Virus record (IMG/VR): IMGVR_UViG_3300028805_000060
Coordinates: 64,001-128,000 of that record
Length of the DNA: 64,000 nucleotides
From: a virus
Lineage: Duplodnaviria; Caudoviricetes
Reading direction: 5' to 3' (one strand)
Shown here: positions 1 to 64,000 of the stretch, one piece after another
Layout of the letters: every line of letters starts with the position of its first letter
Position numbering within the stretch: the first letter of the stretch is position 1
Translations under genes and position numbers: made by a program
Notes under the pieces: generated by a model
Seen by the model: only the letters and a program-made list of their open reading frames with translations
Told to the model about the DNA's origin: nothing
Databases searched by the model: none

Positions 1-148
1 CTTTCTGAATCCTTTTTAATAAATAGTTACTGACATTGTCTTTGTCTAAATCTATCCTCTTAATAATTTTTCAATCGACTAATCTTGACAGACGAATTTT
101 TCCATCATCAAAACCATGATAGATCTTTCCAACTTCTGGATCAGGCAT
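1..148 (-). CDS. hypothetical phage protein, runs off the window edge (code 4)
   Basis: ATG at 148, MPDPEVGKIYHGFDDGKIRLSRLVD-TGA(W)-KIIKRID...; open to position 1. Confidence 0.45.
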
Positions 149-235
149 AAACTCTTCACGAGTATTCCCTCCTATTACTATCACATTATGATCTCTATCA
201 TTTTTCTTAAATAACATACATTCCCCTTCCTTAGT

Positions 236-436
236 TTAATTTGTTATTTCTTCCAACGAATTTTCATCAATTTCAACTCATTCATTTCGTCCCTCACCAT
301 AGAATGGAAAATCCTGAATTGACTCATCATCAAAAAGCCATAAAGAGCCGTCAGCTCTTTTCTCAATTTTACTTCCTTTGACTTCATCACCTGAAAAATA
401 ATGATTGCCATTATATTTTACATTTGCCTTATACAT
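236..436 (-). CDS. hypothetical protein, 66 aa (code 4)
   Basis: ATG 436 to TAA 236 with one internal TGA (GRNE-W-VEIDENSL); fills the gap between neighbouring genes. Confidence 0.55.
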
Positions 437-463
437 TATTTTCTAACCCCTTCAAATAATTGT

Positions 464-775
464 TTATTCTTCATAATAAGTTGCTCCTGCATTTAGGAAT
501 GTTTGCATTATATCCGCTATTGAATACGGCACATTTTTATCTTCTAAAATAAATTCTGGATTAAGGCAAATTTTAAATAAACATTTATCGGGAATTTCTA
601 ACCTAACTAAAATGTGATTAAAGTTAGGATAATCATCAACAATAAATTTAATATTTGGAATAGATATATCTTTATCTAAATTTTCTAATTCCTGTAAAGC
701 ATTCTTTTTATAATCTTTGCCAACAAATTCTTTTGCATATTTAATTAATTTTTCTGCTATCTCATCTCTTGTCAT
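464..775 (-). CDS. hypothetical protein
   Basis: ORF track; tightly packed with neighbours. Confidence 0.6.
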   Translation of the reverse strand: MTRDEIAEKLIKYAKEFVGKDYKKNALQELENLDKDISIPNIKFIVDDYPNFNHILVRLEIPDKCLFKICLNPEFILEDKNVPYSIADIMQTFLNAGATYYEE

Positions 776-954
776 TTTTCTAATTCCTCTTTAGTAGGAT
801 AACTAAACTTTGTTTTTCCTTGTTTTCTTTTTTCATAGCACTCACATTTTTTGCCTCCCTTAAATAGTGGTATTGTAATTTCTTGTGTATTTATATCACA
901 AAAATAACAAATATCTCTTGCAAACAAATGTTTACAGTTTTTACAATTTTTCAT
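772..954 (-). CDS. small Cys-rich (CxxC) hypothetical protein
   Basis: CKNCKH...CYFC...CECY; ends in a TGA overlapping the next ATG (code 4 would add WQEMR before TAG). Confidence 0.55.
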   Translation of the reverse strand: MKNCKNCKHLFARDICYFCDINTQEITIPLFKGGKKCECYEKRKQGKTKFSYPTKEELEK

Positions 955-1123
955 TTTTAATTTCTACCTTTGCATCTTCTTTTTTATTTGCAAAGAAGTT
1001 TTTACATATATCAGCAAGAACTAAAGAGCTTTTTTCATCTTCCTTTAATGTATTTGAAATACTTTCCAAAGCATTTGCAATACGCTCTATATTATGATAA
1101 AAGTTTTCTTCTGCTATAGTCAT
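941..1123 (-). CDS. hypothetical protein
   Basis: ORF track; overlapping operon packing. Confidence 0.5.
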   Translation of the reverse strand: MTIAEENFYHNIERIANALESISNTLKEDEKSSLVLADICKNFFANKKEDAKVEIKNEKL

Positions 1124-1127
1124 TCTT

Positions 1128-1310
1128 TTATGCCTCCAATATTTCTCGTTTTAAACCTTCTATAAAAATGCTACCGAACATAAATCTAGTTCCTATAATT
1201 AAGTATCCTTCTTTATGCAATTTTTCTTTAACTTCTTCTATATCACATTCATTAAAAACTTCAACAGCTATATACTCTTCATTATGGTCGCATATTCTAT
1301 ACTTAATCAT
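1128..1310 (-). CDS. hypothetical protein
   Basis: ORF track; overlapping operon packing. Confidence 0.5.
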   Translation of the reverse strand: MIKYRICDHNEEYIAVEVFNECDIEEVKEKLHKEGYLIIGTRFMFGSIFIEGLKREILEA

Positions 1311-1644
1311 ACTCTAGTTCTAACTCCTTTTTGTCCAATGCCCAAGTTATACCAAAGTCTTTGAAATAATATTCATCTCCATTAGGACATATAAAACTTT
1401 TATTTTTAAAATTTAACAGAATATGATTACTTTCACATCCATCATCAAAATATTTTGTATTTTTATCATCCAATGCCTTAACCAAAGTCACTAAATCAAT
1501 TCCAAATTTTTCTTCTATAGTTTTATATTCAAGTAATTCATTTATTATTTGTGAACTCATTTGTTTACCAACTAATCTAGGTAATATAAACGATGGATTT
1601 TTAGATATATTTAAAATATCTTCTTTAGTTAATCTTTTTTCCAT
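1303..1644 (-). CDS. paralog family A small protein (xRLT...EEKxGIDL...GxTWALxKEEL)
   Basis: shares N- and C-terminal motifs with four other ORFs at 1.6-4.5 kb. Confidence 0.7.
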   Translation of the reverse strand: MEKRLTKEDILNISKNPSFILPRLVGKQMSSQIINELLEYKTIEEKFGIDLVTLVKALDDKNTKYFDDGCESNHILLNFKNKSFICPNGDEYYFKDFGITWALDKKELELEYD

Positions 1645-1969
1645 TTTCTAATTCTTCCTTAGTTAGAGCCCAAGTTACTCCATACCCTACTGAACCTTTA
1701 AATGGTAGTGCTACACTATATATAGGTATATTTATTCTAGCTTTTTCTAATTGTAAATTATTTCCTGGAATGAATCCATAATCTTTTGTAAAGATTCCAT
1801 TTAAGAGTGCTTTACCACCTATAATTAAATCAATATTTAACTTTTCTACAACATCTTCATATGCACCAATTATTTGAACTAATCTAATGCCATTTTCCCA
1901 ACCATAAATTTCTTTATTTGGTGCTAATTCATAGAAACCATCATCTCTTTTTTTAGTTATTCTTTCCAT
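1625..1969 (-). CDS. paralog family A small protein
   Basis: ends GYGVTWALTKEELE (TGG Trp); near-duplicate of the 2246..2566 gene. Confidence 0.7.
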   Translation of the reverse strand: MERITKKRDDGFYELAPNKEIYGWENGIRLVQIIGAYEDVVEKLNIDLIIGGKALLNGIFTKDYGFIPGNNLQLEKARINIPIYSVALPFKGSVGYGVTWALTKEELENGKKIN

Positions 1970-2256
1970 CCTGATACCTCTTTTGATAAATCCATATAAC
2001 CTAATACCTCTTGTAATAGATTAAACTCCTCTAACGTCAATCGTTTCATCATATCGTTAGGAATTGCAGCATTATAAACTCCAACCTCCTTACATATAGT
2101 AAGTATTCAAACATTAACTTTTTTCTCTTTAATAATCTCTAATGCAGTTAAGTCTTTTAATACTTTATCTCTATCTTTTAATATTTGTTCATTTTCAGCT
2201 GGGTTTAGAAAACCTAATGCACCGAAATGAACTATTACTAAATCTTTACTTGTCAT
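1957..2256 (-). CDS. paralog family B small protein, 99 aa (code 4; missed by ORF track)
   Basis: MTSKDL...LTALEIIKEKKVNV-TGA(W)-ILTIC...; resembles 3037..3354 LEALEIIKEKQIDTNW. Confidence 0.65.
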
Positions 2257-2566
2257 TCTTTAACTCCTTTTTTGTCAAAGCTCAAGTTACTCCATATCCT
2301 ACTGGACCGTAAAAAGGTAAAGCTACACCATACATAGGTATATATATTCTAGCTTTTTCTAATTGTAGACAATCCCCTGGAATGAATCCATAATGCTTTG
2401 TGATGATTCCATTTAAGAGTGCTTTTCCACCTATTATGAAAACAATATTTAACTTTTCTTCTATATCTTCATATTCTTTCAGTTTATCATAATAATCTTC
2501 AAACTCAAGTTTTTCTTCATCGTATATTTCAAAACCTTGTTTGTTTTTATTTGTTAATCTTCCCAA
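2246..2566 (-). CDS. paralog family A small protein (code 4)
   Basis: likely TTG start at 2566 after a GAGG RBS; GYGVT-TGA-ALTKKELKNDK-TAA matches GYGVTWALTKEEL of its paralog. Confidence 0.7.
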
Positions 2567-2748
2567 TCTAATACCTCTCTTCAAAAATAATAAATATTTC
2601 TACAAGATTCATTTGCATTCTGACAATATTGTATTGCTGCTTCTTTACTATCAGAGATATACATAAGATTTAAATAAGATGATATACTATTCCCAAAAGG
2701 GTCTTTGTATAAAGAATATACATAATACCAAGATTTTTTGTTTATCAT
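2554..2748 (-). CDS. hypothetical protein, 64 aa (code 4)
   Basis: MINKKSWYYVYSLYKDPFG...NIYYF-TGA-REVLDWED-TAA. Confidence 0.45.
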
Positions 2749-3047
2749 ATTAATTCCTTTATTAATTCTTCTAATAATTCCCTTACTTCTTTTGTTTTTA
2801 ATAACACAATGAAATAATAATCATCTCCATTATCTTTATCATTATCGATTTCTACTATATGAGATTTTAATTTTTCTAATATAGTTAAATCTTTTTCAAT
2901 TATATTGTAACAATCCTCTGGACTTACTCCTAAATACATAGGTTTTGCAATTTGAATTTCATTATTTAGATTTTTCCTATAAACTAAATCATTCATAGGT
3001 GTAAAATCATCTAACATAAGTTTTCTTAATGCTTCTTTACTTGTCAT
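2742..3047 (-). CDS. paralog family B-like small protein
   Basis: MTSKEAL...IIEKDLTILEKLK; ends TGA-TAA. Confidence 0.6.
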
Positions 3048-3354
3048 CTACTAATGCCTCTCTTAATAAGCCGTATTCTTCTCGTGTTATTTGTTTATAG
3101 CTAGGAACGCTATTATTATAATCCTTTGATGAATTACAACATTTAAACCAATTTGTATCAATTTGTTTTTCTTTTATAATTTCTAATGCTTCTAATCGCT
3201 TTTTAACGATCTCTAAACATTTAAGCATTTCATAGACATCTTTACAGTCAATGTTTTCTTCTTTGTCAATGTTAAACTTTATTGATTGACAATTCAGACA
3301 CAAAGTATTATCTAATTTTTCATATGCTTCTTTATTACTTATTTTTGTAACCAT
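3037..3354 (-). CDS. paralog family B small protein
   Basis: KEAYEKL...LEALEIIKEKQ...YN...TREEYGLLREAL. Confidence 0.6.
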   Translation of the reverse strand: MVTKISNKEAYEKLDNTLCLNCQSIKFNIDKEENIDCKDVYEMLKCLEIVKKRLEALEIIKEKQIDTNWFKCCNSSKDYNNSVPSYKQITREEYGLLREALVDDK

Positions 3355-3698
3355 ATTAATCTTAACTCCCTTTCATCATTCATCTTTGCTGCATAGATTA
3401 AACCTTTATCAGTCCAGATAGCACCATAGCAATTTCTTGTTTTAAATTGTTGCTTTTTACTATAGTTAAACCAATATATTAATTCTTCATATGTACATAA
3501 TAGTGGGGCACCATCTCCATCATCAAAGACAAACTCATCACATAATTCTTTTATTGAATCAGCATCAGATATAATGTCTTTTTCATTTATTTCATAGACC
3601 CAATCCATTTCGTTATCTTCAGAACTGAGGCTACAATATACAGTTTCTTCAATTTGATATTTTGTTTCATAAATACCATCATTTGTTCTTATATACAT
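3339..3698 (-). CDS. hypothetical phage protein (GAIWTDKGLIYAAKMN)
   Basis: ATG at 3698 (MYIRTNDGIY) overlaps the stop of the upstream gene under code 4. Confidence 0.6.
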   Translation of the reverse strand: MYIRTNDGIYETKYQIEETVYCSLSSEDNEMDWVYEINEKDIISDADSIKELCDEFVFDDGDGAPLLCTYEELIYWFNYSKKQQFKTRNCYGAIWTDKGLIYAAKMNDERELRLIWLQK

Positions 3699-4186
3699 TA
3701 TAATAATTCCTCTTTGGTCAACGCTCAAGTTTTACCATAATCTTTGAGTTTATAAGTGTATCCAAATACACTACTAATAGCAAAACCAGTATCTTTGAAA
3801 TATTCTATGCAAACTATCATAGGACATATTTTTTTGTTATATATACAATAAGCCCATTTCTGTTCTAATGCCTTAAATAATGTAATTAAATCAATACCTA
3901 ATTTTTCTTCTATATCTTCTAACTCAAAAAGTTTCTTTTCGGCAAGGGTTTTATCTTTAATATAAATGTATTCTTTACTTTCAAGTTCACCATTTATGTC
4001 ACAACTTGGTTGAACTATTTTCTTTTCAGTTAATCTTTTCATTCCTTCAAGTTGTTCACAAGATGGAGCAGAAATTTTATTATCTTCCTTCATTTTTGAG
4101 AGCTTTAATGTTAATTCTTTAATTTCTTTTTCTTGCTTTCTACATAATTCAAGAAGATCTTTATTTCTGTTGTCTAATTTGCTCAT
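3698..4186 (-). CDS. paralog family A protein with N-terminal coiled coil (code 4)
   Basis: KDYGKT-TGA-ALTKEELL-TAA versus HYGKTWAFTKEEL in the neighbouring paralog. Confidence 0.7.
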
Positions 4187-4520
4187 TCTCTAATTCCTCT
4201 TTAGTAAATGCCCAAGTCTTACCATAATGTTCAGGTTTATAGATATAATAATCATATTCAAACCAATAACTATTATCAGTAAATCTTAATTTAGGTTTTC
4301 TATTTATAATTTTTTCATCTTCGTAAATAATCCAAATACCATTATCTAATATTGATAAAGCTTTTAATAAATCAATATTATGTTTTTCTTCAACATCTTC
4401 TAATTGTCCAAGTTTGTTGATTGCTTTATAAAAACCTAGTTCACCAGATTTTACACAATCGCATTTTTGTTCAATAGCAGAATAATTTCCACTTAAATAT
4501 CCACGTGTTAATCTTTCCAT
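4161..4520 (-). CDS. paralog family A small protein
   Basis: MERLT...KLGQLEDVEEKHNIDL...YGKTWAFTKEELE. Confidence 0.7.
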   Translation of the reverse strand: MERLTRGYLSGNYSAIEQKCDCVKSGELGFYKAINKLGQLEDVEEKHNIDLLKALSILDNGIWIIYEDEKIINRKPKLRFTDNSYWFEYDYYIYKPEHYGKTWAFTKEELENEQIRQQK

Positions 4521-4533
4521 AACAGTACCTATA

Positions 4534-5319
4534 TTAATCCTCTTCTACATAAATTAACTTTTCTATATAGTTTCTTCCTTCATCCTTAAACATTGGAATT
4601 TCTTTATCAATAACCCATTTACATTCTTTTTTAATGCAACAGGTTCCTCTTTTTTGTTCAGTTGGAAGATTTCCCCAAATAATTCCTGCTTCTTGTTCAA
4701 TCTTAGTCACAGTATCTTTTAAGTTAAGACCTTGTAATGATTTATGACTAAATAATGATTGTGCTAAAGCATTAATAGAATTTCTCTCTGCATCTTTTTG
4801 ACGCCAAAATACACAATTAGTAACTTCTTCTTTTGGGATATTGAACACTCTACTATCAAATAAAGCACCTTTTCTACGAGCTTTATCATAAATTAAATCA
4901 TAATTATCTGCTTCACCTTTTTCAGCAAGTTGTTCAAGATAAAATTCATTAAAGTATTTATTAAAAGCAAATGTTGCCATAGAAGCTGATATAGAGACCA
5001 TTTTTTGAACTTCATAATCAAACCATGCAGAAGTGTCTAACTTATTATAATCAACTAATACTAGTGTAATTTCATCTGATTGAGTATACCCTAATACACA
5101 ACCTTGAATATTTTCACATAAATATTTCATGGTTTCTTGCATAGTTTTCATAAAAATATCATCAAATGGTTTTTTAAAGCCTCTTGTAAAAGTATGAAAA
5201 GCTTTACCATCTAGTCTAATAATTACAGGCATTCTACGAATAAGTTTTGTTCTAGAAACTTCTTCATAATATGTCTTCATTCTATTTCCTAAATTATCAT
5301 TGATCATATTAATCTCCAT
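4534..5319 (-). CDS. thg1: tRNA(His) guanylyltransferase Thg1 / Thg1-like protein
   Basis: RMKxYE, IIRLDGKAFHTFT, YTQSDEI, FDSR and WRQxDAxRNSI motifs; true start may be ATG 5307. Confidence 0.93.
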   Translation of the reverse strand: MEINMINDNLGNRMKTYYEEVSRTKLIRRMPVIIRLDGKAFHTFTRGFKKPFDDIFMKTMQETMKYLCENIQGCVLGYTQSDEITLVLVDYNKLDTSAWFDYEVQKMVSISASMATFAFNKYFNEFYLEQLAEKGEADNYDLIYDKARRKGALFDSRVFNIPKEEVTNCVFWRQKDAERNSINALAQSLFSHKSLQGLNLKDTVTKIEQEAGIIWGNLPTEQKRGTCCIKKECKWVIDKEIPMFKDEGRNYIEKLIYVEED

Positions 5320-5677
5320 CTTTTATATAACTATCAATGTCTATTAGATAAGCACTTCGATCTTCTATATTAAATCTGCACCAATAGTTATTTCCTTGCT
5401 GTATTTTGTAATTATAATTTTCTGCTTGTTCGATAGAATATAGACTAAGTTTATTTTCTAGCAGATATTCTATTTGTTCTTTTTCAGTTAAATATTTAGT
5501 CATATCTTTTTTAGTGAAGCTTTTGCCCATAGATAAAGATATTACTAAAGCGATGATAAGACCAGTTATAAGTAATATAATGATAGAAATACCTTCAATA
5601 ATTTCATTACAACAGAACAGAATTAATGCAAGAATAGCTATGATAAGTAGAAGGCCTATTACAATTGTTGCTATCAT
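5309..5677 (-). CDS. membrane protein with two N-terminal TM helices
   Basis: two long hydrophobic stretches at the N-terminus. Confidence 0.6.
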   Translation of the reverse strand: MIATIVIGLLLIIAILALILFCCNEIIEGISIIILLITGLIIALVISLSMGKSFTKKDMTKYLTEKEQIEYLLENKLSLYSIEQAENYNYKIQQGNNYWCRFNIEDRSAYLIDIDSYIKDGD

Positions 5678-5692
5678 TTTATTTTCCTCTTT

Positions 5693-5899
5693 CTAATAAC
5701 TTTTATTTGTGGCGTTTTTTATTGCTTCTAATAAATCATTTGCAGCAACAGTTATAGACATATCTTTAAAATTTAAAACTACAAACTTACAAGAAGAAGT
5801 CCAGTGACTTTCTACATATAATCTTGTTTCAAAAGGAATTTCTGTATCTTTTCCATTTATTTCATATACTTTTATTTCATTTACGATTTTTGCTATCAT
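5693..5899 (-). CDS. hypothetical protein
   Basis: ORF track; GGAG RBS upstream. Confidence 0.6.
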   Translation of the reverse strand: MIAKIVNEIKVYEINGKDTEIPFETRLYVESHWTSSCKFVVLNFKDMSITVAANDLLEAIKNATNKSY

Positions 5900-5916
5900 T
5901 TTTATCTCCTTAATTT

Positions 5917-6192
5917 TTAATCTCTTTCACTTAAAAGTTTTTCTATTTTATCTACTTCTTCGTTCCAAGATTTAACTGCTATTTCTATACATTCTTGTTT
6001 TGTGTCTGTGTAAACAGTATCACTGCAACTTCCTTCTACTCTTTCACAAAATGGACAGTAAAACCAAAATGAATAATTTCCAGGATAACCTCTACCATTT
6101 GGTTCTCCCATATCATGAGTTGCTAATAAAGGACTGCTTCCACAAATTGGGCACTTTTTTAAATTTATTTTATGGTCTAATTTAATTCTCAT
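5917..6192 (-). CDS. Lar-like (restriction alleviation) zinc-ribbon protein
   Basis: LKKCPICG...CPFC...AVKSWN pattern typical of the Lar family. Confidence 0.6.
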   Translation of the reverse strand: MRIKLDHKINLKKCPICGSSPLLATHDMGEPNGRGYPGNYSFWFYCPFCERVEGSCSDTVYTDTKQECIEIAVKSWNEEVDKIEKLLSERD

Positions 6193-6230
6193 CTTTTAGT
6201 TCTCCTAAATTTTTCAATGTTTCTTTATTG

Positions 6231-6848
6231 TTAAGTCAATACGACATTTTTTAATATATCTTGAGAAGAATCTGCATTATCTTTCGGTTTAAAATATTCA
6301 TCATATTTACATCTAAAATATTGATCTATGTTTCAAAAAATTAACTTTTTTAATCCTTCTTTTGCTTTTTCATAATCTAAGAAGCATGTTTCATCGTCTA
6401 TACATCTGATATCATCCCATTTTTTATAAGTAGAAAAGATAACATGTTTTTTACCATAGTAATTTATAAGTAAATAATCATAGACACTTCTTCTGATTTC
6501 ACCACCACAAGCTTCCATAGAGTAATAACCTTTGTCTGATTTTAGATTAAGGTATTCATTATATGATTCTTCATCTTCTAAAACTTGTTTTAAGAAACCA
6601 GGCGTTTTGTTGTTGTCTTTCAATAAATCATTTATAGTTGATCCACTAGCTGCTACCAAATCATAAAAATAATTTGGAGATTCACTGATCGTAATAGTTT
6701 TTGAATTTGGTAGATCTTCTAATTGTAATTCTTCAACATTTCTTTTACTTAATTTTTCTTTTAATTCTTTATTTTCCTGTTTAACAGCATCTAGTTCATT
6801 TTGTGTATCTGCTAATTGATTTAAAATATATTCTTCTAATGTTTTCAT
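6231..6848 (-). CDS. hypothetical protein with N-terminal coiled coil (code 4, 205 aa)
   Basis: ORF 6333..6848 extended through TGA to TAA at 6231. Confidence 0.6.
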
Positions 6849-6865
6849 AATTGTTGTTTACCTCT

Positions 6866-7330
6866 CTAATCCCACCATGTTTCTATATTATCAGATAATA
6901 ATTTAAAAAATTTATCTCTTCTTTCTTTATACTCTTTTGAATATTTATCTAAAGAGGCTTCTTCATAAAGTTCTGGTCTTGCAGGGACGATATAATATCC
7001 TCCTTTGTCTGTCTCAACATAATCGAAAGGATTATCGTCATCTAAATGAAAATAATGATTATTGAAGCCATCCCATTCTTCATAAGCTTTTAAAGTCTCC
7101 GCTAAAGTCTTTTTAATTTCATTGAGACTTTCTTCTGATTGGAAAACATTATATCCTAAATCATAATATTCTTTCATGAACTTCATGGTTGCTATTAAAT
7201 ACTCTAGAACAAATCCATATTCCCAAGGAGCTGCTTTTACTTTATTATTTATTTGATTCAATTGTTTTTTATATTTTTTTAATATTTTTTTGTATAGCTT
7301 TTTATTTTTCATAAATCTTATTTCTCCCAT
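6866..7330 (-). CDS. hypothetical phage protein (C-terminal FFKLLSDNIETWWD)
   Basis: ORF track; AGGAGAG RBS upstream. Confidence 0.65.
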   Translation of the reverse strand: MGEIRFMKNKKLYKKILKKYKKQLNQINNKVKAAPWEYGFVLEYLIATMKFMKEYYDLGYNVFQSEESLNEIKKTLAETLKAYEEWDGFNNHYFHLDDDNPFDYVETDKGGYYIVPARPELYEEASLDKYSKEYKERRDKFFKLLSDNIETWWD

Positions 7331-7474
7331 TATATATTACAGACTCTCCTCCTTAAATAAAACAAAAGAGACAGTTTATTTTTTAATGCCTCTTTTATTT
7401 TTTTAAACAATTTACCTGACTTTCTAAAAAATAAAAGTGCTCTTTTATTTGAGATATTTTTTCTCTTCAACAAT

Positions 7475-7503
7475 ATTTTATATTGTATTTTATTTAAAGT
7501 CAA
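7475..7503 (-). promoter_or_regulatory. sigma70/sigmaA-type promoter
   Basis: TTGACT-N17-TAAAAT upstream of the small-ORF operon. Confidence 0.65.
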
Positions 7504-7520
7504 GTATAATCTTGTTATAT

Positions 7521-10500
7521 TTAATTTCTTCGTCTTCTATATCTGATCTCTAAAGTTCCATCTGAATGAACATCTTCAATTAACCCTACAGTTCTTGGAT
7601 AATTAGATGATCTATCTGTTCTGCAAACAAACATATTTTCTCTTCTGAAACCATATACTATAATTTTAGTTCCTCTTTTTAGCCAAGACTGCTCAATTAC
7701 AACTTTCTTTTTAGTGGCAGGATCTATAGAACTAATTTTTTGATTATAAATGTTAAAAATATTAGAATACATTTTTACACTTACAATTCCATATACAGTG
7801 GATAAAGTTATGATATGTTTAGTTTTGTCTGAATCAGTAACAGTTCCTGCAATAGCACAATAGAAAGTATTATCATCACTTGGATTTTCATTTAATTCAT
7901 TAAAATTCCAAATATTATAATATTCATTATTAGTTCCTGCAAGTTCATGTTTAGAGTGATAGAAAGACATTGTAGACATTTCCCATGTAGATTCAGTGCC
8001 AGAACAATATTTTGCAAATAATTCTTCAGAAAATTTATTTCTTTCAAAATCTGCAAACAATTGTCTACCATTCTCTGTATTTAAAAAGCTCATTAATCTT
8101 TCAATTTTTTCTTTATACACTCTATCAAAAGCAGACATTTTTACCCAAATAGATCCATCTGAAAGATAACCAAACTCATTTTTAGTTATATTAAGAGATC
8201 TTTCAATATAATTTGAGAAAAATTTACATGCTAGCTCTGCAGAAATTATATATCTACGATTTTGATTATCTGAACATTCTTTATCCAAATATTTTTTATA
8301 TTTATAGAAACGAATTTCAATCTCATATTCTTCTAAATTCATACCTAAATTCAAAGCCTTTTGAATATTGGCTGTAGTTAATTTAGCTTTCACAGGGAAT
8401 TGATTTTCAGATAAAATTGATAAATATTTTTTAATAATAAATAAACGACTAATTTTTTCTACTTCATCAAAACAGCCTGCTTTAATTAATCCGATCATTT
8501 GAACAGGAGTTACTGAAACTCTATTTAAAAAATCTTCTATAGAAGAGAAAGGTCTCTTCTTAATAATATCTTCGTATAAAGAATCGCTTACAACGTTAAT
8601 AGCAGCTAAACTATAAATAATACTGAAATTCTTTATATCTGGAATAAAATCTTCTTCTGCAGTATTGATATTAGGGAGTTCTATCTTTACTCCACTGTGC
8701 TGTGCATCATCAATCGCTTTTGCAATTTTACCATAGTTTGGAGCTGTACTCTTAGATTTCTTTTCATCTGAAGAATCCTCTTCTTCTGATGCATCATTCT
8801 CTGCTTTATTATTAAGATCTATTTCAACTTCGTCTTCATCATCAGAATCTTCTGAAAAACTATCTATAGAATTGCCTGCATTTATACATAAACAAGCACA
8901 TTGCCAATATAAAGGATTGTAAAAATAAGCTAAATTAAGTTCTTGTAAAGCAATCAAAGAATAAGATATTCCGTGCGCTAAATTAAAACTATAACCTAAT
9001 TGAGGAACTATCATTTTATCCCATACATATTGTCGGAACTCTTGCCTTCCTCCTGGGTTTGAAAAATAATGTTCTTTAAGAGCTTCGATTTCGTCAATAT
9101 GCTTTTTAGCAACTGTTTTTCTTGCTTTATCAGAATCTTTCAAACTGAAAGAAGAAATGCCTGGATCCATTAAAATTCTCATAAGATCTTCTTGAGAATA
9201 AGCAACGCCATATTTATCAAGAACATATTTCTCTAAAATTTTCTTTTCATTTTCTGTTAAATTATAAGAATCCATTTCTTCGTACCAAAGATTAATGTTA
9301 TTCTTGAATCTAACATATCTATCTACTGGTGATTCATCTCCAGGTTCAACCTGTAGTCTAATTAAACCATTTACAGCTGATAATTCAGCTACGGAATGAG
9401 GTCTCATTTTATTAACTCCTACTTTTCCTACTGAAGTATCTAACTGGAATATATCACTATATTTATTATCATTCAAGTTATCCCACATTTCTTGATTATC
9501 ATAATGCAATACACTTGGATGAAGATATTTATTATATGTTTCTCTTAATGAACCTTGCCATGTGATTGTTCCATCTTTTAAAAGAAGTTCACACGCTTTC
9601 ATTAACTTTGATTCAGCTTCAGTTCTTAGTAAGTCAAATTTTAAAGCACCCATATCATCAGAATCATGCATATTAAAAGCTGTAATCGGAGTCCCGTTTG
9701 GAGCTGTCATTAAACTATTTTGAGAGAGGAAACCATTCGTAAAAATATAAACTGCAGAAGCATGTATACTTGGATTCATTGATAATCCTTCTATCTTTTT
9801 AACTGCTTCAAAAACGCCAGGATATTTTTTTAATTGATTCTCAAATCCAGGAACAGGTTCATATCCTTTTTCAGAATCTCCTTCAAGACAATCTTTTAAA
9901 GTATATGTAATACCTCTTTTTGAAGGAACTAAAGAAGTTAAATTTTGAGCATCATCATTATTATATCCAAGACCTTTCATAACTGTTAAAATTGCAGCTT
10001 TTAAAGATTCTGTTTTAAAAGTAGCGCAATTTAATACGTTATCTTCTCCAAAATATTCTTTAAGAAGTTTAAGGATCTCTTCTGTTTTGTCAGGTGAAAC
10101 ATCTATATCAATATCTGGTAAAGCATCTGCTCTAGCCTTATTTAAGAATCTGAAGGAAGGAATGTCATAGTCTAAAGGATTAACTTGCGTAATTCCTATA
10201 ATATAGTTAATTAAGAAACAAGCAGCACTTCCTCGTGCAACACCTAAGAAAGATACTTCCCAACAGATGTTGACAATTTTTTGAACAAGATTCAAATATG
10301 CACTAATATCTTGTTTTAATTCACCACTAATATAGAGAATTACATCCAACTCTTCATTAATTCGAGATGCAATATCTTTGGTAATTAAAATATTCTTTTC
10401 AATAATTCCTTTTTCAATAAGATAAATTAAGTATCTATTTTGTTCAACTGAACTATAAGCAAACTCTTTTATAAAAGGAAATTCTTCATACCAATCTTTT

Positions 10501-11429
10501 AATAAATGTTGTAAAGTGAATGATTCTAATTTTAAACACGGAACATTAGTTGGCATTCGAAAATCATATTCTTCAATATTTTCTGAGAATGAAACCGTAT
10601 TTTGGAGACATGTATCAATTTCTTCTTCTGTTAAATTTGAGAATTTTAACATTTCTCTAATTTCATCTTCTGGCATTACATATGTATACTTGTAAAACTT
10701 TTCAGTTTCACGATCAGACGATTGTTTGCTGTTCAAAAAAGCTGAATGAATACCAAAATCTTCTTTATCTAAATAATGGCTATCTGTGGTAACAAGGTAT
10801 TTAACTCCATAATATTTAGCCATTTTTACAAGAATTTTATTAACAGTTGTTTGTTCTTCTGAATCCGATGGCTGTAATTCTAAGGCAAAGTTTTCTTGTC
10901 CAAAAACCTTAATTCCCCATCTTATAAATTGATTTGCTTCAGGAACTTTATGTGCTAAAATGTCGCAAGCAAGTTCTCCTCCTAGGCAGGCCGATTGTCC
11001 GAGAACATGACCAGGATTCTGACCAATTATTTCTTCTAGATCCGAATAGAAAGTAGGGCATCTACGAAGTCCTTTTTGAACATATGATCTTTTCCACGCT
11101 CTAGATGATAGTTCCTTTAATTGATTCCAACCAATAAGATCTTTTGCTAATAAAATGAAATGATAATAAACAGGGTTATTTTTATAATCCTTTTCATCTA
11201 TAAGATAAATTTCATTTCCAAAAATGATTTTAAAATCAGGATGCTCTTTTTTTATTTCATCTCGAGTTTTTAATGCTTGTATAGCTGAAGAGAGGCATTC
11301 GTGGTCTGTAATAGCAATTCCTTTATAACCTAATTCAATCGCTTTATAGATTAAATCCTCTGTTTTTATAATGCAATCAAGCATTCTTATATTTGATTTT
11401 TCAGTATGATTGTGTAAACTAACAAACAT
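7521..11429 (-). CDS. dnaE: DNA polymerase III alpha subunit (C-family, DnaE-type), 1302 aa
   Basis: PHP motifs SLHNHT, AITDH, TTDSHY; RGSAA, PDIDID, HASAV, KFDLL, GYSFN. Start moved to ATG 11429 (AGAGGTGG RBS) because the ORF-track start lies in the promoter. Confidence 0.95.
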   Translation of the reverse strand: MFVSLHNHTEKSNIRMLDCIIKTEDLIYKAIELGYKGIAITDHECLSSAIQALKTRDEIKKEHPDFKIIFGNEIYLIDEKDYKNNPVYYHFILLAKDLIGWNQLKELSSRAWKRSYVQKGLRRCPTFYSDLEEIIGQNPGHVLGQSACLGGELACDILAHKVPEANQFIRWGIKVFGQENFALELQPSDSEEQTTVNKILVKMAKYYGVKYLVTTDSHYLDKEDFGIHSAFLNSKQSSDRETEKFYKYTYVMPEDEIREMLKFSNLTEEEIDTCLQNTVSFSENIEEYDFRMPTNVPCLKLESFTLQHLLKDWYEEFPFIKEFAYSSVEQNRYLIYLIEKGIIEKNILITKDIASRINEELDVILYISGELKQDISAYLNLVQKIVNICWEVSFLGVARGSAACFLINYIIGITQVNPLDYDIPSFRFLNKARADALPDIDIDVSPDKTEEILKLLKEYFGEDNVLNCATFKTESLKAAILTVMKGLGYNNDDAQNLTSLVPSKRGITYTLKDCLEGDSEKGYEPVPGFENQLKKYPGVFEAVKKIEGLSMNPSIHASAVYIFTNGFLSQNSLMTAPNGTPITAFNMHDSDDMGALKFDLLRTEAESKLMKACELLLKDGTITWQGSLRETYNKYLHPSVLHYDNQEMWDNLNDNKYSDIFQLDTSVGKVGVNKMRPHSVAELSAVNGLIRLQVEPGDESPVDRYVRFKNNINLWYEEMDSYNLTENEKKILEKYVLDKYGVAYSQEDLMRILMDPGISSFSLKDSDKARKTVAKKHIDEIEALKEHYFSNPGGRQEFRQYVWDKMIVPQLGYSFNLAHGISYSLIALQELNLAYFYNPLYWQCACLCINAGNSIDSFSEDSDDEDEVEIDLNNKAENDASEEEDSSDEKKSKSTAPNYGKIAKAIDDAQHSGVKIELPNINTAEEDFIPDIKNFSIIYSLAAINVVSDSLYEDIIKKRPFSSIEDFLNRVSVTPVQMIGLIKAGCFDEVEKISRLFIIKKYLSILSENQFPVKAKLTTANIQKALNLGMNLEEYEIEIRFYKYKKYLDKECSDNQNRRYIISAELACKFFSNYIERSLNITKNEFGYLSDGSIWVKMSAFDRVYKEKIERLMSFLNTENGRQLFADFERNKFSEELFAKYCSGTESTWEMSTMSFYHSKHELAGTNNEYYNIWNFNELNENPSDDNTFYCAIAGTVTDSDKTKHIITLSTVYGIVSVKMYSNIFNIYNQKISSIDPATKKKVVIEQSWLKRGTKIIVYGFRRENMFVCRTDRSSNYPRTVGLIEDVHSDGTLEIRYRRRRN

Positions 11430-11460
11430 AATCCACCTCTTATTTAATACCTCTAATAAA

Positions 11461-11489
11461 ATTATAGATGCTTTTAGAACAAAAGTCAA
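11461..11489 (-). promoter_or_regulatory. sigma70/sigmaA-type promoter of dnaE
   Basis: TTGACT-N17-TATAAT. Confidence 0.8.
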
Positions 11490-11511
11490 TTAAAATATTA
11501 ATTATTAATAC

Positions 11512-11538
11512 ACCCCCCGAAGGGTTATTTCGGAGGGT
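11512..11538 (-). terminator. GC-rich hairpin, probable terminator
   Basis: ACCCTCCGAA-ATAACCC-TTCGGGGGGT downstream of the 11571..12017 gene. Confidence 0.5.
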
Positions 11539-11570
11539 AAAATGTTTTTAGATCAAAAAGTAATTAGGGG

Positions 11571-12017
11571 TTAATTTTTATCTTCTGTTTTTTCTTCAGG
11601 AATATTAATTTCTATAATGTTATCTTCCAAAGAATCATCTAAAGAAGGGCAAAACATAGAGAAATCTGCTTTAATACTATTTGAAATCTTAGAAGACAAT
11701 GTTCTTTCATATTTATGCCATGATTTATTACCATTTTTCCAAAAAATATGTTCATCGGCATCGATCATAACATTAAAATGCTTCCAATTATCTTCAATAA
11801 ATCTTCTAATACGCATCATTGTATAAAAATTGCAACCAAGAATATCTATACAAGCCCATTGTTTGTTTTCTTCAAGAGTATTCTTTTTTATAATATCATA
11901 AATACCAGAAGCTTGATAAAATTTTATAATACTAATAATAGGTAAATCTGTTGCTGATTCTGAATCCCAACGATATTTTGTTAATAAATCAAAATCTATT
12001 TTAATTTGTTCTTTCAT
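11571..12017 (-). CDS. hypothetical protein
   Basis: ORF track; GAGG RBS. Confidence 0.65.
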   Translation of the reverse strand: MKEQIKIDFDLLTKYRWDSESATDLPIISIIKFYQASGIYDIIKKNTLEENKQWACIDILGCNFYTMMRIRRFIEDNWKHFNVMIDADEHIFWKNGNKSWHKYERTLSSKISNSIKADFSMFCPSLDDSLEDNIIEINIPEEKTEDKN

Positions 12018-12025
12018 AATTTCCT

Positions 12026-13012
12026 CTAAAATTCAAAATTGAAATCGTTCTCTTTAAAAAACTCTTTTAGTATTTCATCGTTTTTTTCAATTCCTTCCCA
12101 TTTGTGCGCCACTTCCCAAACACGATGAGATCCTCCAGGTTTCCATAAGGAATAATAACAGCATAGTTTCTTCCCTTCTTCTGGCTGATCTGGATAAGTT
12201 TCACTAAATGGACAATAAGCACATAATGCTGAAGGATGAGGAATAAAATCTCGTTTGTCTATTCCTTCAAAGATTTCATTAATTTGTTGAAGCCCTTCTT
12301 CTACAAAATTAGGATTTAAAACAGGTTGTTTTACTTCACAAAAAGGTAGATCATAAGCACATGAAATATTTTTTATTGGTATATTTAACATCTTTGCAAG
12401 TGCATTACTATAAATAGCAAACTGTAATGGAATGTTTAATTCATCCTCATTAAAAGGTTTATCTTTAGTTTTTATATCTTCAATTAAATATTTACCATTT
12501 TCTTTATTATAGAAGACTCTATCAATTCTTCCTGAAATTACATTGTTATTTATATATTCAGTCTCAAAATAAACTTCGGTTCCATAAACTTCAAGTTGAG
12601 GATTCTCGTTTAAATACTTTTCTAGACGATAAATTCCTGTCTGTAAATATTTTTTAGCTTTATCTTCATAAGATATTCCTTGATTGTTCTTCTGATAGTA
12701 TTCTTTCGGGAATTTCTCGATAATTTTAGTAATACCATAAATTCCCCCTGTCTGATCTCATGGAGACGTTTTAGGAATATCTAAAGTGTAAAATTCTTCT
12801 TTAAGTTGTTCGTAATTGATTTCTTCATGATTCTTTATTCTCTTTGCAATTTGTTCTTCAATATAATGGACAAGAGTTCCAAATAAAGAACTTATTGATT
12901 CAGAAAAAAGAAAATGCTTGTCTTCATATGTAAGTTTATACTTCCATCCACAAGATTTATAAGTATTTAATTTAGAATAAGAAGATTTCGTTTTCTTTTG
13001 TTGCTTATACAT
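12026..13012 (-). CDS. PD-(D/E)XK Cas4/RecB/AddB-like exonuclease (code 4, 328 aa)
   Basis: joins ORFs 12758..13012 and 12026..12391 through a TGA; SYSKL..Y..C, FGTLVH, GRIDRV, EDIKT, QFAIY and CAYCP motifs. Confidence 0.85.
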
Positions 13013-13018
13013 AAGTAA

Positions 13019-13432
13019 TTATTCCTTCTTCTTTTTAGTATATCTTATTGAAGAGGCAATTTGTGAAACTTTACAACAACTTGTATATACATCAGGATAT
13101 TCTTCTTTGAGTTTTGTAGAATCTAAAGAAACTTTTACAGATTCTGGGACGAATATTATACGACCAAATTCAGTATCAACAGCTTGATTTCCTGTTTCTT
13201 GATATTCTTCTTGTAAAACCGTTTTTACTTTTGAGTCTATTTTTTCTTTTACTTTTGTCGCTTTATCTTTAATTTCAACTAATTTTGAATAAAAATTAAT
13301 AAAATCAGCACTAGATATAAGATCATAATCAGCCTCAGACATAAAAGTGTCTAAGGTTGATTCTATCTTTGCTAAATCTGATAAATCTTTCCCTGAAAAA
13401 AGGGTAATTTCTTTCTTTACATCTGTTGGCAT
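13019..13432 (-). CDS. hypothetical protein in the recombination module
   Basis: ORF track; GGAGG RBS. Confidence 0.65.
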   Translation of the reverse strand: MPTDVKKEITLFSGKDLSDLAKIESTLDTFMSEADYDLISSADFINFYSKLVEIKDKATKVKEKIDSKVKTVLQEEYQETGNQAVDTEFGRIIFVPESVKVSLDSTKLKEEYPDVYTSCCKVSQIASSIRYTKKKKE

Positions 13433-13441
13433 ATTGACCTC

Positions 13442-14461
13442 CTAAAAGTCAATATCTGCAGAAGGAATTCTAGAAGGATTTTGAGTTTGATTGTCAAAAG
13501 AGGCTACATTTTTATCATAAACTGCTTCTCCTGAAATTGCAGTTGATGTTGAAGAAGATGTATTAACATTATTAGATTTATTTTTTCGAGACATACTTGC
13601 AGCTTTAATTTTTTCTTCTCTCTTGAGTAATCTTTCTTTCATCTCTTCTAAAGAAATGCAACCTTTTTCTCCTTGATGAATAGGAACTTGTGAACCACCA
13701 TATATTCTACGTTCTCTAATGAATTTAGTAACATATTGAGTATCATAAGATCTACCAAATGATCTTGATTCCTTTGATTGTTCTCCTTCTTGTCTTTCAA
13801 CAAGACTAACGATATCTCCTGTTAAAGTAACAGTATCATTTTTTGCATAAGTCTTTGAAATAAAAGCAGCAACATTTTCTTCTACAGGTGCAATATATGA
13901 AATTTTTTGAGCTCCACCATCATAGGTAGGAACATAACCTTGTAAGATATATCTTCCTGTTTCTTTTCCATCTTCATCGAATTCTTTTTCAATTGAACTA
14001 ATGAAATTTTCAGTAGTGAAAGTAGCACATGGAACAAAATCAGATTTATCATTAGAAGTTCTGATTCCTCCTTTTCTACCTTTTAAAAGGATCATAGTTG
14101 TTTCTATCTCTCCTTCTCTCTTAGTAAATTCATCAAAAGAACCTGTAGCCCAGACTTTTGTAGCCATGCTTGAAGCAACAGCAAAATTAGCAGAACTATT
14201 TTCTTTTAAATATGAAGCAATACTAATAGTGTTATGAGGAAGAAGTTCACAGAGATCAGTATATTCTTCTGTTTCTTCTCCTTTCTTATTCTTTTGCTTC
14301 ACATAAAATTGAATTTTGTGACTTTCTAATTCGCTAGTAGCTATAATGATGGATCCACGGATAACATTTTCTCCGTCCGCATTTTTAACTTGTTCTAACA
14401 AATTTTCTTTTAAATAACCTACAACTCTAATAAAATTTTTTCTTGAAATATTTTCTTCCAT
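13442..14461 (-). CDS. probable single-stranded DNA-binding protein (tandem OB-like)
   Basis: two beta-rich repeats, low-complexity linker, acidic/Phe C-terminus (ADIDF); position beside the nuclease and dnaE. Confidence 0.55.
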   Translation of the reverse strand: MEENISRKNFIRVVGYLKENLLEQVKNADGENVIRGSIIIATSELESHKIQFYVKQKNKKGEETEEYTDLCELLPHNTISIASYLKENSSANFAVASSMATKVWATGSFDEFTKREGEIETTMILLKGRKGGIRTSNDKSDFVPCATFTTENFISSIEKEFDEDGKETGRYILQGYVPTYDGGAQKISYIAPVEENVAAFISKTYAKNDTVTLTGDIVSLVERQEGEQSKESRSFGRSYDTQYVTKFIRERRIYGGSQVPIHQGEKGCISLEEMKERLLKREEKIKAASMSRKNKSNNVNTSSSTSTAISGEAVYDKNVASFDNQTQNPSRIPSADIDF

Positions 14462-14504
14462 AACTTTGTTTTACTCTCCTTTCTAAAGTTTTGGTTGCAA
14501 AATA

Positions 14505-14533
14505 ATTATAGATTCATTTTTTCTTAGAGTCAA
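14505..14533 (-). promoter_or_regulatory. sigma70/sigmaA-type promoter of the SSB/nuclease operon
   Basis: TTGACT-N17-TATAAT. Confidence 0.8.
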
Positions 14534-14551
14534 GAAACTTTATAAAAAAGT

Positions 14552-14580
14552 AAAAAAAAGAAGGCACGTGGCCTTCTTTA
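14552..14580 (-). terminator. rho-independent terminator after the baseplate genes
   Basis: AAAGAAGGC-CACGT-GCCTTCTTT followed by a T tract. Confidence 0.75.
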
Positions 14581-14602
14581 GGTTGTATAATATATTAATA
14601 TA

Positions 14603-15850
14603 TTATCTTGTTAATGCTTTAATATTCTTAATATTACTAATTGATAGATTCATAGTCCCTGTATAATTTAAATTAAAAGATATACTTTGAATTATAAATC
14701 TAGCCATTTTTAAATCAAAGAACTCACAGTTGATTGCTATTAGGTTATTAACTTCAAGGAAAGGATTAATTAAAATATCAATAGATGTTGAACTTTTTAA
14801 AATTAATTGTGAACGTAATTCATAATCTGCTCTTTCCTGAGCTAAATAATCTGTTGTTATATTACTATCATTAATAATTTCCCCTGTTCGATATCCTATT
14901 CTTTGATAACATAAAGGAGAACCTGGATCATCATTAACGGCAATAGCTTTACATACCGCACCGTTATTTCCTGTCCCCATTACAATAATCTTGTTTATAA
15001 TTGAATTCAAATCAAATGAAAAATTTAATGTTTCAAAATCTGCTTTGTCAAAATTATATATTCCTAACAGCGGTTTGTCGTCATCTTGAGTAACTTCTCC
15101 GTTTGGAACAATAGTTAATTGACCAACAGAGTTATAGAAAATTTCTGCAGATATTTGAGTAGCTAAATCTAATAGAATACTCGCAAAGCTTTCTCCAGCG
15201 TTCTTTGAAATAGCAATCTGTGTTGTTTTTCCTTTGAAAGAAGAATGATATATTATTGGCTGAGGATCGAGAGGAGATCCCGATCCTGAGTCTTTTAATT
15301 TAATGACATTAATAATATCTTCTATGTCTGAGCCTGCAGGAATTTCATAACTTGTATCTAAAATTCCTGTTCGGTTCTCAAATAATGAAAATTTATCATT
15401 TGCTGAAATTTGAACCAAACTTTGTGATGCCGATAGTTGTGGATCTATTTTTGAGATAGTATAGATTCCTTTCTTAAATCATACGGTAGAATCATCAATA
15501 AGTTCTATTCCTAATTCAAAAGAAATTTTTGTTCCTGCTCATAAATTATTAATTCCAGGTGTATATTTATTCTCATTATTATATAAAGAAAATGATAGTG
15601 TCCTTCTTTGTCCATTTTGATAATTTTCATTATAAGAACCTGTTAATAAAATATCTTCATTTGGAATCTCATAATTAATTGTTTCATCATCAAAAAGGAT
15701 AAAAATCCTATAACGAACTGCAAAATAATTTTCCTTTATATTTTCAAGAAAATCCTCTAGATTTATCTTTGAATCTATATATTGACCATTTCTTTCTCAA
15801 GAATATGAAAGCACATCTCCACTTAAAAGATTAATAAGATTGTTTTGCAT
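14603..15850 (-). CDS. baseplate hub / tail-tip protein (code 4, 415 aa)
   Basis: ATG 15850 read through 3 TGAs into ORF 14603..15418; GQRRTLSF, DKFSLF, AQERADYEL and INPFLEVNNLI resemble hub-type tail proteins; lies downstream of the TMP. Confidence 0.65.
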
Positions 15851-15863
15851 AAGTTATTTTCTC

Positions 15864-18800
15864 CTATGAAGTCGAAACTGGAACCGTAATAGAAGTAGAC
15901 ATGTGAGTATAAATTGAATCACTTAAATCTGTAAGAGATAAGTTAAGAGAAATAGGAATGTTTGGACCTATCCAACGGAAATCTCCTTTATATTGAACAG
16001 GGTCTTGTTCATTACCCTCTGCATCTCAATCTACAGACAATCTAGAAGTAGCTCGTGTTCCAGATAAATTATCTTCCATAATTGCTTTAACAGGGAATTC
16101 AATTCCATCGTTTATATCTCCTCATGTAATTGGTAGAACAACAGTTATATGCCCGACATAAAGACCGTTGATACTTATATGAGGAGAACTTTCTGTATCA
16201 GCTTTAGGGTATCTATAAGCTACATCTTCAGGAATAACTTGACCTTTTACTAAAACAGGAGAAGATTGCTGAGAAGTAGCTAAAGAAAGACCATAACGTA
16301 AGCTCGTTTCTTGTGATACAGTATATGAACTATTTTTATCAATGCAAGGGACCTTAACATTGTCAGAAAAAGTACCAACTTGAGTCATCCCTTGATTAAC
16401 ATATGAAATTTTTAAATTAGAGGCAATCTTAGTTTGCGTTCCAACTAATGTAGGAATATTAATTACACAACTTTGTACCCAATATGGATAAATAACAGTA
16501 TGACCTTCAGCAAGAACAGGAGAAATACTAGAAAGTTTAGTTATAGATCCCACAGTTTCGTCTACTTGACAAGAACTTCCAACTGACACATTATTTAAAA
16601 CGACATCTTGATTATTTAGAACTCCTGAAGAAGTTGTTAAAATCCCTCCTAAGATGGCTTCCATAGTTATTCCATTTCAATTAGGGTAAATTACCTCTTC
16701 TGAATCAATTGAATAATATCGTATTGTATAATTTATTGTTTGTTCATCCTTTTGTAGACTAATTGAAGTGCCTTTTCTTTCAAATAGGTCATTGCAATTT
16801 AATACTGTAAATCTCTCTCCATTATTTTGTGTAAGACAAGATTCTTTGAGTAAATTATACTTCAAGCTATATTGATTTGCCAAATAATATCCTTGATAAG
16901 AGATTTTCCTATTAACTTCTGCTGTTTTAACTAATCCAGAACCTATTACTCTAGTTGTAGAAACAGTGATAGATGAAAAACTAAATTGTCTAATTATTTG
17001 TTCTGATGTATCTAAATAAGAAATGGTACCTCTCGAATTTCCAATTGATTGTAAACTCAAGATCTTTTTATTTGCATCACCATCTTTTAAATAATAAAAT
17101 ATAGGCCCCGATCCTGATCCTGTAGAAAGAGGTGAGGATGAAACAACATGTAAATTAACTGTTCTTTCCCCCGTCCCTGATAATGTTACTCCTGAAACAT
17201 ATAAACTACTTATACTAGAAGAATAAGGATAAGAGGCCCCCGCAATTTGAATTGAGCTATTGCTATTATCAAGGGCTTCACTGAATACTCCATATCTTTT
17301 ATTTGTTTGTGTTACGACATCTGTTTGTGGATAATTTTCCCCAATACAGAATAAATATGTCGCTGTATCTGCTACAGCATTTATTGTCCCAAAATTAATT
17401 CTTGCCTCTTGACTCTTTGATCCAATACAATATATATTGGTTTGTTGTCCATTATCTAGAATCATTTGAGCTCCATCAATTTCTAAATGATAACCTGAAT
17501 TAACAACAGCATATCCATACACCGTGTCCTCACTGAAAGTATGCCCACTTGGATATCCTCAAAGAACATTATTAGTATTAGCTAAATAAACTTGAGAAAT
17601 TCCTGTCCCTGCAGAAATTGTTAATCCTTGCATCTGAACACAAGAATAATTTTGATCTCCTCCTCCATTAGAAATAGTCATATCTTGGGTTATGTTTTCA
17701 AAATCTTTTCCCTCGTCCTCTCATCATTCTGAAGGGTCTATAAGATGATCTGCATCTGGTGTAATTTTAACTGTTAAATTACTGCCTTTTTTAATTAAAA
17801 GATCATTTCATCCTAAGTTTCTAAAATATGTTATTTCTTCTGAATTAGTTATTGGATCTACATAATTTACTTTAATATTGTCAACACCATCAATTAATTT
17901 TATTGATATTAGTGTGCCATTAATATCTTTTTTCCCATATTTAAACCAATTGTAATTACAAGAATTTCTTCCAGGGAGATTTCCTAATTCAGATCAGATT
18001 AAAGTATTATTTCCAACGGATTTAATTTCTTTCCATGAAAAATTAATAGTGTCAGGTTGATCAATAAATTTACTATAAGGAGTATTCGAGCTTGAGAAGA
18101 TTTGAACAATTCAACTTTGTCCTTTATTATCTTTCAATAATTTCGGATTCTTTGAAAATGCCATATTTCTTCACTGCTCTAACATTCTTATTTTTTCATT
18201 GGTAGATAATGGCCTATAAACACCATTTTGTAATCTTTCAATATATCCTAGAGATGTATAAGGAATGATTTCAGATCCCAATAAACAGCTTATATCTCCA
18301 GAAATATAATTTTTAGTTCCAAAGCCTACTTTTGAGTAACGGCCTAAAGTTTCGATTTCATTCTTAGAGAAATTCTGTGCTTGTTGCCCATATTCTGCAT
18401 TATATTTAAATACCCAAATATTGTTTAAATTCGCTTTAAACTGATTTTGAATTATTGGTAAAGTCCTATCTGTAGTCTCAACAGGAATTAATTCTGTAAG
18501 GCTCCAATATTGTCAAGAAGGAGTAAATATATCCCCTGACACGCTGCTGTGTTTAGCATCTATGTCCTTTATACCATACTGATTTACAGAAATATTATTA
18601 ATTTGAGTATAAAGAATATACTCATAAGAGTATCCACTCTTTATATTAAAATCTCGGAATGATTTTTCTGAAGAATTTATTATAACAGGTTCTCAATCTC
18701 CAATAACAAATTCTGTATCTAATGAATTAAAAGAATTTTTATATTGTTCTCATTGTCTTCTGTAAACAGAATAAATAATTTCTCCTTCATAAATCTCTTC

Positions 18801-21644
18801 CGTTGTAGAGTCCATAATATTAAATAATATTGATTGAGAATCACAATCTATTTCCCCTACTAAACGAATAGGTGTATCTCCTCCTGATGAAAAATAAACT
18901 TCAAAATCAATCGTCTTTTCTAAAATTTTTCCAAATTCATCTGTAACTAAAAGTGTAGCAGAATATTTATTTTTATTATCTAGTTGACTATTAGATAGAC
19001 CATAGAAATTAACTTTAATCTCTTTATCAAATTGCTCCCCTGTATCTTGGATTACTTCTCCATATGAATTCTTTAAAATCCATCTATAGGATTCTCAAGA
19101 CGCTTTTTGTTGTTGATGATATTCACCTGTAAATTCAATTCCTCTCTTGTCTACACTACCATATTTAAACGGAGCATAATTTGAGTCAATAGTTAAATAT
19201 CCTTGTTCATAAATAGAAAACGGGTTTTCATCACTGTGTTTGAAATAACTTCGAATTTCATATTTATAAGGAACATTTGGGTCATCAGGATCTTGAGAAG
19301 GTATAGTCCCTAAAGTTGAATCATAAGTTACTTTTCATATAGTTTTATCTAAAGAATTAATTCTGATTCATTGAGTTTTATTGTCTCCTTCTCCAACGTA
19401 TCCATTTATTAACTTAATCCTTTGCCCTTTTTCAATATACTGATATGGAGAAATCAAAACCTCTCCGTCCGTATTATGTAGTACTTCGGTGTCATATTTA
19501 TTATATTGAACAGTTGAACTAATAGACCAGCTTGTATTTAAATATTTATATACAGCCCCTGTATTACGCCCTTTTTTGATAGCCATGAAAGTATTATTGT
19601 CCTCTGGTCCATATGTTTTTGTTATTTCTCAGATGAGATTTTCATTTGTATCTAATACTGCTTTTAATAAATAGGCTGATGCATAATTTCACGTCCCTGG
19701 TTGACCGTCTCTATAACAAACGTAGCATAAATCTCCTAATTGAACTTTTATCCCATCTATTTTATCTGTTGGTAGCAACAAAAGAAGAGAATTTATTATA
19801 GGAAAATAAATAATTTGAATAGCATAAGCAACTGCACCTGTAACAGCATTAAAAGTGATTCTACCTAGCTGTTGATCTATTTGAATATTGGTAGTGCTCC
19901 CCAATATATCTTGGACATAAATATTATAGCCATCCTTTGTTGGTACATCAACAGTAACTGTTTGAGTTTGGAATGTTGCAGATATTCTTTCTCCCATTAT
20001 TATATCATAAAATTGACTAAAAGTATAAATATTTTCTGATTTATTATTGAAAAGAACAAGAGGGAGTTCTTCTATCCAATAGAGAGGAGAATCCGCAGAT
20101 TTATATTGAGATGAATTATCTGTATAAAATAAAGTCCCTCCTACAAAAGCTTGAGATTGATAATTTTTTCCTCCATTTTTTTCTCCTGAAATTATAAAAA
20201 TTACTTTTCCCAAAAAATCTCCTCATTTAGCATAGCTCCCAGATCTTTTCCATGGAGCATCTCTATCATAAATATAAATTCCATTCTCTTTTGGATCATC
20301 TTGGTCTTTTACTAAAATTCTTTCCCCATTTGACAGAGAGTATCCATCTATGGCTCCTAAGCCAGGATTTGTTGGAGATTCGTCGACATACAAATTAATA
20401 TTTGATGTTGTGGCACAAGAAACTTTATCATTATCTAATATATATTCAGGGTTATTGCTATATTTATAAAAACGAGCATATTTTGCAATGTTTACTTCAT
20501 CTAAAGACAATTCTCCTTCTCTTGGATAAACGTGTCCTAAAGTAGAATCATATGAATTCACATAAATTCTGCTTGACACAATATTCGAACTATTTGAATC
20601 TGAATCTTCTGTAAAAAGTTCCATCCAAGTTCCTTGAAGCACAACAGGATTTTCTGAAGAAAAAGTTGGAATCATCCAATTTGGAGTAATTTCATCTCCA
20701 AAATTTTTAGCAATTTGAATTCTTTTAGTAGTTGTTCCTAAAATTTTTCCTGAAGAAAGGGTCATATCAAATCAATCATTTGACAAATTATCATAATTAA
20801 TACGATGCTCAATGATTACTCCCTCTCCTTGGAACAATTCTATTGATCACTTGTATGTTTTATTTTCAGTAGAAAATTCTATCTTATTACCTAGAAAATC
20901 TTCTCAACCATATTCTGTTGTTTCTTTAAGAGCTGGTATTGAAGTTTCATTTTCATCATATTCATATACTTTCCCTCCATACTGACCGCAAAGAATTAAA
21001 ATTTTCTCTCCTTCTTCCATATCTGAAAAAGTTTTAACAGGAATGAGACATTTACCTTCTCCTACTTGGAATATTCCTCCTATCGAATTTAATTGAAATA
21101 TCATTTTTGGAACTAAGACTAGATCTCCTACAGATACTTTATCTTGATTATTATTTATATAACCATCCCATGAAGATTCTCCGTCAACAAAATATTCTAA
21201 TTGAGGATTCCCTTGTTGATTATAAACAAGTTGCCAATTTGTCGTATCTGCTAAAAAATAATTAGCTTTATAATTAACAGAAAAATATACTGCATTATAA
21301 GAATCTAATTTAGATTCAGAATTGATATTCTGAAAAAATGGAATATATAAAAAAGTTCCGTTAATTCCTGTATTTGAATCTTGTTCATAATCTTCAGGTA
21401 AAAAATTTTGAAGTTCAGATACTGGGCTTATATATTTGTCCGAGTCTTTACTTGGAAAAATTTCATTATTGTTTTCATCAAAAATATGGATTCTATAACC
21501 TGTTATATTTTTATTAGATGTATTAATTTTACATTTAAGCCATTCAATATTAGGAACATTAGGACTTCCTATAATTTCAGGTACAGTTCTAATATCAATA
21601 TTATTTAAGAATGGATAACAAAATGTTGGTTTGTAAACTGCCAT
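15864..21644 (-). CDS. large distal-tail/baseplate structural protein (code 4, ~1926 aa)
   Basis: six ORF-track fragments in one frame joined by ~22 TGA codons with no TAA/TAG until 15864; contains RILVKDQDDPKENGIYI and a Dit-like segment (PKLLKDNKGQSW...INFSWKEI); directly after the TMP. Confidence 0.75.
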
Positions 21645-21756
21645 ATATTGACCTCCTTTGTAATTTTGTTTTTCTGTGTTTATTCAACACTCTTTAACTT
21701 AAAAAGATATACTCTTTTTCTTTAAACAATATATCTGTCTAAATCAAAGAGTGTCG

Positions 21757-21786
21757 ACAGAGGGAATATGTATCCCTCTGTCTTTT
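21757..21786. terminator. hairpin after the TMP gene
   Basis: GACAGAGGGA-N-TCCCTCTGTC inverted repeat. Confidence 0.5.
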
Positions 21787-21808
21787 AATTCAAAATAAAA
21801 GATTACTT

Positions 21809-24800
21809 TTATCTCTTATTTTTTGTAAGAGAAACTCTTTCTCTGATAGAACGAACGAATGCGTCCGCATCAAAGCTTTCATCAGCTGCAACATTCATTG
21901 TAAGATTTTCAACATGGAATGATTCATCATTAACTGCTGAATTATTTCGTAAATTATCTAATGCTTTCGCTGAATTTAATCCTCTTAAGATATCAGGAGT
22001 CATTTCTCCTAATCTCCAAAGATTTGTTGTAATATCTGATGGAACAATACCTGTCTTAGAAGGTAAAGCTGTTAGAGTTCCTTGTGGTGTAACAATAGCT
22101 TCTGTACCAAATTCATTTAGAAGAGATAAACCACCAGCTGAAGATAGAGAACCTATAGAATATTCTATTGGCTTTAAATTATAAAATTTACCATTTTTAT
22201 CTTTATAAATATACTCTATCTCTCCATTAGCTGCTTTTAAGAGAGTCTCTTTACCAATTCATTCATTCGGGAAAGAACCTTCTTTAAATATTTGTTTTGC
22301 TTCTCACTTTTTTCATGCTGGTAATTGTGTCCACCCAGATGAAGGAATTTCATCCCCAGGAACTACACCCTCATAGAAAAATCCTTCTCCCAATGAAATA
22401 TCATTGATTAGATAATCTTTATAATCATCTGATAAACTATCCCCAATTATATAAGGTTGTCCATCTATCACGATAGGTTTTAAAGAGCTTCCAAAACGAC
22501 TTAAATCTCATCTTGCTGTAGTACTTGCATTTCAACGACCTGGAGATTTTAATATAGAATTGAAAAGAGTATCTTCTCCAAAATGTTCTTGTATCTTCCC
22601 TCGAGTTTCTTCTGAAAGATTTTTATCATTATAAATATCTCGAATTGTATTTGCTGCTTGAGCTCTATTCGTTTCATTTTGCTTCCAGTCTCTAGTAATA
22701 CTTAAAGCTCTTGAAATATTACTCTCTACAGCTGCATAATTTTCTCCTTCGGTAAATTTTTCTTCTGTATCTTGATCAATAGATTTATTATAATGTTCTT
22801 TAATATTTTCAAGAATTCCTAAAATAGAACTAGAAGAATCCGCTCCTATAACTTTTTTCGTTTCTTCAACGACAGCTTTCAGTCCTTCATAATCGGCGTC
22901 TTCTTTCCATTTAGTGAGAGAATCCTTAATTGATTGAAGTTCTGTAATTTGAACATCTAATTTTGAAATAATTTTTTCATTCTCGATATCTTCTAAAGCT
23001 TTTTGTTTTTCAAGAATATTTCCTTGATCGGCTTCATATACGAAACCCAATCCTTCTCTTCAAACTCTCTTCTTTTCTCTTTGTGCATTTTCAAGATCTA
23101 TTCTAGCTTTAATTAATTTGTTCTCATACTCTCTTTCTTTATTAACTTTTTGAATTTGATCTTTTTGAGCATTTAAATTAGAAATTTGATGATCCAAATC
23201 TTTACTTAAATAGTCTAGAGTTAAATCCATTAATTCATTTCACTTATCAGAAACTAAATCTAAACTATCTAAAATGTCGGTAGTTTCCTTTTTAATTGTA
23301 TCTAATTTTAATTCAGTTCCATCATCATCAAGTACTAATCCATTTCAGCTGTTTATCCAATCTATAAATTGTTTTCAAGTAGAAATTCCCATCAAATTTG
23401 TTCTTTGCATTATTTGATTTTCAAAAGAAGTATCATCTAATCCTGACGCTGTTTGAACTTCTTCAATTAATTTATCTCGATGTTCTCCAAAGAACTTTGG
23501 ATTACCAAGAACGTCTTCAAAAGAAGATTCATTATAGAGTTCAATTGTTTTAGTATATTTATCAATAAATTTACTTGCTAATTGTTGGCTATCTCCTAAA
23601 TATTCTATTAATTCAGGATAGTTCTTCACAATATATTCTTGGAATTTAAATGCATCAGTAAAAATTTTCGAAATTGAACTTATTCCTTCACTTAGTTTAT
23701 TTAGATTTTCTGTCAAAGCAGTAGTACCAGCATTTAATTCTCCTAAAGTAAAATCTTTTCAATATTCGACGATGTCAGAACCTTCTTTTAATGAATCTGT
23801 TGGTGTCTTTAAAGCAGAAGCAAAATCTTGTAAAAGTTCTTCATCCTTCTTTATAATAGCTTTATTCAAAGTGAAACTATTTCCTGTTCAGAAATCTCTT
23901 AAATTGTCGTTTTGTCTAATTGCCTTTGTAAACAATTCATCATTTAAAGAGTCCCTTTCTATCCCTAACGTATTTACCATGTAATCATTAATAACTTCTT
24001 TTAAGCCATTCCTTGAATACATAGAATATAAGTAATCTTGAGAAGCATCTTTTAATCAGATATTATTTTTATCTTGAATTGAATCAATTGCGGTTGAATA
24101 TCCTTCTTCAACAACCTTTGAATAATCATCTTCTCTCTTTTTTATATCAAACTCTAAACCAGAAATTATTTCTTCAAGTAATTCCTTAGTATATTCTTTA
24201 TTTGTGAAAACATGGGCAGTATTATCATCTAGTATCCAGGTGCTAAATAATGTATCAAAATGATTCAAAGCACCGTTTAAATGATCTAATACAGACTCTA
24301 AAGAGTCGCCGCCAACAAATTGCTTCACAAATCTAGCAGCTAATAGATGTCCTTGCCCTTTCCCATTTAAATTTTCTTTATATTCGGACAATTTAGTTCT
24401 TTCATCTAAAGAGAATTTGTCTTGAACCCCATTGAAATTTATTAGAGATTGTGCTGCTGTTAATGCATTATAAATTTTTGATATATTTTGAGAATCTAAT
24501 GAGAGATTATCTATTATTGATTTTAAAGAACCAGTATCTTCTACTTCTAATCCATTCTTATTCAAATATTTTACAAACTGCTCTCGGAAATCTTTCTCTG
24601 TATCCTTATCAGAAGAAACAGATTCTACTATTTCATTGACAGCATCATTCCACTTTTTAAAATCTTCACTTGTCCATTCATTAACACCTTTTACTGAATC
24701 TGCAATACTGTCTAAAGAAGATTTTATTTCATCCATCTTTTCTAAGATTTTCTCATTTCTTTTAATAGCTTGGAGTCTTGCAATCTTTTCTTCTTCAGAT

Positions 24801-27800
24801 GGCAAGTGTGCTGCTAAGAAAGGGAAAAACTCACTCACAAGAGCTTGGACAAGCATTCCTACCAAAGGTCCTCCTAAAGCTGTAGCAATTCCTGTTGCTG
24901 CTCCAGTAACAACACCAGAAAGAATTTTTGTATCAGCTGACATTTCATAAGTCTCACCGTCTTGTTGAATTGTTTTTGGAGCCGATAATCCTGCCATAAC
25001 ACCCGCTCCAACACCTGCGAGAGCTCTTGTGGCTATATTTGCACCCGATAACTTATTCTTTGCTTTAGGTTGTCCTTCTCCTTGAGGAGTCGAAGTATTA
25101 TCAGTTCCTCCTTGTGATGTACTAGATTGATTAGAAATTCCTTTATTACCTGTTTGTTGAACAGTTGTTTGAGTCTTTCCAGTAGAAGCCTTGTTCGAAC
25201 TTACTTCTCTATAAATTCCTTGAACATTTTCATCAAGATTTTGAACATGAACTCCAAAAGAAGTACTTAATTTTTCAGTCTGCTTATCATAGAAATTTCC
25301 TCCAAGGAGTTTTGCCTTTACCCCCTTTGATAATCCAGAGCCTCCTGTGAGTCCAAAGAACGAGCCTGCCATTTTTAATAATCCAGGAATCTTGTAAGTA
25401 TTTAACATAGCAAATAAAGTGCTACCATAACGGATAATTTTAGGAAGAGCTTTAACTAGCCCTGTAGAAACTTGAAGTATGCTTTTGAGAAAAGCAGCAA
25501 TATCTGCATTATTAGCTAATTCTTCTCATGCTGCTTGCAATTTCTTTGTCCAAGCCTCAATTGATTCTTGATACGCTTCATACTTCCTTTGAGCTGTTCC
25601 TGCTGATTCCTCAGACGTTTTTAAAAGCTCATGATATTTATCCATATTATCGAGTAATACTACAAATGAATTTCGTTGTCTTGTCAAAATTGTTGTTAAT
25701 AACCAAACGAAAATTGGCTATTTTTACCCGTTTTTCGGGCAGTAGAACATTTCTGTCTACTCTGCATTTTTGTCAAAAATTTAGATTATATATGCAGATC
25801 GGACTATAACTTCACCCTTTCGGGGAGGAACGTTTAGTCTCTACGGATTCTATTGTGTTATTTTTATTTTAAGAATTGTAATATTTTATTTTGTCAACTA
25901 CCATTATTGATATCTTCTGGGTATAAAGCAAGACATTTTACATTATATTTATGAATTAAATCTAATTTGCATTTTGTTTTCATGTCATAATTTTTATATC
26001 CTGTCAGACCAAAATATTCAATATATTTGTCATTTATTTTCCAGTCGAATCTTTTTTCTCCACATTCTTCTTTAGGAATCACTTCTTTATATAAAGCTTC
26101 TTTTTGGAATTTAAAATTATTATCTATTAAGAAATTAGAAATAATCTCTTCAGTTTTAGATAAACAAACATTGTTTAATTTATCATAAAATAGAGTATCA
26201 CTCATAATTAAATGTTGATAATTTTCTCTTTTTATTCCAATTAATTCAAAAGCTTTTGTCACACTACCAAAATACCTTCTAAAAGTTATTTCAGAAGGAA
26301 GTCCGTGCAATTGAAACTCTGCTATCAAAGGAGTTCTTTCTAATTTACGCACCACTTCTTCTAACTTTTCTAATAATACTTCTTTATCATACCATTTTAA
26401 TCCTTTCTCAGAATTCTTTTTGAGACCCAATCTTTTTGCCTGAGTTACTAATTCTTTTGGGGTTAAATTTGGATAATATTTTTCATGAAGATATTTATTA
26501 GTATATTTAGGATATAATTCTCTAAATTGTTCTTCGTCTTCTGTATGGATAGCATTTAACTTACGATAAGTAGGTAGATTATGTTCTTTTAATATTCTAC
26601 AAATAAAATCACTACTTCTTCCTAATTTTTCTGCCATTCTGGTTGGAGTCATAACTTGGTAATTATTTAAAATAAAATCAAGTTCTTCTTGCTTTAAATG
26701 ACATTTATTATAAATATCTCTTGAGAGATGATACCTTGATGCATAAGTAAGAATACTTGTTTTACTTTTTGTTCCTAAAATTTCATATAATTCTTTCCAA
26801 GGAGTATTCGGATAATATTGCTTTAGAAGTTCTATTTTTTCATCTGTTCATCTAAATCTGGCCATATTATTACCTCCTTTCTTTTTATAAATAACACAAT
26901 AGTCTTTCCTCGGTATTGCCCTTCTCAGGGGTTTCACCGATATGGTTCCTTTCTATTTAATTTATATAGCGTAAAATCATAGATTTCTCTATGTTCAGGC
27001 ACAAGACTTATCTACCTGCAAACGCTGTTGCAATTGCATTCTTAGAAACGTTATCTAATGTTATCCATTTTTCTGATAAATCTTCTAAGATATCATCAAA
27101 ATCTCTGAATTGTAAATTAGTATCTCTGACTGCAATTCCAATCTTTCCTAGAACTTTTTCTACATCGTTTAAATTACCTTCTGTATCAGAAGAATCATAG
27201 TCAGTGCTTAATTCATCAAAGGCCCCTGCTTTAACTGCACCATAACGAGATATAATTGTTTTCAATGCTTGTCCTACAGAGCTACCTGACTGTTGAGAAA
27301 CGTCGGCAATTGTAGCAACCATAGCTGATGCTTGGTCAATATTAATCCCGTTTAATCCTGCTAAGCTTGCAAATTGGCTTAAACCTGTTGCGATTTCTCC
27401 AGCTGAAGTTGCCGCTTTAATATCTATTGCTGTTAATTTATCAACAACTGACATTGCATCAGTAGCTTCTAACTTAAATCCTTTTAAACTGCTTGTTACT
27501 TTATGTTTAGTAGAGTCGTTAATTCTACCGTCTTACGACCTCATAGTTTCCCATGAGAACTGACTATATCATCACCCTTATTATAAGGGGGCACTTACTT
27601 CCATTCTACTTAGAATGTACTCTCTCTCGAGATAGTCGATGGGGCTGGATCCTAAAAGGATCCCTGCCTGCTGATTGCCCAATCTTTACTACTTCACTTC
27701 TGACTGAATCTTGCGATCTCAGTTAGTGAGTAAAGCTCTAAGGGTTTTCCAGCATATCAAGTGCTTTATTTTTCTAAATATTACTATTTAGCAGACCTAT

Positions 27801-30800
27801 TTTTATATTGTTAAGTCTTTTGTAGCAGTATTAACATCTAACATACCTAATTTACTTAAATACATAGATGCTGTGATTAATTTATTTGTTTCGCTAACAG
27901 AATAACCTTGTCTGAGCCACTCGTTCGCGCTTGTTGCAACTTCAGTTGTTGTTGCACCAATCTGCTTTGCAAGTTGTGCATAATCATTGATCATTTGCTT
28001 AGCTTGATCTGCATTAGCTCCTGATACAATACGGAGATTAGTCATAGCTTTATCAAGTTCTTTTGCTGCTTGAACAACTTTTTGAATACTACGACGAACG
28101 GTTTGCATTACTTTTGAAACAAGACCAAATCTCATGAAGTTTGTAAATGTTCTATTTAGTTGCTGTGATAATTGTCCCCAGAAAGTACTTTGACCTTTAT
28201 TTCTGACATTTTCTCCAGCTAAAGCTAATTTAAGAGATTTTTCTGCTTTATCTTTTATTTCGTTTAATTTGTCTGTACTATAGCCCTGTTTCTTATAGCT
28301 TTCTTCTGCAAGTTTGACTCTTTCTTCAGAAGCTTGTAAAGATTCTTTTATCGCCTCTTCTTGCTCTCTTAGAGAAGCCAATTCGACTTCATCCATAGTC
28401 ATAGCTTGACGATTTTTATTACTCTTTAACGAGAGAGCGTATCGATTATACTCTCTATAATCAGCTTTTAATCCACGTAAAGCTGCAGCTTCTTCTCTGT
28501 TAACACCAGCTTTTTCTTCTGGAAATACAGATTCTTTTATATCAGAAACCATTTTTTCAGCTTTTCACTGTTCTTTAGCATAAGCTTCGTCTTCATCAGT
28601 TCAGCCTTTAATGTCTTTGATCTTTTCTTTACTACGATTTAGTTGTGCTCTTCTAGCTGTTAAAGAATCTATTTCCTCTTCATATTCTTTTTTCTTTTTA
28701 TTTTCTTCGTCAGCCGCTTGCAAATCTCTATTGATTTCTTTTTGTTCTTCTGTTTTTGCTTCTTCCTTTAACTTATTAAGCTCGTCAATTCTAGCCTTAA
28801 CACTTTCTAGTTCATTAAAGAAAGCATAAAATTCTTTTAAATCATTCTTAGTAAGTTTTGTATCTTTTGAAACACTCTCTTTTGGTTTCGAAGAATTGGC
28901 CATGTTTGCAATTTTAAATTCAGCTGGAAGATTCTCTAACTTTGGACGAAGTTCCTTCTCAATTAATTCTTGAGCTTTAGGATCATCAATATTTCCTATT
29001 GCTATTAATTGCGCCATCAAGTTCTCAATTCCAAGTTTATTTAAAGAACTCATGTTTGCTTGCCAAGATCTTCCTTGTCCAGAGTCTGCAGTTCCTAATA
29101 TTTCTAAAGTAAGATTACTAAGATCATTGTTTTTCAAAAATTCAAACTCTTCTTTAGTAAGATCTTTTTTAGTAACTGTTCGATATTTTTCTCCATAAGC
29201 AGCAAGCATATCATCATAAGTATAATTCTTATTCTTAAATTCTGCCTGCATTTGCTTAGCAAGAGTTGCATACATTCCTACTTGGGCAATATATTGAGGC
29301 TTTAAAATCTCATCTATAGTTTTCCCTGTTTTAATATCAGACAAATATACTTTTCCGTCTTCTCCTATCGTGAATAAGTCAGAGAAACCATAAGAAGTAC
29401 TAGGATTACCATCTATATTATGAGAAGAAGCGAGAGGAGTTTCTGCTCCTATAAATTTTCTTCCCTTTGTTAATTTTAAAATATTTTGGATATTTTGATC
29501 TGTAACTGAACTAAATGTTTTAGAACCAGTAGCAGACTCAATAATGTCCATTATTTCTAATAACTCTTTAGGTCCACCTAATCTTTCTTTCATTAAAGAG
29601 AGTATATTTTCTGCTTCAGTAAGTTGGTCACCCTTATATTTATTAGATTTAACGCCTGTACGAAGTTCTCTCAAAATATCTTCTCATGAAGCATTATCAC
29701 GATCTACGCTACCTAAAGATAAATTCGCAGCATTAATTCTCTCACGAATATCTTCTATTCCACTTGCAGAACTAGACCAATATTTTTCATCTATTCTTTT
29801 TCGTTCATCTTCTGATAAACTATCATATATTTTCTTAAAATCATCTAAGGATGTTATATCTTTAAAAGCTTCTTCATTGGAACGGATATTAATTAAATTT
29901 TGCCCAATATTAGCCAATTTACCTCTGAATGTAGGGTATAAAATTTTTAAGAATTCATCTCTCTCCCTTTCAGAATCAAAACCTAATAACTTATCAGTTG
30001 ACCCTGTATTTTTATATCCTATAATTCTTTCATAAAATTCATTTTCTAATGATTCTGCTAAAGATGCTCCTTTAAATGGGAATAATATTTTTGTTAAACC
30101 AGTAACAGAGTTTGTCTTTCCAGTACCTCCCTGGTCTACCATATCAGAAACTTTTTGATAATTATCTATTCCTTCTTTGATACCTTTAGTAAGGTTATTG
30201 ATCTTAATAGTAAGGTTATCAATGCTCTCGTTAGCTCCATTAGCTGCTTTTTGTAAATTTTCAAAACTTTGCTTACTTTCATCGTTTATAGTTATATCTG
30301 CAACTGAAGCATTTCCTGTTCCAGGTAAATTTCTTTCATTTGTTTTTTTATTATAGAAATATGGATTAGAAACAATTTTATATAAATCTTGTTCTCCGTA
30401 AGATCCTAAATCTTTATTAAAATCTCGTAAGATATTACCAAATGATTTAAAAGAATATTTTCCGTCACTGGCATCTAGCCACTTTTCATCCCCAGTATAT
30501 TGATATAAAATAGCAGCAAGATTTTTTAATCTTTTTTTATCAAATGCTACATCCCCTGAAGTATCTGCGATGCCTCATTTTTCTAATACTGCTCCTAATC
30601 TACTTCACCCTTCTTTAGTTGTAAAAGTGCTTTCATCTTTTAAGACTTCTTCTATTTCGCTACCAATATTAGTTGTAATTTCTTGTAAAAATTTTTCATC
30701 ATCAAGAGAAGCATCAATACCAAGCGCTTCTCCTAGAGCTGTTTTATCTCCTTTATATCGATTTAATAATTTTTCAAAAACTTTTTTCGAACTAATGGCA

Positions 30801-33800
30801 TCTTGAGAAAGAGAAGTAAAAAATTCTGAAGCATACTGTGCTCCAACAGAAGTTTGGAATCTTTCATTACCTTTTATTGAATTAAGGAAGCCTTGTCTGA
30901 TATTATCAAAAACACCAATTTTATCACGATTTTGTCTTGTAGCGAGTTCTGCTGCTGAAGCAGCTAAACTATTCCCACGAGAAGCAAAATCGTCTAAAGT
31001 AATGATGTCAGAAGAAGTTTTATCTTCTTCATATAATTTTTGATTTTTCTTTTCAAAAGACTTCATTATTTTTGTTCGTTTTCTAAAAAGTTCTAATTGT
31101 TTTAATAAAACTTCTGTATAAGCTTTTGCTTGCTCTTCTGTAATATTACCTGCAGCAAATTCTGATCTGACATTTGCTAATGCATTTGCAATTGTATCTC
31201 CATCAACGTCGGCATTAAGAATATCCATTGTCTGTGAATCGACTTGGATTGCGTCACCTAAATTTCTCTTACTAGAGGCAAAAAGCTCTGTAATAGGAAG
31301 GTTCTGGCCATTCAATAGAGGGAAACGAGTTAAGAACTGAAGAAGTCCTTTTGCGTTTTCTTTGTCGAAACCTTCTTTATCAATATCGACGGCATCTATT
31401 ATCTTTTCGATAACAGACTGTGGAGTATCATCTTCTGAAATTTTTATACCAAGACGATCTGCCTCTCTATACAAACCTTTTTTGTATCCTTCTTCATCTT
31501 CTCCTTCTGCTCGTTTGAGCATTTGTCTTAAACGTTCAGTAGAAACTATTCCTACAGCTCCCCTAGAAAGAATACCAGAATCTCCTCCCGAAATAATTCT
31601 ACTAAAAGCAGAATGAGATAAACGAGCATTATGAAGAGACTTGTATTTTTCAGATTTTTTATTATTAACAGAGTCTCACATATCCTTAAGTGCCGTATAA
31701 GCACTTTCGTTCATTTGTTCCTGAATTCTCTCTTTTTGTTGCCTAGTTGTAGAACCCGCTATTTGAGTTAAACCAGAACGCTTAGAGTGAATAAGACCTT
31801 CCATTGCCTTAATATTTTCTAAAGCAAGGAATCCTTCTGCATTATCTTTTGGAACAAGATATTGTGTTCCATCTTCATCTTCTACTATCTCAAATGCATC
31901 TGAATAGTTTCCAAATTGAATTGCATCACCTTTTATATTTACTCCATTTTCATCAGTATAATTATAAGCATAATCTAGGTAAGCATCTTTACCTTCAGAT
32001 TGAGCTTTATATACCTCTCCGAATATTGAGTTTTGAAAGTCTTCTAGACGGAAACCTCTTCTCCCATTAAAATCTACTTGTTCTAGACCTGCATGCCCTG
32101 CAATTTTTTCATTGCTTCAAGGAATAATAACTCCCTGCTCACTTGCTATTTCGTCGGCAGTCTTTTGACTCCCTCTAATAATGTCATCAACAAGATTTAC
32201 CGATCTTCCTCCTTCTTCTTTCGAAAGATCTAAGTTATTTTCATACACTGTTTTTAGAACATTCTTTGCAACAGAAGCTGTTTCTTTAGAAATTAATCCT
32301 GCTTTGACTGCAGCATCAGCTTCTCTTTCAAAGTCATTTATCATTTTATAGCCCATATTAACAGGACGACCACCTTTTCGAGTCGGATCAAAATATGTAG
32401 CTACATCCTGAATGTTCCATCTTTCAATACCAATAACTCCACCGTTACTCTTAGTTTGTATTGAATCTTCTGTAACTTTGAATTGAGAATCTTCGCCAGT
32501 CGCATAGACAAAAGCCTTTATAAAATCAAAACCAAAATTTTGGCTAAGTAAATTCTTTTCCTCTTCTGACAAAGAATCAAAATTTTTATTTTCTTCAATA
32601 ACTTCTTTATAAATTTTGTTAAAATTTCCAAAAATAAAACTACCATCTTCTGACATGCCTTTAAAATATTTATCAACAAAATCACTAGGTTTTATTTTAA
32701 GTTTATTTAAAATTGGTTTTAGTTTTTTTGTTGCTTTCATAAAAGCTTCGGTGAAGTCAGTTTTGGCTTCATTGTATTTTTGATTTCTTCCTTCTTCACT
32801 TTCAGCATTTCTTATTGCTTGAGATCTTATAGAAGTAAATTCATTAATAATAGAAGGAATATTTTCTCCTAATTTACGAGAACCTGTCTTAAGTTCTGTA
32901 ATCATATGCACATTCAAAGAACCATCTCGATTAAAAATATCTTTAGGATCAAATCCAGCTTTAATTAGAGCTTGCGCTAAAATTGCATTTTTTACAGTAA
33001 TAACTACTCCATGAAGTCCTGATTCTGCAGCTATTTTTTCTCCTGTTTTTAATTGAGCATATTCTTTTACAGAAGCAATTACCTCTCCTTCTTCATTTTT
33101 TTCGAGATCTACATGATATTTGTCACCTTTTCCTTTTAAGTGAAGAACACTTCTTAATGCTGCTTGATCAACATAATCTTTTTGACCCTGAGATAATTTT
33201 TCATCTAATTTAGTAATATATCTATCAATTTTTTCGAGCTCTTGATCATTCATTTTAGATCTTTCTTCTGGATTTAAATATCTTTCAATTAAAGGGTCAT
33301 CTTTCAGATCCTTTTTATTCATTTTAAGAAGAAGCTCTTTTTTCTTTTGCTCTATTTTTTTTAGTTTATCTGTATCTAATTCAACTTTATCGATTTCTCT
33401 TAAAGAAGTGAGGATATTTTTATTTCCTTTTCGCCCTGAGGTATGACTAATTTGTTCAGATACTAAAACTTGTTCATAATCTCTCCCAAAAGAAAAATCA
33501 CTTTCTGGAAAGATCTCATCAAAAAGTTTTCCTTTCTCCTCTTCAGACATTTTACCATTTTTATCTAAAGCCTTTTTCATGTCTTTCATTCTATGAGCTT
33601 TTTGTGCTGCTTGATTCCAAATAGCTGTAGGAATTTTTGATTCACCCTTAATAAAAGACTCTCTCATTATTTTTCTAAGATCTTGTCCGCTCGTATGATC
33701 ATTTGTTTTCGCATGACGAAGACCAACACCTTGTCCAAGACTTTGAAGCTCTACTCCTGTATTTTTTGCATATTCATATGTTTGAGCTGAGACATTCCCA

Positions 33801-34930
33801 ACATCAATTTTAGCAGAGCTCTTTTTTCTACCAATATTTTTTAATCCCATATTACCAGCTTTCGCGCCTCTGCTCCCTCTTTGAGCAAATTCTTGACCTG
33901 GAGTAAGAGAAGAACCATGACCGATAGAGATATTACCTTTTGACAAAGCTGTTTCTGCTATGTTACTAAAAGTCACAGGGGTTATCTTTGCCATTTTTAA
34001 TAAATCTGTTTTCATCCCAGCCCAAGCAGGCGATTTAGTAATATAATCATATTGGGAATTACCTTCTATTCCTTTTATAATTTTATCTGCTTCTTTGGGA
34101 TTAGTAGCAGCTAAAAAATAAATTGATTTTAGATTAGACTCAATTTGTCTCTTATAATAGATACTGTTTTCTTTATTGTTATATTTAGCAATTTGGTTAG
34201 AATATTCTTCTTGGATTTGCCTGATACGTACTCCAAAATTAAGTCTTTGTGTTTTTAATAAATTTTCATTAATTTTAGTTATATCAATACCTAATTCTTT
34301 AGAGAGCTCTTTTTTAGCCTCATCCATTTCTGCTTTAGTAGCGACTAAAGTATCAACGTTATTTATAGAAGAAGCGGGATAAAAATATTTTCTAATATCA
34401 TCCCTTTTTGATTGAGGTAAAGAACCTGTGCTTCTAATTTCTTTATTAGCTTCTCTAATCATTGCTTGAATTTTGCCACCAGGTTTACTTATAAGTTCTG
34501 CTAATGTATCAAATTCAGCTTCTTGAAGAGTACACCAACCTTCCTCTCCTGTTCTTTTACTTCTATAGTAAACGAGACTATTAGCTTCTTGGTGTCCGTT
34601 TTTAGAAATTATACCTGCTCCTGTCTCTAAGGCAAACCCATATTCAACTCCTAATTCAGGATGCCCTTTTGGATAAAATACTAATTGATCTTTACTATCA
34701 TCAATTCCACAATCTCAGTTAAGCGATCCAAGATAAGAATATATATCATTAAGAGAGCGCTGAACAGAAATAGCTCTAGAAATAGAGTTCTCTTTAATTT
34801 GAGTTAATTCACTTTTAGTTAGCTCTTCTCCCAGAGTAATATCTAAACGAGAAGAAAAATATTCACCTGTATAGCTTTTATACTTTTCACCAAGTATTGA
34901 TTGTATATCACTTATATTTCTTATAGCCAT
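21809..34930 (-). CDS. giant tape measure protein fused to an N-terminal two-barrel RNA polymerase-like region and a PD-(D/E)XK nuclease domain; 3 exons (34930-27814, 27498-27014, 25684-21809), ~3825 aa, code 4
   Basis: all fragments share one frame once TGA=Trp and two introns are removed; TP901-type TMP core (ELDKAMTNLRIVSG, EWLRQG, VVDKLTAID, GQALKTIISR, AFAGTRQRN); KKRVWREGLGFVYEAD; NADVDGD at 31196-31216. Confidence 0.85.
25685..27013 (-). mobile_element. group I intron with homing endonuclease ORF (1329 nt)
   Basis: 5' exon CAGGU pairs with GCCUG (U.G wobble); P10 GUCUUGU pairs with 3' exon ACAAGAC; P 26932-26941, Q 26908-26917, R GTAGAGACTA 25835-25844, S AAGTTATAGTCC 25801-25812; terminal G at 25685; splicing restores AFAG|TRQRN. 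Confidence 0.9.
25864..26865 (-). CDS. intron-encoded homing endonuclease (N-terminal helical repeats plus C-terminal PD-(D/E)XK/Vsr-like domain), 333 aa, code 4
   Basis: AAGGAGG RBS; MARFR-TGA-TDEKIELLKQYYP; repeat YDKEVLLEKL...TP...PSEITFRRYFGS; SKTEEIISNFL...RFDW...IEYFG; flanked by the CTATTGTGTTA/TAACACAATAG stem. Confidence 0.75.
27499..27813 (-). mobile_element. group I intron without ORF (315 nt)
   Basis: P1 GACU|UA pairs with UAGGUC (U.G at the splice site); P ATGCTGGAAA 27746-27755, Q AATCAGCAGG 27667-27676, R CATCGACTA 27633-27641, S GATATAGTC 27562-27570, P3 GCACTT/AAGTGC; terminal G at 27499; splicing restores KDLTSSLKGFKLEA. Confidence 0.92.
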
Positions 34931-34945
34931 AATAATTCCTCCTTT

Positions 34946-35014
34946 CTATAGAATAAATAGAGAATTATCTGAAATTCTCTTACCTGTGTTATTATTTGAT
35001 ATCTTTACTTTCAT
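34946..35014 (-). CDS. possible 22-aa leader peptide
   Basis: GGAGG RBS, MKVKISNNNTGKRISDNSLFIL-TAG, ending just before the RBS of the TMP-RNAP gene. Confidence 0.3.
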   Translation of the reverse strand: MKVKISNNNTGKRISDNSLFIL

Positions 35015-35047
35015 ATAATCCTCCATCATTTATATCAAATATCTGTT

Positions 35048-35078
35048 AAAAAAAGAGGATTCAGTCTCCTGAATCCTG
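35048..35078 (-). terminator. rho-independent terminator
   Basis: AGGATTCAG-GAGA-CTGAATCCT followed by C-T7. Confidence 0.75.
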
Positions 35079-35132
35079 TATTTCATAATACCTGCTAATA
35101 TCTATTTTTTAACAGATATTTATTGTCTAAAA

Positions 35133-36083
35133 TTAAATAGTTTTATATTCTAATAACTTGTTATGTTGATAACATTTTCCATCTTCAATAACTAATACAT
35201 TGCATACTCCACTGTAAGCTGTGCAAGCATCAATTGCAATAAGATTTGGGGAATAGAAAATATTAAAATCAATTTCAGTCTTATCTCTTGTTCTTCAATA
35301 ATCAGTGCCATAGTAATGAACTTTAAATTCAAAACAATGCCAATGGCCACATACTAATATTTTTCCTTTTTCTTTTTCTGAATCAAATAAACCTCTGTCA
35401 AACAAAGCATATGGACAACCTCAAGTTGCTTGTTCAAAATCTTCATTAGATGAATTCGTTCTCCAGTCTTCTTTTTCAAACAATGATTCATAGTTCGGTT
35501 GATACATGTGCATCCCTTTAGGTTTATTCACAGGAATAAAAGCATGACAGAAAATATAATTGTCTAATTCAAAATAATCATTTCACTCATTAGAATCAAA
35601 AATCCAATTTAAAATATCAGTTTTTTTCACTTTATTAACAATTTTTTTCCATATCTTTTTGCCATAAGCAATGTCATTTTTTGTAACCCAACTAAAACAA
35701 TAATTTTCCATTGAATCTATTATTTCTTTAAGATATTCATAATCTGTTTTTAAAGAACTCTCTTCATGAAGGTTTAACCCTGCTAATTGAAAAACTGTTA
35801 ACATAGTCCCATTGCTGATATCATAACTATTAGGGAGAGATTTATTAAGAAGGTCTCTCAATAGATATTCATGATTGCCTCTAATTAATATTCTTTTTTC
35901 TTTTGGCAATGTTCTAACAAAATTTAAAGTTTCTAAAGTTTGATCACCTCTGTCAAAAAGATCCCCATTTATAATAAGAATATGTTCATCATTATTAATA
36001 TCAAACCCTGCTTCATCTAAAGCCTGTTTAAATGGGGTAAAAAAACTATGAACATCTGATGTGATAAAATATTTTTTACTCAT
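35133..36083 (-). CDS. calcineurin-like metallophosphoesterase (code 4, 316 aa)
   Basis: SDVH, GDLFDRG, GNHE; read-through supplies the missing CHA and CGHWH motifs and IAIDACTAYSG. Confidence 0.88.
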
Positions 36084-36121
36084 TTTTCTTCTCTCCTTGG
36101 AACCGTTAATTTTGATTACAT

Positions 36122-38398
36122 TTATCTCTCTAAGAATTTTTCTCTTAGAGAGATAATGTCTGTTTTGAATGGATATTCTTTTGTTTCTTTGTTATAATAA
36201 GTATTATACAATTCTTTACAATATCCATAGAATAAGTTCTCTATACTAGAAGTTAGCATACCTGTTTTAGTGATATAGCCACATCTTAAAGTAGTCTGTG
36301 CTACACCTCTTAATTTTTTCCATAATTTATAATATCCTGTTTTTAATTTTGTCATAAAACCATTCTGATCTACAAAAACAAAACCTTCGATAAATTCATC
36401 GTTATATTTATAATCTTCTTCTTGAGATTCATAATAGAGATTTCTAAAATCTTCCCAAGTTTTTAATTCATATAACTTTTGTTTAATAGGGCAACCAATG
36501 TAAGTTGCAATATTTTGTAGTCTAGAATAATCTAAAATTTCATATTCTAATTCATTTTTAACCCCATCTAAAAGAACAAGTTTAGATTCATTATATTTAA
36601 TAATATGAGAGTCTTTTTCTATATCTATGCATTCAAACACTAAAGAATAACTATCTCCATCCTCATAGGCTGTTTTTAATAACTTTAATGTTTTTTCATA
36701 ATAAGGTTTCAATTGTTGCTTAATATATTCAACATAATCTCCACCTGTTGTAGATTTAGAAGCTATAAATAAATTATCTTTATTTGGATTATATGAAACT
36801 ATTGCTAAGAAACCATTCTCCTTTAAATAGGCTTTAACAGGAAAAGCTAGTTTATTTTTCAAAGTAGCTAATTCAGTTTCAGGTCTTTCATTAATATTAA
36901 AGAACTTTTGATATGACCTTGCTATAATACTATTATTTATAGTATCAATAAATAATCCTCTTGCTAAAACGGTCTGTCTATTCCAGTTTCCTTTTAAAAA
37001 GGCTTCTCTACTAAAATTGAATGATGAAATACCATCAGATAATGTTTTTTCATTTACAAATTTATTATTTCTTAAATAGGCAATTGCTTCTTCTACCGTT
37101 TTAACTTTTCGTTCTTCTGTAACTAAATTTTCATCTACAGGTTGACAATCTTCTAATTCAATAATATTCCAGCCAAATAAAGTATTTAAGCCATACGGAA
37201 TTCTATCCCCAGATTCAGTTATTCCATAAGCTGGAATTATACCTTTAGTTTCTAATTCAACAATTCTTAAATTACCACCAAACTCGACTTTACCTTCCAA
37301 GTTAAAAACTCTATCGGCAAGTCTGGTTTCAGAATCTTCTGTATTTCTATGCCCATGAATTAAGTATTGATTATCTTTAGTTTGACCCATCCAAGATTCA
37401 GCAATAGTTAAATAATCTTCATAATTTCCTACGCCTTTAATTATAGATTTAGTAGGAAAATATAATAAATTAGTATTTAAATTAGGAATACCTCCATGAC
37501 AAGCAAGTATTTCTACCCCATTGTACATTATGTGAGAAAATTGTCTAAATTTTCTATACAATTCCCTAGCAGATTTTTCACTAAATCCTTTGGCAATTAA
37601 TTCTTTTTTAGTTTTATACTCAAACTCATTTGAATTTGTAGGAGACCCACAACCATAATCATACAAATGTCTCTCATGATTGCCTTCTAATAAACAAACA
37701 TTTGGTTTATCTTTAATAGAATTTAAGAATTGTAAAACTTCTACATTCTGATTTCCACGATCAATATAATCACCTAAAAAGATGTATTCAGTATCATCTT
37801 TTAATCCATTTTTAAAATCTGGATATTGCATTAGAGTATCATAACAACCATGAATATCTCCAACAAAAACCAACTTTTTATACTCAGATAAATCAACTGG
37901 CTTCTCTAAAATCTGATCTAGCTCATTAGGTTTAACAACAGTTACCCCTGAAGGAACTGACTGTGTAGCAAATCTAGCATATATATTTTCTATGGCTTTT
38001 TGAGGAACTTGTTTGTATTCAGGTCTCATCTTATTTTGAGCAATACAAGTCTCTAAAGGAACATCAGTAAAATCAACACAATACATCCTATATCTATAAG
38101 AAGATGCAAGATTTTTATATTGTTGTATATCTTTTGTCTTTGATGCAGTTGCATCAATAACTGTGAACTCACCACGAGACATTCTATACTCAAGAATTTT
38201 GAATAATACTTCCCAAGTCATAGATTCATTTTCTCTATTCTGAGATATTTTTAATTCCCCTGTAGGTTGCATTTCTAATGAACTGCAATATACTCTTAAA
38301 TCATCAGGTGAAAGAGTATAAGGTTCTAAATGATGTTCTTTGATCCAAGTCGTCTTACCTGCACCTGGAGCTCCTCTTAATATAACTAATGTTCTCAC
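36122..38398 (-). CDS. polynucleotide kinase - metallophosphatase - T4 Rnl1-like RNA ligase fusion (RNA repair)
   Basis: GAPGAGKT P-loop, SPDDLR, IDAT; GDIHG, GDYIDRG, GNHE, HGH; ARGLF, KFFN, KENG (adenylated Lys motif), EGFV, KLK. Confidence 0.9.
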   Translation of the reverse strand: MRTLVILRGAPGAGKTTWIKEHHLEPYTLSPDDLRVYCSSLEMQPTGELKISQNRENESMTWEVLFKILEYRMSRGEFTVIDATASKTKDIQQYKNLASSYRYRMYCVDFTDVPLETCIAQNKMRPEYKQVPQKAIENIYARFATQSVPSGVTVVKPNELDQILEKPVDLSEYKKLVFVGDIHGCYDTLMQYPDFKNGLKDDTEYIFLGDYIDRGNQNVEVLQFLNSIKDKPNVCLLEGNHERHLYDYGCGSPTNSNEFEYKTKKELIAKGFSEKSARELYRKFRQFSHIMYNGVEILACHGGIPNLNTNLLYFPTKSIIKGVGNYEDYLTIAESWMGQTKDNQYLIHGHRNTEDSETRLADRVFNLEGKVEFGGNLRIVELETKGIIPAYGITESGDRIPYGLNTLFGWNIIELEDCQPVDENLVTEERKVKTVEEAIAYLRNNKFVNEKTLSDGISSFNFSREAFLKGNWNRQTVLARGLFIDTINNSIIARSYQKFFNINERPETELATLKNKLAFPVKAYLKENGFLAIVSYNPNKDNLFIASKSTTGGDYVEYIKQQLKPYYEKTLKLLKTAYEDGDSYSLVFECIDIEKDSHIIKYNESKLVLLDGVKNELEYEILDYSRLQNIATYIGCPIKQKLYELKTWEDFRNLYYESQEEDYKYNDEFIEGFVFVDQNGFMTKLKTGYYKLWKKLRGVAQTTLRCGYITKTGMLTSSIENLFYGYCKELYNTYYNKETKEYPFKTDIISLREKFLER

Positions 38399-38401
38399 TT
38401 A

Positions 38402-38908
38402 TTATCTCCTGTCTAACATAATTTCATCAATTGTTTTATATAATTGATCTAACACTTTATCACACTTTTCAACAGTATCTGTATCTAAGAATACATCTCT
38501 TTCTCTATAGCAATCTATTACATACCACCAATCTCAATTTAAATCGACCGTTTTACCATCGACTTCAATAAAATCAGTCATAGCATAATCATCCATAAAA
38601 ACAGGATATTCAACGTTTTTATATATAAATGTTCCGATGCAAGGGAATGTATTCTCTGGTGTATCATATGCTGAAACGAATTTATCAGCTTTTGTCGAAT
38701 CTATTTCTTTATAATATTCGGGGAAATCAAATAAAAGGCTTCTCATGTCTTCATATACATCAAAACAAGCACTTATTTTTTGATCACAAAATTCTATTTC
38801 TTTTTGAGAATATTTCTTCGCTATTCAATGTCTCTTTTTATTAAGAATCAAAGAAATTCTGAATAAATAAGCTTTATAAATCCTTTTTTCAATTTCTTCT
38901 TTTGTCAT
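38402..38908 (-). CDS. hypothetical protein (code 4, 168 aa)
   Basis: ATG 38908 with GGAGG RBS; read through two TGAs to TAA 38402. Confidence 0.6.
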
Positions 38909-38981
38909 AATGAACCTCCAATATTTAAGAAATTAATTCATGAATTTAAAAATTGTTAATTCCATCAATTAATTTTTTAAA

Positions 38982-39031
38982 TTTTTTCAAGATTTTTAGA
39001 CCCCATTTTAACGAAGCCTAAAAATCTTGAA
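38982..39031 (-). terminator. long hairpin, probable terminator
   Basis: TTCAAGATTTTTAG...CTAAAAATCTTGAA 14-bp perfect stem, extendable with G.U pairs. Confidence 0.5.
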
Positions 39032-39127
39032 CTTTAACCTAGGATTATATAGATCTGGGGGCGAACTCCCAGTTCTACGGTGTACACCTGATGTGTACAC
39101 AAAAGCGCCTTGATATTATCCTAAAGA

Positions 39128-40069
39128 TTAAATAATTGTTTTAAATGCAACTTCAATCTTGAATGTTTGCCCTGCATTAGCATTGGTGCAATCAGCATCT
39201 TGACCTTCGATCCATACAACTAATGTTACAAAAACATCTTCTCCATTAACTTGGAAAGTGTGTGAATCACTTGCAACTTCAGAAGCTACCACTGTATTAT
39301 TTGAAGCTTTAATTGTTGAATATAAAGTTTCATTTTCAGTAATTGCAGTAGTAACTGGCTTTGTTGCATTATCAGCAACATTTGAATAAATACCTACTAA
39401 TGTAGTTAATGCACCCTCTGTTGCTCCTGTATATAAAGCACAACGAGCAGCATTTGCTATACCATTCATTTTATAGTAATTGCCAGAAGGAATTGTTTCA
39501 CCATTATCAATAACTGTAAATACTCCATCTACATAAGAATATGCTGTTCCATCTGAAGTTTCAGTTCCATCGCTTGTATATTTAGTGTAGAACTTTAAAA
39601 TTGATAGATAAACATCTTCTGGTGTTTCTTGTGGTTCTGATAAATGTAAAGCGAAAGTATATGTTGCCCAATAACCATTTGAAGAATTTGTTATTTCAAT
39701 AACTTCACTTCCTGTTTGATCTGAAGATAGTTGGAACTTTGTAGTGTCTTCTGCTACTCCACCTTCACCATTATTGATATAGTTTCCACTATTTACAATA
39801 GCATTAAATCTTGTTTTACCATCAGCAGTAGATGAAGGGTATAATTTACTTTCACCAAAATCTTCATCTGCAGTAGCAATATTTGCATAAGTACCACTTG
39901 CTGAGTTTTTAATTAACAAGTTTACTGGTGTTGTGGCGGTTAATTCCATACCACTAGCAGTAACTGTAGTATTCATTGAGAACCATGCAAAGGTTGATGT
40001 TCCTAAAGCAATAAATGCTAAAGCAACTGATAATACAGAAATCATTAATTTTGTTGCAATTTTTTTCAT
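39128..40069 (-). CDS. secreted protein with SipW-cognate-type signal peptide (TasA/CalY/BsaA-like fibre subunit)
   Basis: MKK + hydrophobic helix + GTSTFAWF; C-terminal LVVWIEGQDADCTN. Confidence 0.7.
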   Translation of the reverse strand: MKKIATKLMISVLSVALAFIALGTSTFAWFSMNTTVTASGMELTATTPVNLLIKNSASGTYANIATADEDFGESKLYPSSTADGKTRFNAIVNSGNYINNGEGGVAEDTTKFQLSSDQTGSEVIEITNSSNGYWATYTFALHLSEPQETPEDVYLSILKFYTKYTSDGTETSDGTAYSYVDGVFTVIDNGETIPSGNYYKMNGIANAARCALYTGATEGALTTLVGIYSNVADNATKPVTTAITENETLYSTIKASNNTVVASEVASDSHTFQVNGEDVFVTLVVWIEGQDADCTNANAGQTFKIEVAFKTII

Positions 40070-40173
40070 ACTGTTGTAATCTCCTTTAATTTTTGAAATT
40101 AATTTAAACTAATATACTTTTACGTTTCTGATTAGTTAACAGCATGACTCCTGTTTTTAAAGCAGGCAAAATT

Positions 40174-40202
40174 ATTTTATATTATTTTTTATAACAAGTC
40201 AA
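40174..40202 (-). promoter_or_regulatory. sigma70/sigmaA-type promoter of the SipW-type gene
   Basis: TTGACT-N17-TAAAAT. Confidence 0.7.
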
Positions 40203-40379
40203 GTAATAATAAACAAAAATGTTCTACTCGATTTTACAACTGCCACGCTTAGGGAGGGGCATCTCCAGATTTCAAAATATGAATTATTTTAGAACATTAT
40301 CGAAAATTACTGACAAAATAAATATTAAATATCTATGTTTCAAATAAAAGCTTCCTTTTATTTTATAAAAATGTTAATT

Positions 40380-40898
40380 TTATGTAAACAAAGAATCAAT
40401 TTGTCTATTAGTTATAGACTTTATTAAAGAAGTAAGATAATATAATACCAACCCATTCGTTGAATCATAAGAAGCTCTTCAAACAGAAAGTTCACCTTCC
40501 ATAATAAAAATATTCATGTTAGGATGAGTACTATCATATTCAGGAAGGGATGCTGTCCCTGTCATAAGTCTCATATACTCCTTAGCCTGTGCTTCATTTG
40601 TATTTGAGCTATTATATTTAATAATTAATACAGTAGACTCTTCAATTATACTAGGAACAGCCGAATAAGCGGACAAAGATTGCCCGCTTATATTCGTCGT
40701 AGCATCTATAGCAAAACAAGGAATATCTTTAAATAAAGCTAAATCATTTTGGTTATACAAAGCTCTGGATAGAGTTCCTGTAAGAGAACCATTGAAATAA
40801 ATGTCTCCTCACTTAGAATTGTCGCTTCCGAGGTCTATATTAGCAGACCCTGGACTAACTTTATTTCTATATATTTTTACAACATCTGTTGCTGCCAT
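40380..40898 (-). CDS. fibre-associated protein (code 4, 172 aa)
   Basis: AGGAGG RBS; DLGSDNSK-TGA(W)-GDIY fibre motif; C-terminal SITNRQIDSLFT. Confidence 0.6.
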
Positions 40899-40937
40899 AT
40901 AAACCTCCTTTTATAATTTTTTCATTAAATATAACAA

Positions 40938-41147
40938 TTAGTATAAGAATGTAGGGTGTATATCTATATAAACACCACCAGACGCACTATGTCTAATCAT
41001 TCTAAATAAAACACCATTGCAACTAGAAGGAGGATAAAATATAGTACTATAACCATTTTCAAGACCCATAGTAGTTGCATTCCCTATTGTTATTGATCCA
41101 GTGTTATCTATTGGGCTATCAAAGAATAGAATTAAATCAAAATACAT
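40938..41147 (-). CDS. small hypothetical ORF, or frameshifted C-terminus of the upstream fibre
   Basis: overlaps the end of the giant fibre in another frame; no clear RBS. Confidence 0.35.
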   Translation of the reverse strand: MYFDLILFFDSPIDNTGSITIGNATTMGLENGYSTIFYPPSSCNGVLFRMIRHSASGGVYIDIHPTFLY

Positions 41148-44100
41148 ACTGGCTGTAGTCGAATATCAAATAAATAAGTATGAGTACTATTTGAAAAAGT
41201 GTCAGTATAATAACCTGCTCCTCCACCAATACTCGTTTTATATGCAGCTAAATAACGTCCATTTTTTGATGCTACTTTAAACCATAAATATCTAAAGGTT
41301 GAACCTGATGCCCCATCTGCTAAACTTACCATTGGGGAACTATACGTCCACGTAGGATTAGCTGAAGAACTTGGATTCGCGCTTTGTATTTTTACATCTC
41401 CATATTTAGATTCCAAAATATTTATGGTTCCTTGATGTGATGAACTATATCCTAAATAATTAATATTTATCTGCCCATTATTTGAACTGTTTCCTAAATA
41501 GTTAATAGTCCTTGTCCCTGTCATATAAGAGATACTACCAGTATTACTATAAGTACTTATTGATCCTGTTCCACTTAAAGTTGTAATTGATCCATTGTTT
41601 GCAAGAGAAGTTACAGTTTTTCTAGATGGGATTGTACCTTCTAAAGCTTTAAAATAAATATTTGAGCCTGTTTCTGTATTTCCGCCTATTCTTACTTCAC
41701 CATATGTATTAGTAATTATATTAACGGTTCCTTTATTACTTGCATTATATCCATTATTAGAGATAGTCAATGTTCCAGAAGAACCCGATCTTCCTAATGT
41801 AGTGATGGTCCTTGATCCAGTCATATTAGTAATAGTACCAGTATTTGTATAAGTACCAATGGTTCCACTACCTGAATAAGTACCAATAACTGAGTTAGCA
41901 CTATTAGTAAGAGTGGTAACTGTTGTTTTATAAGAAGAGTTATAAGAATAAATAGATAAAGATGGAACTGTAAGTGATTGTTGAACGGTACTGCCCGTTA
42001 TATTATATCCTAAATTTATACTATTAACTTGAGTAACATTTACGGTACCATTGCTAGAACTGCTTGTAACCCCAACAGTACTATTAGAAACATTAGTTAT
42101 ACTAATCCTTCTATATGTATTATTATTGATTGTTAAATATGATGTAGTATCATAAGCTGTATCATCTTTCATATCAACTGCAAATGGAACATCTTGTGGA
42201 ACAGTTATTTTATTAATATAATATTTACTTCCTGTAAGAGAACCTGAGGTATCACCATAAGTCCCAGTGGCAATCCATCCAGCAGTAGAAACAGAATAAT
42301 TTCTTGATACACCTGAAGCTGAAGGTTCTACATATATTCCATTATTTGTGCTTGTAAACGTAACGTTTGCCTTGTGAGAATCATCAATGGAAATAGTACC
42401 ACTCGTTGTTGATGATGCCGATCCACTATGATTACTTACTGCCTTAATTGTATAATATCGTTTTGATACATTATAACCTTCAGGAAGGTTTAAATATTGA
42501 TCTCAAGTACCAGGAGTAATATTTGCTACAGAACTACCTGACGCTGTTGTGCTTGAAGTACTTGTAGGTAAATTTATTTGATTTAATAAGCCATTTAGAT
42601 CCGTAACTGTTATATATGAAGGATCGTCTAAAGAATCACCATAAGGAATGGAAATTGCACATTCTTGCATATCAACGATTGGAAAATCTGGATAATATTC
42701 ATTATATATTTTAATTATTCCATAGTTACAAGGGACATTTAATTCCCCTCCTGTTTCATCTTCAGCTCCAATATAAACAGTTAAAGTTTTATCAGGTTTA
42801 ACGAACAAATTATCAATATACTTAGGTCCAAAAATAGCACTTCCGTATGTCCCTGTAGAAATTCATCCTGAAGTACTAACTGTATATCCTCCTGAAGAAG
42901 CACTGATTGATATTCCAGAGGTATTAGTGTCAGATAAAGTAGCATGACCAGCATAGAGAGTATTTGATCCTGAAGACCCTGATTGACTTCTCACAGTATA
43001 ATTCTGAACTGTTCCATTATTAATAGAACTAATTCAACCTGCCGTTCCTACGCTTGCTGTAGGTGTAATTTTAAAGTATTGAGAAGTAACTGAAGTAGGA
43101 GAAGTTCCTGCTGAGCTTAAAGTAGCATAAGACGCACTTGGAGTAGCTGCACCTGCTCTAACTGTTGCAGTTGCATAAGCTGCAACATTAGTTGAAGTTG
43201 ATTGTGTCAACTCAATATTTCCTGTAGGACCACCTAATGTTTTGTAATACCTATCGCTGTTATAATAACCAGCTGCTAACTTATATGTTGTTCCTGCAGC
43301 TAATTCTGTAGGAGTTGTTCCTTGAGGAGCTGTTGCTGTTCCTCATGTAGCAGTTGGAATAGTATAATATTGGTCTTTAGAACTTGCATTAGCTGTTGCT
43401 GTTGCTGTTGAGCTAACAGTTTTTTGAGTACTACTTGTAGAAGCATCAGTATAACCTTTTGTTCATGTAATAGTACTTGATTCACCAGCAGTCGAAGAAC
43501 CTGTCGTAGCACTATTTCCACCCGTTGCTTTAATATAATAACCTGAAGAAGGTTGAGATGAAGCAGCTGTTAATGAAATATTACCTGTAGCTGAAGCAAC
43601 AGCTGTTGGTGTTACTGAAGGTGAAACCGATAATGAACTATCACTGACTGAAACTGAACTTGAATCAATTGGGTAATAAGCAGTAGTAGAATTAGCCGCT
43701 GCAGTAGCCGTAGCTGTCGAAGTAATTGTTTCTGTTCCTTCTGTAATATAGCCAGTAGTTTTTGTTACTGTAGCACTTTCTCCACTAGTCGCACTACCTG
43801 TAGTAGCTGAGTTCCCACCGACAACGCTGATATATCTACCAGAAGTTGGTTGAGTGGTTGTTTTAGTTCCTAAAGTAATGCTTGATCCAGTTGCACTTAC
43901 TGTTGCTGTTGGTGTTACTGAAGGTGATACTGATAAAGATTTATCGTCTATTGCTACACTTCCAGCTGCAATTTTACCTACTTGTGTGGCTGTTCCAGCT
44001 TGAACCGCTCCAGAATTTGTAAATCAACCAGCTGTTCCTGCAGTAATAGTTCCTTTAACTTTTGCACTGACTGGATAATAGCCAGAAGCAACAGTACCGA

Positions 44101-47100
44101 CTGTAACCTCATCTGTCACATCGCTTCCAGTCATTGTAAATGTACTTGCACTTCTTACTGTATAATTTTGAACGGTTCCATCGTTAATAGAATTAATTCA
44201 GCCTGCAGTTGTTACACTTGCTGTAGGCGTAATTTTAAAGTATTGAGAAGCAACAGATGTAGGTGTTGTACCAGCTGAACTTAATGTTGCGTAAGTCGCA
44301 CTTGGAGTAGCTTCCCCATCTTTTATTTTATAATTTATAGCACTACCATCACTAATTGATGAAATCCAACCAGCAGTTCCGACCGATGCTTTAGGTGTAA
44401 CTGAAAAGTACTGATTGTTCATAGCAGTTGTAGAACTTAATGCTGAGCTGCTTCCTGTTACTGTAGCACTAGGAGTAGCAGATCCAGAACCAACTGTAAC
44501 TTTAGAAAGAACTTTACCAGATGTTGGTGTTATATCACCAGCAGCAGAAGCAGCTTTTGTTTCTAAGGTTATAGAAACTTTTCCAGAACCGTTATGATAA
44601 CCAGCTGGAACTGTATATGAAGTAGTTGAAGTATCTAATGTTGCACTTACTGCTCCATTATTTGTCATTGTACCTGTTTGTTTTGTATATGAATTTGAAT
44701 AGAATGTTTTTCCTGTTAAAACATCTCCTACTGCTGCATCTCCTGCTAAACTAGTTTGAGCAGCCGCTTGATAATATTGATCTGCTGAATAGTATCCTTT
44801 ACCTATTTTAATTTGACTACCAGCATTTATTGTTCCAGAAGAAGTTCCACCAGAAGTGTTATTTGTAATAGTTCCCGCAGCAATCTTACCTACTTTGGTA
44901 GCAGTACCTGCTTGAACTGCACCTGAAGAAGAAAACCACCCTGATGTACCAGCTGCAATAGTACCCTTAACTTTGGCACTAATTGGATAATATCCACTTG
45001 AAAGCGTTCCAACTGTTACAACATCTGTGACATCACTACCTGTCATTGTAAAAGTAGAAGCGCTTCTTACTGTAGCTGTTGCATAAGCAGAAACATCAGT
45101 TGAAGTAGCTTTTGTTAATTCAATATTTCCTGATGGTCCTGCTGGTACTTTATAATATCTATCTCCATTATAATAACCAGAAGTTAATTTATAAACTCCT
45201 CCTAAAGTTAAAGTAGTATAACTAGATGGAGTATCAGTAGTAGTTCCAAATTGAGACATATTCAATGAGCTTGAACCAGAAACAGTAATTGTTCCAGCAG
45301 TACCTGTACTTACATAACCTGCACTAACTGTTGGTGTAACGTCTTGAGTTTTACTTACTGTAATATCAAATTTTAAAGTTTCAGGATTAAATACTGGTGT
45401 ACTTGGATTAGCTGTAATTGTTGTTGCTGGAGTTGTAGCAGATCCTGTACCAACAGCAGCTTGTGCTTGTGCATCAGTGATAGTTAGTGAAACAGTCCTA
45501 TTTGTTGCACTTCCAGCTGTTCCTGAAGAAATATAACCAGCACTTACAGTAGGAGCTGGAGCTGAAACACTACCAGTTACTGTAAATTTTTTCTTATTTG
45601 TAGAATCTTGTGTATGTGAAACATAAGTTATAGTACCAGCATTACCCGTAGCAGTTCCCGTTGCTACTGCATTAATTTTATAATATTTACCAGAAGTATT
45701 ATAACCTACAGGAAGGTTAAGATACTGATCTGCTGTACTTGGTGTAACGCTAGCTATAGAAGAATAATATTGTGCTGCTGAACTAGCAGTTGTAGTTGGG
45801 AATGTAAGAGTTGTCGCTGTGCTCTTATAATATTTATCTTGATTATAATACCCTGCTCCAATTTTTACATAGTATCCATAATTAACATCTGTACTAGTTG
45901 CTCCCTCTGGAAGAGAGCCAACAACAGAAGATGTTCCGCTTGCAACTGTACCAACAGTAGTATTTGCAGGTACATAACCAGCTTTACTTGCTTTAGTTTT
46001 AACAGAAGCTCCACTTACTTCAAATTCAGCTGCTGCTATTGGGAAGTATTTAGTTGCACTTGTTGCGCTATAACTTACACTTCTTGTTGCAAAACTATCA
46101 TTTGTAGGAGTATATCCTGCCGTTGTTATTTTTGCTGTTTGCGTTTGAGCTGTTGCAGAAGATGATCCTGTAAATGCTAAATAATAACCACTTGTTGGTT
46201 CTGATGTTGCTTTTGTTCCAACAATACCAGAAATATTAACACCAGCATTTGAGCCATCTATAGGATAGATACTTACATCATTTGTTCCTGTTAAATTACT
46301 TCCTGTAACCGATCCTGTTGCAGCTTTTAAATAAATAGTACTAGAATCAGACGCACTTGTCCCTGTAGCACTCTTTGTTACTTCAGTAGAAGTAGCTGAT
46401 TTATTGCCAGAGCTTGCACCACTTGCAGAAGCACCAGCAGTAATACCTTTACTAACAGAAGCAGAACCACCAGTTGCACTAGCACTAGCTGTAGAATAAC
46501 CAGATGCCGCAGAAGCAGAACCACCAGTTGCACTAGCACTAGATGTAAAATAATAACTTGTAGCAGTATCACTTACACCAGCAGTCATTCCTGTTTGAGA
46601 AGCACTTGCTGTTGCAGTTCCGCCAGTTGCTGTCGCATTTGGTTGTTTTGCAATACTTGCAGAAGCACTAGCAGTTCCACCTGTAGCAGTTGCACTAGCC
46701 ACTGGAATATAAACATTAGTACCTTCCTTAACTGTAGTTGTTGAAGAACTTTCACTAGAATAGTTTGAAGTTTCAGTTGCTTGACCTATTGTTGTAGAAT
46801 CAGCACCTAAAGAAACAGTTTCAGAAGCAGAATCAATTATCTTAGTAGAGTCTCTTGATGGTAACCATCCAGCAGTTCTTGTATCATTAACTTGTGCTCT
46901 AGTCACTGTTTGTGAGAAAGCAGCCCTTGTAACTGCTGCTCTTGTAACTGAACCTCTACCTTTTGCCTTTGCTTCTTTATCAACTGTAGCCTCTGGATTA
47001 AATGTAGCATAATTACCAGATGTAGGCTTAGTTGTAGTTACACCATAAGTAGAATCAGTTGCTCCAGATACAGTATAATTTCTTGTAACTGAAGGAGTAA

Positions 47101-47950
47101 TTTCAGGGTTTTGTGTAATAGAAACCTCACCAGAACCTTTTGATAATCCTCCTCCTGATAATCCTCCACCAGAGGCAGTTCCTTTAGATAATCCTCCACC
47201 ACTAACTGATACACTAGCACTTGCTAATGGAATATAATAAACACTAGAAGAATTATTACCAACTGAAACTGTTGTACCAGTAATTGAAGAATGAGAACTA
47301 TCTCCATATCCAGCACTAGACACATTAGCCGATATTGTTAATGTACTACTATTACTTGGAACATAAACTGCAGCATAGTAATAGTTTATATCAGAAGTAT
47401 TAGTAGTAGGAGTTATCGCTATTTGAGATTTACTTGATACTGGTGAAGGAAGAGTTCCTATAGTAGGAGTTACTTTTGCAGTACCACTTTGAGTGGCAGT
47501 AATCCCTATAAGAGGAAGAGTTGTAGTACCAGTAGCAGTAGATGTGTTTCTAGTTCCAGCACTAGATGAAATATATCCAGCAGTACCTACTGTTGGAGCA
47601 CTAACAGTACCTGATAAGGTAACATCGAAGTTCGAATTAGTAGAATTATATGAGATATTTTTACTGACTGAACTATATGAAGTTCCAGATGTGACTGTTG
47701 CTTTTGGTCCTTCAGAATTTGCTTTCACTGTAACTGTACCTAATGCCATATACCCAGTATCTTTAGTAATAGCTTGTTCAGTAGCACTAGGAGTTACAGT
47801 TTTGTTTTGATAATTAACGATCCTTGATGAAAAATTTTGAGGATCAATTTTATTAGCATCTGTAAGAGGAGTAGTTGCGGTTCCATCTGTTGCACGAATG
47901 GTGTTCGCGATGTCTGTAAGAAAATCTGTTAAATTGTTATTCTTAGCCAT
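41132..47950 (-). CDS. giant Ser/Thr/Gly/Ala-rich fibre/adhesin with internal repeats (code 4, ~2272 aa)
   Basis: ORFs 44198..47950, 42503..42808 and 41132..42172 share one frame joined only by TGA codons; NLTDFLTDIANTIR N-terminus; GYHNGSGKV and GYY repeat motifs. Confidence 0.75.
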
Positions 47951-47961
47951 ATCTTATCCTC

Positions 47962-48966
47962 CTATACAGGTGTATTTAATGCAGCTGTTATTGCTGCTTG
48001 AATTTGTTGTTGAACTCATTCTTGAGTCGCTAATGTTCCGTTAGCTTGCGGTAAAAGTAAATTTATGTCGCCATAACCTGAAGCTTCTGAATTTCCTGCG
48101 ATTTGGATTCCCAAACCACCTTCTCCTTCAATAATGACTCCATAATTAAAAGTATTATATCCAGTGAGAGTTTGATCCCCATTTAAAGTAACAAAATTGT
48201 CTGTCGATGGGATATCAGCAGTGGTAGCTATTGTCCTATTACCTGTCCAAGACGACATTGTAGGTAATGCTAATCCATAAGAAGCATTATCTTTTCTAAT
48301 TGTTCCTGATAAGTATAGATTCTTCCATCTTGCTTTACTTGTTGATGACGTATATGAACCTAAATCATAAGTATTATCATAATCTGTACTAAAAGGTATG
48401 ATAGTTGATTTAAATGCTGCTATACCATTAGGGATATCAAATATTAAATTATTATTAGAATTTAATTTTAATACATTAATAATACTATTATTTGCACTTC
48501 TCCATTGAAGAAATTGATTATTATTCAAACAAACATTTCCGCTTGTGTCAATTTTTAATAAACTAGGAGAAGAACTCCCACTATTAGTTGAATAGCAAAA
48601 ATCAAAATTATTATCTCCACTCATACCAAGACGCCATAATTTAGCATCTTGATTATTGTTTTTATAATCTATAAATGCCCCTGCAGAAGTTGTAGTTCTT
48701 TTTATTGTTAAAATTGGAGCACTAGAACTACTTAAAGTTCCACCTGATAATGGAAGATAATTACTTAAATTAATGCTATCTAATTTACTTTTATCACTAG
48801 CAGCCATCAAACCATTTTCTGTTGATGAAGCTAGAACGTCAGGAGTAATATAAACTGTATTTGCATCATAGGTTAAAGTATCAGAACCTATTGTGACAGT
48901 TCCTGTCGTTGCTAATGTATTATAATCAGGGTTTGATAAAAATATCACGTCTTTTAAATTAGCCAT
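47962..48966 (-). CDS. tail fibre-like protein (code 4, 334 aa)
   Basis: GLMAASDKSKLD, YLPLSGGTL and YDLGS...RWKNLYLSG motifs; extended through TGA to TAG 47962. Confidence 0.7.
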
Positions 48967-48983
48967 AGTTTATTTCCTCCTTT

Positions 48984-50669
48984 CTATATTATATAATTTT
49001 TATCAGGACCTTTAATAAAAGTTCCTGTTCCACTGTTTGTATAAAATTGTTTGTTGACGGTATCATACATTCCTATTACAGAATCACTTTTTCTATAACA
49101 AGGGATAAGATACTGAATTAAATTTCCACTTTTACTATGTTTATAATAGTAGAAACGTTTAGAACCATCTGTTCCACCATCATTTGTAGCAAAAATATAC
49201 ATATTATAAGTATTAACATTTGATGGAACTTCAAAACTTGAACTATAAACAGTATTGTCAAATTTATATATTTTATTTGGACTATCTAAAAGAACTTCGT
49301 GTGCATTTGTGTCTATGTTTGGATTTGAAATAGCACTCCTAGCCCATTCCATATAAAATTTTCCACCATTAGAAGTTGAAGACCTCATATTTAATAAAGC
49401 ATTAACATTTTTTCTACTACCAAAAACTCTATTATAATTAGTAGAGATAGAAGTATATTGAAACTTAAAGTTTATACAACTTGTTTCATCTGCTGCATAT
49501 CCAGTATCTATATACTGCGTCCCACTACTTTGTATATATTCTACACCTTGATATTCCATAGGTAATAGATTTATTTTAGGGGAACTACATTGAACATAGT
49601 TTGCTGCTCTTGTATCTGGTGTATAAGGTGTTGGATGGTCTTTCTGCTCAAACTGAATATCTGTTATATAAAATTCAATAGCAACAGGTCCACTATTTGC
49701 TGCTATCATATATATTAGATAATTAGAACTTGTATTTTTTGCAGTTCCAGTACAATAACAATATTGTCAAGTATCTTTTTTACTTAAATCATAAACTTTT
49801 TTACGAGTTATTGCATTCATACCCTCAAAAGCAAATGGTAAACCATATCAACCATTAGTATTTGGTTGTCCACTTGGTATATATAAGAGACATGAACGTG
49901 TCATTACTGTATTTTCTGGATAACCACCTAAAGATAAATAAGAGCCAATTCAACCTGTTTTATTACTTTCTACCTTTATATGCCAACATCATTTTCCTTT
50001 AAAATATACTTTTTCTTTCAATGTAGCATATGGAAAATTTGGGGCTGTTGTTTTATAAGGGTCTAAATTAGTAGTTCCTTCTTCAATTAAAATAGGACAA
50101 TTATAGCTATCTTTATAAGGACCTTTAACAAACTCACCAGTTCCACTATTAGTATAAAAAACATTATTTACTGTATCATATAAACCTGGTTTATTATCTG
50201 AAATTCTTTCACATGGAATGAAATTACGCACAAGCGTTCCACTATTTGATATTGAAGCACTATAAACACGAGCATAACTTCTATATGAGTCATAGCCTAA
50301 AATACCAATTTTTGTAGAGGTGTCTCGTTGACTTGACCTGGTAGCAACATGAACATCATTTATATATAATTTTTGAGTTGCACAATCTACCTTTCCAATA
50401 TACATAGTGTTTATATTGACAGAACCACCTGAACCAGCACCAGTTTGCCACGACCCATTACGTTCATAAGCAATTTGTATTTTACCGTCTTGTCCCATAA
50501 TTCCTGAATAATTAGATTGAGGATATTGAAGATTCAGGACAATGAATTTACAAACATAAACATTATTTGCATTATAAGATACTCCACTATCAATATACTG
50601 TGTCCCAGTACTCTCTATATACTCTAACTCTCTATATCCAATAGGAACCCTAGATGTTCTCACCCTCAT
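48984..50669 (-). CDS. receptor-binding/lectin-like protein with duplicated domain (code 4, 561 aa)
   Basis: two copies of YxxxEYIxSxGTQYIDxG...IPCxRxSD...GxYDTVN..FYTNSGTGxFxKGP joined by a TGA-containing segment. Confidence 0.7.
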
Positions 50670-50670
50670 A

Positions 50671-50997
50671 CTAGATATACCTCTTTATTTGAGGAATGAG
50701 ACCATCTACATAGGATTTATTTGTTATATGATTATTCTCTGTAGGTGTTGCAATACTAGCTTGACCTGTGGAATTTCTCATTATTAAAGTGTTTGCGTCT
50801 TTAGCGGTTGCATAATTTAACATAGTTTGAGTTCCAGTTGTTGCTTTTCCATACAATTGTCCATATGTTGTTGTAGTTGTTACTTTGTCTAATTTTCCGT
50901 CTAATTGAGAACTCGTTGCAAATCGATTATCAAGCTTATCAAGAAAATAATCCAGGCCATTGTAGTCTAAATATTTTTTTATTGAATTGTCTGGCAT
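50671..50997 (-). CDS. small fibre-associated protein
   Basis: KKYLDYNGLDYF N-terminus; ANTLIMRN...PTENNHITNKSYVD fibre motif. Confidence 0.6.
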   Translation of the reverse strand: MPDNSIKKYLDYNGLDYFLDKLDNRFATSSQLDGKLDKVTTTTTYGQLYGKATTGTQTMLNYATAKDANTLIMRNSTGQASIATPTENNHITNKSYVDGLIPQIKRYI

Positions 50998-51043
50998 ATT
51001 TTTTCCTCCTTGTATATCAAATAAAAGTTATGTTTTATTTAAA

Positions 51044-53359
51044 TTATGCATTGCCGAATAATGTATCAATTTCATTATTTGTTATTGCAGTCATTGTAGG
51101 GATATCTTCTAATGTTGCTATTGTACCACTCTTAAGAGGTAACGTTAATGTATAATGGTTCAAATCATAACTAGGACCAACTATATCAACATAATAACTA
51201 GAGCCTTTTCCACTAGCAAATCTTATACCACCTGAAAAGACTGGTCTAGATAAAAATTCCTTAACCCCCATAAACTCTTGAGAACCAATAGTAACTACAC
51301 CACTATGAGTAATATCGGCATCTGGAACATATAAATCATATTCTGTGTTAACTGTTGAACCACTATAACCAGTTCCTATTTTTAATCCAGTAGTTGCTAC
51401 AGTTTTTGCATAATAGTTTGTATCAGTAGCATTAAAAGTAATCATTGGAGCACCTGTTCCAGTAGCAGTTCCTGTTATAGATACATTACTTCCAGCAACA
51501 AAATTAATTTCAGCATTATCTCCAAAGGTAGTATTTCCTACTTTTACTTTTTGGTTTGTATCTGCAAATGATGGAATGTCACTTAATGTTGCTATTGTGC
51601 CCGTTTTATTAGGTAATGTTAATGTATATGCATCATCAAACGGACTACCAACCACATCAATATATCTACCAGAACCAGCAGTACTAGAAAATCTTATGCC
51701 AGATGTAAATACTGGTTTAGATGTATATTCTTTAACACCAGAAATTGTTTGGTCAGTGTCAAGAGTTACAAAAGCACTTTCAATATCTTCATATGTAGGA
51801 ACATCTGATGTCATTGCAAATGTACCATTTTTATTAGGGAAAGTATAAGTGTATTCAGTTCTAGGTGAATTTCTTATAATATTAGCTATTCTATATGATA
51901 TTTCAGTATCCCCATCCGTTATATAGAGTTGACCTTGGTCAGCAGCTAACTCTATATTGTTAGTTGGGTCTTCTGTGTCATATACGCTTACATAGTGAGC
52001 AATAAGGTCATTAGCGACAAATGACCCATTAAAACTTAATTTGTCTTGTCCATTTTGAGGAATTTCATCACCTAAGTAGAATTTACCTCCATTAGCAGGG
52101 TTAGCAAGCCAATCACTTGTAGCTACCTCTGCAGAATATGGAGCAACTGAAATATTTTTACTTGATACACTTAAATCAAACATACCATCAGTAACACCTG
52201 CGACAGTAATATCATTTGTCATTGCAAATGTTCCGCTTTTAACTGGGAATACATAATCATATGGTGTATTTCCTACAAAACCTCTAAGTCCGTCACCAAA
52301 TATTTGAATTTTAGATGTACTTCCCATTTCAGCAGTTCCAGTTACAATAGGAGCAAAAGTAAATGTTTTTTCACCTGAAAATGTTTGGGCACTGGTAGTA
52401 ATTACACCACTGTGAGTAGCATCAGCATTTGGAACATATAAATCATAAGTAGAACTAGCTGTGCCTGAACTATAACCTGTAGCAATTTTTAACTTATTTG
52501 CAGCAGTTATACTAGAAAAATCACTTGTGGCATAATAGTTAGTATCAGTGGCTGTAATTGTAACATCATGGCTATTAGCCGTAGAAAGACTAACATTAGT
52601 TCCTGCTACTAAATTTAGATATCCAGTACTTATTCCTGTACCTAAGAAATCATTTCCATTTACCTTTATTTGTCTTACAGTATCTGTATCAGTATCACCT
52701 GCTGGAATTAATACCCATCCGTAAGTTGAGCTAGTTAATTTAGCACAAACAAAAACATCTCCAACTTTTGCTGCTTGACTAGCATAAGTTCCTGCAGTAA
52801 TAACTTTATATGTATAACCTTCGTTAGATGCACTTGCGGTTGGTAAATCTGTAATAGTTCCACCAGTTCCCAAAGTTCCTTTGAAAACCATAGGTTCTGG
52901 AAGATTAGCAATAGCATCATATACTGCTTTTGCTGTTGGCACTGTCGCATCAGTAGCCGCTGAACCAATTGATGTAGAAACACCTTTATAGGCAGCACCC
53001 ATTAAACCATGAATAGGAACAGATTGAGTAGTAGCTCCAGGAGTAGAAGGGGTAACAGAGAATGCACCATTAGTAGTCCCTTCAGTAAATGTATAAGTTG
53101 TGTCTGTAGCTTCAATTGTTTGCCACTCTAAACCAGAGGCAGTACTTACTAAAGCTTGACCAGCAGTTCCTTTTGCTAATCTAGTAACTGATGCATTACC
53201 ATTTCCAACAATCAAGTCTCCTGCTGTCGTTACAACGGATTTAGGGACTGCAGTGGCTACAGCATCGTCAATTTCCTCTGATATACTATCTCGTAGTGAT
53301 TCATGGTAATACTGCAGACCTTCTCAGTCTAAATATTTTTTTTCATCATTATTTGGCAT
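51044..53359 (-). CDS. tail/head fibre protein with repeats (code 4, 771 aa)
   Basis: ATG 53359 (MPNNDEKKYLD-TGA-EGLQYY); repeated YTLTLPxKxGTIATLxDIP and DTNYYA...YDLYVP blocks. Confidence 0.7.
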
Positions 53360-53380
53360 AAAATTTTCTCCTTTCTTTTT

Positions 53381-54982
53381 TTATTCAAATAGTAAATCTA
53401 TTTCATTATTATTAATTTTTGATTTTTTATCAACTTTTGCAGACAATAAATCGTCCGTTTCTTGCTTATTATAATAATTTATTAAGTTATCAACATCTAT
53501 AGTTATATAACCTACATCATTCTGTAGCTCACTTAGTTTTTTAGGCATATAAATGTTAAAAGAGTTAGAATAAATAACATCTCCATTGTTAAAATAAGAG
53601 ACATTTCTGCTTCATAAATACTCGTCTTCTAATAAATTAGGTTTTTCATTCGTTCACGCAATTTTAAGGTCTAGTAAAAGTTCTTTTTGATCTTCACCCA
53701 TTGCTATAAATTGATCTTTTCCATAACATAAACCATAGAGACCTTTTTGATCATCGTCTCTATAGCTCAATGAGTAAATTCTTCCATTAAAAGATTCTCA
53801 AATTTCTCCTCGAGAAGTTTGGACATTCAACCATGTAATATACCATCTTCCTTCTCCTCATACAATATCCTCTATCAAAAGATTCGTATTATCAGGAGTT
53901 GTAGGAACATTCCAATTATATCCATTTGTTGAATATCTGAGTTCATTTTCTCCTCCTAGGACAAAAAGATTTCCTCCAAAATATACATATTTAATTGCTT
54001 TTGTAAAAGACGGATTTGACTCTTCAACTCATTTTTTCCCATTAAGAGAATAAAGAATTAATCCACCATCGCCAACAGCAATATATTTTCCTTTACCAAA
54101 ACATACAGCATTAATCTTAGATAAAGTTCCTGTATTAATTTCAGTCCATTCTTCTCCATCTAGACTAACAGCCATATAGCCATTATCTCCTACGATGAAA
54201 AATTGATTATTAATATATTGAATATTTCTTGGAGTCATTGAAAATTTTTTATAGACAGTCCATTCTATTAAATCATATGATTTATAGATTGTTCTTGTTG
54301 TAAAACATAAAGCCAAGAAGAATCCATTCCCAAAACAAATTTTATTAATTGTTGTGTTTGTAAAAGGATTTTCAATCTCTGTTCAATTTTTTCCATCAGA
54401 ACTGTAAATAACAGCCCCTTGCATCCCTACTAACACATAGAGATCTCTTCCAAAACATCCACTAAGGAAACGCTTTGAAGATGGAAAAGCACAATTTTCT
54501 CAAATATATTCTTCTGAAATATTTATAGGAGATTTAGATTTTGTATATTGAACTTCAATTTGGGTAGTATTAATATCTTGTTTAATATATCCTGCATTTT
54601 CAATAGATTGAATTTCTTCTTGAATTTCATCCAATTCTTCAGAAACATTGTCTAAAGTAAAACTTAATTCAGAGACAGACGTTTCTCCATCCCCAATTTT
54701 TATACCATAGATAGGTTTACCTTCAGAAGTTGTTTGATAATCTGTATAAATAATAATATAATTCTTAATTGGGACATAACTCGCATGAGTATTCCAATAC
54801 TCTGTAGTCCCATATTTTATCCCAGCAAATCCAGTGTGTCCACTGCTTTCGTAGTCGAGTTCAGTTAGCTTACTGTGCTCTGTAGTGCTCATAGAAGTAA
54901 TTTCAGCTGCTGTTTCGATTTCAATTTCGGCTGAGAACTCATCGTCCGTAGTAGGGACATTAACATAATTTTCTATCGACAT
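53381..54982 (-). CDS. tail-associated beta-propeller (Asp-box/BNR repeat) protein (code 4, 533 aa)
   Basis: repeated SxDGxxW boxes, several with TGA as the W; N-terminal IKIGDG fibre motif. Confidence 0.7.
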
Positions 54983-55344
54983 CTCTCTACCTCCACTGGA
55001 AACCTTGCACCAATAGTAATAATCTTTTGATCTCCTTCTGAGCTTCTCATGAATTTCAAAGCATATGTATATTCGCCAGGTTTAAATAATTTTGAAATTT
55101 GTTTCGTAAATTTTAGAAATATTGTTTTCGAAGTTCCAATATTCTTATTAATAAAAGCATAAACCAACTTTTTGCTAAGTTTATTATAAAACTCAACAAC
55201 AAGCTGATCATCTTCTTTATAGTCATATGGAACACCGTCTTTAAGAAGATTTACTTTTCATTTGATATAGAAAGTATCACCTTCATTCCATTTCAATATT
55301 CCATTAATTATACGAGGGTTTACTGTAATAATTGTGTTATTCAT
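54973..55344 (-). CDS. structural hypothetical protein (code 4, 123 aa)
   Basis: ATG 55344 with GGAGG RBS, one TGA; WNEGDTF...PGEYTYALK Ig-like pattern. Confidence 0.55.
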
Positions 55345-55363
55345 AACTCCCTCCTATAATTTA

Positions 55364-55750
55364 TTAAAATTTTTGTAAAAAGGTTCCTACAATTGTAAGT
55401 CCATCTCCTGAAACTGTTTCCGCTTTAATTCTAATTCTTGATAATCCAGCAACATATACCTTATAGATTCCTGTTGTACTTATTGTTGCTGCTTTTTCAT
55501 CAGAACTATATTCTGAAACTTTAATATCTGTCCAAGAACAATCATCATCATCTAATTGTTCTCCATTTGATGACACAGTGTTTACACATCCTTGTACTTT
55601 TAATGTTCCAGTACCAGTTCCTGAAACTTCTAATGTCATAAGTTGATATCCTGCATTGTAGAAGGAATCACTTGTTTTTGATTCTTTGACTGGATTCTTA
55701 ACAGAATCAAAGAAAGGGAAAGTTCTTAAATTTAAAAATGAATTTGCCAT
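55364..55750 (-). CDS. hypothetical beta-rich structural protein
   Basis: ORF track; AGGAGG RBS. Confidence 0.6.
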   Translation of the reverse strand: MANSFLNLRTFPFFDSVKNPVKESKTSDSFYNAGYQLMTLEVSGTGTGTLKVQGCVNTVSSNGEQLDDDDCSWTDIKVSEYSSDEKAATISTTGIYKVYVAGLSRIRIKAETVSGDGLTIVGTFLQKF

Positions 55751-55884
55751 AATACCTCCTTAATAATTAATAATAATATTATAAAAAAATAAATACAATA
55801 ATTTTTATTAAGATTTAAAGATCAATGAAATTTAAACATTAATAAAGACTATGAAGTATTTATGATTTTGTATTGAATTTTAAA

Positions 55885-55914
55885 TTTATTTGGGGGAAAA
55901 CTCCCCCAAATAAA
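55885..55914. terminator. hairpin after nrdG
   Basis: TTTATTTGGGGG-AAAACT-CCCCCAAATAAA. Confidence 0.6.
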
Positions 55915-55929
55915 ACTTGTCTTTTATTT

Positions 55930-56400
55930 TTAAAGCTTTACAGCATATTGATTAGGGCTTGCTAGGACAACTCCTAAAACTTCATCAAATCTTGATGGCT
56001 GATTAGGAATAAATCTTCCATATTTAACAATGATATTCTTAAAAGATGAAAGAGTATTAGTTTTATCAATAACTTCTTCTTCTTTATATCCTGTATAAAT
56101 AACGATATCATCATCAAATTTTGCTCTAAATTTTGTAATAAAATCTAATAGATCTTCTCAAGAGTCTAATGGTTCTAGACCTCCAAATACTACAGCTGAA
56201 CTAAAAGGATTTTTTTCATATTGTTGAATTAAAGAATCTATACTTATTTCAACAGTTGGGGCAAGAGCCAGTGGGCTATTTTGACAGCATTTAATCCCGC
56301 AATCCTTTTCACACTTAAAAGTACAGTAAGGAAGACCTATAAACATTGCACATTTTTTATAGTTAGTAAAATCCTCATCTTGAACAAATTTAATTTGCAC
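55930..56400 (-). CDS. nrdG: anaerobic RNR activating radical-SAM protein (code 4, 156 aa)
   Basis: GTG overlapping the nrdD stop; CTFKC...C, GGLEP, IYTGY, KYGRF and LASPNQYA; the second half is present only with TGA=Trp. Confidence 0.88.
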
Positions 56401-58331
56401 TAGAGATCCTCCATTTGGCTCAATGTGAATCAATCTCTCAATCTAAATTCTTGTTTTCTTTCTTTTGAATAATTTACTTCAGGAGTTAAGAAACCAACAA
56501 TTCTTTGATAAGAAGTCACTTTTGGACCTCCACAAATTGGACATAAATTTCCATAAAAACCATGATTCTTACTACAAGAACTTATTCTTGTGCAAAAAGC
56601 AAAATAAGGAATTTCCATATCAGCAATTTTATTTAATAAATCCCAAGCCATATCAAAATTTGTAAATGGAGACTCTAAATTCACATGGCTGATTGATCCT
56701 CCACTACAAGCCTCGTCTAATTGAGAGCTACATGATAATTTATTGTATAAAGAAGTCTTAACCCCCAGTGGAATCCATTGATTTCCGTATAAAGGTAAAT
56801 CATAGCAACCATCTTCGAACAATAATTTATCTTTTTCTTGCAAAATTGTTGCACATCTTTCAGCTGGAACTTGTTCAATATTAATTTGATAATCAAGTTT
56901 ACCATCTGCTATAAATTGATTTTTAGTATCAGTAATAACTTTTAAAATTTCTTGAGCAAAAGCTAACCCTTCAGATGTATAACGAGCTTTCCCAAATTCA
57001 TCAACCTCTGTGCCCCCTAAATATTTGATGCATTCCCAAAGAGCACAAATTCCAATCGTAGAGTATTGAGATTTCAAATGAACTAGACCTAGAGAATAAT
57101 TTGGTAATAGACCTTTGTCAATGTTGCGTTGAATTATATGTCTAATAACATCTAAAGTTTTTACACAAGTAAGAACTCTTTCTTTTAGCTTTTCTAAATA
57201 TTTTTCTTTATCTTTCGTTTCATAAGCAATACGAGCTAAATTAATAGTATTAACTTTAACAGATCCTACTTCTAGAGCAGTACCTCCTATACTATTAAAA
57301 TACCCTAAATTATCAATATTACTAACTAATCTACAGCAGTTAGAAAGACTTGTAACATCTTCACTAATAAAGAAGTTTGAATCTGCCCATGTCATGTTAT
57401 GATTGCAACACCACTTTGCAAAATCTTCATCTACAAACTTACCATCTATACGTAAAAGAGCATAAGTCAATACTGGGAAAGTCATCATATTTTGAGATCT
57501 AATTTCACTAACTTTTCTCATGAAAGCTTTTTGATATTCGATGAACTCTTCTACTTCGTCAATCATCATTGTCCCATCAGGGAAAATCAATCCACCAAAT
57601 AATGCTTCAATATAAGATCTATCAAAAATTGAAAAATTAGTAAAAGCAGATTGAGTTACTCTTAAATAAGGCTGATTTAATTTGTAAATAATTCTCTGAA
57701 ATTCTTGATCCCTGTAATATTCTGGAGAAATAATAAAATAATTTTTTTTACAGTCATTTTTCCAGAAAAAATAAGAATAAACAAGGAAATTAGGGAGGCC
57801 TACAGCTCCACTTGTTCTGTTACTTAGCCAAGACACTGTTTCTCCAACAAAATCCGTAAAAGTTGTCAGATGTTTTGGGGGTTGTGCGTTAAAATTTGTA
57901 ACAAAGAATAATCCTTTGTCAACAATTGGCTTTAAGTCATACGCATAACAGTACGATTTGAGGGAAGAAGAATATGCATCATGCAGATAACTAGCACCAT
58001 TCCATTCATCTTCTGCCCATCTTTCTGCTTGAGGCAAATCATATTTTTTCTTTAATTCAAAAAAAATCTTATTTAAAGCTAATAGTTTTAAATGAGGTTT
58101 CATCATTTCATTCTCTAAAGTTGTGACATCTTTATGACCTATGTTAGCATTAGCATCTATACTTGCATCTGCTGTATTTTCACATTTGTCTACAAAGTTG
58201 TCTATAAATTCTGTATGGTTCATTTGTTTTTCACTTAAACCATTAAGTTCTAACATCTTTTCTCCATACTTCTTTTTCATTTTTTCTATAAAATTTTCAA
58301 AATCTTTATCTAATTTAATATCTATTTTCAT
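56400..58331 (-). CDS. nrdD: anaerobic (class III) ribonucleoside-triphosphate reductase
   Basis: YLHD, YCYAY, SNCCRL, EQVPAE, CSGGSISH, CPICG, RIVGF glycyl-radical motif; C-terminus RLRD-TGA(W)-FTLSQMEDL-TAG. Confidence 0.95.
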
Positions 58332-58335
58332 AAAA

Positions 58336-58566
58336 CTACTCCATTTGCTTTAAATAATTTACTGCAGAAATAAAATCATAGAAGACTCCGTCTACTTCCA
58401 ATATTGGGGCTGATAAAATTGAATTTTTCTTTCCCACCTCTATTATTGTATCTTGATTTGTTTCAAGTTCATAGTTAGCTTTCAATTTATCAAGCTTCAT
58501 TTTTAAAACTGCACATTTTGGACAACCTGTCGAATATAACTTTATATATTTGGGATCTAATTTCAT
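58336..58566 (-). CDS. glutaredoxin/NrdH-like redoxin
   Basis: LYSTGCPKC, SAPILEVDG; adjacent to nrdD. Confidence 0.8.
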   Translation of the reverse strand: MKLDPKYIKLYSTGCPKCAVLKMKLDKLKANYELETNQDTIIEVGKKNSILSAPILEVDGVFYDFISAVNYLKQME

Positions 58567-58578
58567 CTTATAACCCTC

Positions 58579-59262
58579 CTAAGCTTTTAAATCCGTATCT
58601 CTCTTTTTAATTTCTTTAGTTTCTTCTACTCCATCTAATGTTCTAAATTGTTTTTTTACAGCATTCTCGTATACAACATCTCCGATAGCTTTTGAAAAAT
58701 CTTTTAGATCATCATTGTTACTAACTGTTATTTCCTTTAAATTTGCTAACATTTCAGGAGTAAATTCTTCTTTTATTTCTTTTAAAGTATCTACTAATTT
58801 GTTTATCTTTTCGTCAGACATATCTGAAGAAACCTCTGCAAATTTTTCAATATTAGAAATACTTATTGCAGAATCAATCATTTTCTCAAATCTTACATAA
58901 TCTGCTTGACAGAACGAATAAATATAGTCTACTACTCCTAACTCATAAAGAGCATCAATAGTAGCATAATTTAATTTTTCAAAATTTATGTCATTATCTA
59001 AATTTAAAACATAACCAAAGAGCCCAAAAATTACTTTTCCAATTTCTAATCTCATAACAGAATCACCAAAATCTTCAGCTTTTTCTAAATTTGATAATAA
59101 TGAGAATAAAAGAATTTGTTTATTAATTAAAGAAAGATAAGGTCTAATTATAAACTTCTTGCATATTTCATTAATCTCTTTAATTAATTCTTCATTATTA
59201 GGTTCTGAGTAGCATTTTAAGCAGAGATTTAATATATCACTTAATTTAATTTTTTCATCCAT
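58579..59262 (-). CDS. hypothetical helical protein (possibly tail assembly chaperone-like)
   Basis: ORF track; function suggested only by context. Confidence 0.55.
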   Translation of the reverse strand: MDEKIKLSDILNLCLKCYSEPNNEELIKEINEICKKFIIRPYLSLINKQILLFSLLSNLEKAEDFGDSVMRLEIGKVIFGLFGYVLNLDNDINFEKLNYATIDALYELGVVDYIYSFCQADYVRFEKMIDSAISISNIEKFAEVSSDMSDEKINKLVDTLKEIKEEFTPEMLANLKEITVSNNDDLKDFSKAIGDVVYENAVKKQFRTLDGVEETKEIKKRDTDLKA

Positions 59263-59266
59263 AGCG

Positions 59267-60283
59267 TTATTCTCCTTTTGCTTCTTTTTCTTTTTTAATT
59301 ATAAAATCTTTAAAAATATTATTTAATCTATCTGATACAGGAGTATCGTCATATATTTTAATTAGTTCTGTACTTTCTCAACTAAAAATTAATCTAATTG
59401 CTTCATCAGGTAAATTCATTTGTCTTAAATAACTACAGAAAAAATGTCTTGCTGAGTGAGCATAGAATTCCAACCCGCAAATTTTTGAAACTTTTTGAGC
59501 AAAAGTATTCGCAGTGCTAATTGTCGCAGGAATATATTCTCCTGCTTTTAAAGAAACAAATAAATATTCTGAATTAATATTTAATTTTTTTCTCTCTTCC
59601 ATTCACAAAGTAAAGAATGGCTCAAAAAATTCTTTAATAACATATTTATGAATCATTTTACCTTTCTTGCCGCTTCCTTTTGATCTGACTTCTGAAGTAC
59701 AATACATGTATCCATCAAAGACTTCTTTTTCAGGAACAAAATCTGATACCTTCATTTGAATCAATTCAGCTTTTCTAGCTCCCGAAGCGCAAGCTAAAGC
59801 AAAGTAACAAGCAATTTGATACTGTTTTAAGTCAACTAGTTGTTTTAATATCTTTTGAACTTCTTCCAAAGACAAAACTGTCTTTTCTCTCGTAGGTGAA
59901 ATACGAATAGGATCTAAAGTCCTTACAAGATTTCGAAAATGAGGATATTCTTCTTCATATAATAGCTCTATTTCATTTGATAAACTGCTTAAAACAGATT
60001 TCAAAGAAGCAATTCTATTAGCACTCATTCCTAATTCTCTGCACCATCCAAAATAATAAACAAAATCTCTTTTTTTAATATCTGGAAAATTTTTATCAGA
60101 GTTATTTAATAAATTTCAACAGAAGAAGACTTTTAATCATTCCTCATATTGATGAATTGTTTGAGGAGAACAATCTTGACTTTTACAGTAGAGGAGATAA
60201 TCTTGAACTAATTTTTTATTTGTTGAACAAACATTTTCATATTGAGCAGTTAAATTCTTATTGTAAACTGTTGATCGTCCCAT
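59267..60283 (-). CDS. tyrosine recombinase/integrase (code 4, 338 aa)
   Basis: N-terminal SAM-like region, GARKAEL (R), SKG (K), HSARH, IFS-TGA(W), IKIY (catalytic Y). Confidence 0.88.
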
Positions 60284-60292
60284 AGCTCCCTC

Positions 60293-60967
60293 CTAATTTT
60301 TTATTTGATTGAGCATATCAATTTCATTATTACACATTGCAATAGCATGTGGAGCTTTTAATGTTTTGATATGTCTCTTGATTTCTTTTATCTTATCATT
60401 TATATCTCTGTTTCATTTAACATCGAAGAATGTTTTAGCTAAAAATACCGCATCAGATTCATCGTATGTTATGTCAGGAGATAATGAGTATTCTTTAACA
60501 ACATACATTTTAATATCATCCTTAGTAATTTTATCATCTTTTTTTCTATTTGTCAAGTTTTTAAAATAAGAATGAGTAGTTATTGGATAAATCCCTACAT
60601 TATCATATGTTGCAATATTATTCATGAATAAATACAAATCTAAAATTGCATGTGCTTTTGCTAATGCCACAAAAGTCTGAATAGTAGAACTTTTTCCTGC
60701 CCTGATTTGAGCAGGAACAGCTTCAAAAGACACAACAATATCTTCTTTTTTAATTCCTTTTTTAAATAATTTTTTGAAAAAAGTGTCAATTTCATTATAT
60801 AACCCCATCACTGGTAAGTCTTCATGTTCCGACACACTGAGTATCGCCAGATCTAGCGGTTTTTTAGCATTTATATCTCATATACAAACCCCTGTAATTC
60901 GGCTTGCTAAATCAAACATTATTAAATATTTATATGTCAAAATATTTTCTTTAAATTTAATAAACAT
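60293..60967 (-). CDS. RuvC-like Holliday junction resolvase (code 4, 224 aa)
   Basis: MFDLASRITGVCI (first acidic motif), VSFEA, ITKDDIK, DESDAV. Confidence 0.75.
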
Positions 60968-60975
60968 TATTCCTC

Positions 60976-61524
60976 CTATGATTCCAAACTAATTACTAAA
61001 CATTGTTCTCCGCCATCAGTAGCTTCTGTAATTTTTGCATACTGACTTCCGTTATTTACTAGAACAACGGCAGGAGCAGATTTTTTTATATATAAATCAC
61101 CTGTTAAATTAGCCGTAGGACCTGCAGTTATAGGAAGATAAAGATCTCCTTCTTCAGAAACAATATTACCTATTTCCGTCTGTAGAATATTTATTTGATC
61201 TTTTAATTCTTGTAATTTTTCTTGAATTGGTTGTTTCGATGAACCAACTTTTTTAATAATAAATGAGTTATTTAATTGATTACGAATTTTGTATACATAA
61301 ACATAATCACCTTGCTGCAGATCAAAGTCTGTTAATGCAGGAATTGAATTAATAACTGTTGATTCATCTGGCAAAATATATACATTATAACTTCCATCGT
61401 TATTTACAGAAGCTACTTTACATAAAATAGTATTATCTTGCTTATTAATTTCGTCTTGAATCATTTCTTTTATGATATCAACAAAATTACTAACTGTTTT
61501 TGTTTGATTCTTATTATCTGCCAT
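60976..61524 (-). CDS. OB-fold baseplate/tail-associated protein
   Basis: CKVASVNNDGSYNV...LQQGDYVYV pattern, coiled coil, YLPITAG...LTGDLYI fibre-like end. Confidence 0.5.
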   Translation of the reverse strand: MADNKNQTKTVSNFVDIIKEMIQDEINKQDNTILCKVASVNNDGSYNVYILPDESTVINSIPALTDFDLQQGDYVYVYKIRNQLNNSFIIKKVGSSKQPIQEKLQELKDQINILQTEIGNIVSEEGDLYLPITAGPTANLTGDLYIKKSAPAVVLVNNGSQYAKITEATDGGEQCLVISLES

Positions 61525-61548
61525 AATGTAGCCTCCATATTAAATGTT

Positions 61549-61579
61549 AAAAAAAGGATCCCTCTTTCCAGGGATCCTT
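61549..61579 (-). terminator. rho-independent terminator
   Basis: AAGGATCCCT-GGAAAG-AGGGATCCTT followed by a T tract. Confidence 0.8.
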
Positions 61580-61593
61580 AATTGTTGTGTATT

Positions 61594-61842
61594 TTATTCT
61601 TCAACAATTTGAGCTTCTTGATCTAAAACAGATTGTTGATTTTCTTCAGCATTCATTTCTTCAACATTCTCTACAACCATGTAAGCTCTTTCTTCAGGTT
61701 TTTTGCCTTTCTTTTTATTTTTCTTTTTTTCTTTTTCTTCTTCTTGTTTTTCTAATTCTAGAAGCATTTGTTTTTTCTTTGCTTCTTCTTCTCTTCTTTT
61801 TCTAGCTGCCGCGTTCTTTGCACGTAAAGTTGCTAAATCCAT
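61594..61842 (-). CDS. highly charged hypothetical protein
   Basis: ORF track; GGAGG RBS. Confidence 0.55.
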   Translation of the reverse strand: MDLATLRAKNAAARKRREEEAKKKQMLLELEKQEEEKEKKKNKKKGKKPEERAYMVVENVEEMNAEENQQSVLDQEAQIVEE

Positions 61843-61843
61843 A

Positions 61844-62263
61844 CTATTCCTCCTTAGCTTTATTCTTAGCCAATTTTACTTTCTTTCCTTCTTTCGAAGC
61901 TTTAGTCATGCTATTGAAATAATCAATTAATTCTTTAATATATGCAATTACTTCTTTAAGAGTTTCTTCATTAATTTCGATATGCATTTCTTCGCATTCT
62001 GCTTTGATAATATCAATTGCCATTTGTTCTTTTTCTTCAGAACTTCCACCTGTTGTTTCTGCTGCTTTGGTTGCAACCTCAGCTATCTTCATAATTTTAG
62101 CCCAATCTTTTTCTTTTATTAATTCTTTAATTTTTTTAAATAAAGCTAGTGCAGTAGGTACTAAAGCAGATATTGCACTAATTAAGCCAATAAGTAATGT
62201 AATTAATCCAACCCATCCTTCAACTGTTGATGGCCATATACTTAACATTGTAAACATTTTCAT
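61844..62263 (-). CDS. phage holin, LL-H-like
   Basis: single N-terminal TM helix, then IAEVATKAAE...GSSEEKEQMAI...IEINEETLKEVI. Confidence 0.65.
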   Translation of the reverse strand: MKMFTMLSIWPSTVEGWVGLITLLIGLISAISALVPTALALFKKIKELIKEKDWAKIMKIAEVATKAAETTGGSSEEKEQMAIDIIKAECEEMHIEINEETLKEVIAYIKELIDYFNSMTKASKEGKKVKLAKNKAKEE

Positions 62264-62275
62264 TCCGCTCCTTTT

Positions 62276-63163
62276 TTATTTTTTATCTTCTATTTGTAAC
62301 CCTGCATTTTTTAACAAATTATTATATTTTTTAAAATCAATATATTGCCTAAAAGCAGAGGAAAGTTGCCCTGATAAATTTGGGGCAATAATATTTACTA
62401 AATTCAAAAAATTTTTACGAGTTTCTCCTTTTATAACCTCTCCGTTTTTGGTATTTTTGTCAAGGTATCCAAAAACAAAATCTTTATCATTGTTGACACA
62501 AACAGTCTGTTTGCCTCAACCCGAACAAATCTGGAATAATGATCCATATTCAGAATCACTTAGAACTTCTCAGTTACCAGAGGAAGATAAACCTCGAAAA
62601 GTTTGTTCATATAATGGACCCGATAATAATTTTGTTCACTCAGGTAAAACAATTTTAGGATCTGAAAATAATAATAAATTATACCCAGAATATTTACTAG
62701 AAAAACCTAAATTCGTTATTTGGTTATTATTAACTAAGATATTATAAGGACTAAGAGTAGTTGAACCAAAGGAAATATCATAAGCTAAATTTGTATTAAT
62801 TGTATAAAAAATCCCAAGCGGATTTGATATTTTACTATTTATGTTTGATTCTTCAAGAATTCTAGCTAATTCATAAAAAGAAATTTCTTGACCAGGCTGA
62901 TAAGTAAAAATTTGTTCTTGTTTTAAAGAAGTTCCTCTTTCAACAAATAAATCTTCAGAGATTTGTTTATATGATCCTTTTCTTAAATACAATTCTGTAT
63001 CATTAAAAAGAATTCTAGGGATTTGAGCTTCTCTTGCATTTAATTCTCTCTGGGAAATATAAAATCAACAGTTCTCTCCTTGCTGATTTTTCCCTTGGAT
63101 TAGTAAAGGGGCATCATTATACCCAGTAAATACATTTCATTGTAAATAAAATATTAGGTTCAT
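62276..63163 (-). CDS. hypothetical protein (code 4, 295 aa)
   Basis: ATG 63163 to TAA 62276 via 5 TGAs; includes ORF 62636..62992. Confidence 0.6.
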
Positions 63164-63165
63164 TG

Positions 63166-63360
63166 TTATTCTTCACTTCTTTCAAAATTTTTACAAACAT
63201 CTTTATCTGCTGTGCATTCAAATAATTTGATATTCTTACAATATCTCTGATACATACATCTTTCCCCTGTTAACACACAAATAAAATAGGATGCTCCATT
63301 TCCTTGAGAATGGATACATTTTCTTGCTTTAACTTTAGGAATTAAATTTTGTTTATTCAT
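63166..63360 (-). CDS. small Cys-rich protein
   Basis: ATG 63360 after AAGGAG; C...FIC...RCMYQRYC...C...C. Confidence 0.55.
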   Translation of the reverse strand: MNKQNLIPKVKARKCIHSQGNGASYFICVLTGERCMYQRYCKNIKLFECTADKDVCKNFERSEE

Positions 63361-63487
63361 GATTTCTCCTTTTATTAATCTCAAATTAATCACTTTTTAT
63401 TTTCAATCTATTAGACCAAAACGAACAGCCTAATAAACTGAAAATAAAAAGCGAAAAAATTTATTTTTCACTTTTTATATATTAATT

Positions 63488-64000
63488 TTATGCTGCTGAT
63501 ACTACAACAGTTTCCTTGATACTAGGCTTATCTGTTAAAGAAATAGTATATGTTGCAGCACTTGGGAAAGTTTTAGTTCCCTCAGGGAAAGTAGGATCAA
63601 AAGTTAATTTATCATTATCAACTAAATTTAAAGTCCCATTCTTATGTAAAGCATAAATGTGAGGAATCATACCTACTTTTAAATAATCTTCATCAGCAAC
63701 GAGTTCAGTTACATCATCATACCAATGAAGGTCATTATATACCGCGATAATTCTAAGTAATTTAGAATTATTCATATCGCAACCATCTTGAGAAGCTAAA
63801 GCTGTACCAGATAAAGACATTGTTTGGTTAGAACTCATATTCATTGTGAATTCTTGAGCACCATTTAATTTAAATCTAGGAACTTCATAAGTGATAGTAC
63901 CAGCAGCTTTACCAGCAGATGCCTCGCAAGCATCACCAGCAAAAATTGGAGCTGTAATAACTAAGAATAATTCTTCAGGAATCATATTACTTGAAATTTC
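63488..64000 (-). CDS. probable major tail tube protein, C-terminal part (begins beyond the window)
   Basis: frame open to the window edge; VPRFKLNGAQEFTMNMSSNQTMSLSGTALA resembles siphovirus tube proteins; Ig-like tail. Confidence 0.5.
   Translation of the reverse strand, partial: EISSNMIPEELFLVITAPIFAGDACEASAGKAAGTITYEVPRFKLNGAQEFTMNMSSNQTMSLSGTALASQDGCDMNNSKLLRIIAVYNDLHWYDDVTELVADEDYLKVGMIPHIYALHKNGTLNLVDNDKLTFDPTFPEGTKTFPSAATYTISLTDKPSIKETVVVSAA

Follow-up and report, generated by a model that had tools for sequence, protein, structure and literature searches.

In-frame TGA as a predicted tryptophan codon in the late genes of an uncultured phage with its own tRNA(UCA)

Open reading frames and coding density

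The window analysed here (64,000 nucleotides, positions 64,001 to 128,000 of IMG/VR record IMGVR_UViG_3300028805_000060) is part of the complete 144,870 bp genome of an uncultured phage with 31.6% G+C. The minus strand of the window carries 55 genes, and 96 in-frame TGA codons are spread over 26 of these (1625..63163). They include a virion or tail protein of 1926 aa (15864..21644), encoded by one open frame with 22 TGA and 15 TGG, a tape-measure-like open frame of 1292 aa (21809..25687; 13 TGA), a metallophosphoesterase (Metallophos; 35133..36083; 3 TGA), a propeller protein with Asp-box-like repeats (53381..54982; 7 TGA) and a tyrosine recombinase (59267..60283; 4 TGA). Two genes of the same strand serve as internal controls, as neither contains TGA: DNA polymerase III alpha (7521..11489; 1322 aa, 15 TGG) and a Pnkp-like kinase-phosphatase-RNA ligase (36122..38398; 758 aa, 7 TGG). 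Across the whole genome, 168 in-frame TGA make up 28% of all Trp codons.

The comparison of coding density under tables 4 and 11 proposed with the original prediction was run and favours code 4. Under this code the window holds 60 genes with a mean length of 343 aa and a density of 96.0%, compared with 101 genes, a mean of 176 aa and 82.7% under code 11. Reading TAG as sense (code 15) yields a density of 86.3%, not a gain comparable to that of code 4. For the whole genome, the change from code 11 to code 4 raises the density from 85.8% to 93.9% while the number of genes falls from 247 to 189. Both gains are of the size expected of a code-4 phage (5-10% or more), and the gain from TGA read-through is far above chance level. 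Once TGA is read through, every gene between 1625 and 63163 ends at TAA or TAG, as had been predicted. That the frames merely reflect broken genes or assembly errors is a reading to which we give almost no credence: the interrupted frames under code 11 are all that speaks for it, whereas TGA alone interrupts them (never TAA or TAG), at conserved W columns, and density rises to 96% under code 4. Annotation with table 11 would fragment the virion genes, terminase, portal, fibres and recombinase, while table 4 leaves 96% of the window coding.

Residues found at in-frame TGA positions

Repeated sequences within the window offer a direct view of the residue that TGA replaces. In one pair of paralogues, GYGVT-x-ALTKKE has TGA at 2282..2284 (minus strand) where GYGVT-TGG-ALTKEE has TGG at 1670-1672, and the TGA of YGKT-x-ALTKEEL (3725..3727, minus strand) is matched by W in two aligned paralogues. 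All of these previously cited exchanges are present, with agreement at 3/3 sites; outside the YGxTW family, self-paralogues give few and noisy counts. The exchange described for the fibre repeats was likewise found, with TGA at 44024..44026 (minus strand) in KVKGTITAGTAG-x-FTNSGAVQAGTA and TGG at 44936-44938 in the sister repeat, and the two codons alternate at four more repeat positions. In the propeller protein, two SxDGxxW repeats have TGA in place of the W codon (54383-54385 and 54029-54031), again as anticipated, while other repeats use TGG; YSSDGKN-TGA and YSLNGKK-TGA stand next to repeat copies with TGG.

Read-through had also been expected to restore key motifs of several enzymes. This holds for the phosphoesterase, in which two of the TGA codons precede a GHWH motif, for the recombinase, in which the TGA at 59378-59380 corresponds to a W nine residues before the catalytic KIY tyrosine, and for the PD-(D/E)XK nuclease and NrdG. 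It does not hold for RuvC, which was not found among the TGA-bearing proteins scanned with Pfam and PHROGs. PDB sequence searches with the phosphoesterase and recombinase returned short alignments only, spanning few TGA positions, and homologue sets were used for both in place of PDB matches.

The large terminase contains eight TGA codons. Among six IMG/VR relatives, W is invariant at 6 of these 8 columns. In a set of 150 HMMER homologues the most frequent residue is W at 6/8 columns, with counts such as 88/93, 63/91 and 48/79, and alignment A1 has W59 invariant. Gly is the top residue at one of the eight, a variable column, and Ser and Cys are near absent. A comparison with sister phage G001 places W opposite 42 of 75 aligned TGA codons, a rate similar to that for TGG (86 of ~140); the other residues opposite TGA include Y (6), I (5), G (2) and S (2), with no C. 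In the late genes, Trp content is 0.65% when TGG alone is counted and 1.21% with TGA and TGG together, against 1.2-1.4% in the early genes.

Homologue columns at TGA are W or otherwise aromatic, and the alignments, examined for Gly or other residues opposite TGA, have next to no Gly, Ser or Cys. They support the predicted TGA-to-Trp reassignment and indicate that TGA is a Trp codon in this phage genome, with code 4 the correct table. Code 25 (TGA-to-Gly) is contradicted by the 2/75 Gly positions in the sister phage comparison and by the single, variable terminase column led by Gly.

The phage tRNA(UCA) and its two-armed relatives

No tRNA genes were found inside the window, in agreement with the earlier statement that it shows no tRNA-Trp(UCA). 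Nevertheless, running ARAGORN on the whole genome, a check suggested at the time, revealed a tRNA with a UCA anticodon at genome position c45455-45554, at a distance of 18.4 kb from the window. Its gene belongs to a tRNA cluster within the TGA-poor block, and none of the other five phage tRNAs reads UGA. The predicted molecule folds into a full cloverleaf with a 7/5 acceptor/T-arm, its tertiary positions are conserved and its CCA end is encoded in the gene; it scores 53 bits over the full Rfam tRNA model, better than with tRNA-Sec. G73 and A1-U72 are marks of bacterial tRNA-Trp, and the acceptor and anticodon arms resemble those of the tRNA-Trp(CCA) of a Bacilli MAG. The variable region is 27 nt long. 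A search for release-factor genes had also been suggested; neither a release-factor gene nor a TrpRS gene was found in the phage genome. A consensus sigma-70-like site upstream of the tRNA is the only hint on its transcription timing.

Some features of this tRNA could be taken to suggest that TGA specifies a different residue, either Gly (code 25), Ser via a long-variable-arm tRNA, or Cys/Sec. ARAGORN gives it the label 'SeC', the D-arm and long variable region have a class II appearance, and tRNAs with long variable arms are substrates of SerRS (PMC5389517); SerRS could in principle be drawn to the long variable arm of tRNA(UCA). We regard these readings as highly improbable in view of the preponderance of W opposite TGA in the sister phage and the near absence of Ser and Cys from the terminase columns. 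A Sec reading in addition conflicts with the 7/5 rather than 8/5 acceptor/T-arm and with the Rfam scores, and a SECIS element for each of the 168 TGA is not possible. A converted tRNA-Ser origin was considered and dropped, as the pattern of a Ser-type D-arm combined with the UCA loop had no IMG/VR match; it is further weakened by the D-arm being equally like that of tRNA-Gln.

Relatives of the phage tRNA were recognised as a family of 49 distinct IMG/VR sequences that combine a UCA arm with a CCA-type anticodon hairpin in the variable-arm position. This extra arm is a copy of the tRNA-Trp CCA anticodon hairpin, with a 5-bp helix of which 3-4 pairs are formed in 46/49 members. All 49 possess G73, and the weak 1-72 pair of the family is A1-U72 in 37 and G1.U72 in 8. 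The phage tRNA shares the UCA arm in its canonical place, G73, A1-U72 and a long variable region at the same position, and is up to 77% identical to family members. Its central motif GUCCAAC matches the family loop xUCCAAA at 6/7 positions, in register (MAFFT). In contrast to the family, it does not form the extra helix: 0/4 pairs are present in the family register, and only an outer GAC/GUC stem is possible. It may be a degenerate family member.

We tentatively suggest, although the odds are somewhat against it, that the phage's only UGA reader belongs to an undescribed two-armed class, in which the UCA arm would decode while the CCA-loop hairpin would serve as an identity handle for the TrpRS of a standard-code host; in the present phage the helix would have decayed with the loop motif kept. 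If this were true, the phage tRNA would provide a natural test of the need for the handle, or mark a lineage with another route. The family is diverse and could explain how the TrpRS of a standard-code host serves a reassigned codon, and the two-armed design principle is of interest for genetic code engineering. The literature searched contained no publication on a suppressor tRNA that bears a further anticodon-like arm, an absence that is no proof of novelty.

Activity of the phage tRNA is not assured, because its variable region lacks the hairpin of its relatives. One can therefore envisage that TGA does encode Trp but is mainly decoded by near-cognate reading of the host tRNA-Trp(CCA), or through a phage-induced change in the host, with the phage tRNA weak or vestigial. 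In addition to the unformed hairpin, the lack of TrpRS and release-factor genes in the phage would fit such a scheme, as would the finding of Borges et al. (10.1101/2021.08.26.457843) that no more than 35-40% of recoded phages carry a suppressor tRNA. We nonetheless consider it improbable: the phage tRNA is intact in its cloverleaf, tertiary positions, CCA end and 53-bit score, and with 22 TGA in one gene, leaky near-cognate reading would leave almost no full-length product.

Distribution of TGA, sister phages and host

The recoding had been described as genome-wide. This is apt for the late genes, where TGA accounts for 46% of Trp codons, but not for the early and replication blocks, where it accounts for 5-8%. 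Expressed as TGA/(TGA+TGG), the plus-strand early block stands at 0.047 and the replication block at 0.080, whereas the late genes reach 0.465 (Fisher p = 2e-29). The early block contains 7 TGA versus 143 TGG in 10,212 codons, and several of these seven are themselves stop codons or precede a more likely start. TGG remains the Trp codon of the early and replication genes, and TGA is very rare in them, although some replication genes, such as that of the PD-(D/E)XK nuclease, do contain it. The TGA-rich set consists of virion, tail and fibre genes, terminase, portal, homing endonuclease and phage RNA polymerases.

Sister phages with 55-63% terminase identity either have the standard code or recode TAG to Gln and carry a tRNA(CUA), which suggests that the reassignment is recent. 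The sister record IMGVR_UViG_3300029705_000055 is syntenic (55 HSPs between the proteomes, 21-80% identity); its late genes, too, contain a recoded stop codon, and its counterpart of the tRNA cluster likewise includes a suppressor tRNA. It differs in the codon concerned, with TAG-to-Gln (204 in-frame TAG and a tRNA(CUA)) in place of TGA-to-Trp, and TGA is still a stop. A published example of this TAG-recoded type of gut siphophage, of 133-136 kb, is phAss-1/Phassvirus (PMC10607447), likened here by type and not by kinship. Two terminase fragments (P0062 and P0007) were rejected as closer TGA-recoded relatives, as their contigs are standard code or too short. The occurrence of TGA-to-Trp, TAG-to-Gln and the standard code among sister phages provides a clean three-way comparison for the pace and cause of code switches.

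Among cultured phages, the nearest terminases belong without exception to phages of Bacillota, and MAG bins with relatives are assigned to Bacilli and Clostridia, one of them with prfB (RF2). Together with the avoidance of TGA in early genes and the use of codes 11 and 15 by relatives, these points are indirect evidence for a host that probably has the standard code. In Mycoplasma and Spiroplasma, reassignment extends to the whole organism, RF2 is missing and most Trp codons are TGA. As in these bacteria, UGA appears to be read as Trp by a UCA-anticodon tRNA; the phage differs in avoiding TGA in early genes and in the overall TGA share of Trp codons given above. A host that itself uses code 4, such that nothing is recoded relative to it, would suit the low G+C content and the affiliation of the nearest terminases and bins with a wider group that includes Mollicutes. 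It is very unlikely when set against the scarcity of TGA in the early block, a tRNA(UCA) of the phage's own, sister phages on codes 15 and 11 with TGA as stop, and RF2 in the bin of one relative. Of the two settings named in the original prediction, a recoded phage of a standard-code host hence fits better than a host code of Mollicutes type, as early genes are nearly TGA-free and sisters use codes 15/11.

As a whole explanation, we propose with considerable confidence, on sequence grounds, that TGA encodes Trp mainly in the late genes of a phage infecting a standard-code host, that the phage tRNA(UCA) is charged by the host TrpRS and that the code switch times late genes. Early genes, written in the standard code, would be translated immediately in the host; tRNA(UCA) would then be produced and charged with Trp, and only afterwards would full translation of the TGA-laden late genes become possible. 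As the late genes would need tRNA(UCA) first, the code switch could act as a translational timer, a role put forward by Borges et al. for the recoding of gut phages. The few TGAs in replication genes suggest that such a gate would be leaky or graded.

TGA-to-Trp recoding with a phage-borne tRNA is a known strategy of recoded gut phages, of which the present phage is a fresh example. Code 4 gut phages (Agate, Jade and crAss-like clades) were described by Borges et al., and the pattern published for Agate and other recoded phages matches that seen here (10.1101/2021.08.26.457843). Shared features are a TGA-to-Trp reassignment centred on structural and late genes while replication genes stay in the standard code, a phage-encoded suppressor tRNA, clade mates on codes 11, 15 and 4, a homing endonuclease with TGA, and few or no TGA stops. 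The genome size falls within the 154 +/- 27 kb of Agate, a comparison with the published description and not a clade assignment. Differences are the unusual 27-nt variable region of the present tRNA and, with respect to Jade phages, the missing 'code change module' of TrpRS and RF1.

Some TGA codons appear to have been retained as stops, although no gene in the whole genome relies on TGA as its sole stop. Three early genes apparently still terminate at TGA; in each, the codon is part of an ATGA overlap and has a TAA directly behind it. At 2742..2747 (minus strand), a TGA shares bases with the start codon of the following gene (ATGA) and TAA comes immediately after it; this is likely a TGA stop that has been kept, with TAA as a safeguard. 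Codon 634 of NrdD is a TGA (56430..56432, minus strand) that coincides with the end of the Pfam NRDD match; it could be a stop, or could encode Trp followed by a 9-residue tail that runs to a TAG beside the GGAGGA-GTG start of NrdG.

Reading of TGA as tryptophan

The phage genome is a single contig of 144,870 bp with 31.6% G+C, listed as 100% complete by CheckV in its IMG/VR virus record. The window covers bases 64001-128000 of this contig, and almost all of its genes are carried by the minus strand. Under the standard code (table 11), the window yields 101 non-overlapping ORF-genes with a mean length of 176 aa and a coding density of 82.7%, as compared with 60 genes averaging 343 aa at 96.0% under table 4 (TGA read as Trp); table 15 (TAG read as Gln) gives 86.3%. 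The same comparison for the whole genome gives 247 genes at 85.8% (table 11) versus 189 genes at 93.9% (table 4), in line with the original prediction of TGA-to-Trp recoding. A total of 96 in-frame TGA are spread over 26 of the 55 minus-strand window genes, with a single 1926-codon frame accounting for 22. We located all TGA sites on which the prediction had been based, in paralogues, fibre repeats and Asp-box W positions. Read-through had also been proposed to restore five enzymes: Pfam and PHROGs domains do continue across TGAs in a metallophosphoesterase, a tyrosine recombinase, a PD-(D/E)XK nuclease and NrdG, but the same searches did not find RuvC.

The identity of the amino acid was assessed by four independent tests: internal copies, the large terminase, comparison with a sister phage and Trp composition. 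Sister copies within the genome carry TGG opposite TGA at 3/3 well-aligned paralogue positions and at five fibre-repeat positions. The large terminase gene, located outside the window, contains 8 TGA, and 6 of these columns are an invariant W in six IMG/VR relatives (55-63% identity), whose own terminase genes are free of TGA. An exhaustive HMMER search (150 homologues) likewise found W to be the commonest residue in 6/8 columns (e.g. 88/93, 63/91 and 48/79), with Y and F ranking next and Ser and Cys near absent; W59, one of these columns, does not vary across 15 terminases of 30-61% identity. Genome-wide alignment with the syntenic 133-kb sister phage places W opposite 42 of 75 aligned TGA, and opposite 86 of approximately 140 TGG. 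Finally, TGG makes up only 0.65% of the composition of late genes versus 1.2-1.4% in early genes, while TGA and TGG together reach 1.21%. TGA is therefore a Trp codon in this phage, and the homologue alignments bear out the prediction that W, not Gly, stands opposite most TGA. Gly, Ser, Cys or Sec are excluded by the four tests; opposite the 75 TGA aligned with the sister phage, for example, Gly occurs twice, Ser twice and Cys not at all.

Uneven use of TGA between gene blocks

Recoding had been described as genome-wide, but it is not uniform: TGA/(TGA+TGG) is 0.465 in the late genes, 0.047 in the plus-strand block (5.7-41.5 kb) and 0.080 in the replication block on the minus strand (41.6-78.5 kb), a marked difference between blocks (Fisher p = 2e-29). 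Large enzymes lack TGA altogether, with 15 TGG in the gene of DNA polymerase III alpha and 7 TGG in that of a Pnkp-like RNA repair enzyme. Three of the 18 early-block TGAs fall within the final three codons of their gene, where approximately 0.27 would be expected by chance if the 18 were placed at random (Poisson p ~0.003, by our own arithmetic from the counts). Each of the three lies in an ATGA overlap with the ATG of the next gene and is followed by TAA within 0-2 codons, so that they resemble TGA stops kept in place and backed by a fail-safe stop. Near the end of NrdD, one TGA could be either stop or sense: the Pfam match stops exactly at this TGA, while the code-4 end (TAG) adjoins the GGAGGA-GTG start of NrdG. 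At least one early TGA is truly sense, because paralogue homology runs on both sides of it. Early genes are therefore written to function under either code, and late genes under code 4 only.

Several individual genes were noted alongside. Outside the window, a 985-aa protein (genome 1862-4819, plus strand) matches Pfam RdRP (PF05183) and is a single-chain RNA polymerase of the YonO or crAss type; because its gene contains 7 TGA, it would be producible only after the code switch. Within the window, a TGA-free kinase-phosphatase-RNA ligase of the tRNA repair type (36122-38398) adjoins a NinI-like phosphoesterase with 3 TGA (35133-36083), and an HNH/homing-endonuclease-repeat protein with 2 TGA (25864-26937) has a piece of the tape-measure region on either side.

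A tRNA(UCA) family with a second anticodon-like arm

The original prediction reported no tRNA-Trp(UCA) in the window, which indeed holds no tRNA; the whole-genome search, however, revealed a UCA-anticodon tRNA at c45455-45554, one of six tRNAs in a cluster (45.4-47.7 kb) that lies within the TGA-poor block. This minus-strand tRNA(UCA) folds as a 7/5 cloverleaf, carries G73 and an A1-U72 pair, has its CCA end encoded and contains a variable region of 27 nt. It matches the general Rfam tRNA model end to end (53 bits), the extra bases forming a variable-region insertion. Comparison with the tRNA set of a Bacilli MAG shows an acceptor and an anticodon arm resembling tRNA-Trp(CCA), and a D-arm resembling tRNA-Gln or tRNA-Ser. 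Bacterial TrpRS depends on the anticodon together with G73; tRNA-Gln carrying a UCA anticodon is reported to incorporate Trp in E. coli (Rogers et al. 1992). Borges et al. (10.1101/2021.08.26.457843) also make this point. The genome encodes neither a TrpRS nor a release factor. As a lead only, a putative, near-consensus sigma-70-type site (TTGACT-17-TATAAT, 11/12 matches; at 46022-45994 on the minus strand of the genome, outside the window) precedes the paired tRNA-Gly(CCC) and tRNA(UCA) genes by ~360 nt.

An IMG/VR pattern for long-armed tRNA(UCA), in which the fixed elements were the UCA loop, T loop and GGGG alone, returned 15 loci, 14 of which are tRNA(UCA) genes 93-100 nt long. The variable region in 13 of the 14 is a 5-bp hairpin with a 7-nt loop, C/G-U-CCA-AA, and this loop (xUCCAAA) reproduces the anticodon loop of tRNA-Trp. 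A broader pattern identified 59 such tRNAs, 49 of them distinct (loci L061-L143; e.g. L064:737-832 and L072:1069-1165), while the reversed arm order gave 24 matches in IMG/VR and no tRNAs. Of the cells in the extra helix, 92.7% are paired, versus 52.6% in shuffles (maximum 60.8%). RNAalifold independently arrives at the same helix, and compensatory changes occur at each of its four pairs. G73 is present in 49/49 members, code 4 raises density by at least 5% at 37/46 flanking loci, and several loci have genes in common with the flanks of this phage's tRNA cluster. The phage's own tRNA(UCA) aligns in register with the family and keeps GUCCAAC at the loop position, with 0/4 extra-helix pairs formed; by this alignment it appears to be a degenerate member. 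The extra CCA-type loop is a candidate TrpRS handle. No description of a suppressor tRNA with a second anticodon-like arm was found in the literature searched.

Recoded relatives and the likely host

Recoded gut phages have been described in which TGA-to-Trp or TAG-to-Gln reassignment affects structural and lysis genes and replication genes stay in the standard code; they also show suppressor tRNAs, clades whose members differ in code, and the loss of TGA as a stop (10.1101/2021.08.26.457843). This phage shows the same pattern and is thus another example of an already known phenomenon, leaving the tRNA architecture as the part worth pursuing. In genome size and in having a TGA-bearing homing endonuclease it resembles the Agate clade, to which it may belong. 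Terminase relatives from IMG/VR and MAG bins are of three coding types: standard code, with only the late region sampled (L007, L012, L032, L035, L036 and L040), TAG-recoded, with 10 in-frame TAG in the terminase (L008-L011), and TGA-recoded, represented by this phage. The syntenic sister (IMGVR_UViG_3300029705_000055; 133 kb, 43% G+C) has 204 in-frame TAG, rises in density from 89.9% to 96.1% under code 15 and encodes a tRNA(CUA) at c110262-110335. Its TAG stand opposite Q of this phage in 25/77 cases; this sister reassigns TAG to Gln.

TGA remains in use as a stop in the TAG-recoded sisters. The nearest cultured terminases all come from Bacillota phages, and bins with relatives are labelled Bacilli, Clostridium sp. 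CAG:343, Lachnospiraceae and similar, with prfB present in one such bin. Together with the TGA-free early genes, these observations favour a standard-code Bacillota host.

The sister also carries two tRNA-like genes, 91 nt (c111705-111795; Rfam 43 bits) and 78 nt long (c111554-111631; Rfam 24 bits), that ARAGORN does not call, the 91-nt gene having an insertion around the anticodon region. The terminase gene of L040:3001-5238, a locus in the Clostridium sp. CAG:343 bin, is broken after approximately residue 100 by ~110 stop-filled codons, which may be an intron. Standard-code relatives (L032:10001-11347 and L033) have a terminase that stops at TAA after 448 aa, versus 637 aa here, and the gene may be split or intron-interrupted.

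Follow-up and report, generated by a model that had tools for sequence, protein, structure and literature searches.

Two unrelated group I introns very probably interrupt the conserved core of a tape-measure gene in an uncultured phage that reads TGA as Trp

A single gene for a tape-measure protein (TMP) of 3825 aa, with two unrelated self-splicing group I introns (I1 and I2) inserted in its PF10145 core, is by far the most probable reading of the sequence described here. That both elements are group I introns is supported by their sequence and structure, by covariation and by the exact restoration of the conserved TMP domain. The window, that is, the whole stretch of 64,000 nucleotides analysed, belongs to a phage known from an IMG/VR record of 144,870 bp, which is rated 100% complete and uses a genetic code with TGA read as Trp (code 4); all the genes of the window are on the minus strand. 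A first-pass annotation had proposed two group I introns with the limits given below, and all the sequence features that it named were found on the minus strand.

34930 to 21809, minus strand, tape-measure gene, 3825 aa with TGA as Trp
27814 to 34930, minus strand, exon 1, 2372 codons plus 1 base with 8 in-frame TGA (code-4 ORF list and spliced frame)
27499 to 27813, minus strand, I1, 315 nt, without ORF; IA-like group I intron having P7.1 and P7.2
27014 to 27498, minus strand, exon 2, 485 nt, 161 full codons; body of the PF10145 domain
25685 to 27013, minus strand, I2, 1329 nt; group I lacking P7.1/P7.2, an ORF in the loop of P6
21809 to 25684, minus strand, exon 3, 1291 codons and a stop, with 13 in-frame TGA

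Removal of I1 (27813..27499) and I2 (27013..25685) leaves three exons that join in a single open frame; its length of 11,478 nt is a multiple of 3, and it encodes 3825 aa and has a lone terminal stop under code 4. The ligated junctions read KDL/TSSLKGF and AFAG/TRQRN, so that frame and conserved TMP sequence are both restored, as had been claimed. Under table 11 and with the insertions retained, the gene product breaks into many pieces, and the first in-frame stops are found 3 codons into I1 and 1 codon into I2. Exon 2 matched PF10145 (PhageMin_Tail) at profile positions 77-201 with 66.2 bits, above the Pfam gathering threshold of 33.2, and its top tblastn matches were annotated phage tape-measure proteins. 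The final ~56 aa of exon 1 correspond to the beginning of the same domain (profile positions 2-62), which is therefore split exactly by I1. The Pfam search of exons 1 and 3 at E up to 0.01 gave no family. The TGA at 25526-25528 of exon 3 encodes the Trp of AAWEELA, and neither a ribosome-binding site nor a start codon was found by sequence reading at the 5′ end of exons 2 and 3. The first-pass description of the exons as a tape-measure core is corrected in that they are part of a 3825-aa gene, which can be seen only under code 4.

The first-pass annotation had also suggested a search for intron-less TMP alleles. Four were found, namely the TMP of Bacillus phage Stahl, MT835936 and two IMG/VR relatives (L006 and L007), which aligned without gaps and in one frame across both junctions; in L007 the nucleotide sequence at junction 2 is also uninterrupted.

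The elements of I1 are listed below.

27793 to 27797 (27797-27793), minus strand, internal guide GGUCU, pairing with exon AGACU 27818-27814 as P1, U.G at the splice site
27562 to 27763, minus strand, catalytic core (RF00028 match, covariation, fold)
27763-27759 / 27596-27592, minus strand, P3
27754-27749 / 27674-27669, minus strand, P4
27744-27678, minus strand, P5 and its extension
27668-27643, minus strand, P6
27637-27633 / 27566-27562, minus strand, P7
27631-27620, minus strand, P7.1 hairpin, between P7 and P3'
27617-27602, minus strand, P7.2 hairpin, between P7 and P3'
27589-27575, minus strand, P8
27500 to 27557, minus strand, 3' part, holding P9, P9.1 and P9.2
27557-27540, minus strand, P9
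27537-27529, minus strand, P9.1
27528-27510, minus strand, P9.2

I1 follows U 27814, the last base of the 5′ exon, and ends in G 27499. Every pairing of the core is preserved, as are the conserved elements P, Q, R, and S, and P10 has 2 bp only. In a scan of 336 nt, RF00028 matched at 27822..27540 of the minus strand over its full model positions 1-253 with 58.1 bits (cut-off 50, E 2e-14), and the same score was obtained when the whole genome of the phage was searched; I1 thus passes the cut-off that Rfam itself sets for group I introns. The Rfam scans of the whole window at the gathering threshold and of 3.6 kb at E up to 10 gave no group I match. I1 was missed by the whole-window scans because of their speed filters, and since a default Rfam scan of the contig gives no intron, such introns will be routinely missed in phage metagenomes. 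The RF00028 members include the introns of phage T4 td and of the DNA polymerase of Bacillus phage SPO1, and with this family the present elements share the P1-P9 architecture, the P, Q, R, and S elements, the U.G at the 5′ splice site and the terminal G.

The minimum-energy fold of I1 gave P1-P9.2, with a z-score of -5.7. Its family motif was present in >108 viral contigs, and covariation was scored on an alignment of 45 sequences, leaving out P3 and P8. The cells that could pair were 98.1%, against 83% in shuffles and 32-50% with slid partners, and doubly changed cells numbered 195 against 56 expected, double changes being present in 10 pairs. The covariation score was 0.41, compared with 0.11 in shuffles and 0.03-0.09 with slid partners. 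The hairpins P7.1 and P7.2 are the mark of subgroup IA in the classes of Michel and Westhof, and the two extra hairpins that the first-pass annotation had described as IA-like were located between P7 and P3' of I1 (27631-27620 and 27617-27602).

At the identical site and in the same codon phase, L008, an independent contig from another sample, has a homologous intron whose P1 differs from that of I1 by three compensatory pair changes. Considering that this related phage keeps a 355-aa ORF in its intron, I1 is probably the endonuclease-less descendant of a mobile intron. L008 also has an insertion of 277 nt at a third site, which gave no group I match against Rfam and shows R/S-like elements. 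By comparison with 50,697 phage records, blastn of the region yielded three partial matches for I1 and none for I2. Over 149 nt, from P7 to P9.2, the 3′ half of I1 has 74% identity with the intron that interrupts the DNA polymerase gene in Shigella phage Moonfish (PQ613263), and compensatory changes occur in P9.2. The Moonfish intron lies in another host gene and another phage family (Schitoviridae), and has an HNH ORF that is absent from I1. The annotation of PQ613263 gives only DNA polymerase, HNH endonuclease and DNA polymerase.

The anatomy of I2 is as follows.

26996 to 27005, minus strand, guide CUUGU-GCCUG, forming P1 and P10 with both exon ends
26893 to 26993, minus strand, 5' core
26993-26978, minus strand, P2
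26950-26945, minus strand, P3, 5' strand
26940-26936 / 26914-26910, minus strand, P4
26930-26919, minus strand, P5
26902-26893, minus strand, P6, 5' strand
25864 to 26865 (26865..25864), minus strand, ORF of 333 aa (code 4), flanked by the P6 strands 26902-26893 and 25859-25850
25685 to 25859, minus strand, 3' core
25859-25850, minus strand, P6, 3' strand
25839-25835 / 25806-25802, minus strand, P7
25831-25826, minus strand, P3'
25825-25815, minus strand, P8
25797-25762, minus strand, P9
25760-25742, minus strand, P9.1
25739-25727, minus strand, P9.2
25719-25701, minus strand, last hairpin

In I2 the 5′ exon ends in U 27014 and the terminal G is 25685. The exon sequence CAGGU 27018-27014 pairs with GCCUG 27000-26996 in a P1 of 5 bp, and contiguously CUUGU 27005-27001 pairs with the 3′ exon ACAAG 25684-25680 in a P10 of another 5 bp. 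The U.G pair in P1 and the terminal G noted in the first-pass annotation are therefore present in both introns. Only 3 nt separate P7 from P3', so the hairpin feature of subgroup IA is lacking, also as had been noted. The R/S core of I2 is common to 27 viral loci, and both of its halves were aligned by relatives that have no ORF. In this family P3 occurs in six versions of different sequence (seven alignment rows, two of them identical), all perfectly paired, and P6, P8, and P9 form hairpins at the same places with differing sequence. The Infernal check against RF00028 that had been proposed at first reading succeeded for I1; for I2 with the 1-kb ORF in place it gave chance matches only, because the ORF breaks the model. 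The closest of the ORF-less relatives reached 47.2 bits over the full model (E 4e-11), 2.8 bits below the cut-off of 50. Judging from these alignments, I2 is a group I intron of a family different from that of I1.

The ORF of I2 is preceded by its own Shine-Dalgarno sequence, AAAGGAGG, and has in-frame TGA at codons 6 and 324, both of which align with conserved Trp in the full-length homologs (n=27). Its location in P6 was correctly assigned in the first-pass annotation, which took it for the 252-aa ORF of table 11 and not for the 333 aa (26865..25864) obtained with TGA as Trp. The predicted protein has helix-turn-helix repeats in its N-terminal part, contains a homing-endonuclease-associated repeat and shows a Vsr-like nuclease fold at the C-terminus; it matched PF18780 with 38.3 bits, and PHROG profiles as well. 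In its AF2 model (pLDDT 87.6), the C-terminal ~100 aa were superimposed by Foldseek on 3r3p, the catalytic domain of I-Bth0305I, with probability 1.0, TM 0.73 by target and rmsd 2.8 Å, at 16% identity over about 100 columns; the match with Vsr (1cw0) was weaker. A profile of 21 homologs searched against the PDB sequences at E up to 1 did not find the I-Bth0305I chain. On the basis of the model, the ORF product folds like I-Bth0305I and is not filed as a member of its sequence family, the Vsr-like (EDxHD) homing endonucleases. I-Bth0305I, from the recA intron of Bacillus thuringiensis phage 0305phi8-36, is likewise encoded in a phage group I intron, whereas the N-terminal DNA-binding region of the I2 product is of another type (PF18780 and helix-turn-helix repeats). 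The putative endonuclease presumably cuts intron-less tape-measure alleles in co-infection, which would lead to homing.

I1 and I2 share no nucleotide similarity and differ in their peripheral architecture. In close relatives both introns are absent or other introns occupy other sites, and related phages have introns at four sites of the same TMP core. It is a hot spot: in this lineage its 200 codons hold four different sites and at least three intron families. In the genome of the phage itself, the RF00028 search and a scan for the R/S core motif found I1 and I2 only. Because the two introns belong to different families without shared similarity, and relatives have neither or carry others elsewhere, their independent acquisition, already proposed at first reading, is the natural reading of these sequences.

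Taking into account the mechanism of the group I family, each intron would fold once transcribed, and free guanosine would attack the phosphate after the exon U paired to G in P1. The 5′ exon so released would then attack on the 3′ side of the terminal G of the intron, and the exons would be ligated in frame. Splicing in vivo is expected by this analogy, and the full-length tape-measure protein, and hence tail assembly, would depend on both splicing events.

It is very unlikely that the elements are group I derivatives that have lost splicing, in a tape-measure gene that is a pseudogene or is expressed as separate fragments. The weak P10 of I1 is in line with such a loss, and so is the endonuclease gene, gone from I1 and kept by L008 at the same site; but the core pairings and P, Q, R, and S are all intact, the frame is open over 11.5 kb and both junctions, exons 2 and 3 have no start signals, and the record is 100% complete while a tail needs its tape measure. 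Free-standing endonuclease genes are known to split phage genes, and the gene callers give three ORFs under table 11, as would be seen if the insertions were free-standing mobile elements and not introns, one being an endonuclease cassette and the other a remnant without coding capacity, and the three products assembled after translation. Against this highly improbable arrangement, I1 is without an ORF and passes RF00028, both guides base-pair with the ends of the exons, the coding sequence is broken within a conserved domain with neither start codon nor ribosome-binding site downstream, and a stop is reached after 3 codons of I1 and 1 codon of I2. An artefact or chimera of assembly is scarcely conceivable: the source record is a metagenome assembly, but another sample yielded an independent contig with a homologous intron at the site of I1, the in-frame junctions bound both insertions to the base, and the endonuclease protein on record from the source contig has 27 homologs elsewhere.

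Other identities were rejected. A group II intron would have another size, no reverse transcriptase is present and the core is that of group I; an intein is contradicted by stop codons in all frames; with 315 and 1329 nt, the insertions greatly exceed what translational bypassing or frameshift could span; and read-through of TGA alone does not account for the in-frame TAA and TAG inside the insertions.

The positions of the stops and TGA codons are the observed basis for a further reading, which we regard as unlikely, where the introns act as a gate. With I1 unspliced, the stop 3 codons past exon 1 would give a free N-terminal protein of 2375 aa and not the 3825-aa fusion, so that splicing efficiency would set the amounts of free and tail-packaged N-terminal module; the two in-frame TGA could make the I2 endonuclease dependent on a prior switch of the cell to TGA as Trp.

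Returning to one tape-measure gene with two self-splicing introns, the first-pass opinion that twin introns in a TMP are uncommon is not supported by the literature. In prophages of the Bacillus cereus group, the tape-measure gene holds group I introns of types IA1 and IA2 (TMP-IVS1, IVS2, IVS3a, and IVS3b) at three sites, and several of these prophages have two per gene (Tourasse and Kolsto 2008, PMC2504315). There, some copies lack the endonuclease, one site may hold different introns, and P1 adapts related introns to different sites (PMC2504315). The likeness is drawn from that description; the present case differs in that the phage is an uncultured one of 145 kb with TGA as Trp and not a Bacillus prophage, its gene is three times longer and I2 has no P7.1/P7.2 hairpins of subgroup IA. 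In the TGA-recoded "Agate" gut phages, too, a group I intron encodes an endonuclease rich in TGA (Borges et al., bioRxiv 10.1101/2021.08.26.457843). They resemble this phage in their ~150 kb class, in TGA as Trp concentrated in late genes, in close relatives with other codes and in an intron endonuclease with in-frame TGA; their intron, in contrast, is in an early gene, whereas here the host gene itself is late and recoded, and this is a likeness and not a clade assignment. TMP introns of this kind have been described since 2008; the finding does not open a new question and the present case is a further member, and extends to an uncultured TGA-recoded lineage the known tendency of group I introns to occupy the most conserved part of the TMP.

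Every long open reading frame of the window lies on the minus strand, and the G+C content is about 30%. With translation table 11 the region of the tape-measure core appeared as four separate ORFs, two of which each matched one half of PF10145, the tape-measure domain of Pfam: profile positions 2-62 in the ORF ending at 27803 (minus) and positions 77-201 (66.2 bits) in the ORF 27454..27008 (minus). By reading the sequence, an in-frame TGA was located at 25526-25528, within AAWEELA; Trp occupies the corresponding position of a homolog. With code 4 (TGA read as Trp) giant frames of 2375, 1292, 1926, and 2272 aa were opened, and such ORFs are open under this code only. The source record, an IMG/VR virus of 144,870 bp with a completeness rating of 100%, encodes outside the window an unusually long tRNA (100 nt) with anticodon UCA (G000:C1, the whole phage genome, 45455-45554). 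TGA is Trp across the whole phage. In its closest intron-bearing relatives (L008, IMGVR_UViG_3300028797_000506, 2273-5051; L009, IMGVR_UViG_3300028797_000003, 3638-6087) the tape-measure core has in-frame TAG and no in-frame TGA; therefore, sister lineages differ in stop-codon reassignment (TAG=Gln versus TGA=Trp).

The elements of the interrupted gene are the following:

34930..27814, minus: exon 1
27813..27499, minus: intron 1, 315 nt
27498..27014, minus: exon 2
27013..25685, minus: intron 2, 1329 nt
26865..25864, minus: ORF of intron 2 under code 4, 333 aa
25684..21809, minus: exon 3

Joining of the three exons gave a frame of 11,478 nt, a multiple of three, that has its sole stop at the end and encodes 3825 aa, and the junction peptides proposed by the first-pass annotation, KDL/TSSLKGF and AFAG/TRQRN, were both found in the ligated exons. 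The spliced protein (21809-34930) has roughly three times the length usual for a tape-measure protein. No Pfam family was detected in exon 1 (2372 aa) or exon 3 (1291 aa) at E values up to 0.01. Lack of contiguity of intron-less homologs across the junctions would have refuted the two-intron reading; when the spliced core, whose junctions follow residues 300 and 462, was compared by tblastn with the fetched loci, four homologs ran through in one frame each, and the reading withstood this check.

Intron-less homologs aligned by tblastn with the spliced core
Bacillus phage Stahl tape measure: core residues 182-571, one frame, gapless
MT835936: core residues 182-566, one frame
L006 (IMG/VR relative): core residues 196-596, one frame
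L007 (IMG/VR relative): core residues 179-545, one frame; junction 2 site uninterrupted at the nucleotide level

Intron 1, when searched alone (336-nt stretch, 27490-27825), matched the full Rfam group I model RF00028 with 58.1 bits (cut-off 50, E 2e-14), and the same match was obtained in a search of its own genome. Neither the Rfam default scan of the whole window nor a 3.6-kb scan reported it. That long scans miss a group I intron 8 bits above the curated cut-off calls for caution when phage contigs are surveyed for introns. The minimum-energy fold (z-score -5.7) gave P1, P2, P3, P4, the P5 extension, P6, P7.1, P7.2, P8, P9, P9.1, and P9.2. A 23-nt motif of the P4-P5 region (18 specified bases) was present in more than 108 viral contigs, and RNAalifold on a 45-sequence MAFFT alignment of this family independently recovered P4, P5, P5a, P6, and P7. 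On that structure 98.1% of the cells were paired, against 83% in shuffled alignments and 32-50% with the partners slid, and 195 doubly changed cells were observed against 56 expected, the covariation signal coming from P5, P5a, and P6, with P4 and P7 invariant, partly through sequence selection.

In L008 a 1.4-kb intron occupies the identical codon phase (S-L/T-S), with a core 76% identical to that of intron 1 and a P1 (exon/guide GAGCU/GGCUC versus AGACU/GGUCU) that differs by three compensatory changes. Near its 5' end there is an ORF of 355 aa, readable with TAG=Gln only, with DUF7487 and a helix-turn-helix. Because this homologous intron at the same site carries an ORF, intron 1 may most simply be regarded as an endonuclease-less copy. 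Another member of the family lies in L003, 33 codons upstream of the intron 1 site, with its guide matched to the L003 site, and in Shigella phage Moonfish (PQ613263; L004 1965-2634) the DNA polymerase gene is divided by yet another. The annotation of that gene gives two CDS, separated by one for an HNH endonuclease; the 3' part of the interval shows homology to intron 1, and therefore an unannotated group I intron is present there.

Both introns have the U.G pair at the splice site in P1 and the terminal G that had been proposed, as read from the pairings and last bases. The 5' exon of intron 1 ends in U, and AGACU pairs with GGUCU (27797-27793). In intron 2, the 10-nt sequence CUUGU-GCCUG (27005-26996) forms P10 with the start of the 3' exon (ACAAG) and P1 with the end of the 5' exon (CAGGU), each of 5 bp. 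RF00028 gave no score on the ORF-containing intron 2. A search for the R and S elements of this intron collected 27 viral loci, several without an ORF, and the ORF-removed intron aligned to the ORF-less relatives across P3, P4, P5, P6, P7, P8, and P9. Among these relatives P3 occurs in six sequence versions, each of which forms a perfect helix of 6 bp, and hairpins that differ in sequence stand in fixed places for P6, P8, and P9. One ORF-less relative, L129, matched the full RF00028 model with 47.2 bits (E 4e-11), just below the cut-off. Since only 3 nt separate P7 and P3', intron 2 lacks the IA-type hairpins, as had been suggested. It has no nucleotide similarity to intron 1. Group I introns are removed by two-step guanosine-initiated transesterification, and by analogy introns 1 and 2 would be excised in this way.

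The ORF of intron 2 lies, as previously placed, in the P6 region, between the P6 strands 26902-26893 and 25859-25850, and AAAGGAGG, canonical, stands seven bases 5' of its ATG at 26865. At the positions of both its in-frame TGA codons, 6 and 324, Trp is the near-invariant or consensus residue of 20 aligned homologs. Pfam identified the homing-endonuclease-associated repeat PF18780. In the AlphaFold model (pLDDT 87.6) the C-terminal ~100 residues superimpose on the catalytic domain of the homing endonuclease I-Bth0305I (3r3p; prob 1.0, TM 0.73, rmsd 2.8 Å). At the sequence level there was no match to I-Bth0305I; thus, the modelled protein is described as one that folds like it, and no family membership is claimed.

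Among the relatives and the window, the same core is interrupted at four places.

Insertion sites in the tape-measure core
Residue ~267: L003
Residue 300/301: window, L008
Residue ~380, ~80 codons into exon 2: L008 4233-4520, L009 4243-5512, L010 4234-5743
Residue 462/463 or at most 3 codons away: window, L003 (8490-9753, adjoining junction 2)

No core insertions were found in L001, L002, L006, and L007. The three insertions near residue 380 and that of L003 at 8490-9753 share sequence among themselves and not with intron 1 or 2. In the 277-nt third-site insertion R/S-like elements are visible, RF00028 gave no match, and the splice junction was placed approximately.

Group I introns of types IA1 and IA2 have been described by Tourasse and Kolsto at three sites of tape-measure genes in Bacillus cereus-group prophages, several with two introns per gene, together with endonuclease loss and adaptation of P1 to new sites (PMC2504315); the novelty of twin introns in such a gene is thus modest. 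Capsid and tail genes with spliced introns are also found in mycobacteriophage cluster J (PMC3706429). Borges et al. reported a TGA-rich intron endonuclease in the TGA-recoded Agate phages (~150 kb), a clade with mixed genetic codes (bioRxiv 10.1101/2021.08.26.457843); size and mixed codes fit the phage described here together with its relatives that recode TAG, as a likeness and not a clade assignment. Considering the in-frame junctions, the intron-less homologs, and the group I features of both introns, we judge the first-pass annotation of two group I introns, probably acquired independently, correct in both observation and interpretation. The unspliced frame stops 3 codons into intron 1 and 1 codon into intron 2, and no start signals were seen by sequence reading at exons 2 and 3, so the full-length tape-measure protein would require both splicing events.

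Follow-up and report, generated by a model that had tools for sequence, protein, structure and literature searches.

The 64,000-nucleotide stretch of DNA analysed here (the window) belongs to a phage genome of 145 kb in which TGA is read as tryptophan; the sequence is known from metagenome assemblies only. On the minus strand of the window lies a giant tape-measure gene, and the exons, introns, domains, and motifs located below by coordinates all lie on this strand. Read with code 4 and with two introns removed, the gene runs from 34930 to 21809 as a single coding sequence of 11,478 nt, which encodes 3,825 aa and is free of internal stops, as the initial annotation had proposed. The spliced frame contains 21 TGA and 19 TGG codons. 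A tRNA with anticodon UCA is present in the phage genome, and W1452, encoded here by TGA, corresponds to a tryptophan that is invariant among standard-code homologs. Code 4 opens an ORF at 27803..34930 (2,375 aa, 8 TGA), which supplies exon 1 (27814..34930, residues 1–2372); its ATG lies at 34930, with the ribosome-binding site GAAAGGAGG just before it (34938–34946) and a hairpin upstream. Because TGA recoding and the two introns split the gene into more than 10 fragments, it is invisible to standard annotation, and the expectation that it would escape standard gene calling was borne out.

Intron 1 (27499..27813), a group I intron of 315 nt without an ORF, lies inside the TP901 tape-measure core. 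It matched Rfam RF00028 with 58.1 bits (gathering score 50, E = 1.3e-13), and its RNA fold has a z-score of −4.8. The boundaries show a U before the 5′ splice site and a terminal G, splicing after U27814 rejoins the reading frame as KDL/TSSLKGF, and the homolog P0003 is continuous across the gap. Intron 2 (25685..27013) is 1,329 nt long and carries a homing-endonuclease-type ORF (25864..26937) that matched HNH_repeat PF18780 (E = 1.8e-9). Here U27014 ends the exon and G25685 ends the intron, the junction AFAG/TRQRN is restored, and residues 2661/2662 of P0003 border the intron position. We assign both introns on sequence grounds to the self-splicing group I class, the match of intron 2 to the Rfam group I model being partial and weak (14.9 bits).

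The protein's C-terminal part proved to be a TP901-type tape measure, as first supposed. TIGR01760 exceeded its cut-off of 28.8 bits twice, with 31.7 bits where exon 1 ends and 47.9 bits on exon 2 (27014..27498, about 161 aa), which forms the middle of the TP901 core; the PF10145 match is interrupted by intron 1, with exon 2 covering profile positions 77–201 (E = 4.7e-18, 66.2 bits). Exon 3 (21809..25684) matched the tape measure family phrog_4211 (E = 2.3e-11) and is collinear with P0003 residues 2662–3742. Between this core and the N-terminal module lies a PD-(D/E)XK (RecB/Cas4-like) nuclease domain (29231..29563) containing D1865-IKTG...Q-x3-Y (motif in P0001), in which the D, K, Q, and Y are invariant (alignment A4); PF12705 matched the corresponding region of P0003 (E = 7.6e-7). 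The domain order is polymerase-like module, PD-(D/E)XK nuclease, coiled-coil region, and TP901-type core.

The polymerase-like module occupies the N-terminal ~1,500 residues (30431..34930) and is collinear with P0003, whose residues 25–2128 match the protein's N-terminal part. The initial annotation had asked whether this region might be a separate gene. Exon 1 holds both the module and the start of the PF10145/TIGR01760 match, and the homologs P0003 (4,067 aa), P0008 (4,004 aa), and P0009 (4,297 aa) each join the module to PF10145 within one uninterrupted standard-code ORF. The polymerase-like module and the tape measure form one real fusion protein. The contigs that encode the homologs bear SPbeta-family genes (YorF, YorH, and the YomU tube).

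Searches of the N-terminal module against Pfam, PHROG, NCBIfam, and PDB sequences returned nothing at curated thresholds. The module carries a candidate Mg-binding Asp triad of a beta-prime-type barrel (the double-psi beta-barrel DPBB-A), N1239-A-D-V-D-G-D1245 (31196..31216), and upstream of it an RxP element, R1202-F-P1204 (31319..31327), with 36 residues separating P1204 from D1241. From the Arg to the first Asp the distance is 39 residues, compared with 38 in gp96 and gp64 of Thermus phage P23-45 and 35 in E. coli beta-prime. The R1202-F-P...D1241 pattern satisfies the filter [RK]xPx{20,100}DxDxD, which has been used to survey viral two-barrel RNAPs (PMC10770324). Conservation of the triad among homologs had been suggested as a check, and the R, the P, and NA(G)DxDGD do not vary among the eight family members (P0001–6, P0008, and P0009), which share 20–80% identity in this region. 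The distant member P0009 aligns across RFP...NADYDGD and the motifs downstream (hhalign probability 80%, E = 1.3e-5).

The proposed resemblance of R1202-F-P and NADVDGD to the beta-prime RxP...NADFDGD element exceeded chance in two targeted comparisons. With hhalign, the family aligned to LLNRAPTLH...NADFDGD of E. coli beta-prime at 35% identity over 46 columns (P = 0.0012). When the family HMM was scored on real DPBB-A segments against 2,000 shuffles, beta-prime and gp96 each beat 2000/2000 and gp64 beat 1997/2000; since the DPBB-A evidence is concentrated in one ~46-residue block, these tests are for the most part repeated measurements of one motif. A scan of 24,736 Pfam models gave a few weak matches to the loop, among them RNA_pol_Rpb1_2 (PF00623; E = 0.11, 13.2 bits against a threshold of 25.3) and LEF-9 of baculoviruses (E = 0.17, 10.9 bits against a threshold of 27). 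The top named ESM-Atlas cluster for residues 1150–1480 was RdRP (PF05183) with a score of 0.80, which we treat as a lead only. Judged by its sequence, a beta-prime-type catalytic loop is present, conserved, and above chance. The contrary view, that the motifs are coincidental and that the first 1,500 residues make up an unrelated domain for ejection or cargo, would fit both the lack of a database family at threshold and structure predictions that yield no barrel (from low-confidence models). However, NADxDGD together with RxP at the P23-45 RNAP spacing has a chance expectation of ~5e-6 per protein of this size (as we estimate from residue frequencies). The block does not vary within the family and beats shuffles when compared with real barrels. 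We consider coincidence very improbable.

For the second, beta-type barrel (DPBB-B), which in two-barrel polymerases supplies two basic residues, the first candidate basic motif is G630-EKIAAESGLHGVV-643 (33002..33043), with K632 and H640, and R483-DYEQVLVSE-492 (33455..33484) is a candidate counterpart of the beta motif NFEDSILVSE. Each motif string quoted in the initial annotation is found where it was placed (RDYEQVLVSE at 483–492, GEKIAAESGLHGVV at 630–643, R1202-F-P1204, and NADVDGD at 1239–1245). Within the family the two beta-like motifs are conserved, K632, G638-L-H-G641, E486, and Q487 being invariant in four sequences at 23–26% identity, but they resemble beta no more than expected by chance. 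Scored with the family HMM against the real beta barrel, GEKIAAESGLHGVV / RDYEQVLVSE gave a value reached by 195 of 2,000 shuffles, so the parallel drawn between RDYEQVLVSE and NFEDSILVSE has no statistical support; compared with beta, gp96, and gp64, the K632...GLHG candidate did not rise above chance in any case. Without gaps, the protein matches the beta motif best at 492–509, not at 630–643. At the 630–643 site P0009 has EKKAYRSGNKDV, weakly aligned (hhalign alternative alignment, E = 0.14). H640 occupies the position where six solved two-barrel polymerases carry Lys, the conserved residue of the DPBB-B beta4 ‘KG’ element (PMC10770324, Supplementary Fig. 8). An alternative DPBB-B candidate, T851-RKGGRPVNMGYK-863 (32342..32380), offers the Lys-Gly pair K853-G854, and its KGGRP...GYK pattern is conserved in P0001, P0002, P0003, and P0008. 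Strands are predicted directly upstream of it in a beta-rich stretch (AlphaFold model 1, low confidence), and against the reference barrels (beta, gp96, and gp64) this candidate, too, was not above chance. We infer a two-barrel fold, with these two sites as candidates for the second barrel.

Two AlphaFold2 models had mean pLDDT values of 57.4 and 52.5, falling below 50 around both motifs, and Foldseek and VIA-align searches with these low-confidence models gave generic helical matches only. The conserved elements GxFDN and Q-x2-ISSKK sit 100–150 residues after the Asp triad; likeness to a bridge helix or trigger loop was not significant (722, 51, and 547 of 2,000 shuffles for RpoC, gp96, and gp64, respectively). 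A rival possibility is that the module is no polymerase, although it retains a metal-binding loop or a barrel of the beta-prime type: an exapted or decayed relic with another role in the ejected protein, which might bind DNA or RNA, catalyze some other Mg-dependent reaction, or act as a plug or pilot domain. Such a relic would account for the failure to assign a second barrel with the universal Lys, for the His in the first candidate, and for the lack of a detectable bridge helix or trigger loop, and it would be compatible with a phage that already owns a complete YonO-like RNAP. Yet NADxDGD and RxP are invariant at only 20–35% identity, as is expected of a selected active site and not of a relic, and the strictly conserved GxFDN and ISSKK motifs that flank the signature suggest a larger functional core. 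We regard a relic as unlikely, though as an alternative to be taken seriously.

The YonO-like RNAP of the same genome, P0007, is encoded near the left end of the record. It matched PF05183 with 41.8 bits (cut-off 23.8) and has the motif DYDGD; its relatives occur in Bacillus SPbeta-like, Clostridium c-st, and Enterocloster phages. An hhalign comparison of the fused-module family with P0007 found no similarity. By analogy, the pairing of a YonO-like RNAP with the fused module would mirror the two-polymerase scheme of P23-45. It could be argued that the module is a two-barrel enzyme other than a transcriptase (primase-like, DNA-polymerising, or RNA-dependent) that processes or primes the incoming genome end together with the nuclease, given that PolD and RNA-dependent polymerases belong to the two-barrel superfamily and that the domain fused directly downstream is a RecB-like nuclease, where gp96 has a metallopeptidase. 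Against this, the motif form seen here, NADxDGD with RxP, is that of DNA-dependent RNA polymerases from cells and viruses, the best alignment is to beta-prime, and the weak Pfam matches are to RNAP families; we consider a non-transcribing enzyme improbable.

Our preferred reading is that the module represents a probable new family of tape-measure-fused, highly diverged single-chain two-barrel polymerase, most likely a DNA-dependent RNAP (a probability of roughly 0.65). Catalytic activity, presence in the virion, and the timing of action are what we infer for it from P23-45 gp96. By that analogy, assembly would place the protein in the lumen of the tail and infection would eject it, its tape-measure part forming a channel across the envelope. 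Its polymerase head would stay at the cytoplasmic end and could transcribe the phage DNA that enters first, when no phage protein has yet been made; the phage's own YonO-like polymerase gene is a candidate target.

As to origin, we tentatively suggest, with rather less confidence, that the tape measures of SPbeta-like siphophages captured a RecB-like nuclease and a lineage of single-chain two-barrel RNAP whose catalytic motifs are nearer to cellular beta/beta-prime than to those of any phage single-chain RNAP. If this is true, the phage would possess a machine, delivered by the tail, that would transcribe the genome as it enters, might process it too, and would start a two-polymerase cascade with the YonO-like enzyme; fusion of a tape measure to an RNAP would have arisen at least twice, as a general infection strategy and not the oddity of one Thermus phage. 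The literature examined reports a tape-measure-fused RNAP in no phages but P23-45 and its close relatives, and a second, sequence-unrelated family in mesophilic SPbeta-like phages would make polymerase delivery by the tape measure a recurring solution. It would also add a new branch with cellular-type motifs to the tree of two-barrel polymerases and would provide, in the His or displaced Lys of the second barrel, a natural variant that bears on which residues are indispensable. As recoding and introns hide the gene from standard annotation, comparable enzymes may be systematically missed.

Among known systems, the catalytic block aligns best to E. coli RpoC (LxRxP...AIQ[LV]...NADxDGD, 35% over 46 columns). 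As in RpoB/RpoC, a K-x7-[K/H]-G motif lies upstream and the order is beta then beta-prime, the beta-like motif being not above chance; unlike RpoB/RpoC, the module is part of one chain and has no flap, bridge helix, or trigger loop detectable by sequence. SPbeta YonO and QDE-1-type enzymes (PF05183) are the single-chain RNAPs of SPbeta-like phages, and P0007 is the one that this genome encodes. YonO, however, is a free, non-virion enzyme, whereas the module described here is fused to a structural protein and has no profile similarity to P0007. The crAss-like phi14:2 gp66 and N4 vRNAP are likewise polymerases inside very large virion proteins that are ejected into the host. Those two reside in the capsid or ejectosome of podophages and are not fused to a siphophage tape measure, and N4 vRNAP is T7-like, not two-barrel.

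The nearest architectural counterpart is P23-45 gp96, a tape measure whose N-terminal RNAP is active and was at first identified by its DFDGD motif alone (PMC10770324); the precedent is as the initial annotation described it, and its authors called the association of tape measure and RNAP previously unsuspected (Chaban et al. 2024, PMC10770324). This kind of fusion has been known since 2024, and the one reported here is probably a second, unrelated case. When the family was aligned to gp96 residues 1–1200 with hhalign, the probability was 1.2%, and in a separate comparison only the DxDGD loop aligned; because no sequence homology is detectable beyond the catalytic loop, the protein is not a member of the gp96 family and is an analogue in architecture only. 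The two differ in the position of the catalytic Asp (1241 here, 779 in gp96), in the motif (the cellular form NADxDGD here, GVDFDGD in gp96), and in the downstream domain (a PD-(D/E)XK nuclease here, a metallopeptidase in gp96). Unlike P23-45 gp96, the protein has a TP901-type core and belongs to a mesophilic, AT-rich, TGA-recoded, SPbeta-like siphophage, and the second RNAP is YonO-like and not a paralog of the fused module, again unlike P23-45. What the two systems share is a giant tape measure that carries a polymerase or polymerase-like module N-terminally within a single polypeptide, an RxP element followed after ~36 residues by DxDGD, and a separate second RNAP gene in the genome.

The IMG/VR record is 144,870 bp long and rated complete by CheckV; within the window, G+C content is ~30% and the minus strand holds nearly all genes. 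Translated with table 11, the 21.8–34.9 kb region breaks into more than 10 ORFs, and with table 4 it yields three long ORFs and one inserted ORF. Joining the three exons of the tape-measure gene (27814–34930, 27014–27498, and 21809–25684, minus strand) produces a CDS of 11,478 nt that encodes 3,825 aa (P0001) with zero internal stops, so that the spliced, code 4 gene model of the initial annotation, including its protein size, is right to the residue. Reading of TGA as Trp is supported by TGA codon W1452, which lies in LEKWGIA and aligns with an invariant Trp of the standard-code homologs, by a tRNA with anticodon UCA at genome c[45455,45554], and by codon usage in the finished CDS (21 TGA and 19 TGG, with TAA as the terminal codon). 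This tRNA is likely a TGA-decoding suppressor, consistent with recoding; it lies outside the window (G000:C1:45455–45554, minus strand), is 100 nt long, carries the ARAGORN label “SeC,” and belongs to a cluster of six tRNA genes.

Intron 1 (27499–27813, minus strand) is a group I intron by its match to Rfam RF00028 (E = 1.3e-13; the score of 58.1 bits exceeds the gathering score, 50), with U before the 5′ splice site and G as the last intron base. Intron 2 (25685–27013, minus strand) has the same U/G boundaries, its removal restores AFAG|TRQRN, and it contains an HNH_repeat endonuclease ORF; its covariance-model score is weak, as may be expected because the ORF splits the intron. P0003, a 4,067-aa homolog on a standard-code contig, can be followed collinearly along window positions 34879–22784 and is continuous over both gaps, at residues 2502|2501 and 2661|2662, and both introns are absent from P0003 and from a second standard-code homolog, P0008. 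An equivalent layout, endonuclease ORF included, is found in a relative of 67% identity on two other, independent metagenome contigs (L003:11382–13317 and L004:9639–11574), where the tape-measure core is interrupted in the same way. Thus, the intron and its homing endonuclease are conserved in this lineage.

The tape-measure gene has a strong ribosome-binding site of its own, with a terminator-like hairpin between it and the gene upstream. Directly upstream lies an RNA-repair pair (35133–38398, minus strand), made up of a 758-aa Pnkp-like fusion of kinase, metallophosphatase, and T4-type RNA ligase and a separate 316-aa metallophosphoesterase that is syntenic in the 67% relative; the position is unusual, as tail chaperone genes are normally expected there. 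Immediately downstream, a 1,926-aa ORF with 22 TGA codons (15864–21644, minus strand) has as its sole match a short one, over residues 406–505, that is common to virion, fiber, and decoration PHROGs; the product probably belongs to the distal tail or baseplate. A further ORF of 2,272 aa with 7 TGA codons (41132–47950, minus strand) had no Pfam or PHROG match.

The tape-measure identity of the protein is secured by TIGR01760 (TP901 core), above cut-off on the end of exon 1 and on exon 2, by a PF10145 match that intron 1 interrupts, and by a tape-measure PHROG on exon 3, which also has one membrane-like hydrophobic run. The fusion proposed in the initial annotation is well supported, in that the N-terminal module and the start of the core both lie within exon 1, and in P0003, P0008 (4,004 aa), and the distant P0009 (4,297 aa) module and core share one unbroken standard-code ORF. 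A PD-(D/E)XK (RecB/Cas4-like) nuclease domain (29231–29563, minus strand) separates the polymerase-like module from the coiled coil/core; it was detected by Pfam on a homolog and is kept in close homologs with invariant D…DxK…QxxxY residues, but P0008 and P0009 gave no Pfam match to it. The P0003 and P0008 contigs carry genes of the SPbeta family (YomU tube, YorF, and YorH), which places the family among SPbeta-like siphophages. Some related tape measures do without the module (the motif is missing from P0010–P0026), and it therefore behaves like cargo added to the tape measure by accretion.

HMMER, run exhaustively over 1.84 billion representatives, picked up four relatives of P0001, and word-index searches added P0006, P0008, and P0009, giving a family of eight sequences. 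IMG/VR, GTDB genomes, JGI metagenomes, and 50,697 GenBank phages yielded no further members; the family is absent from the deposited phage genomes searched. On the P0009 contig, an IS605 OrfB/Cas12f-like TnpB pair (L007:21489–22660) lies a few genes downstream of P0009.

No polymerase match at threshold was obtained when P0001, whole or in parts, was compared with Pfam, PHROGs, NCBIfam, and PDB. All of the motif strings quoted in the initial annotation are present as stated, and the β′-type catalytic signature (DPBB-A) stands up well. Residues R1202, P1204, N1239, D1241, D1243, G1244, and D1245, the Asp triad among them, are unchanged in all eight sequences, although identity to P0001 over this region falls to 20–35%; within the block only A1240 varies, one sequence having Gly there. 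The block aligns by hhalign with E. coli β′ LLNRAPTLH…AIQL…NADFDGD (35% identity over 46 columns, P = 0.0012). Scored with the family HMM, true DPBB-A segments of β′ and of gp96, the tape-measure-fused RNAP of Thermus phage P23-45, beat 2,000 of 2,000 composition-matched shuffles, and gp64, the second, free-standing RNAP of that phage, beats 1,997 of 2,000. When eight short segments were compared with all of Pfam, only six families appeared, two of which are RNA polymerase catalytic-subunit families matching on this loop (PF00623, E = 0.11; LEF-9, E = 0.17); each alone is sub-threshold, although for families named beforehand a library-wide E of 0.1 amounts to a probability near 4e-6 per family. 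The Arg lies 39 residues from the first Asp, compared with 38 in both P23-45 polymerases, and the R1202-x-P…DxDGD pattern passes the filter used in a survey of viral two-barrel RNAPs (PMC10770324). As judged from sequence, these tests, which all concern one ~46-residue block and not the rest of the enzyme, show that it is a polymerase-type DPBB-A loop.

The β-type barrel (DPBB-B) is less clear. In the element named in the initial annotation, GEKIAAESGLHGVV (candidate 1), K632 and GLHG are invariant in the four members covering the region, as are E486-Q487 of the proposed NFED-like element. The element is conserved, but its likeness to β does not rise above chance, as 195 of 2,000 shuffles reach the family HMM score against a real β barrel, and it has His where the six solved two-barrel polymerases, among them PolD, all have the Lys of a Lys-Gly in strand β4 (PMC10770324, Supplementary Fig. 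8). One way out is that candidate 1 is right, with His taking the place of Lys in this subfamily; P0009 aligns EKKAYRSGNKDV, with both Lys present, at this position, only at E = 0.14, and the string itself failed a shuffle test as a match to β KMAGRHGNKGV (281 of 3,000). The other is that the true element is candidate 2, T851-RKGGRPVNMGYK, which is equally conserved, retains Lys-Gly, and is preceded by a β-rich stretch in a low-confidence AlphaFold2 model. Candidate 2 precedes the triad by 388 residues, closer to the 178–264 estimated for gp64, gp96, and QDE-1 than the 609 of candidate 1. The best β-motif match in P0001 by BLOSUM window scan, residues 492–509 (SGRKGNKNI; 84 of 3,000 shuffles), was discarded, as it is not kept in P0003 or P0008. 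Neither candidate, nor the bridge-helix region, matched reference segments significantly, and an ESM-Atlas search with residues 465–720 gave no usable match. AlphaFold2 models of residues 430–1500 (6-sequence alignment) and 1095–1500 (8 sequences) had mean pLDDT of 57 and 52 and fell below 50 in both motif regions, making them unusable there; Foldseek found no PDB match below E = 0.24, and fold searches were without interpretable result.

Unlike the fusion and the DPBB-A signature, neither the β-type barrel nor the fold is well supported. We put the probability of a genuine tape-measure-fused two-barrel polymerase at roughly 65%, judged from sequence. The His of candidate 1 and its chance-level score could also belong to a non-polymerase descendant, a reading that we consider unlikely beside a catalytic triad invariant across the family; a different two-barrel activity, or coincidence, against which the shuffle tests of the loop bear, jointly take the remainder. 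A tape-measure-fused polymerase would, by analogy, most likely be a virion-delivered RNAP.

The phage also encodes P0007, a single-chain RNAP of YonO/QDE-1 type whose gene, outside the window, is the leftmost large gene of the record (G000:C1:1862–4819, locus L005:1862–4819, plus strand). P0007 has 985 aa, a PF05183 (RdRP) match above threshold (41.8 bits), DYDGD at 550, and 7 TGA codons, and its relatives in Bacillus SPbeta-like phages, Clostridium phage c-st, and Enterocloster phages identify it as a YonO-type RNAP. In several Enterocloster and fecal phages, the related gene likewise lies at the left genome end. A k-mer search for phage-specific promoters returned nothing beyond GAATCTATAAT, which occupies six intergenic sites (genome 1341 on the plus strand; 42271, 46004, 50522, 62515, and 78515, the last at window 14515, on the minus strand), has just 6–8 copies genome-wide, and follows the orientation of local transcription every time. 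The YonO-like gene has one copy ~500 nt upstream. Because GAATCTATAAT contains TATAAT, it may be no more than a host-type −10 element in extended form.

The phage would thus pair a free polymerase with a putative tape-measure-borne one, as does P23-45, whose fused enzyme transcribes the pre-early genes, the gene of the free enzyme among them (PMC10770324). Unlike in P23-45, the two show no detectable paralogy, the family profile having no match to P0007. The gp96 precedent cited in the initial annotation is confirmed by the same paper, the only one we found connecting tape measures with two-barrel polymerases. Tape-measure-fused polymerases have been described since 2024, and the present family would be a further form of these. 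Its profile has no match to gp96 residues 1–1200, which places it outside the gp96 family. What the two share is the architecture of a polymerase-like module, here putative, on a tape measure; the present family differs in its cellular-form catalytic motif, in a nuclease where gp96 has a metallopeptidase, and in its TP901-type core, different phage lineage, recoded genome, and two introns.
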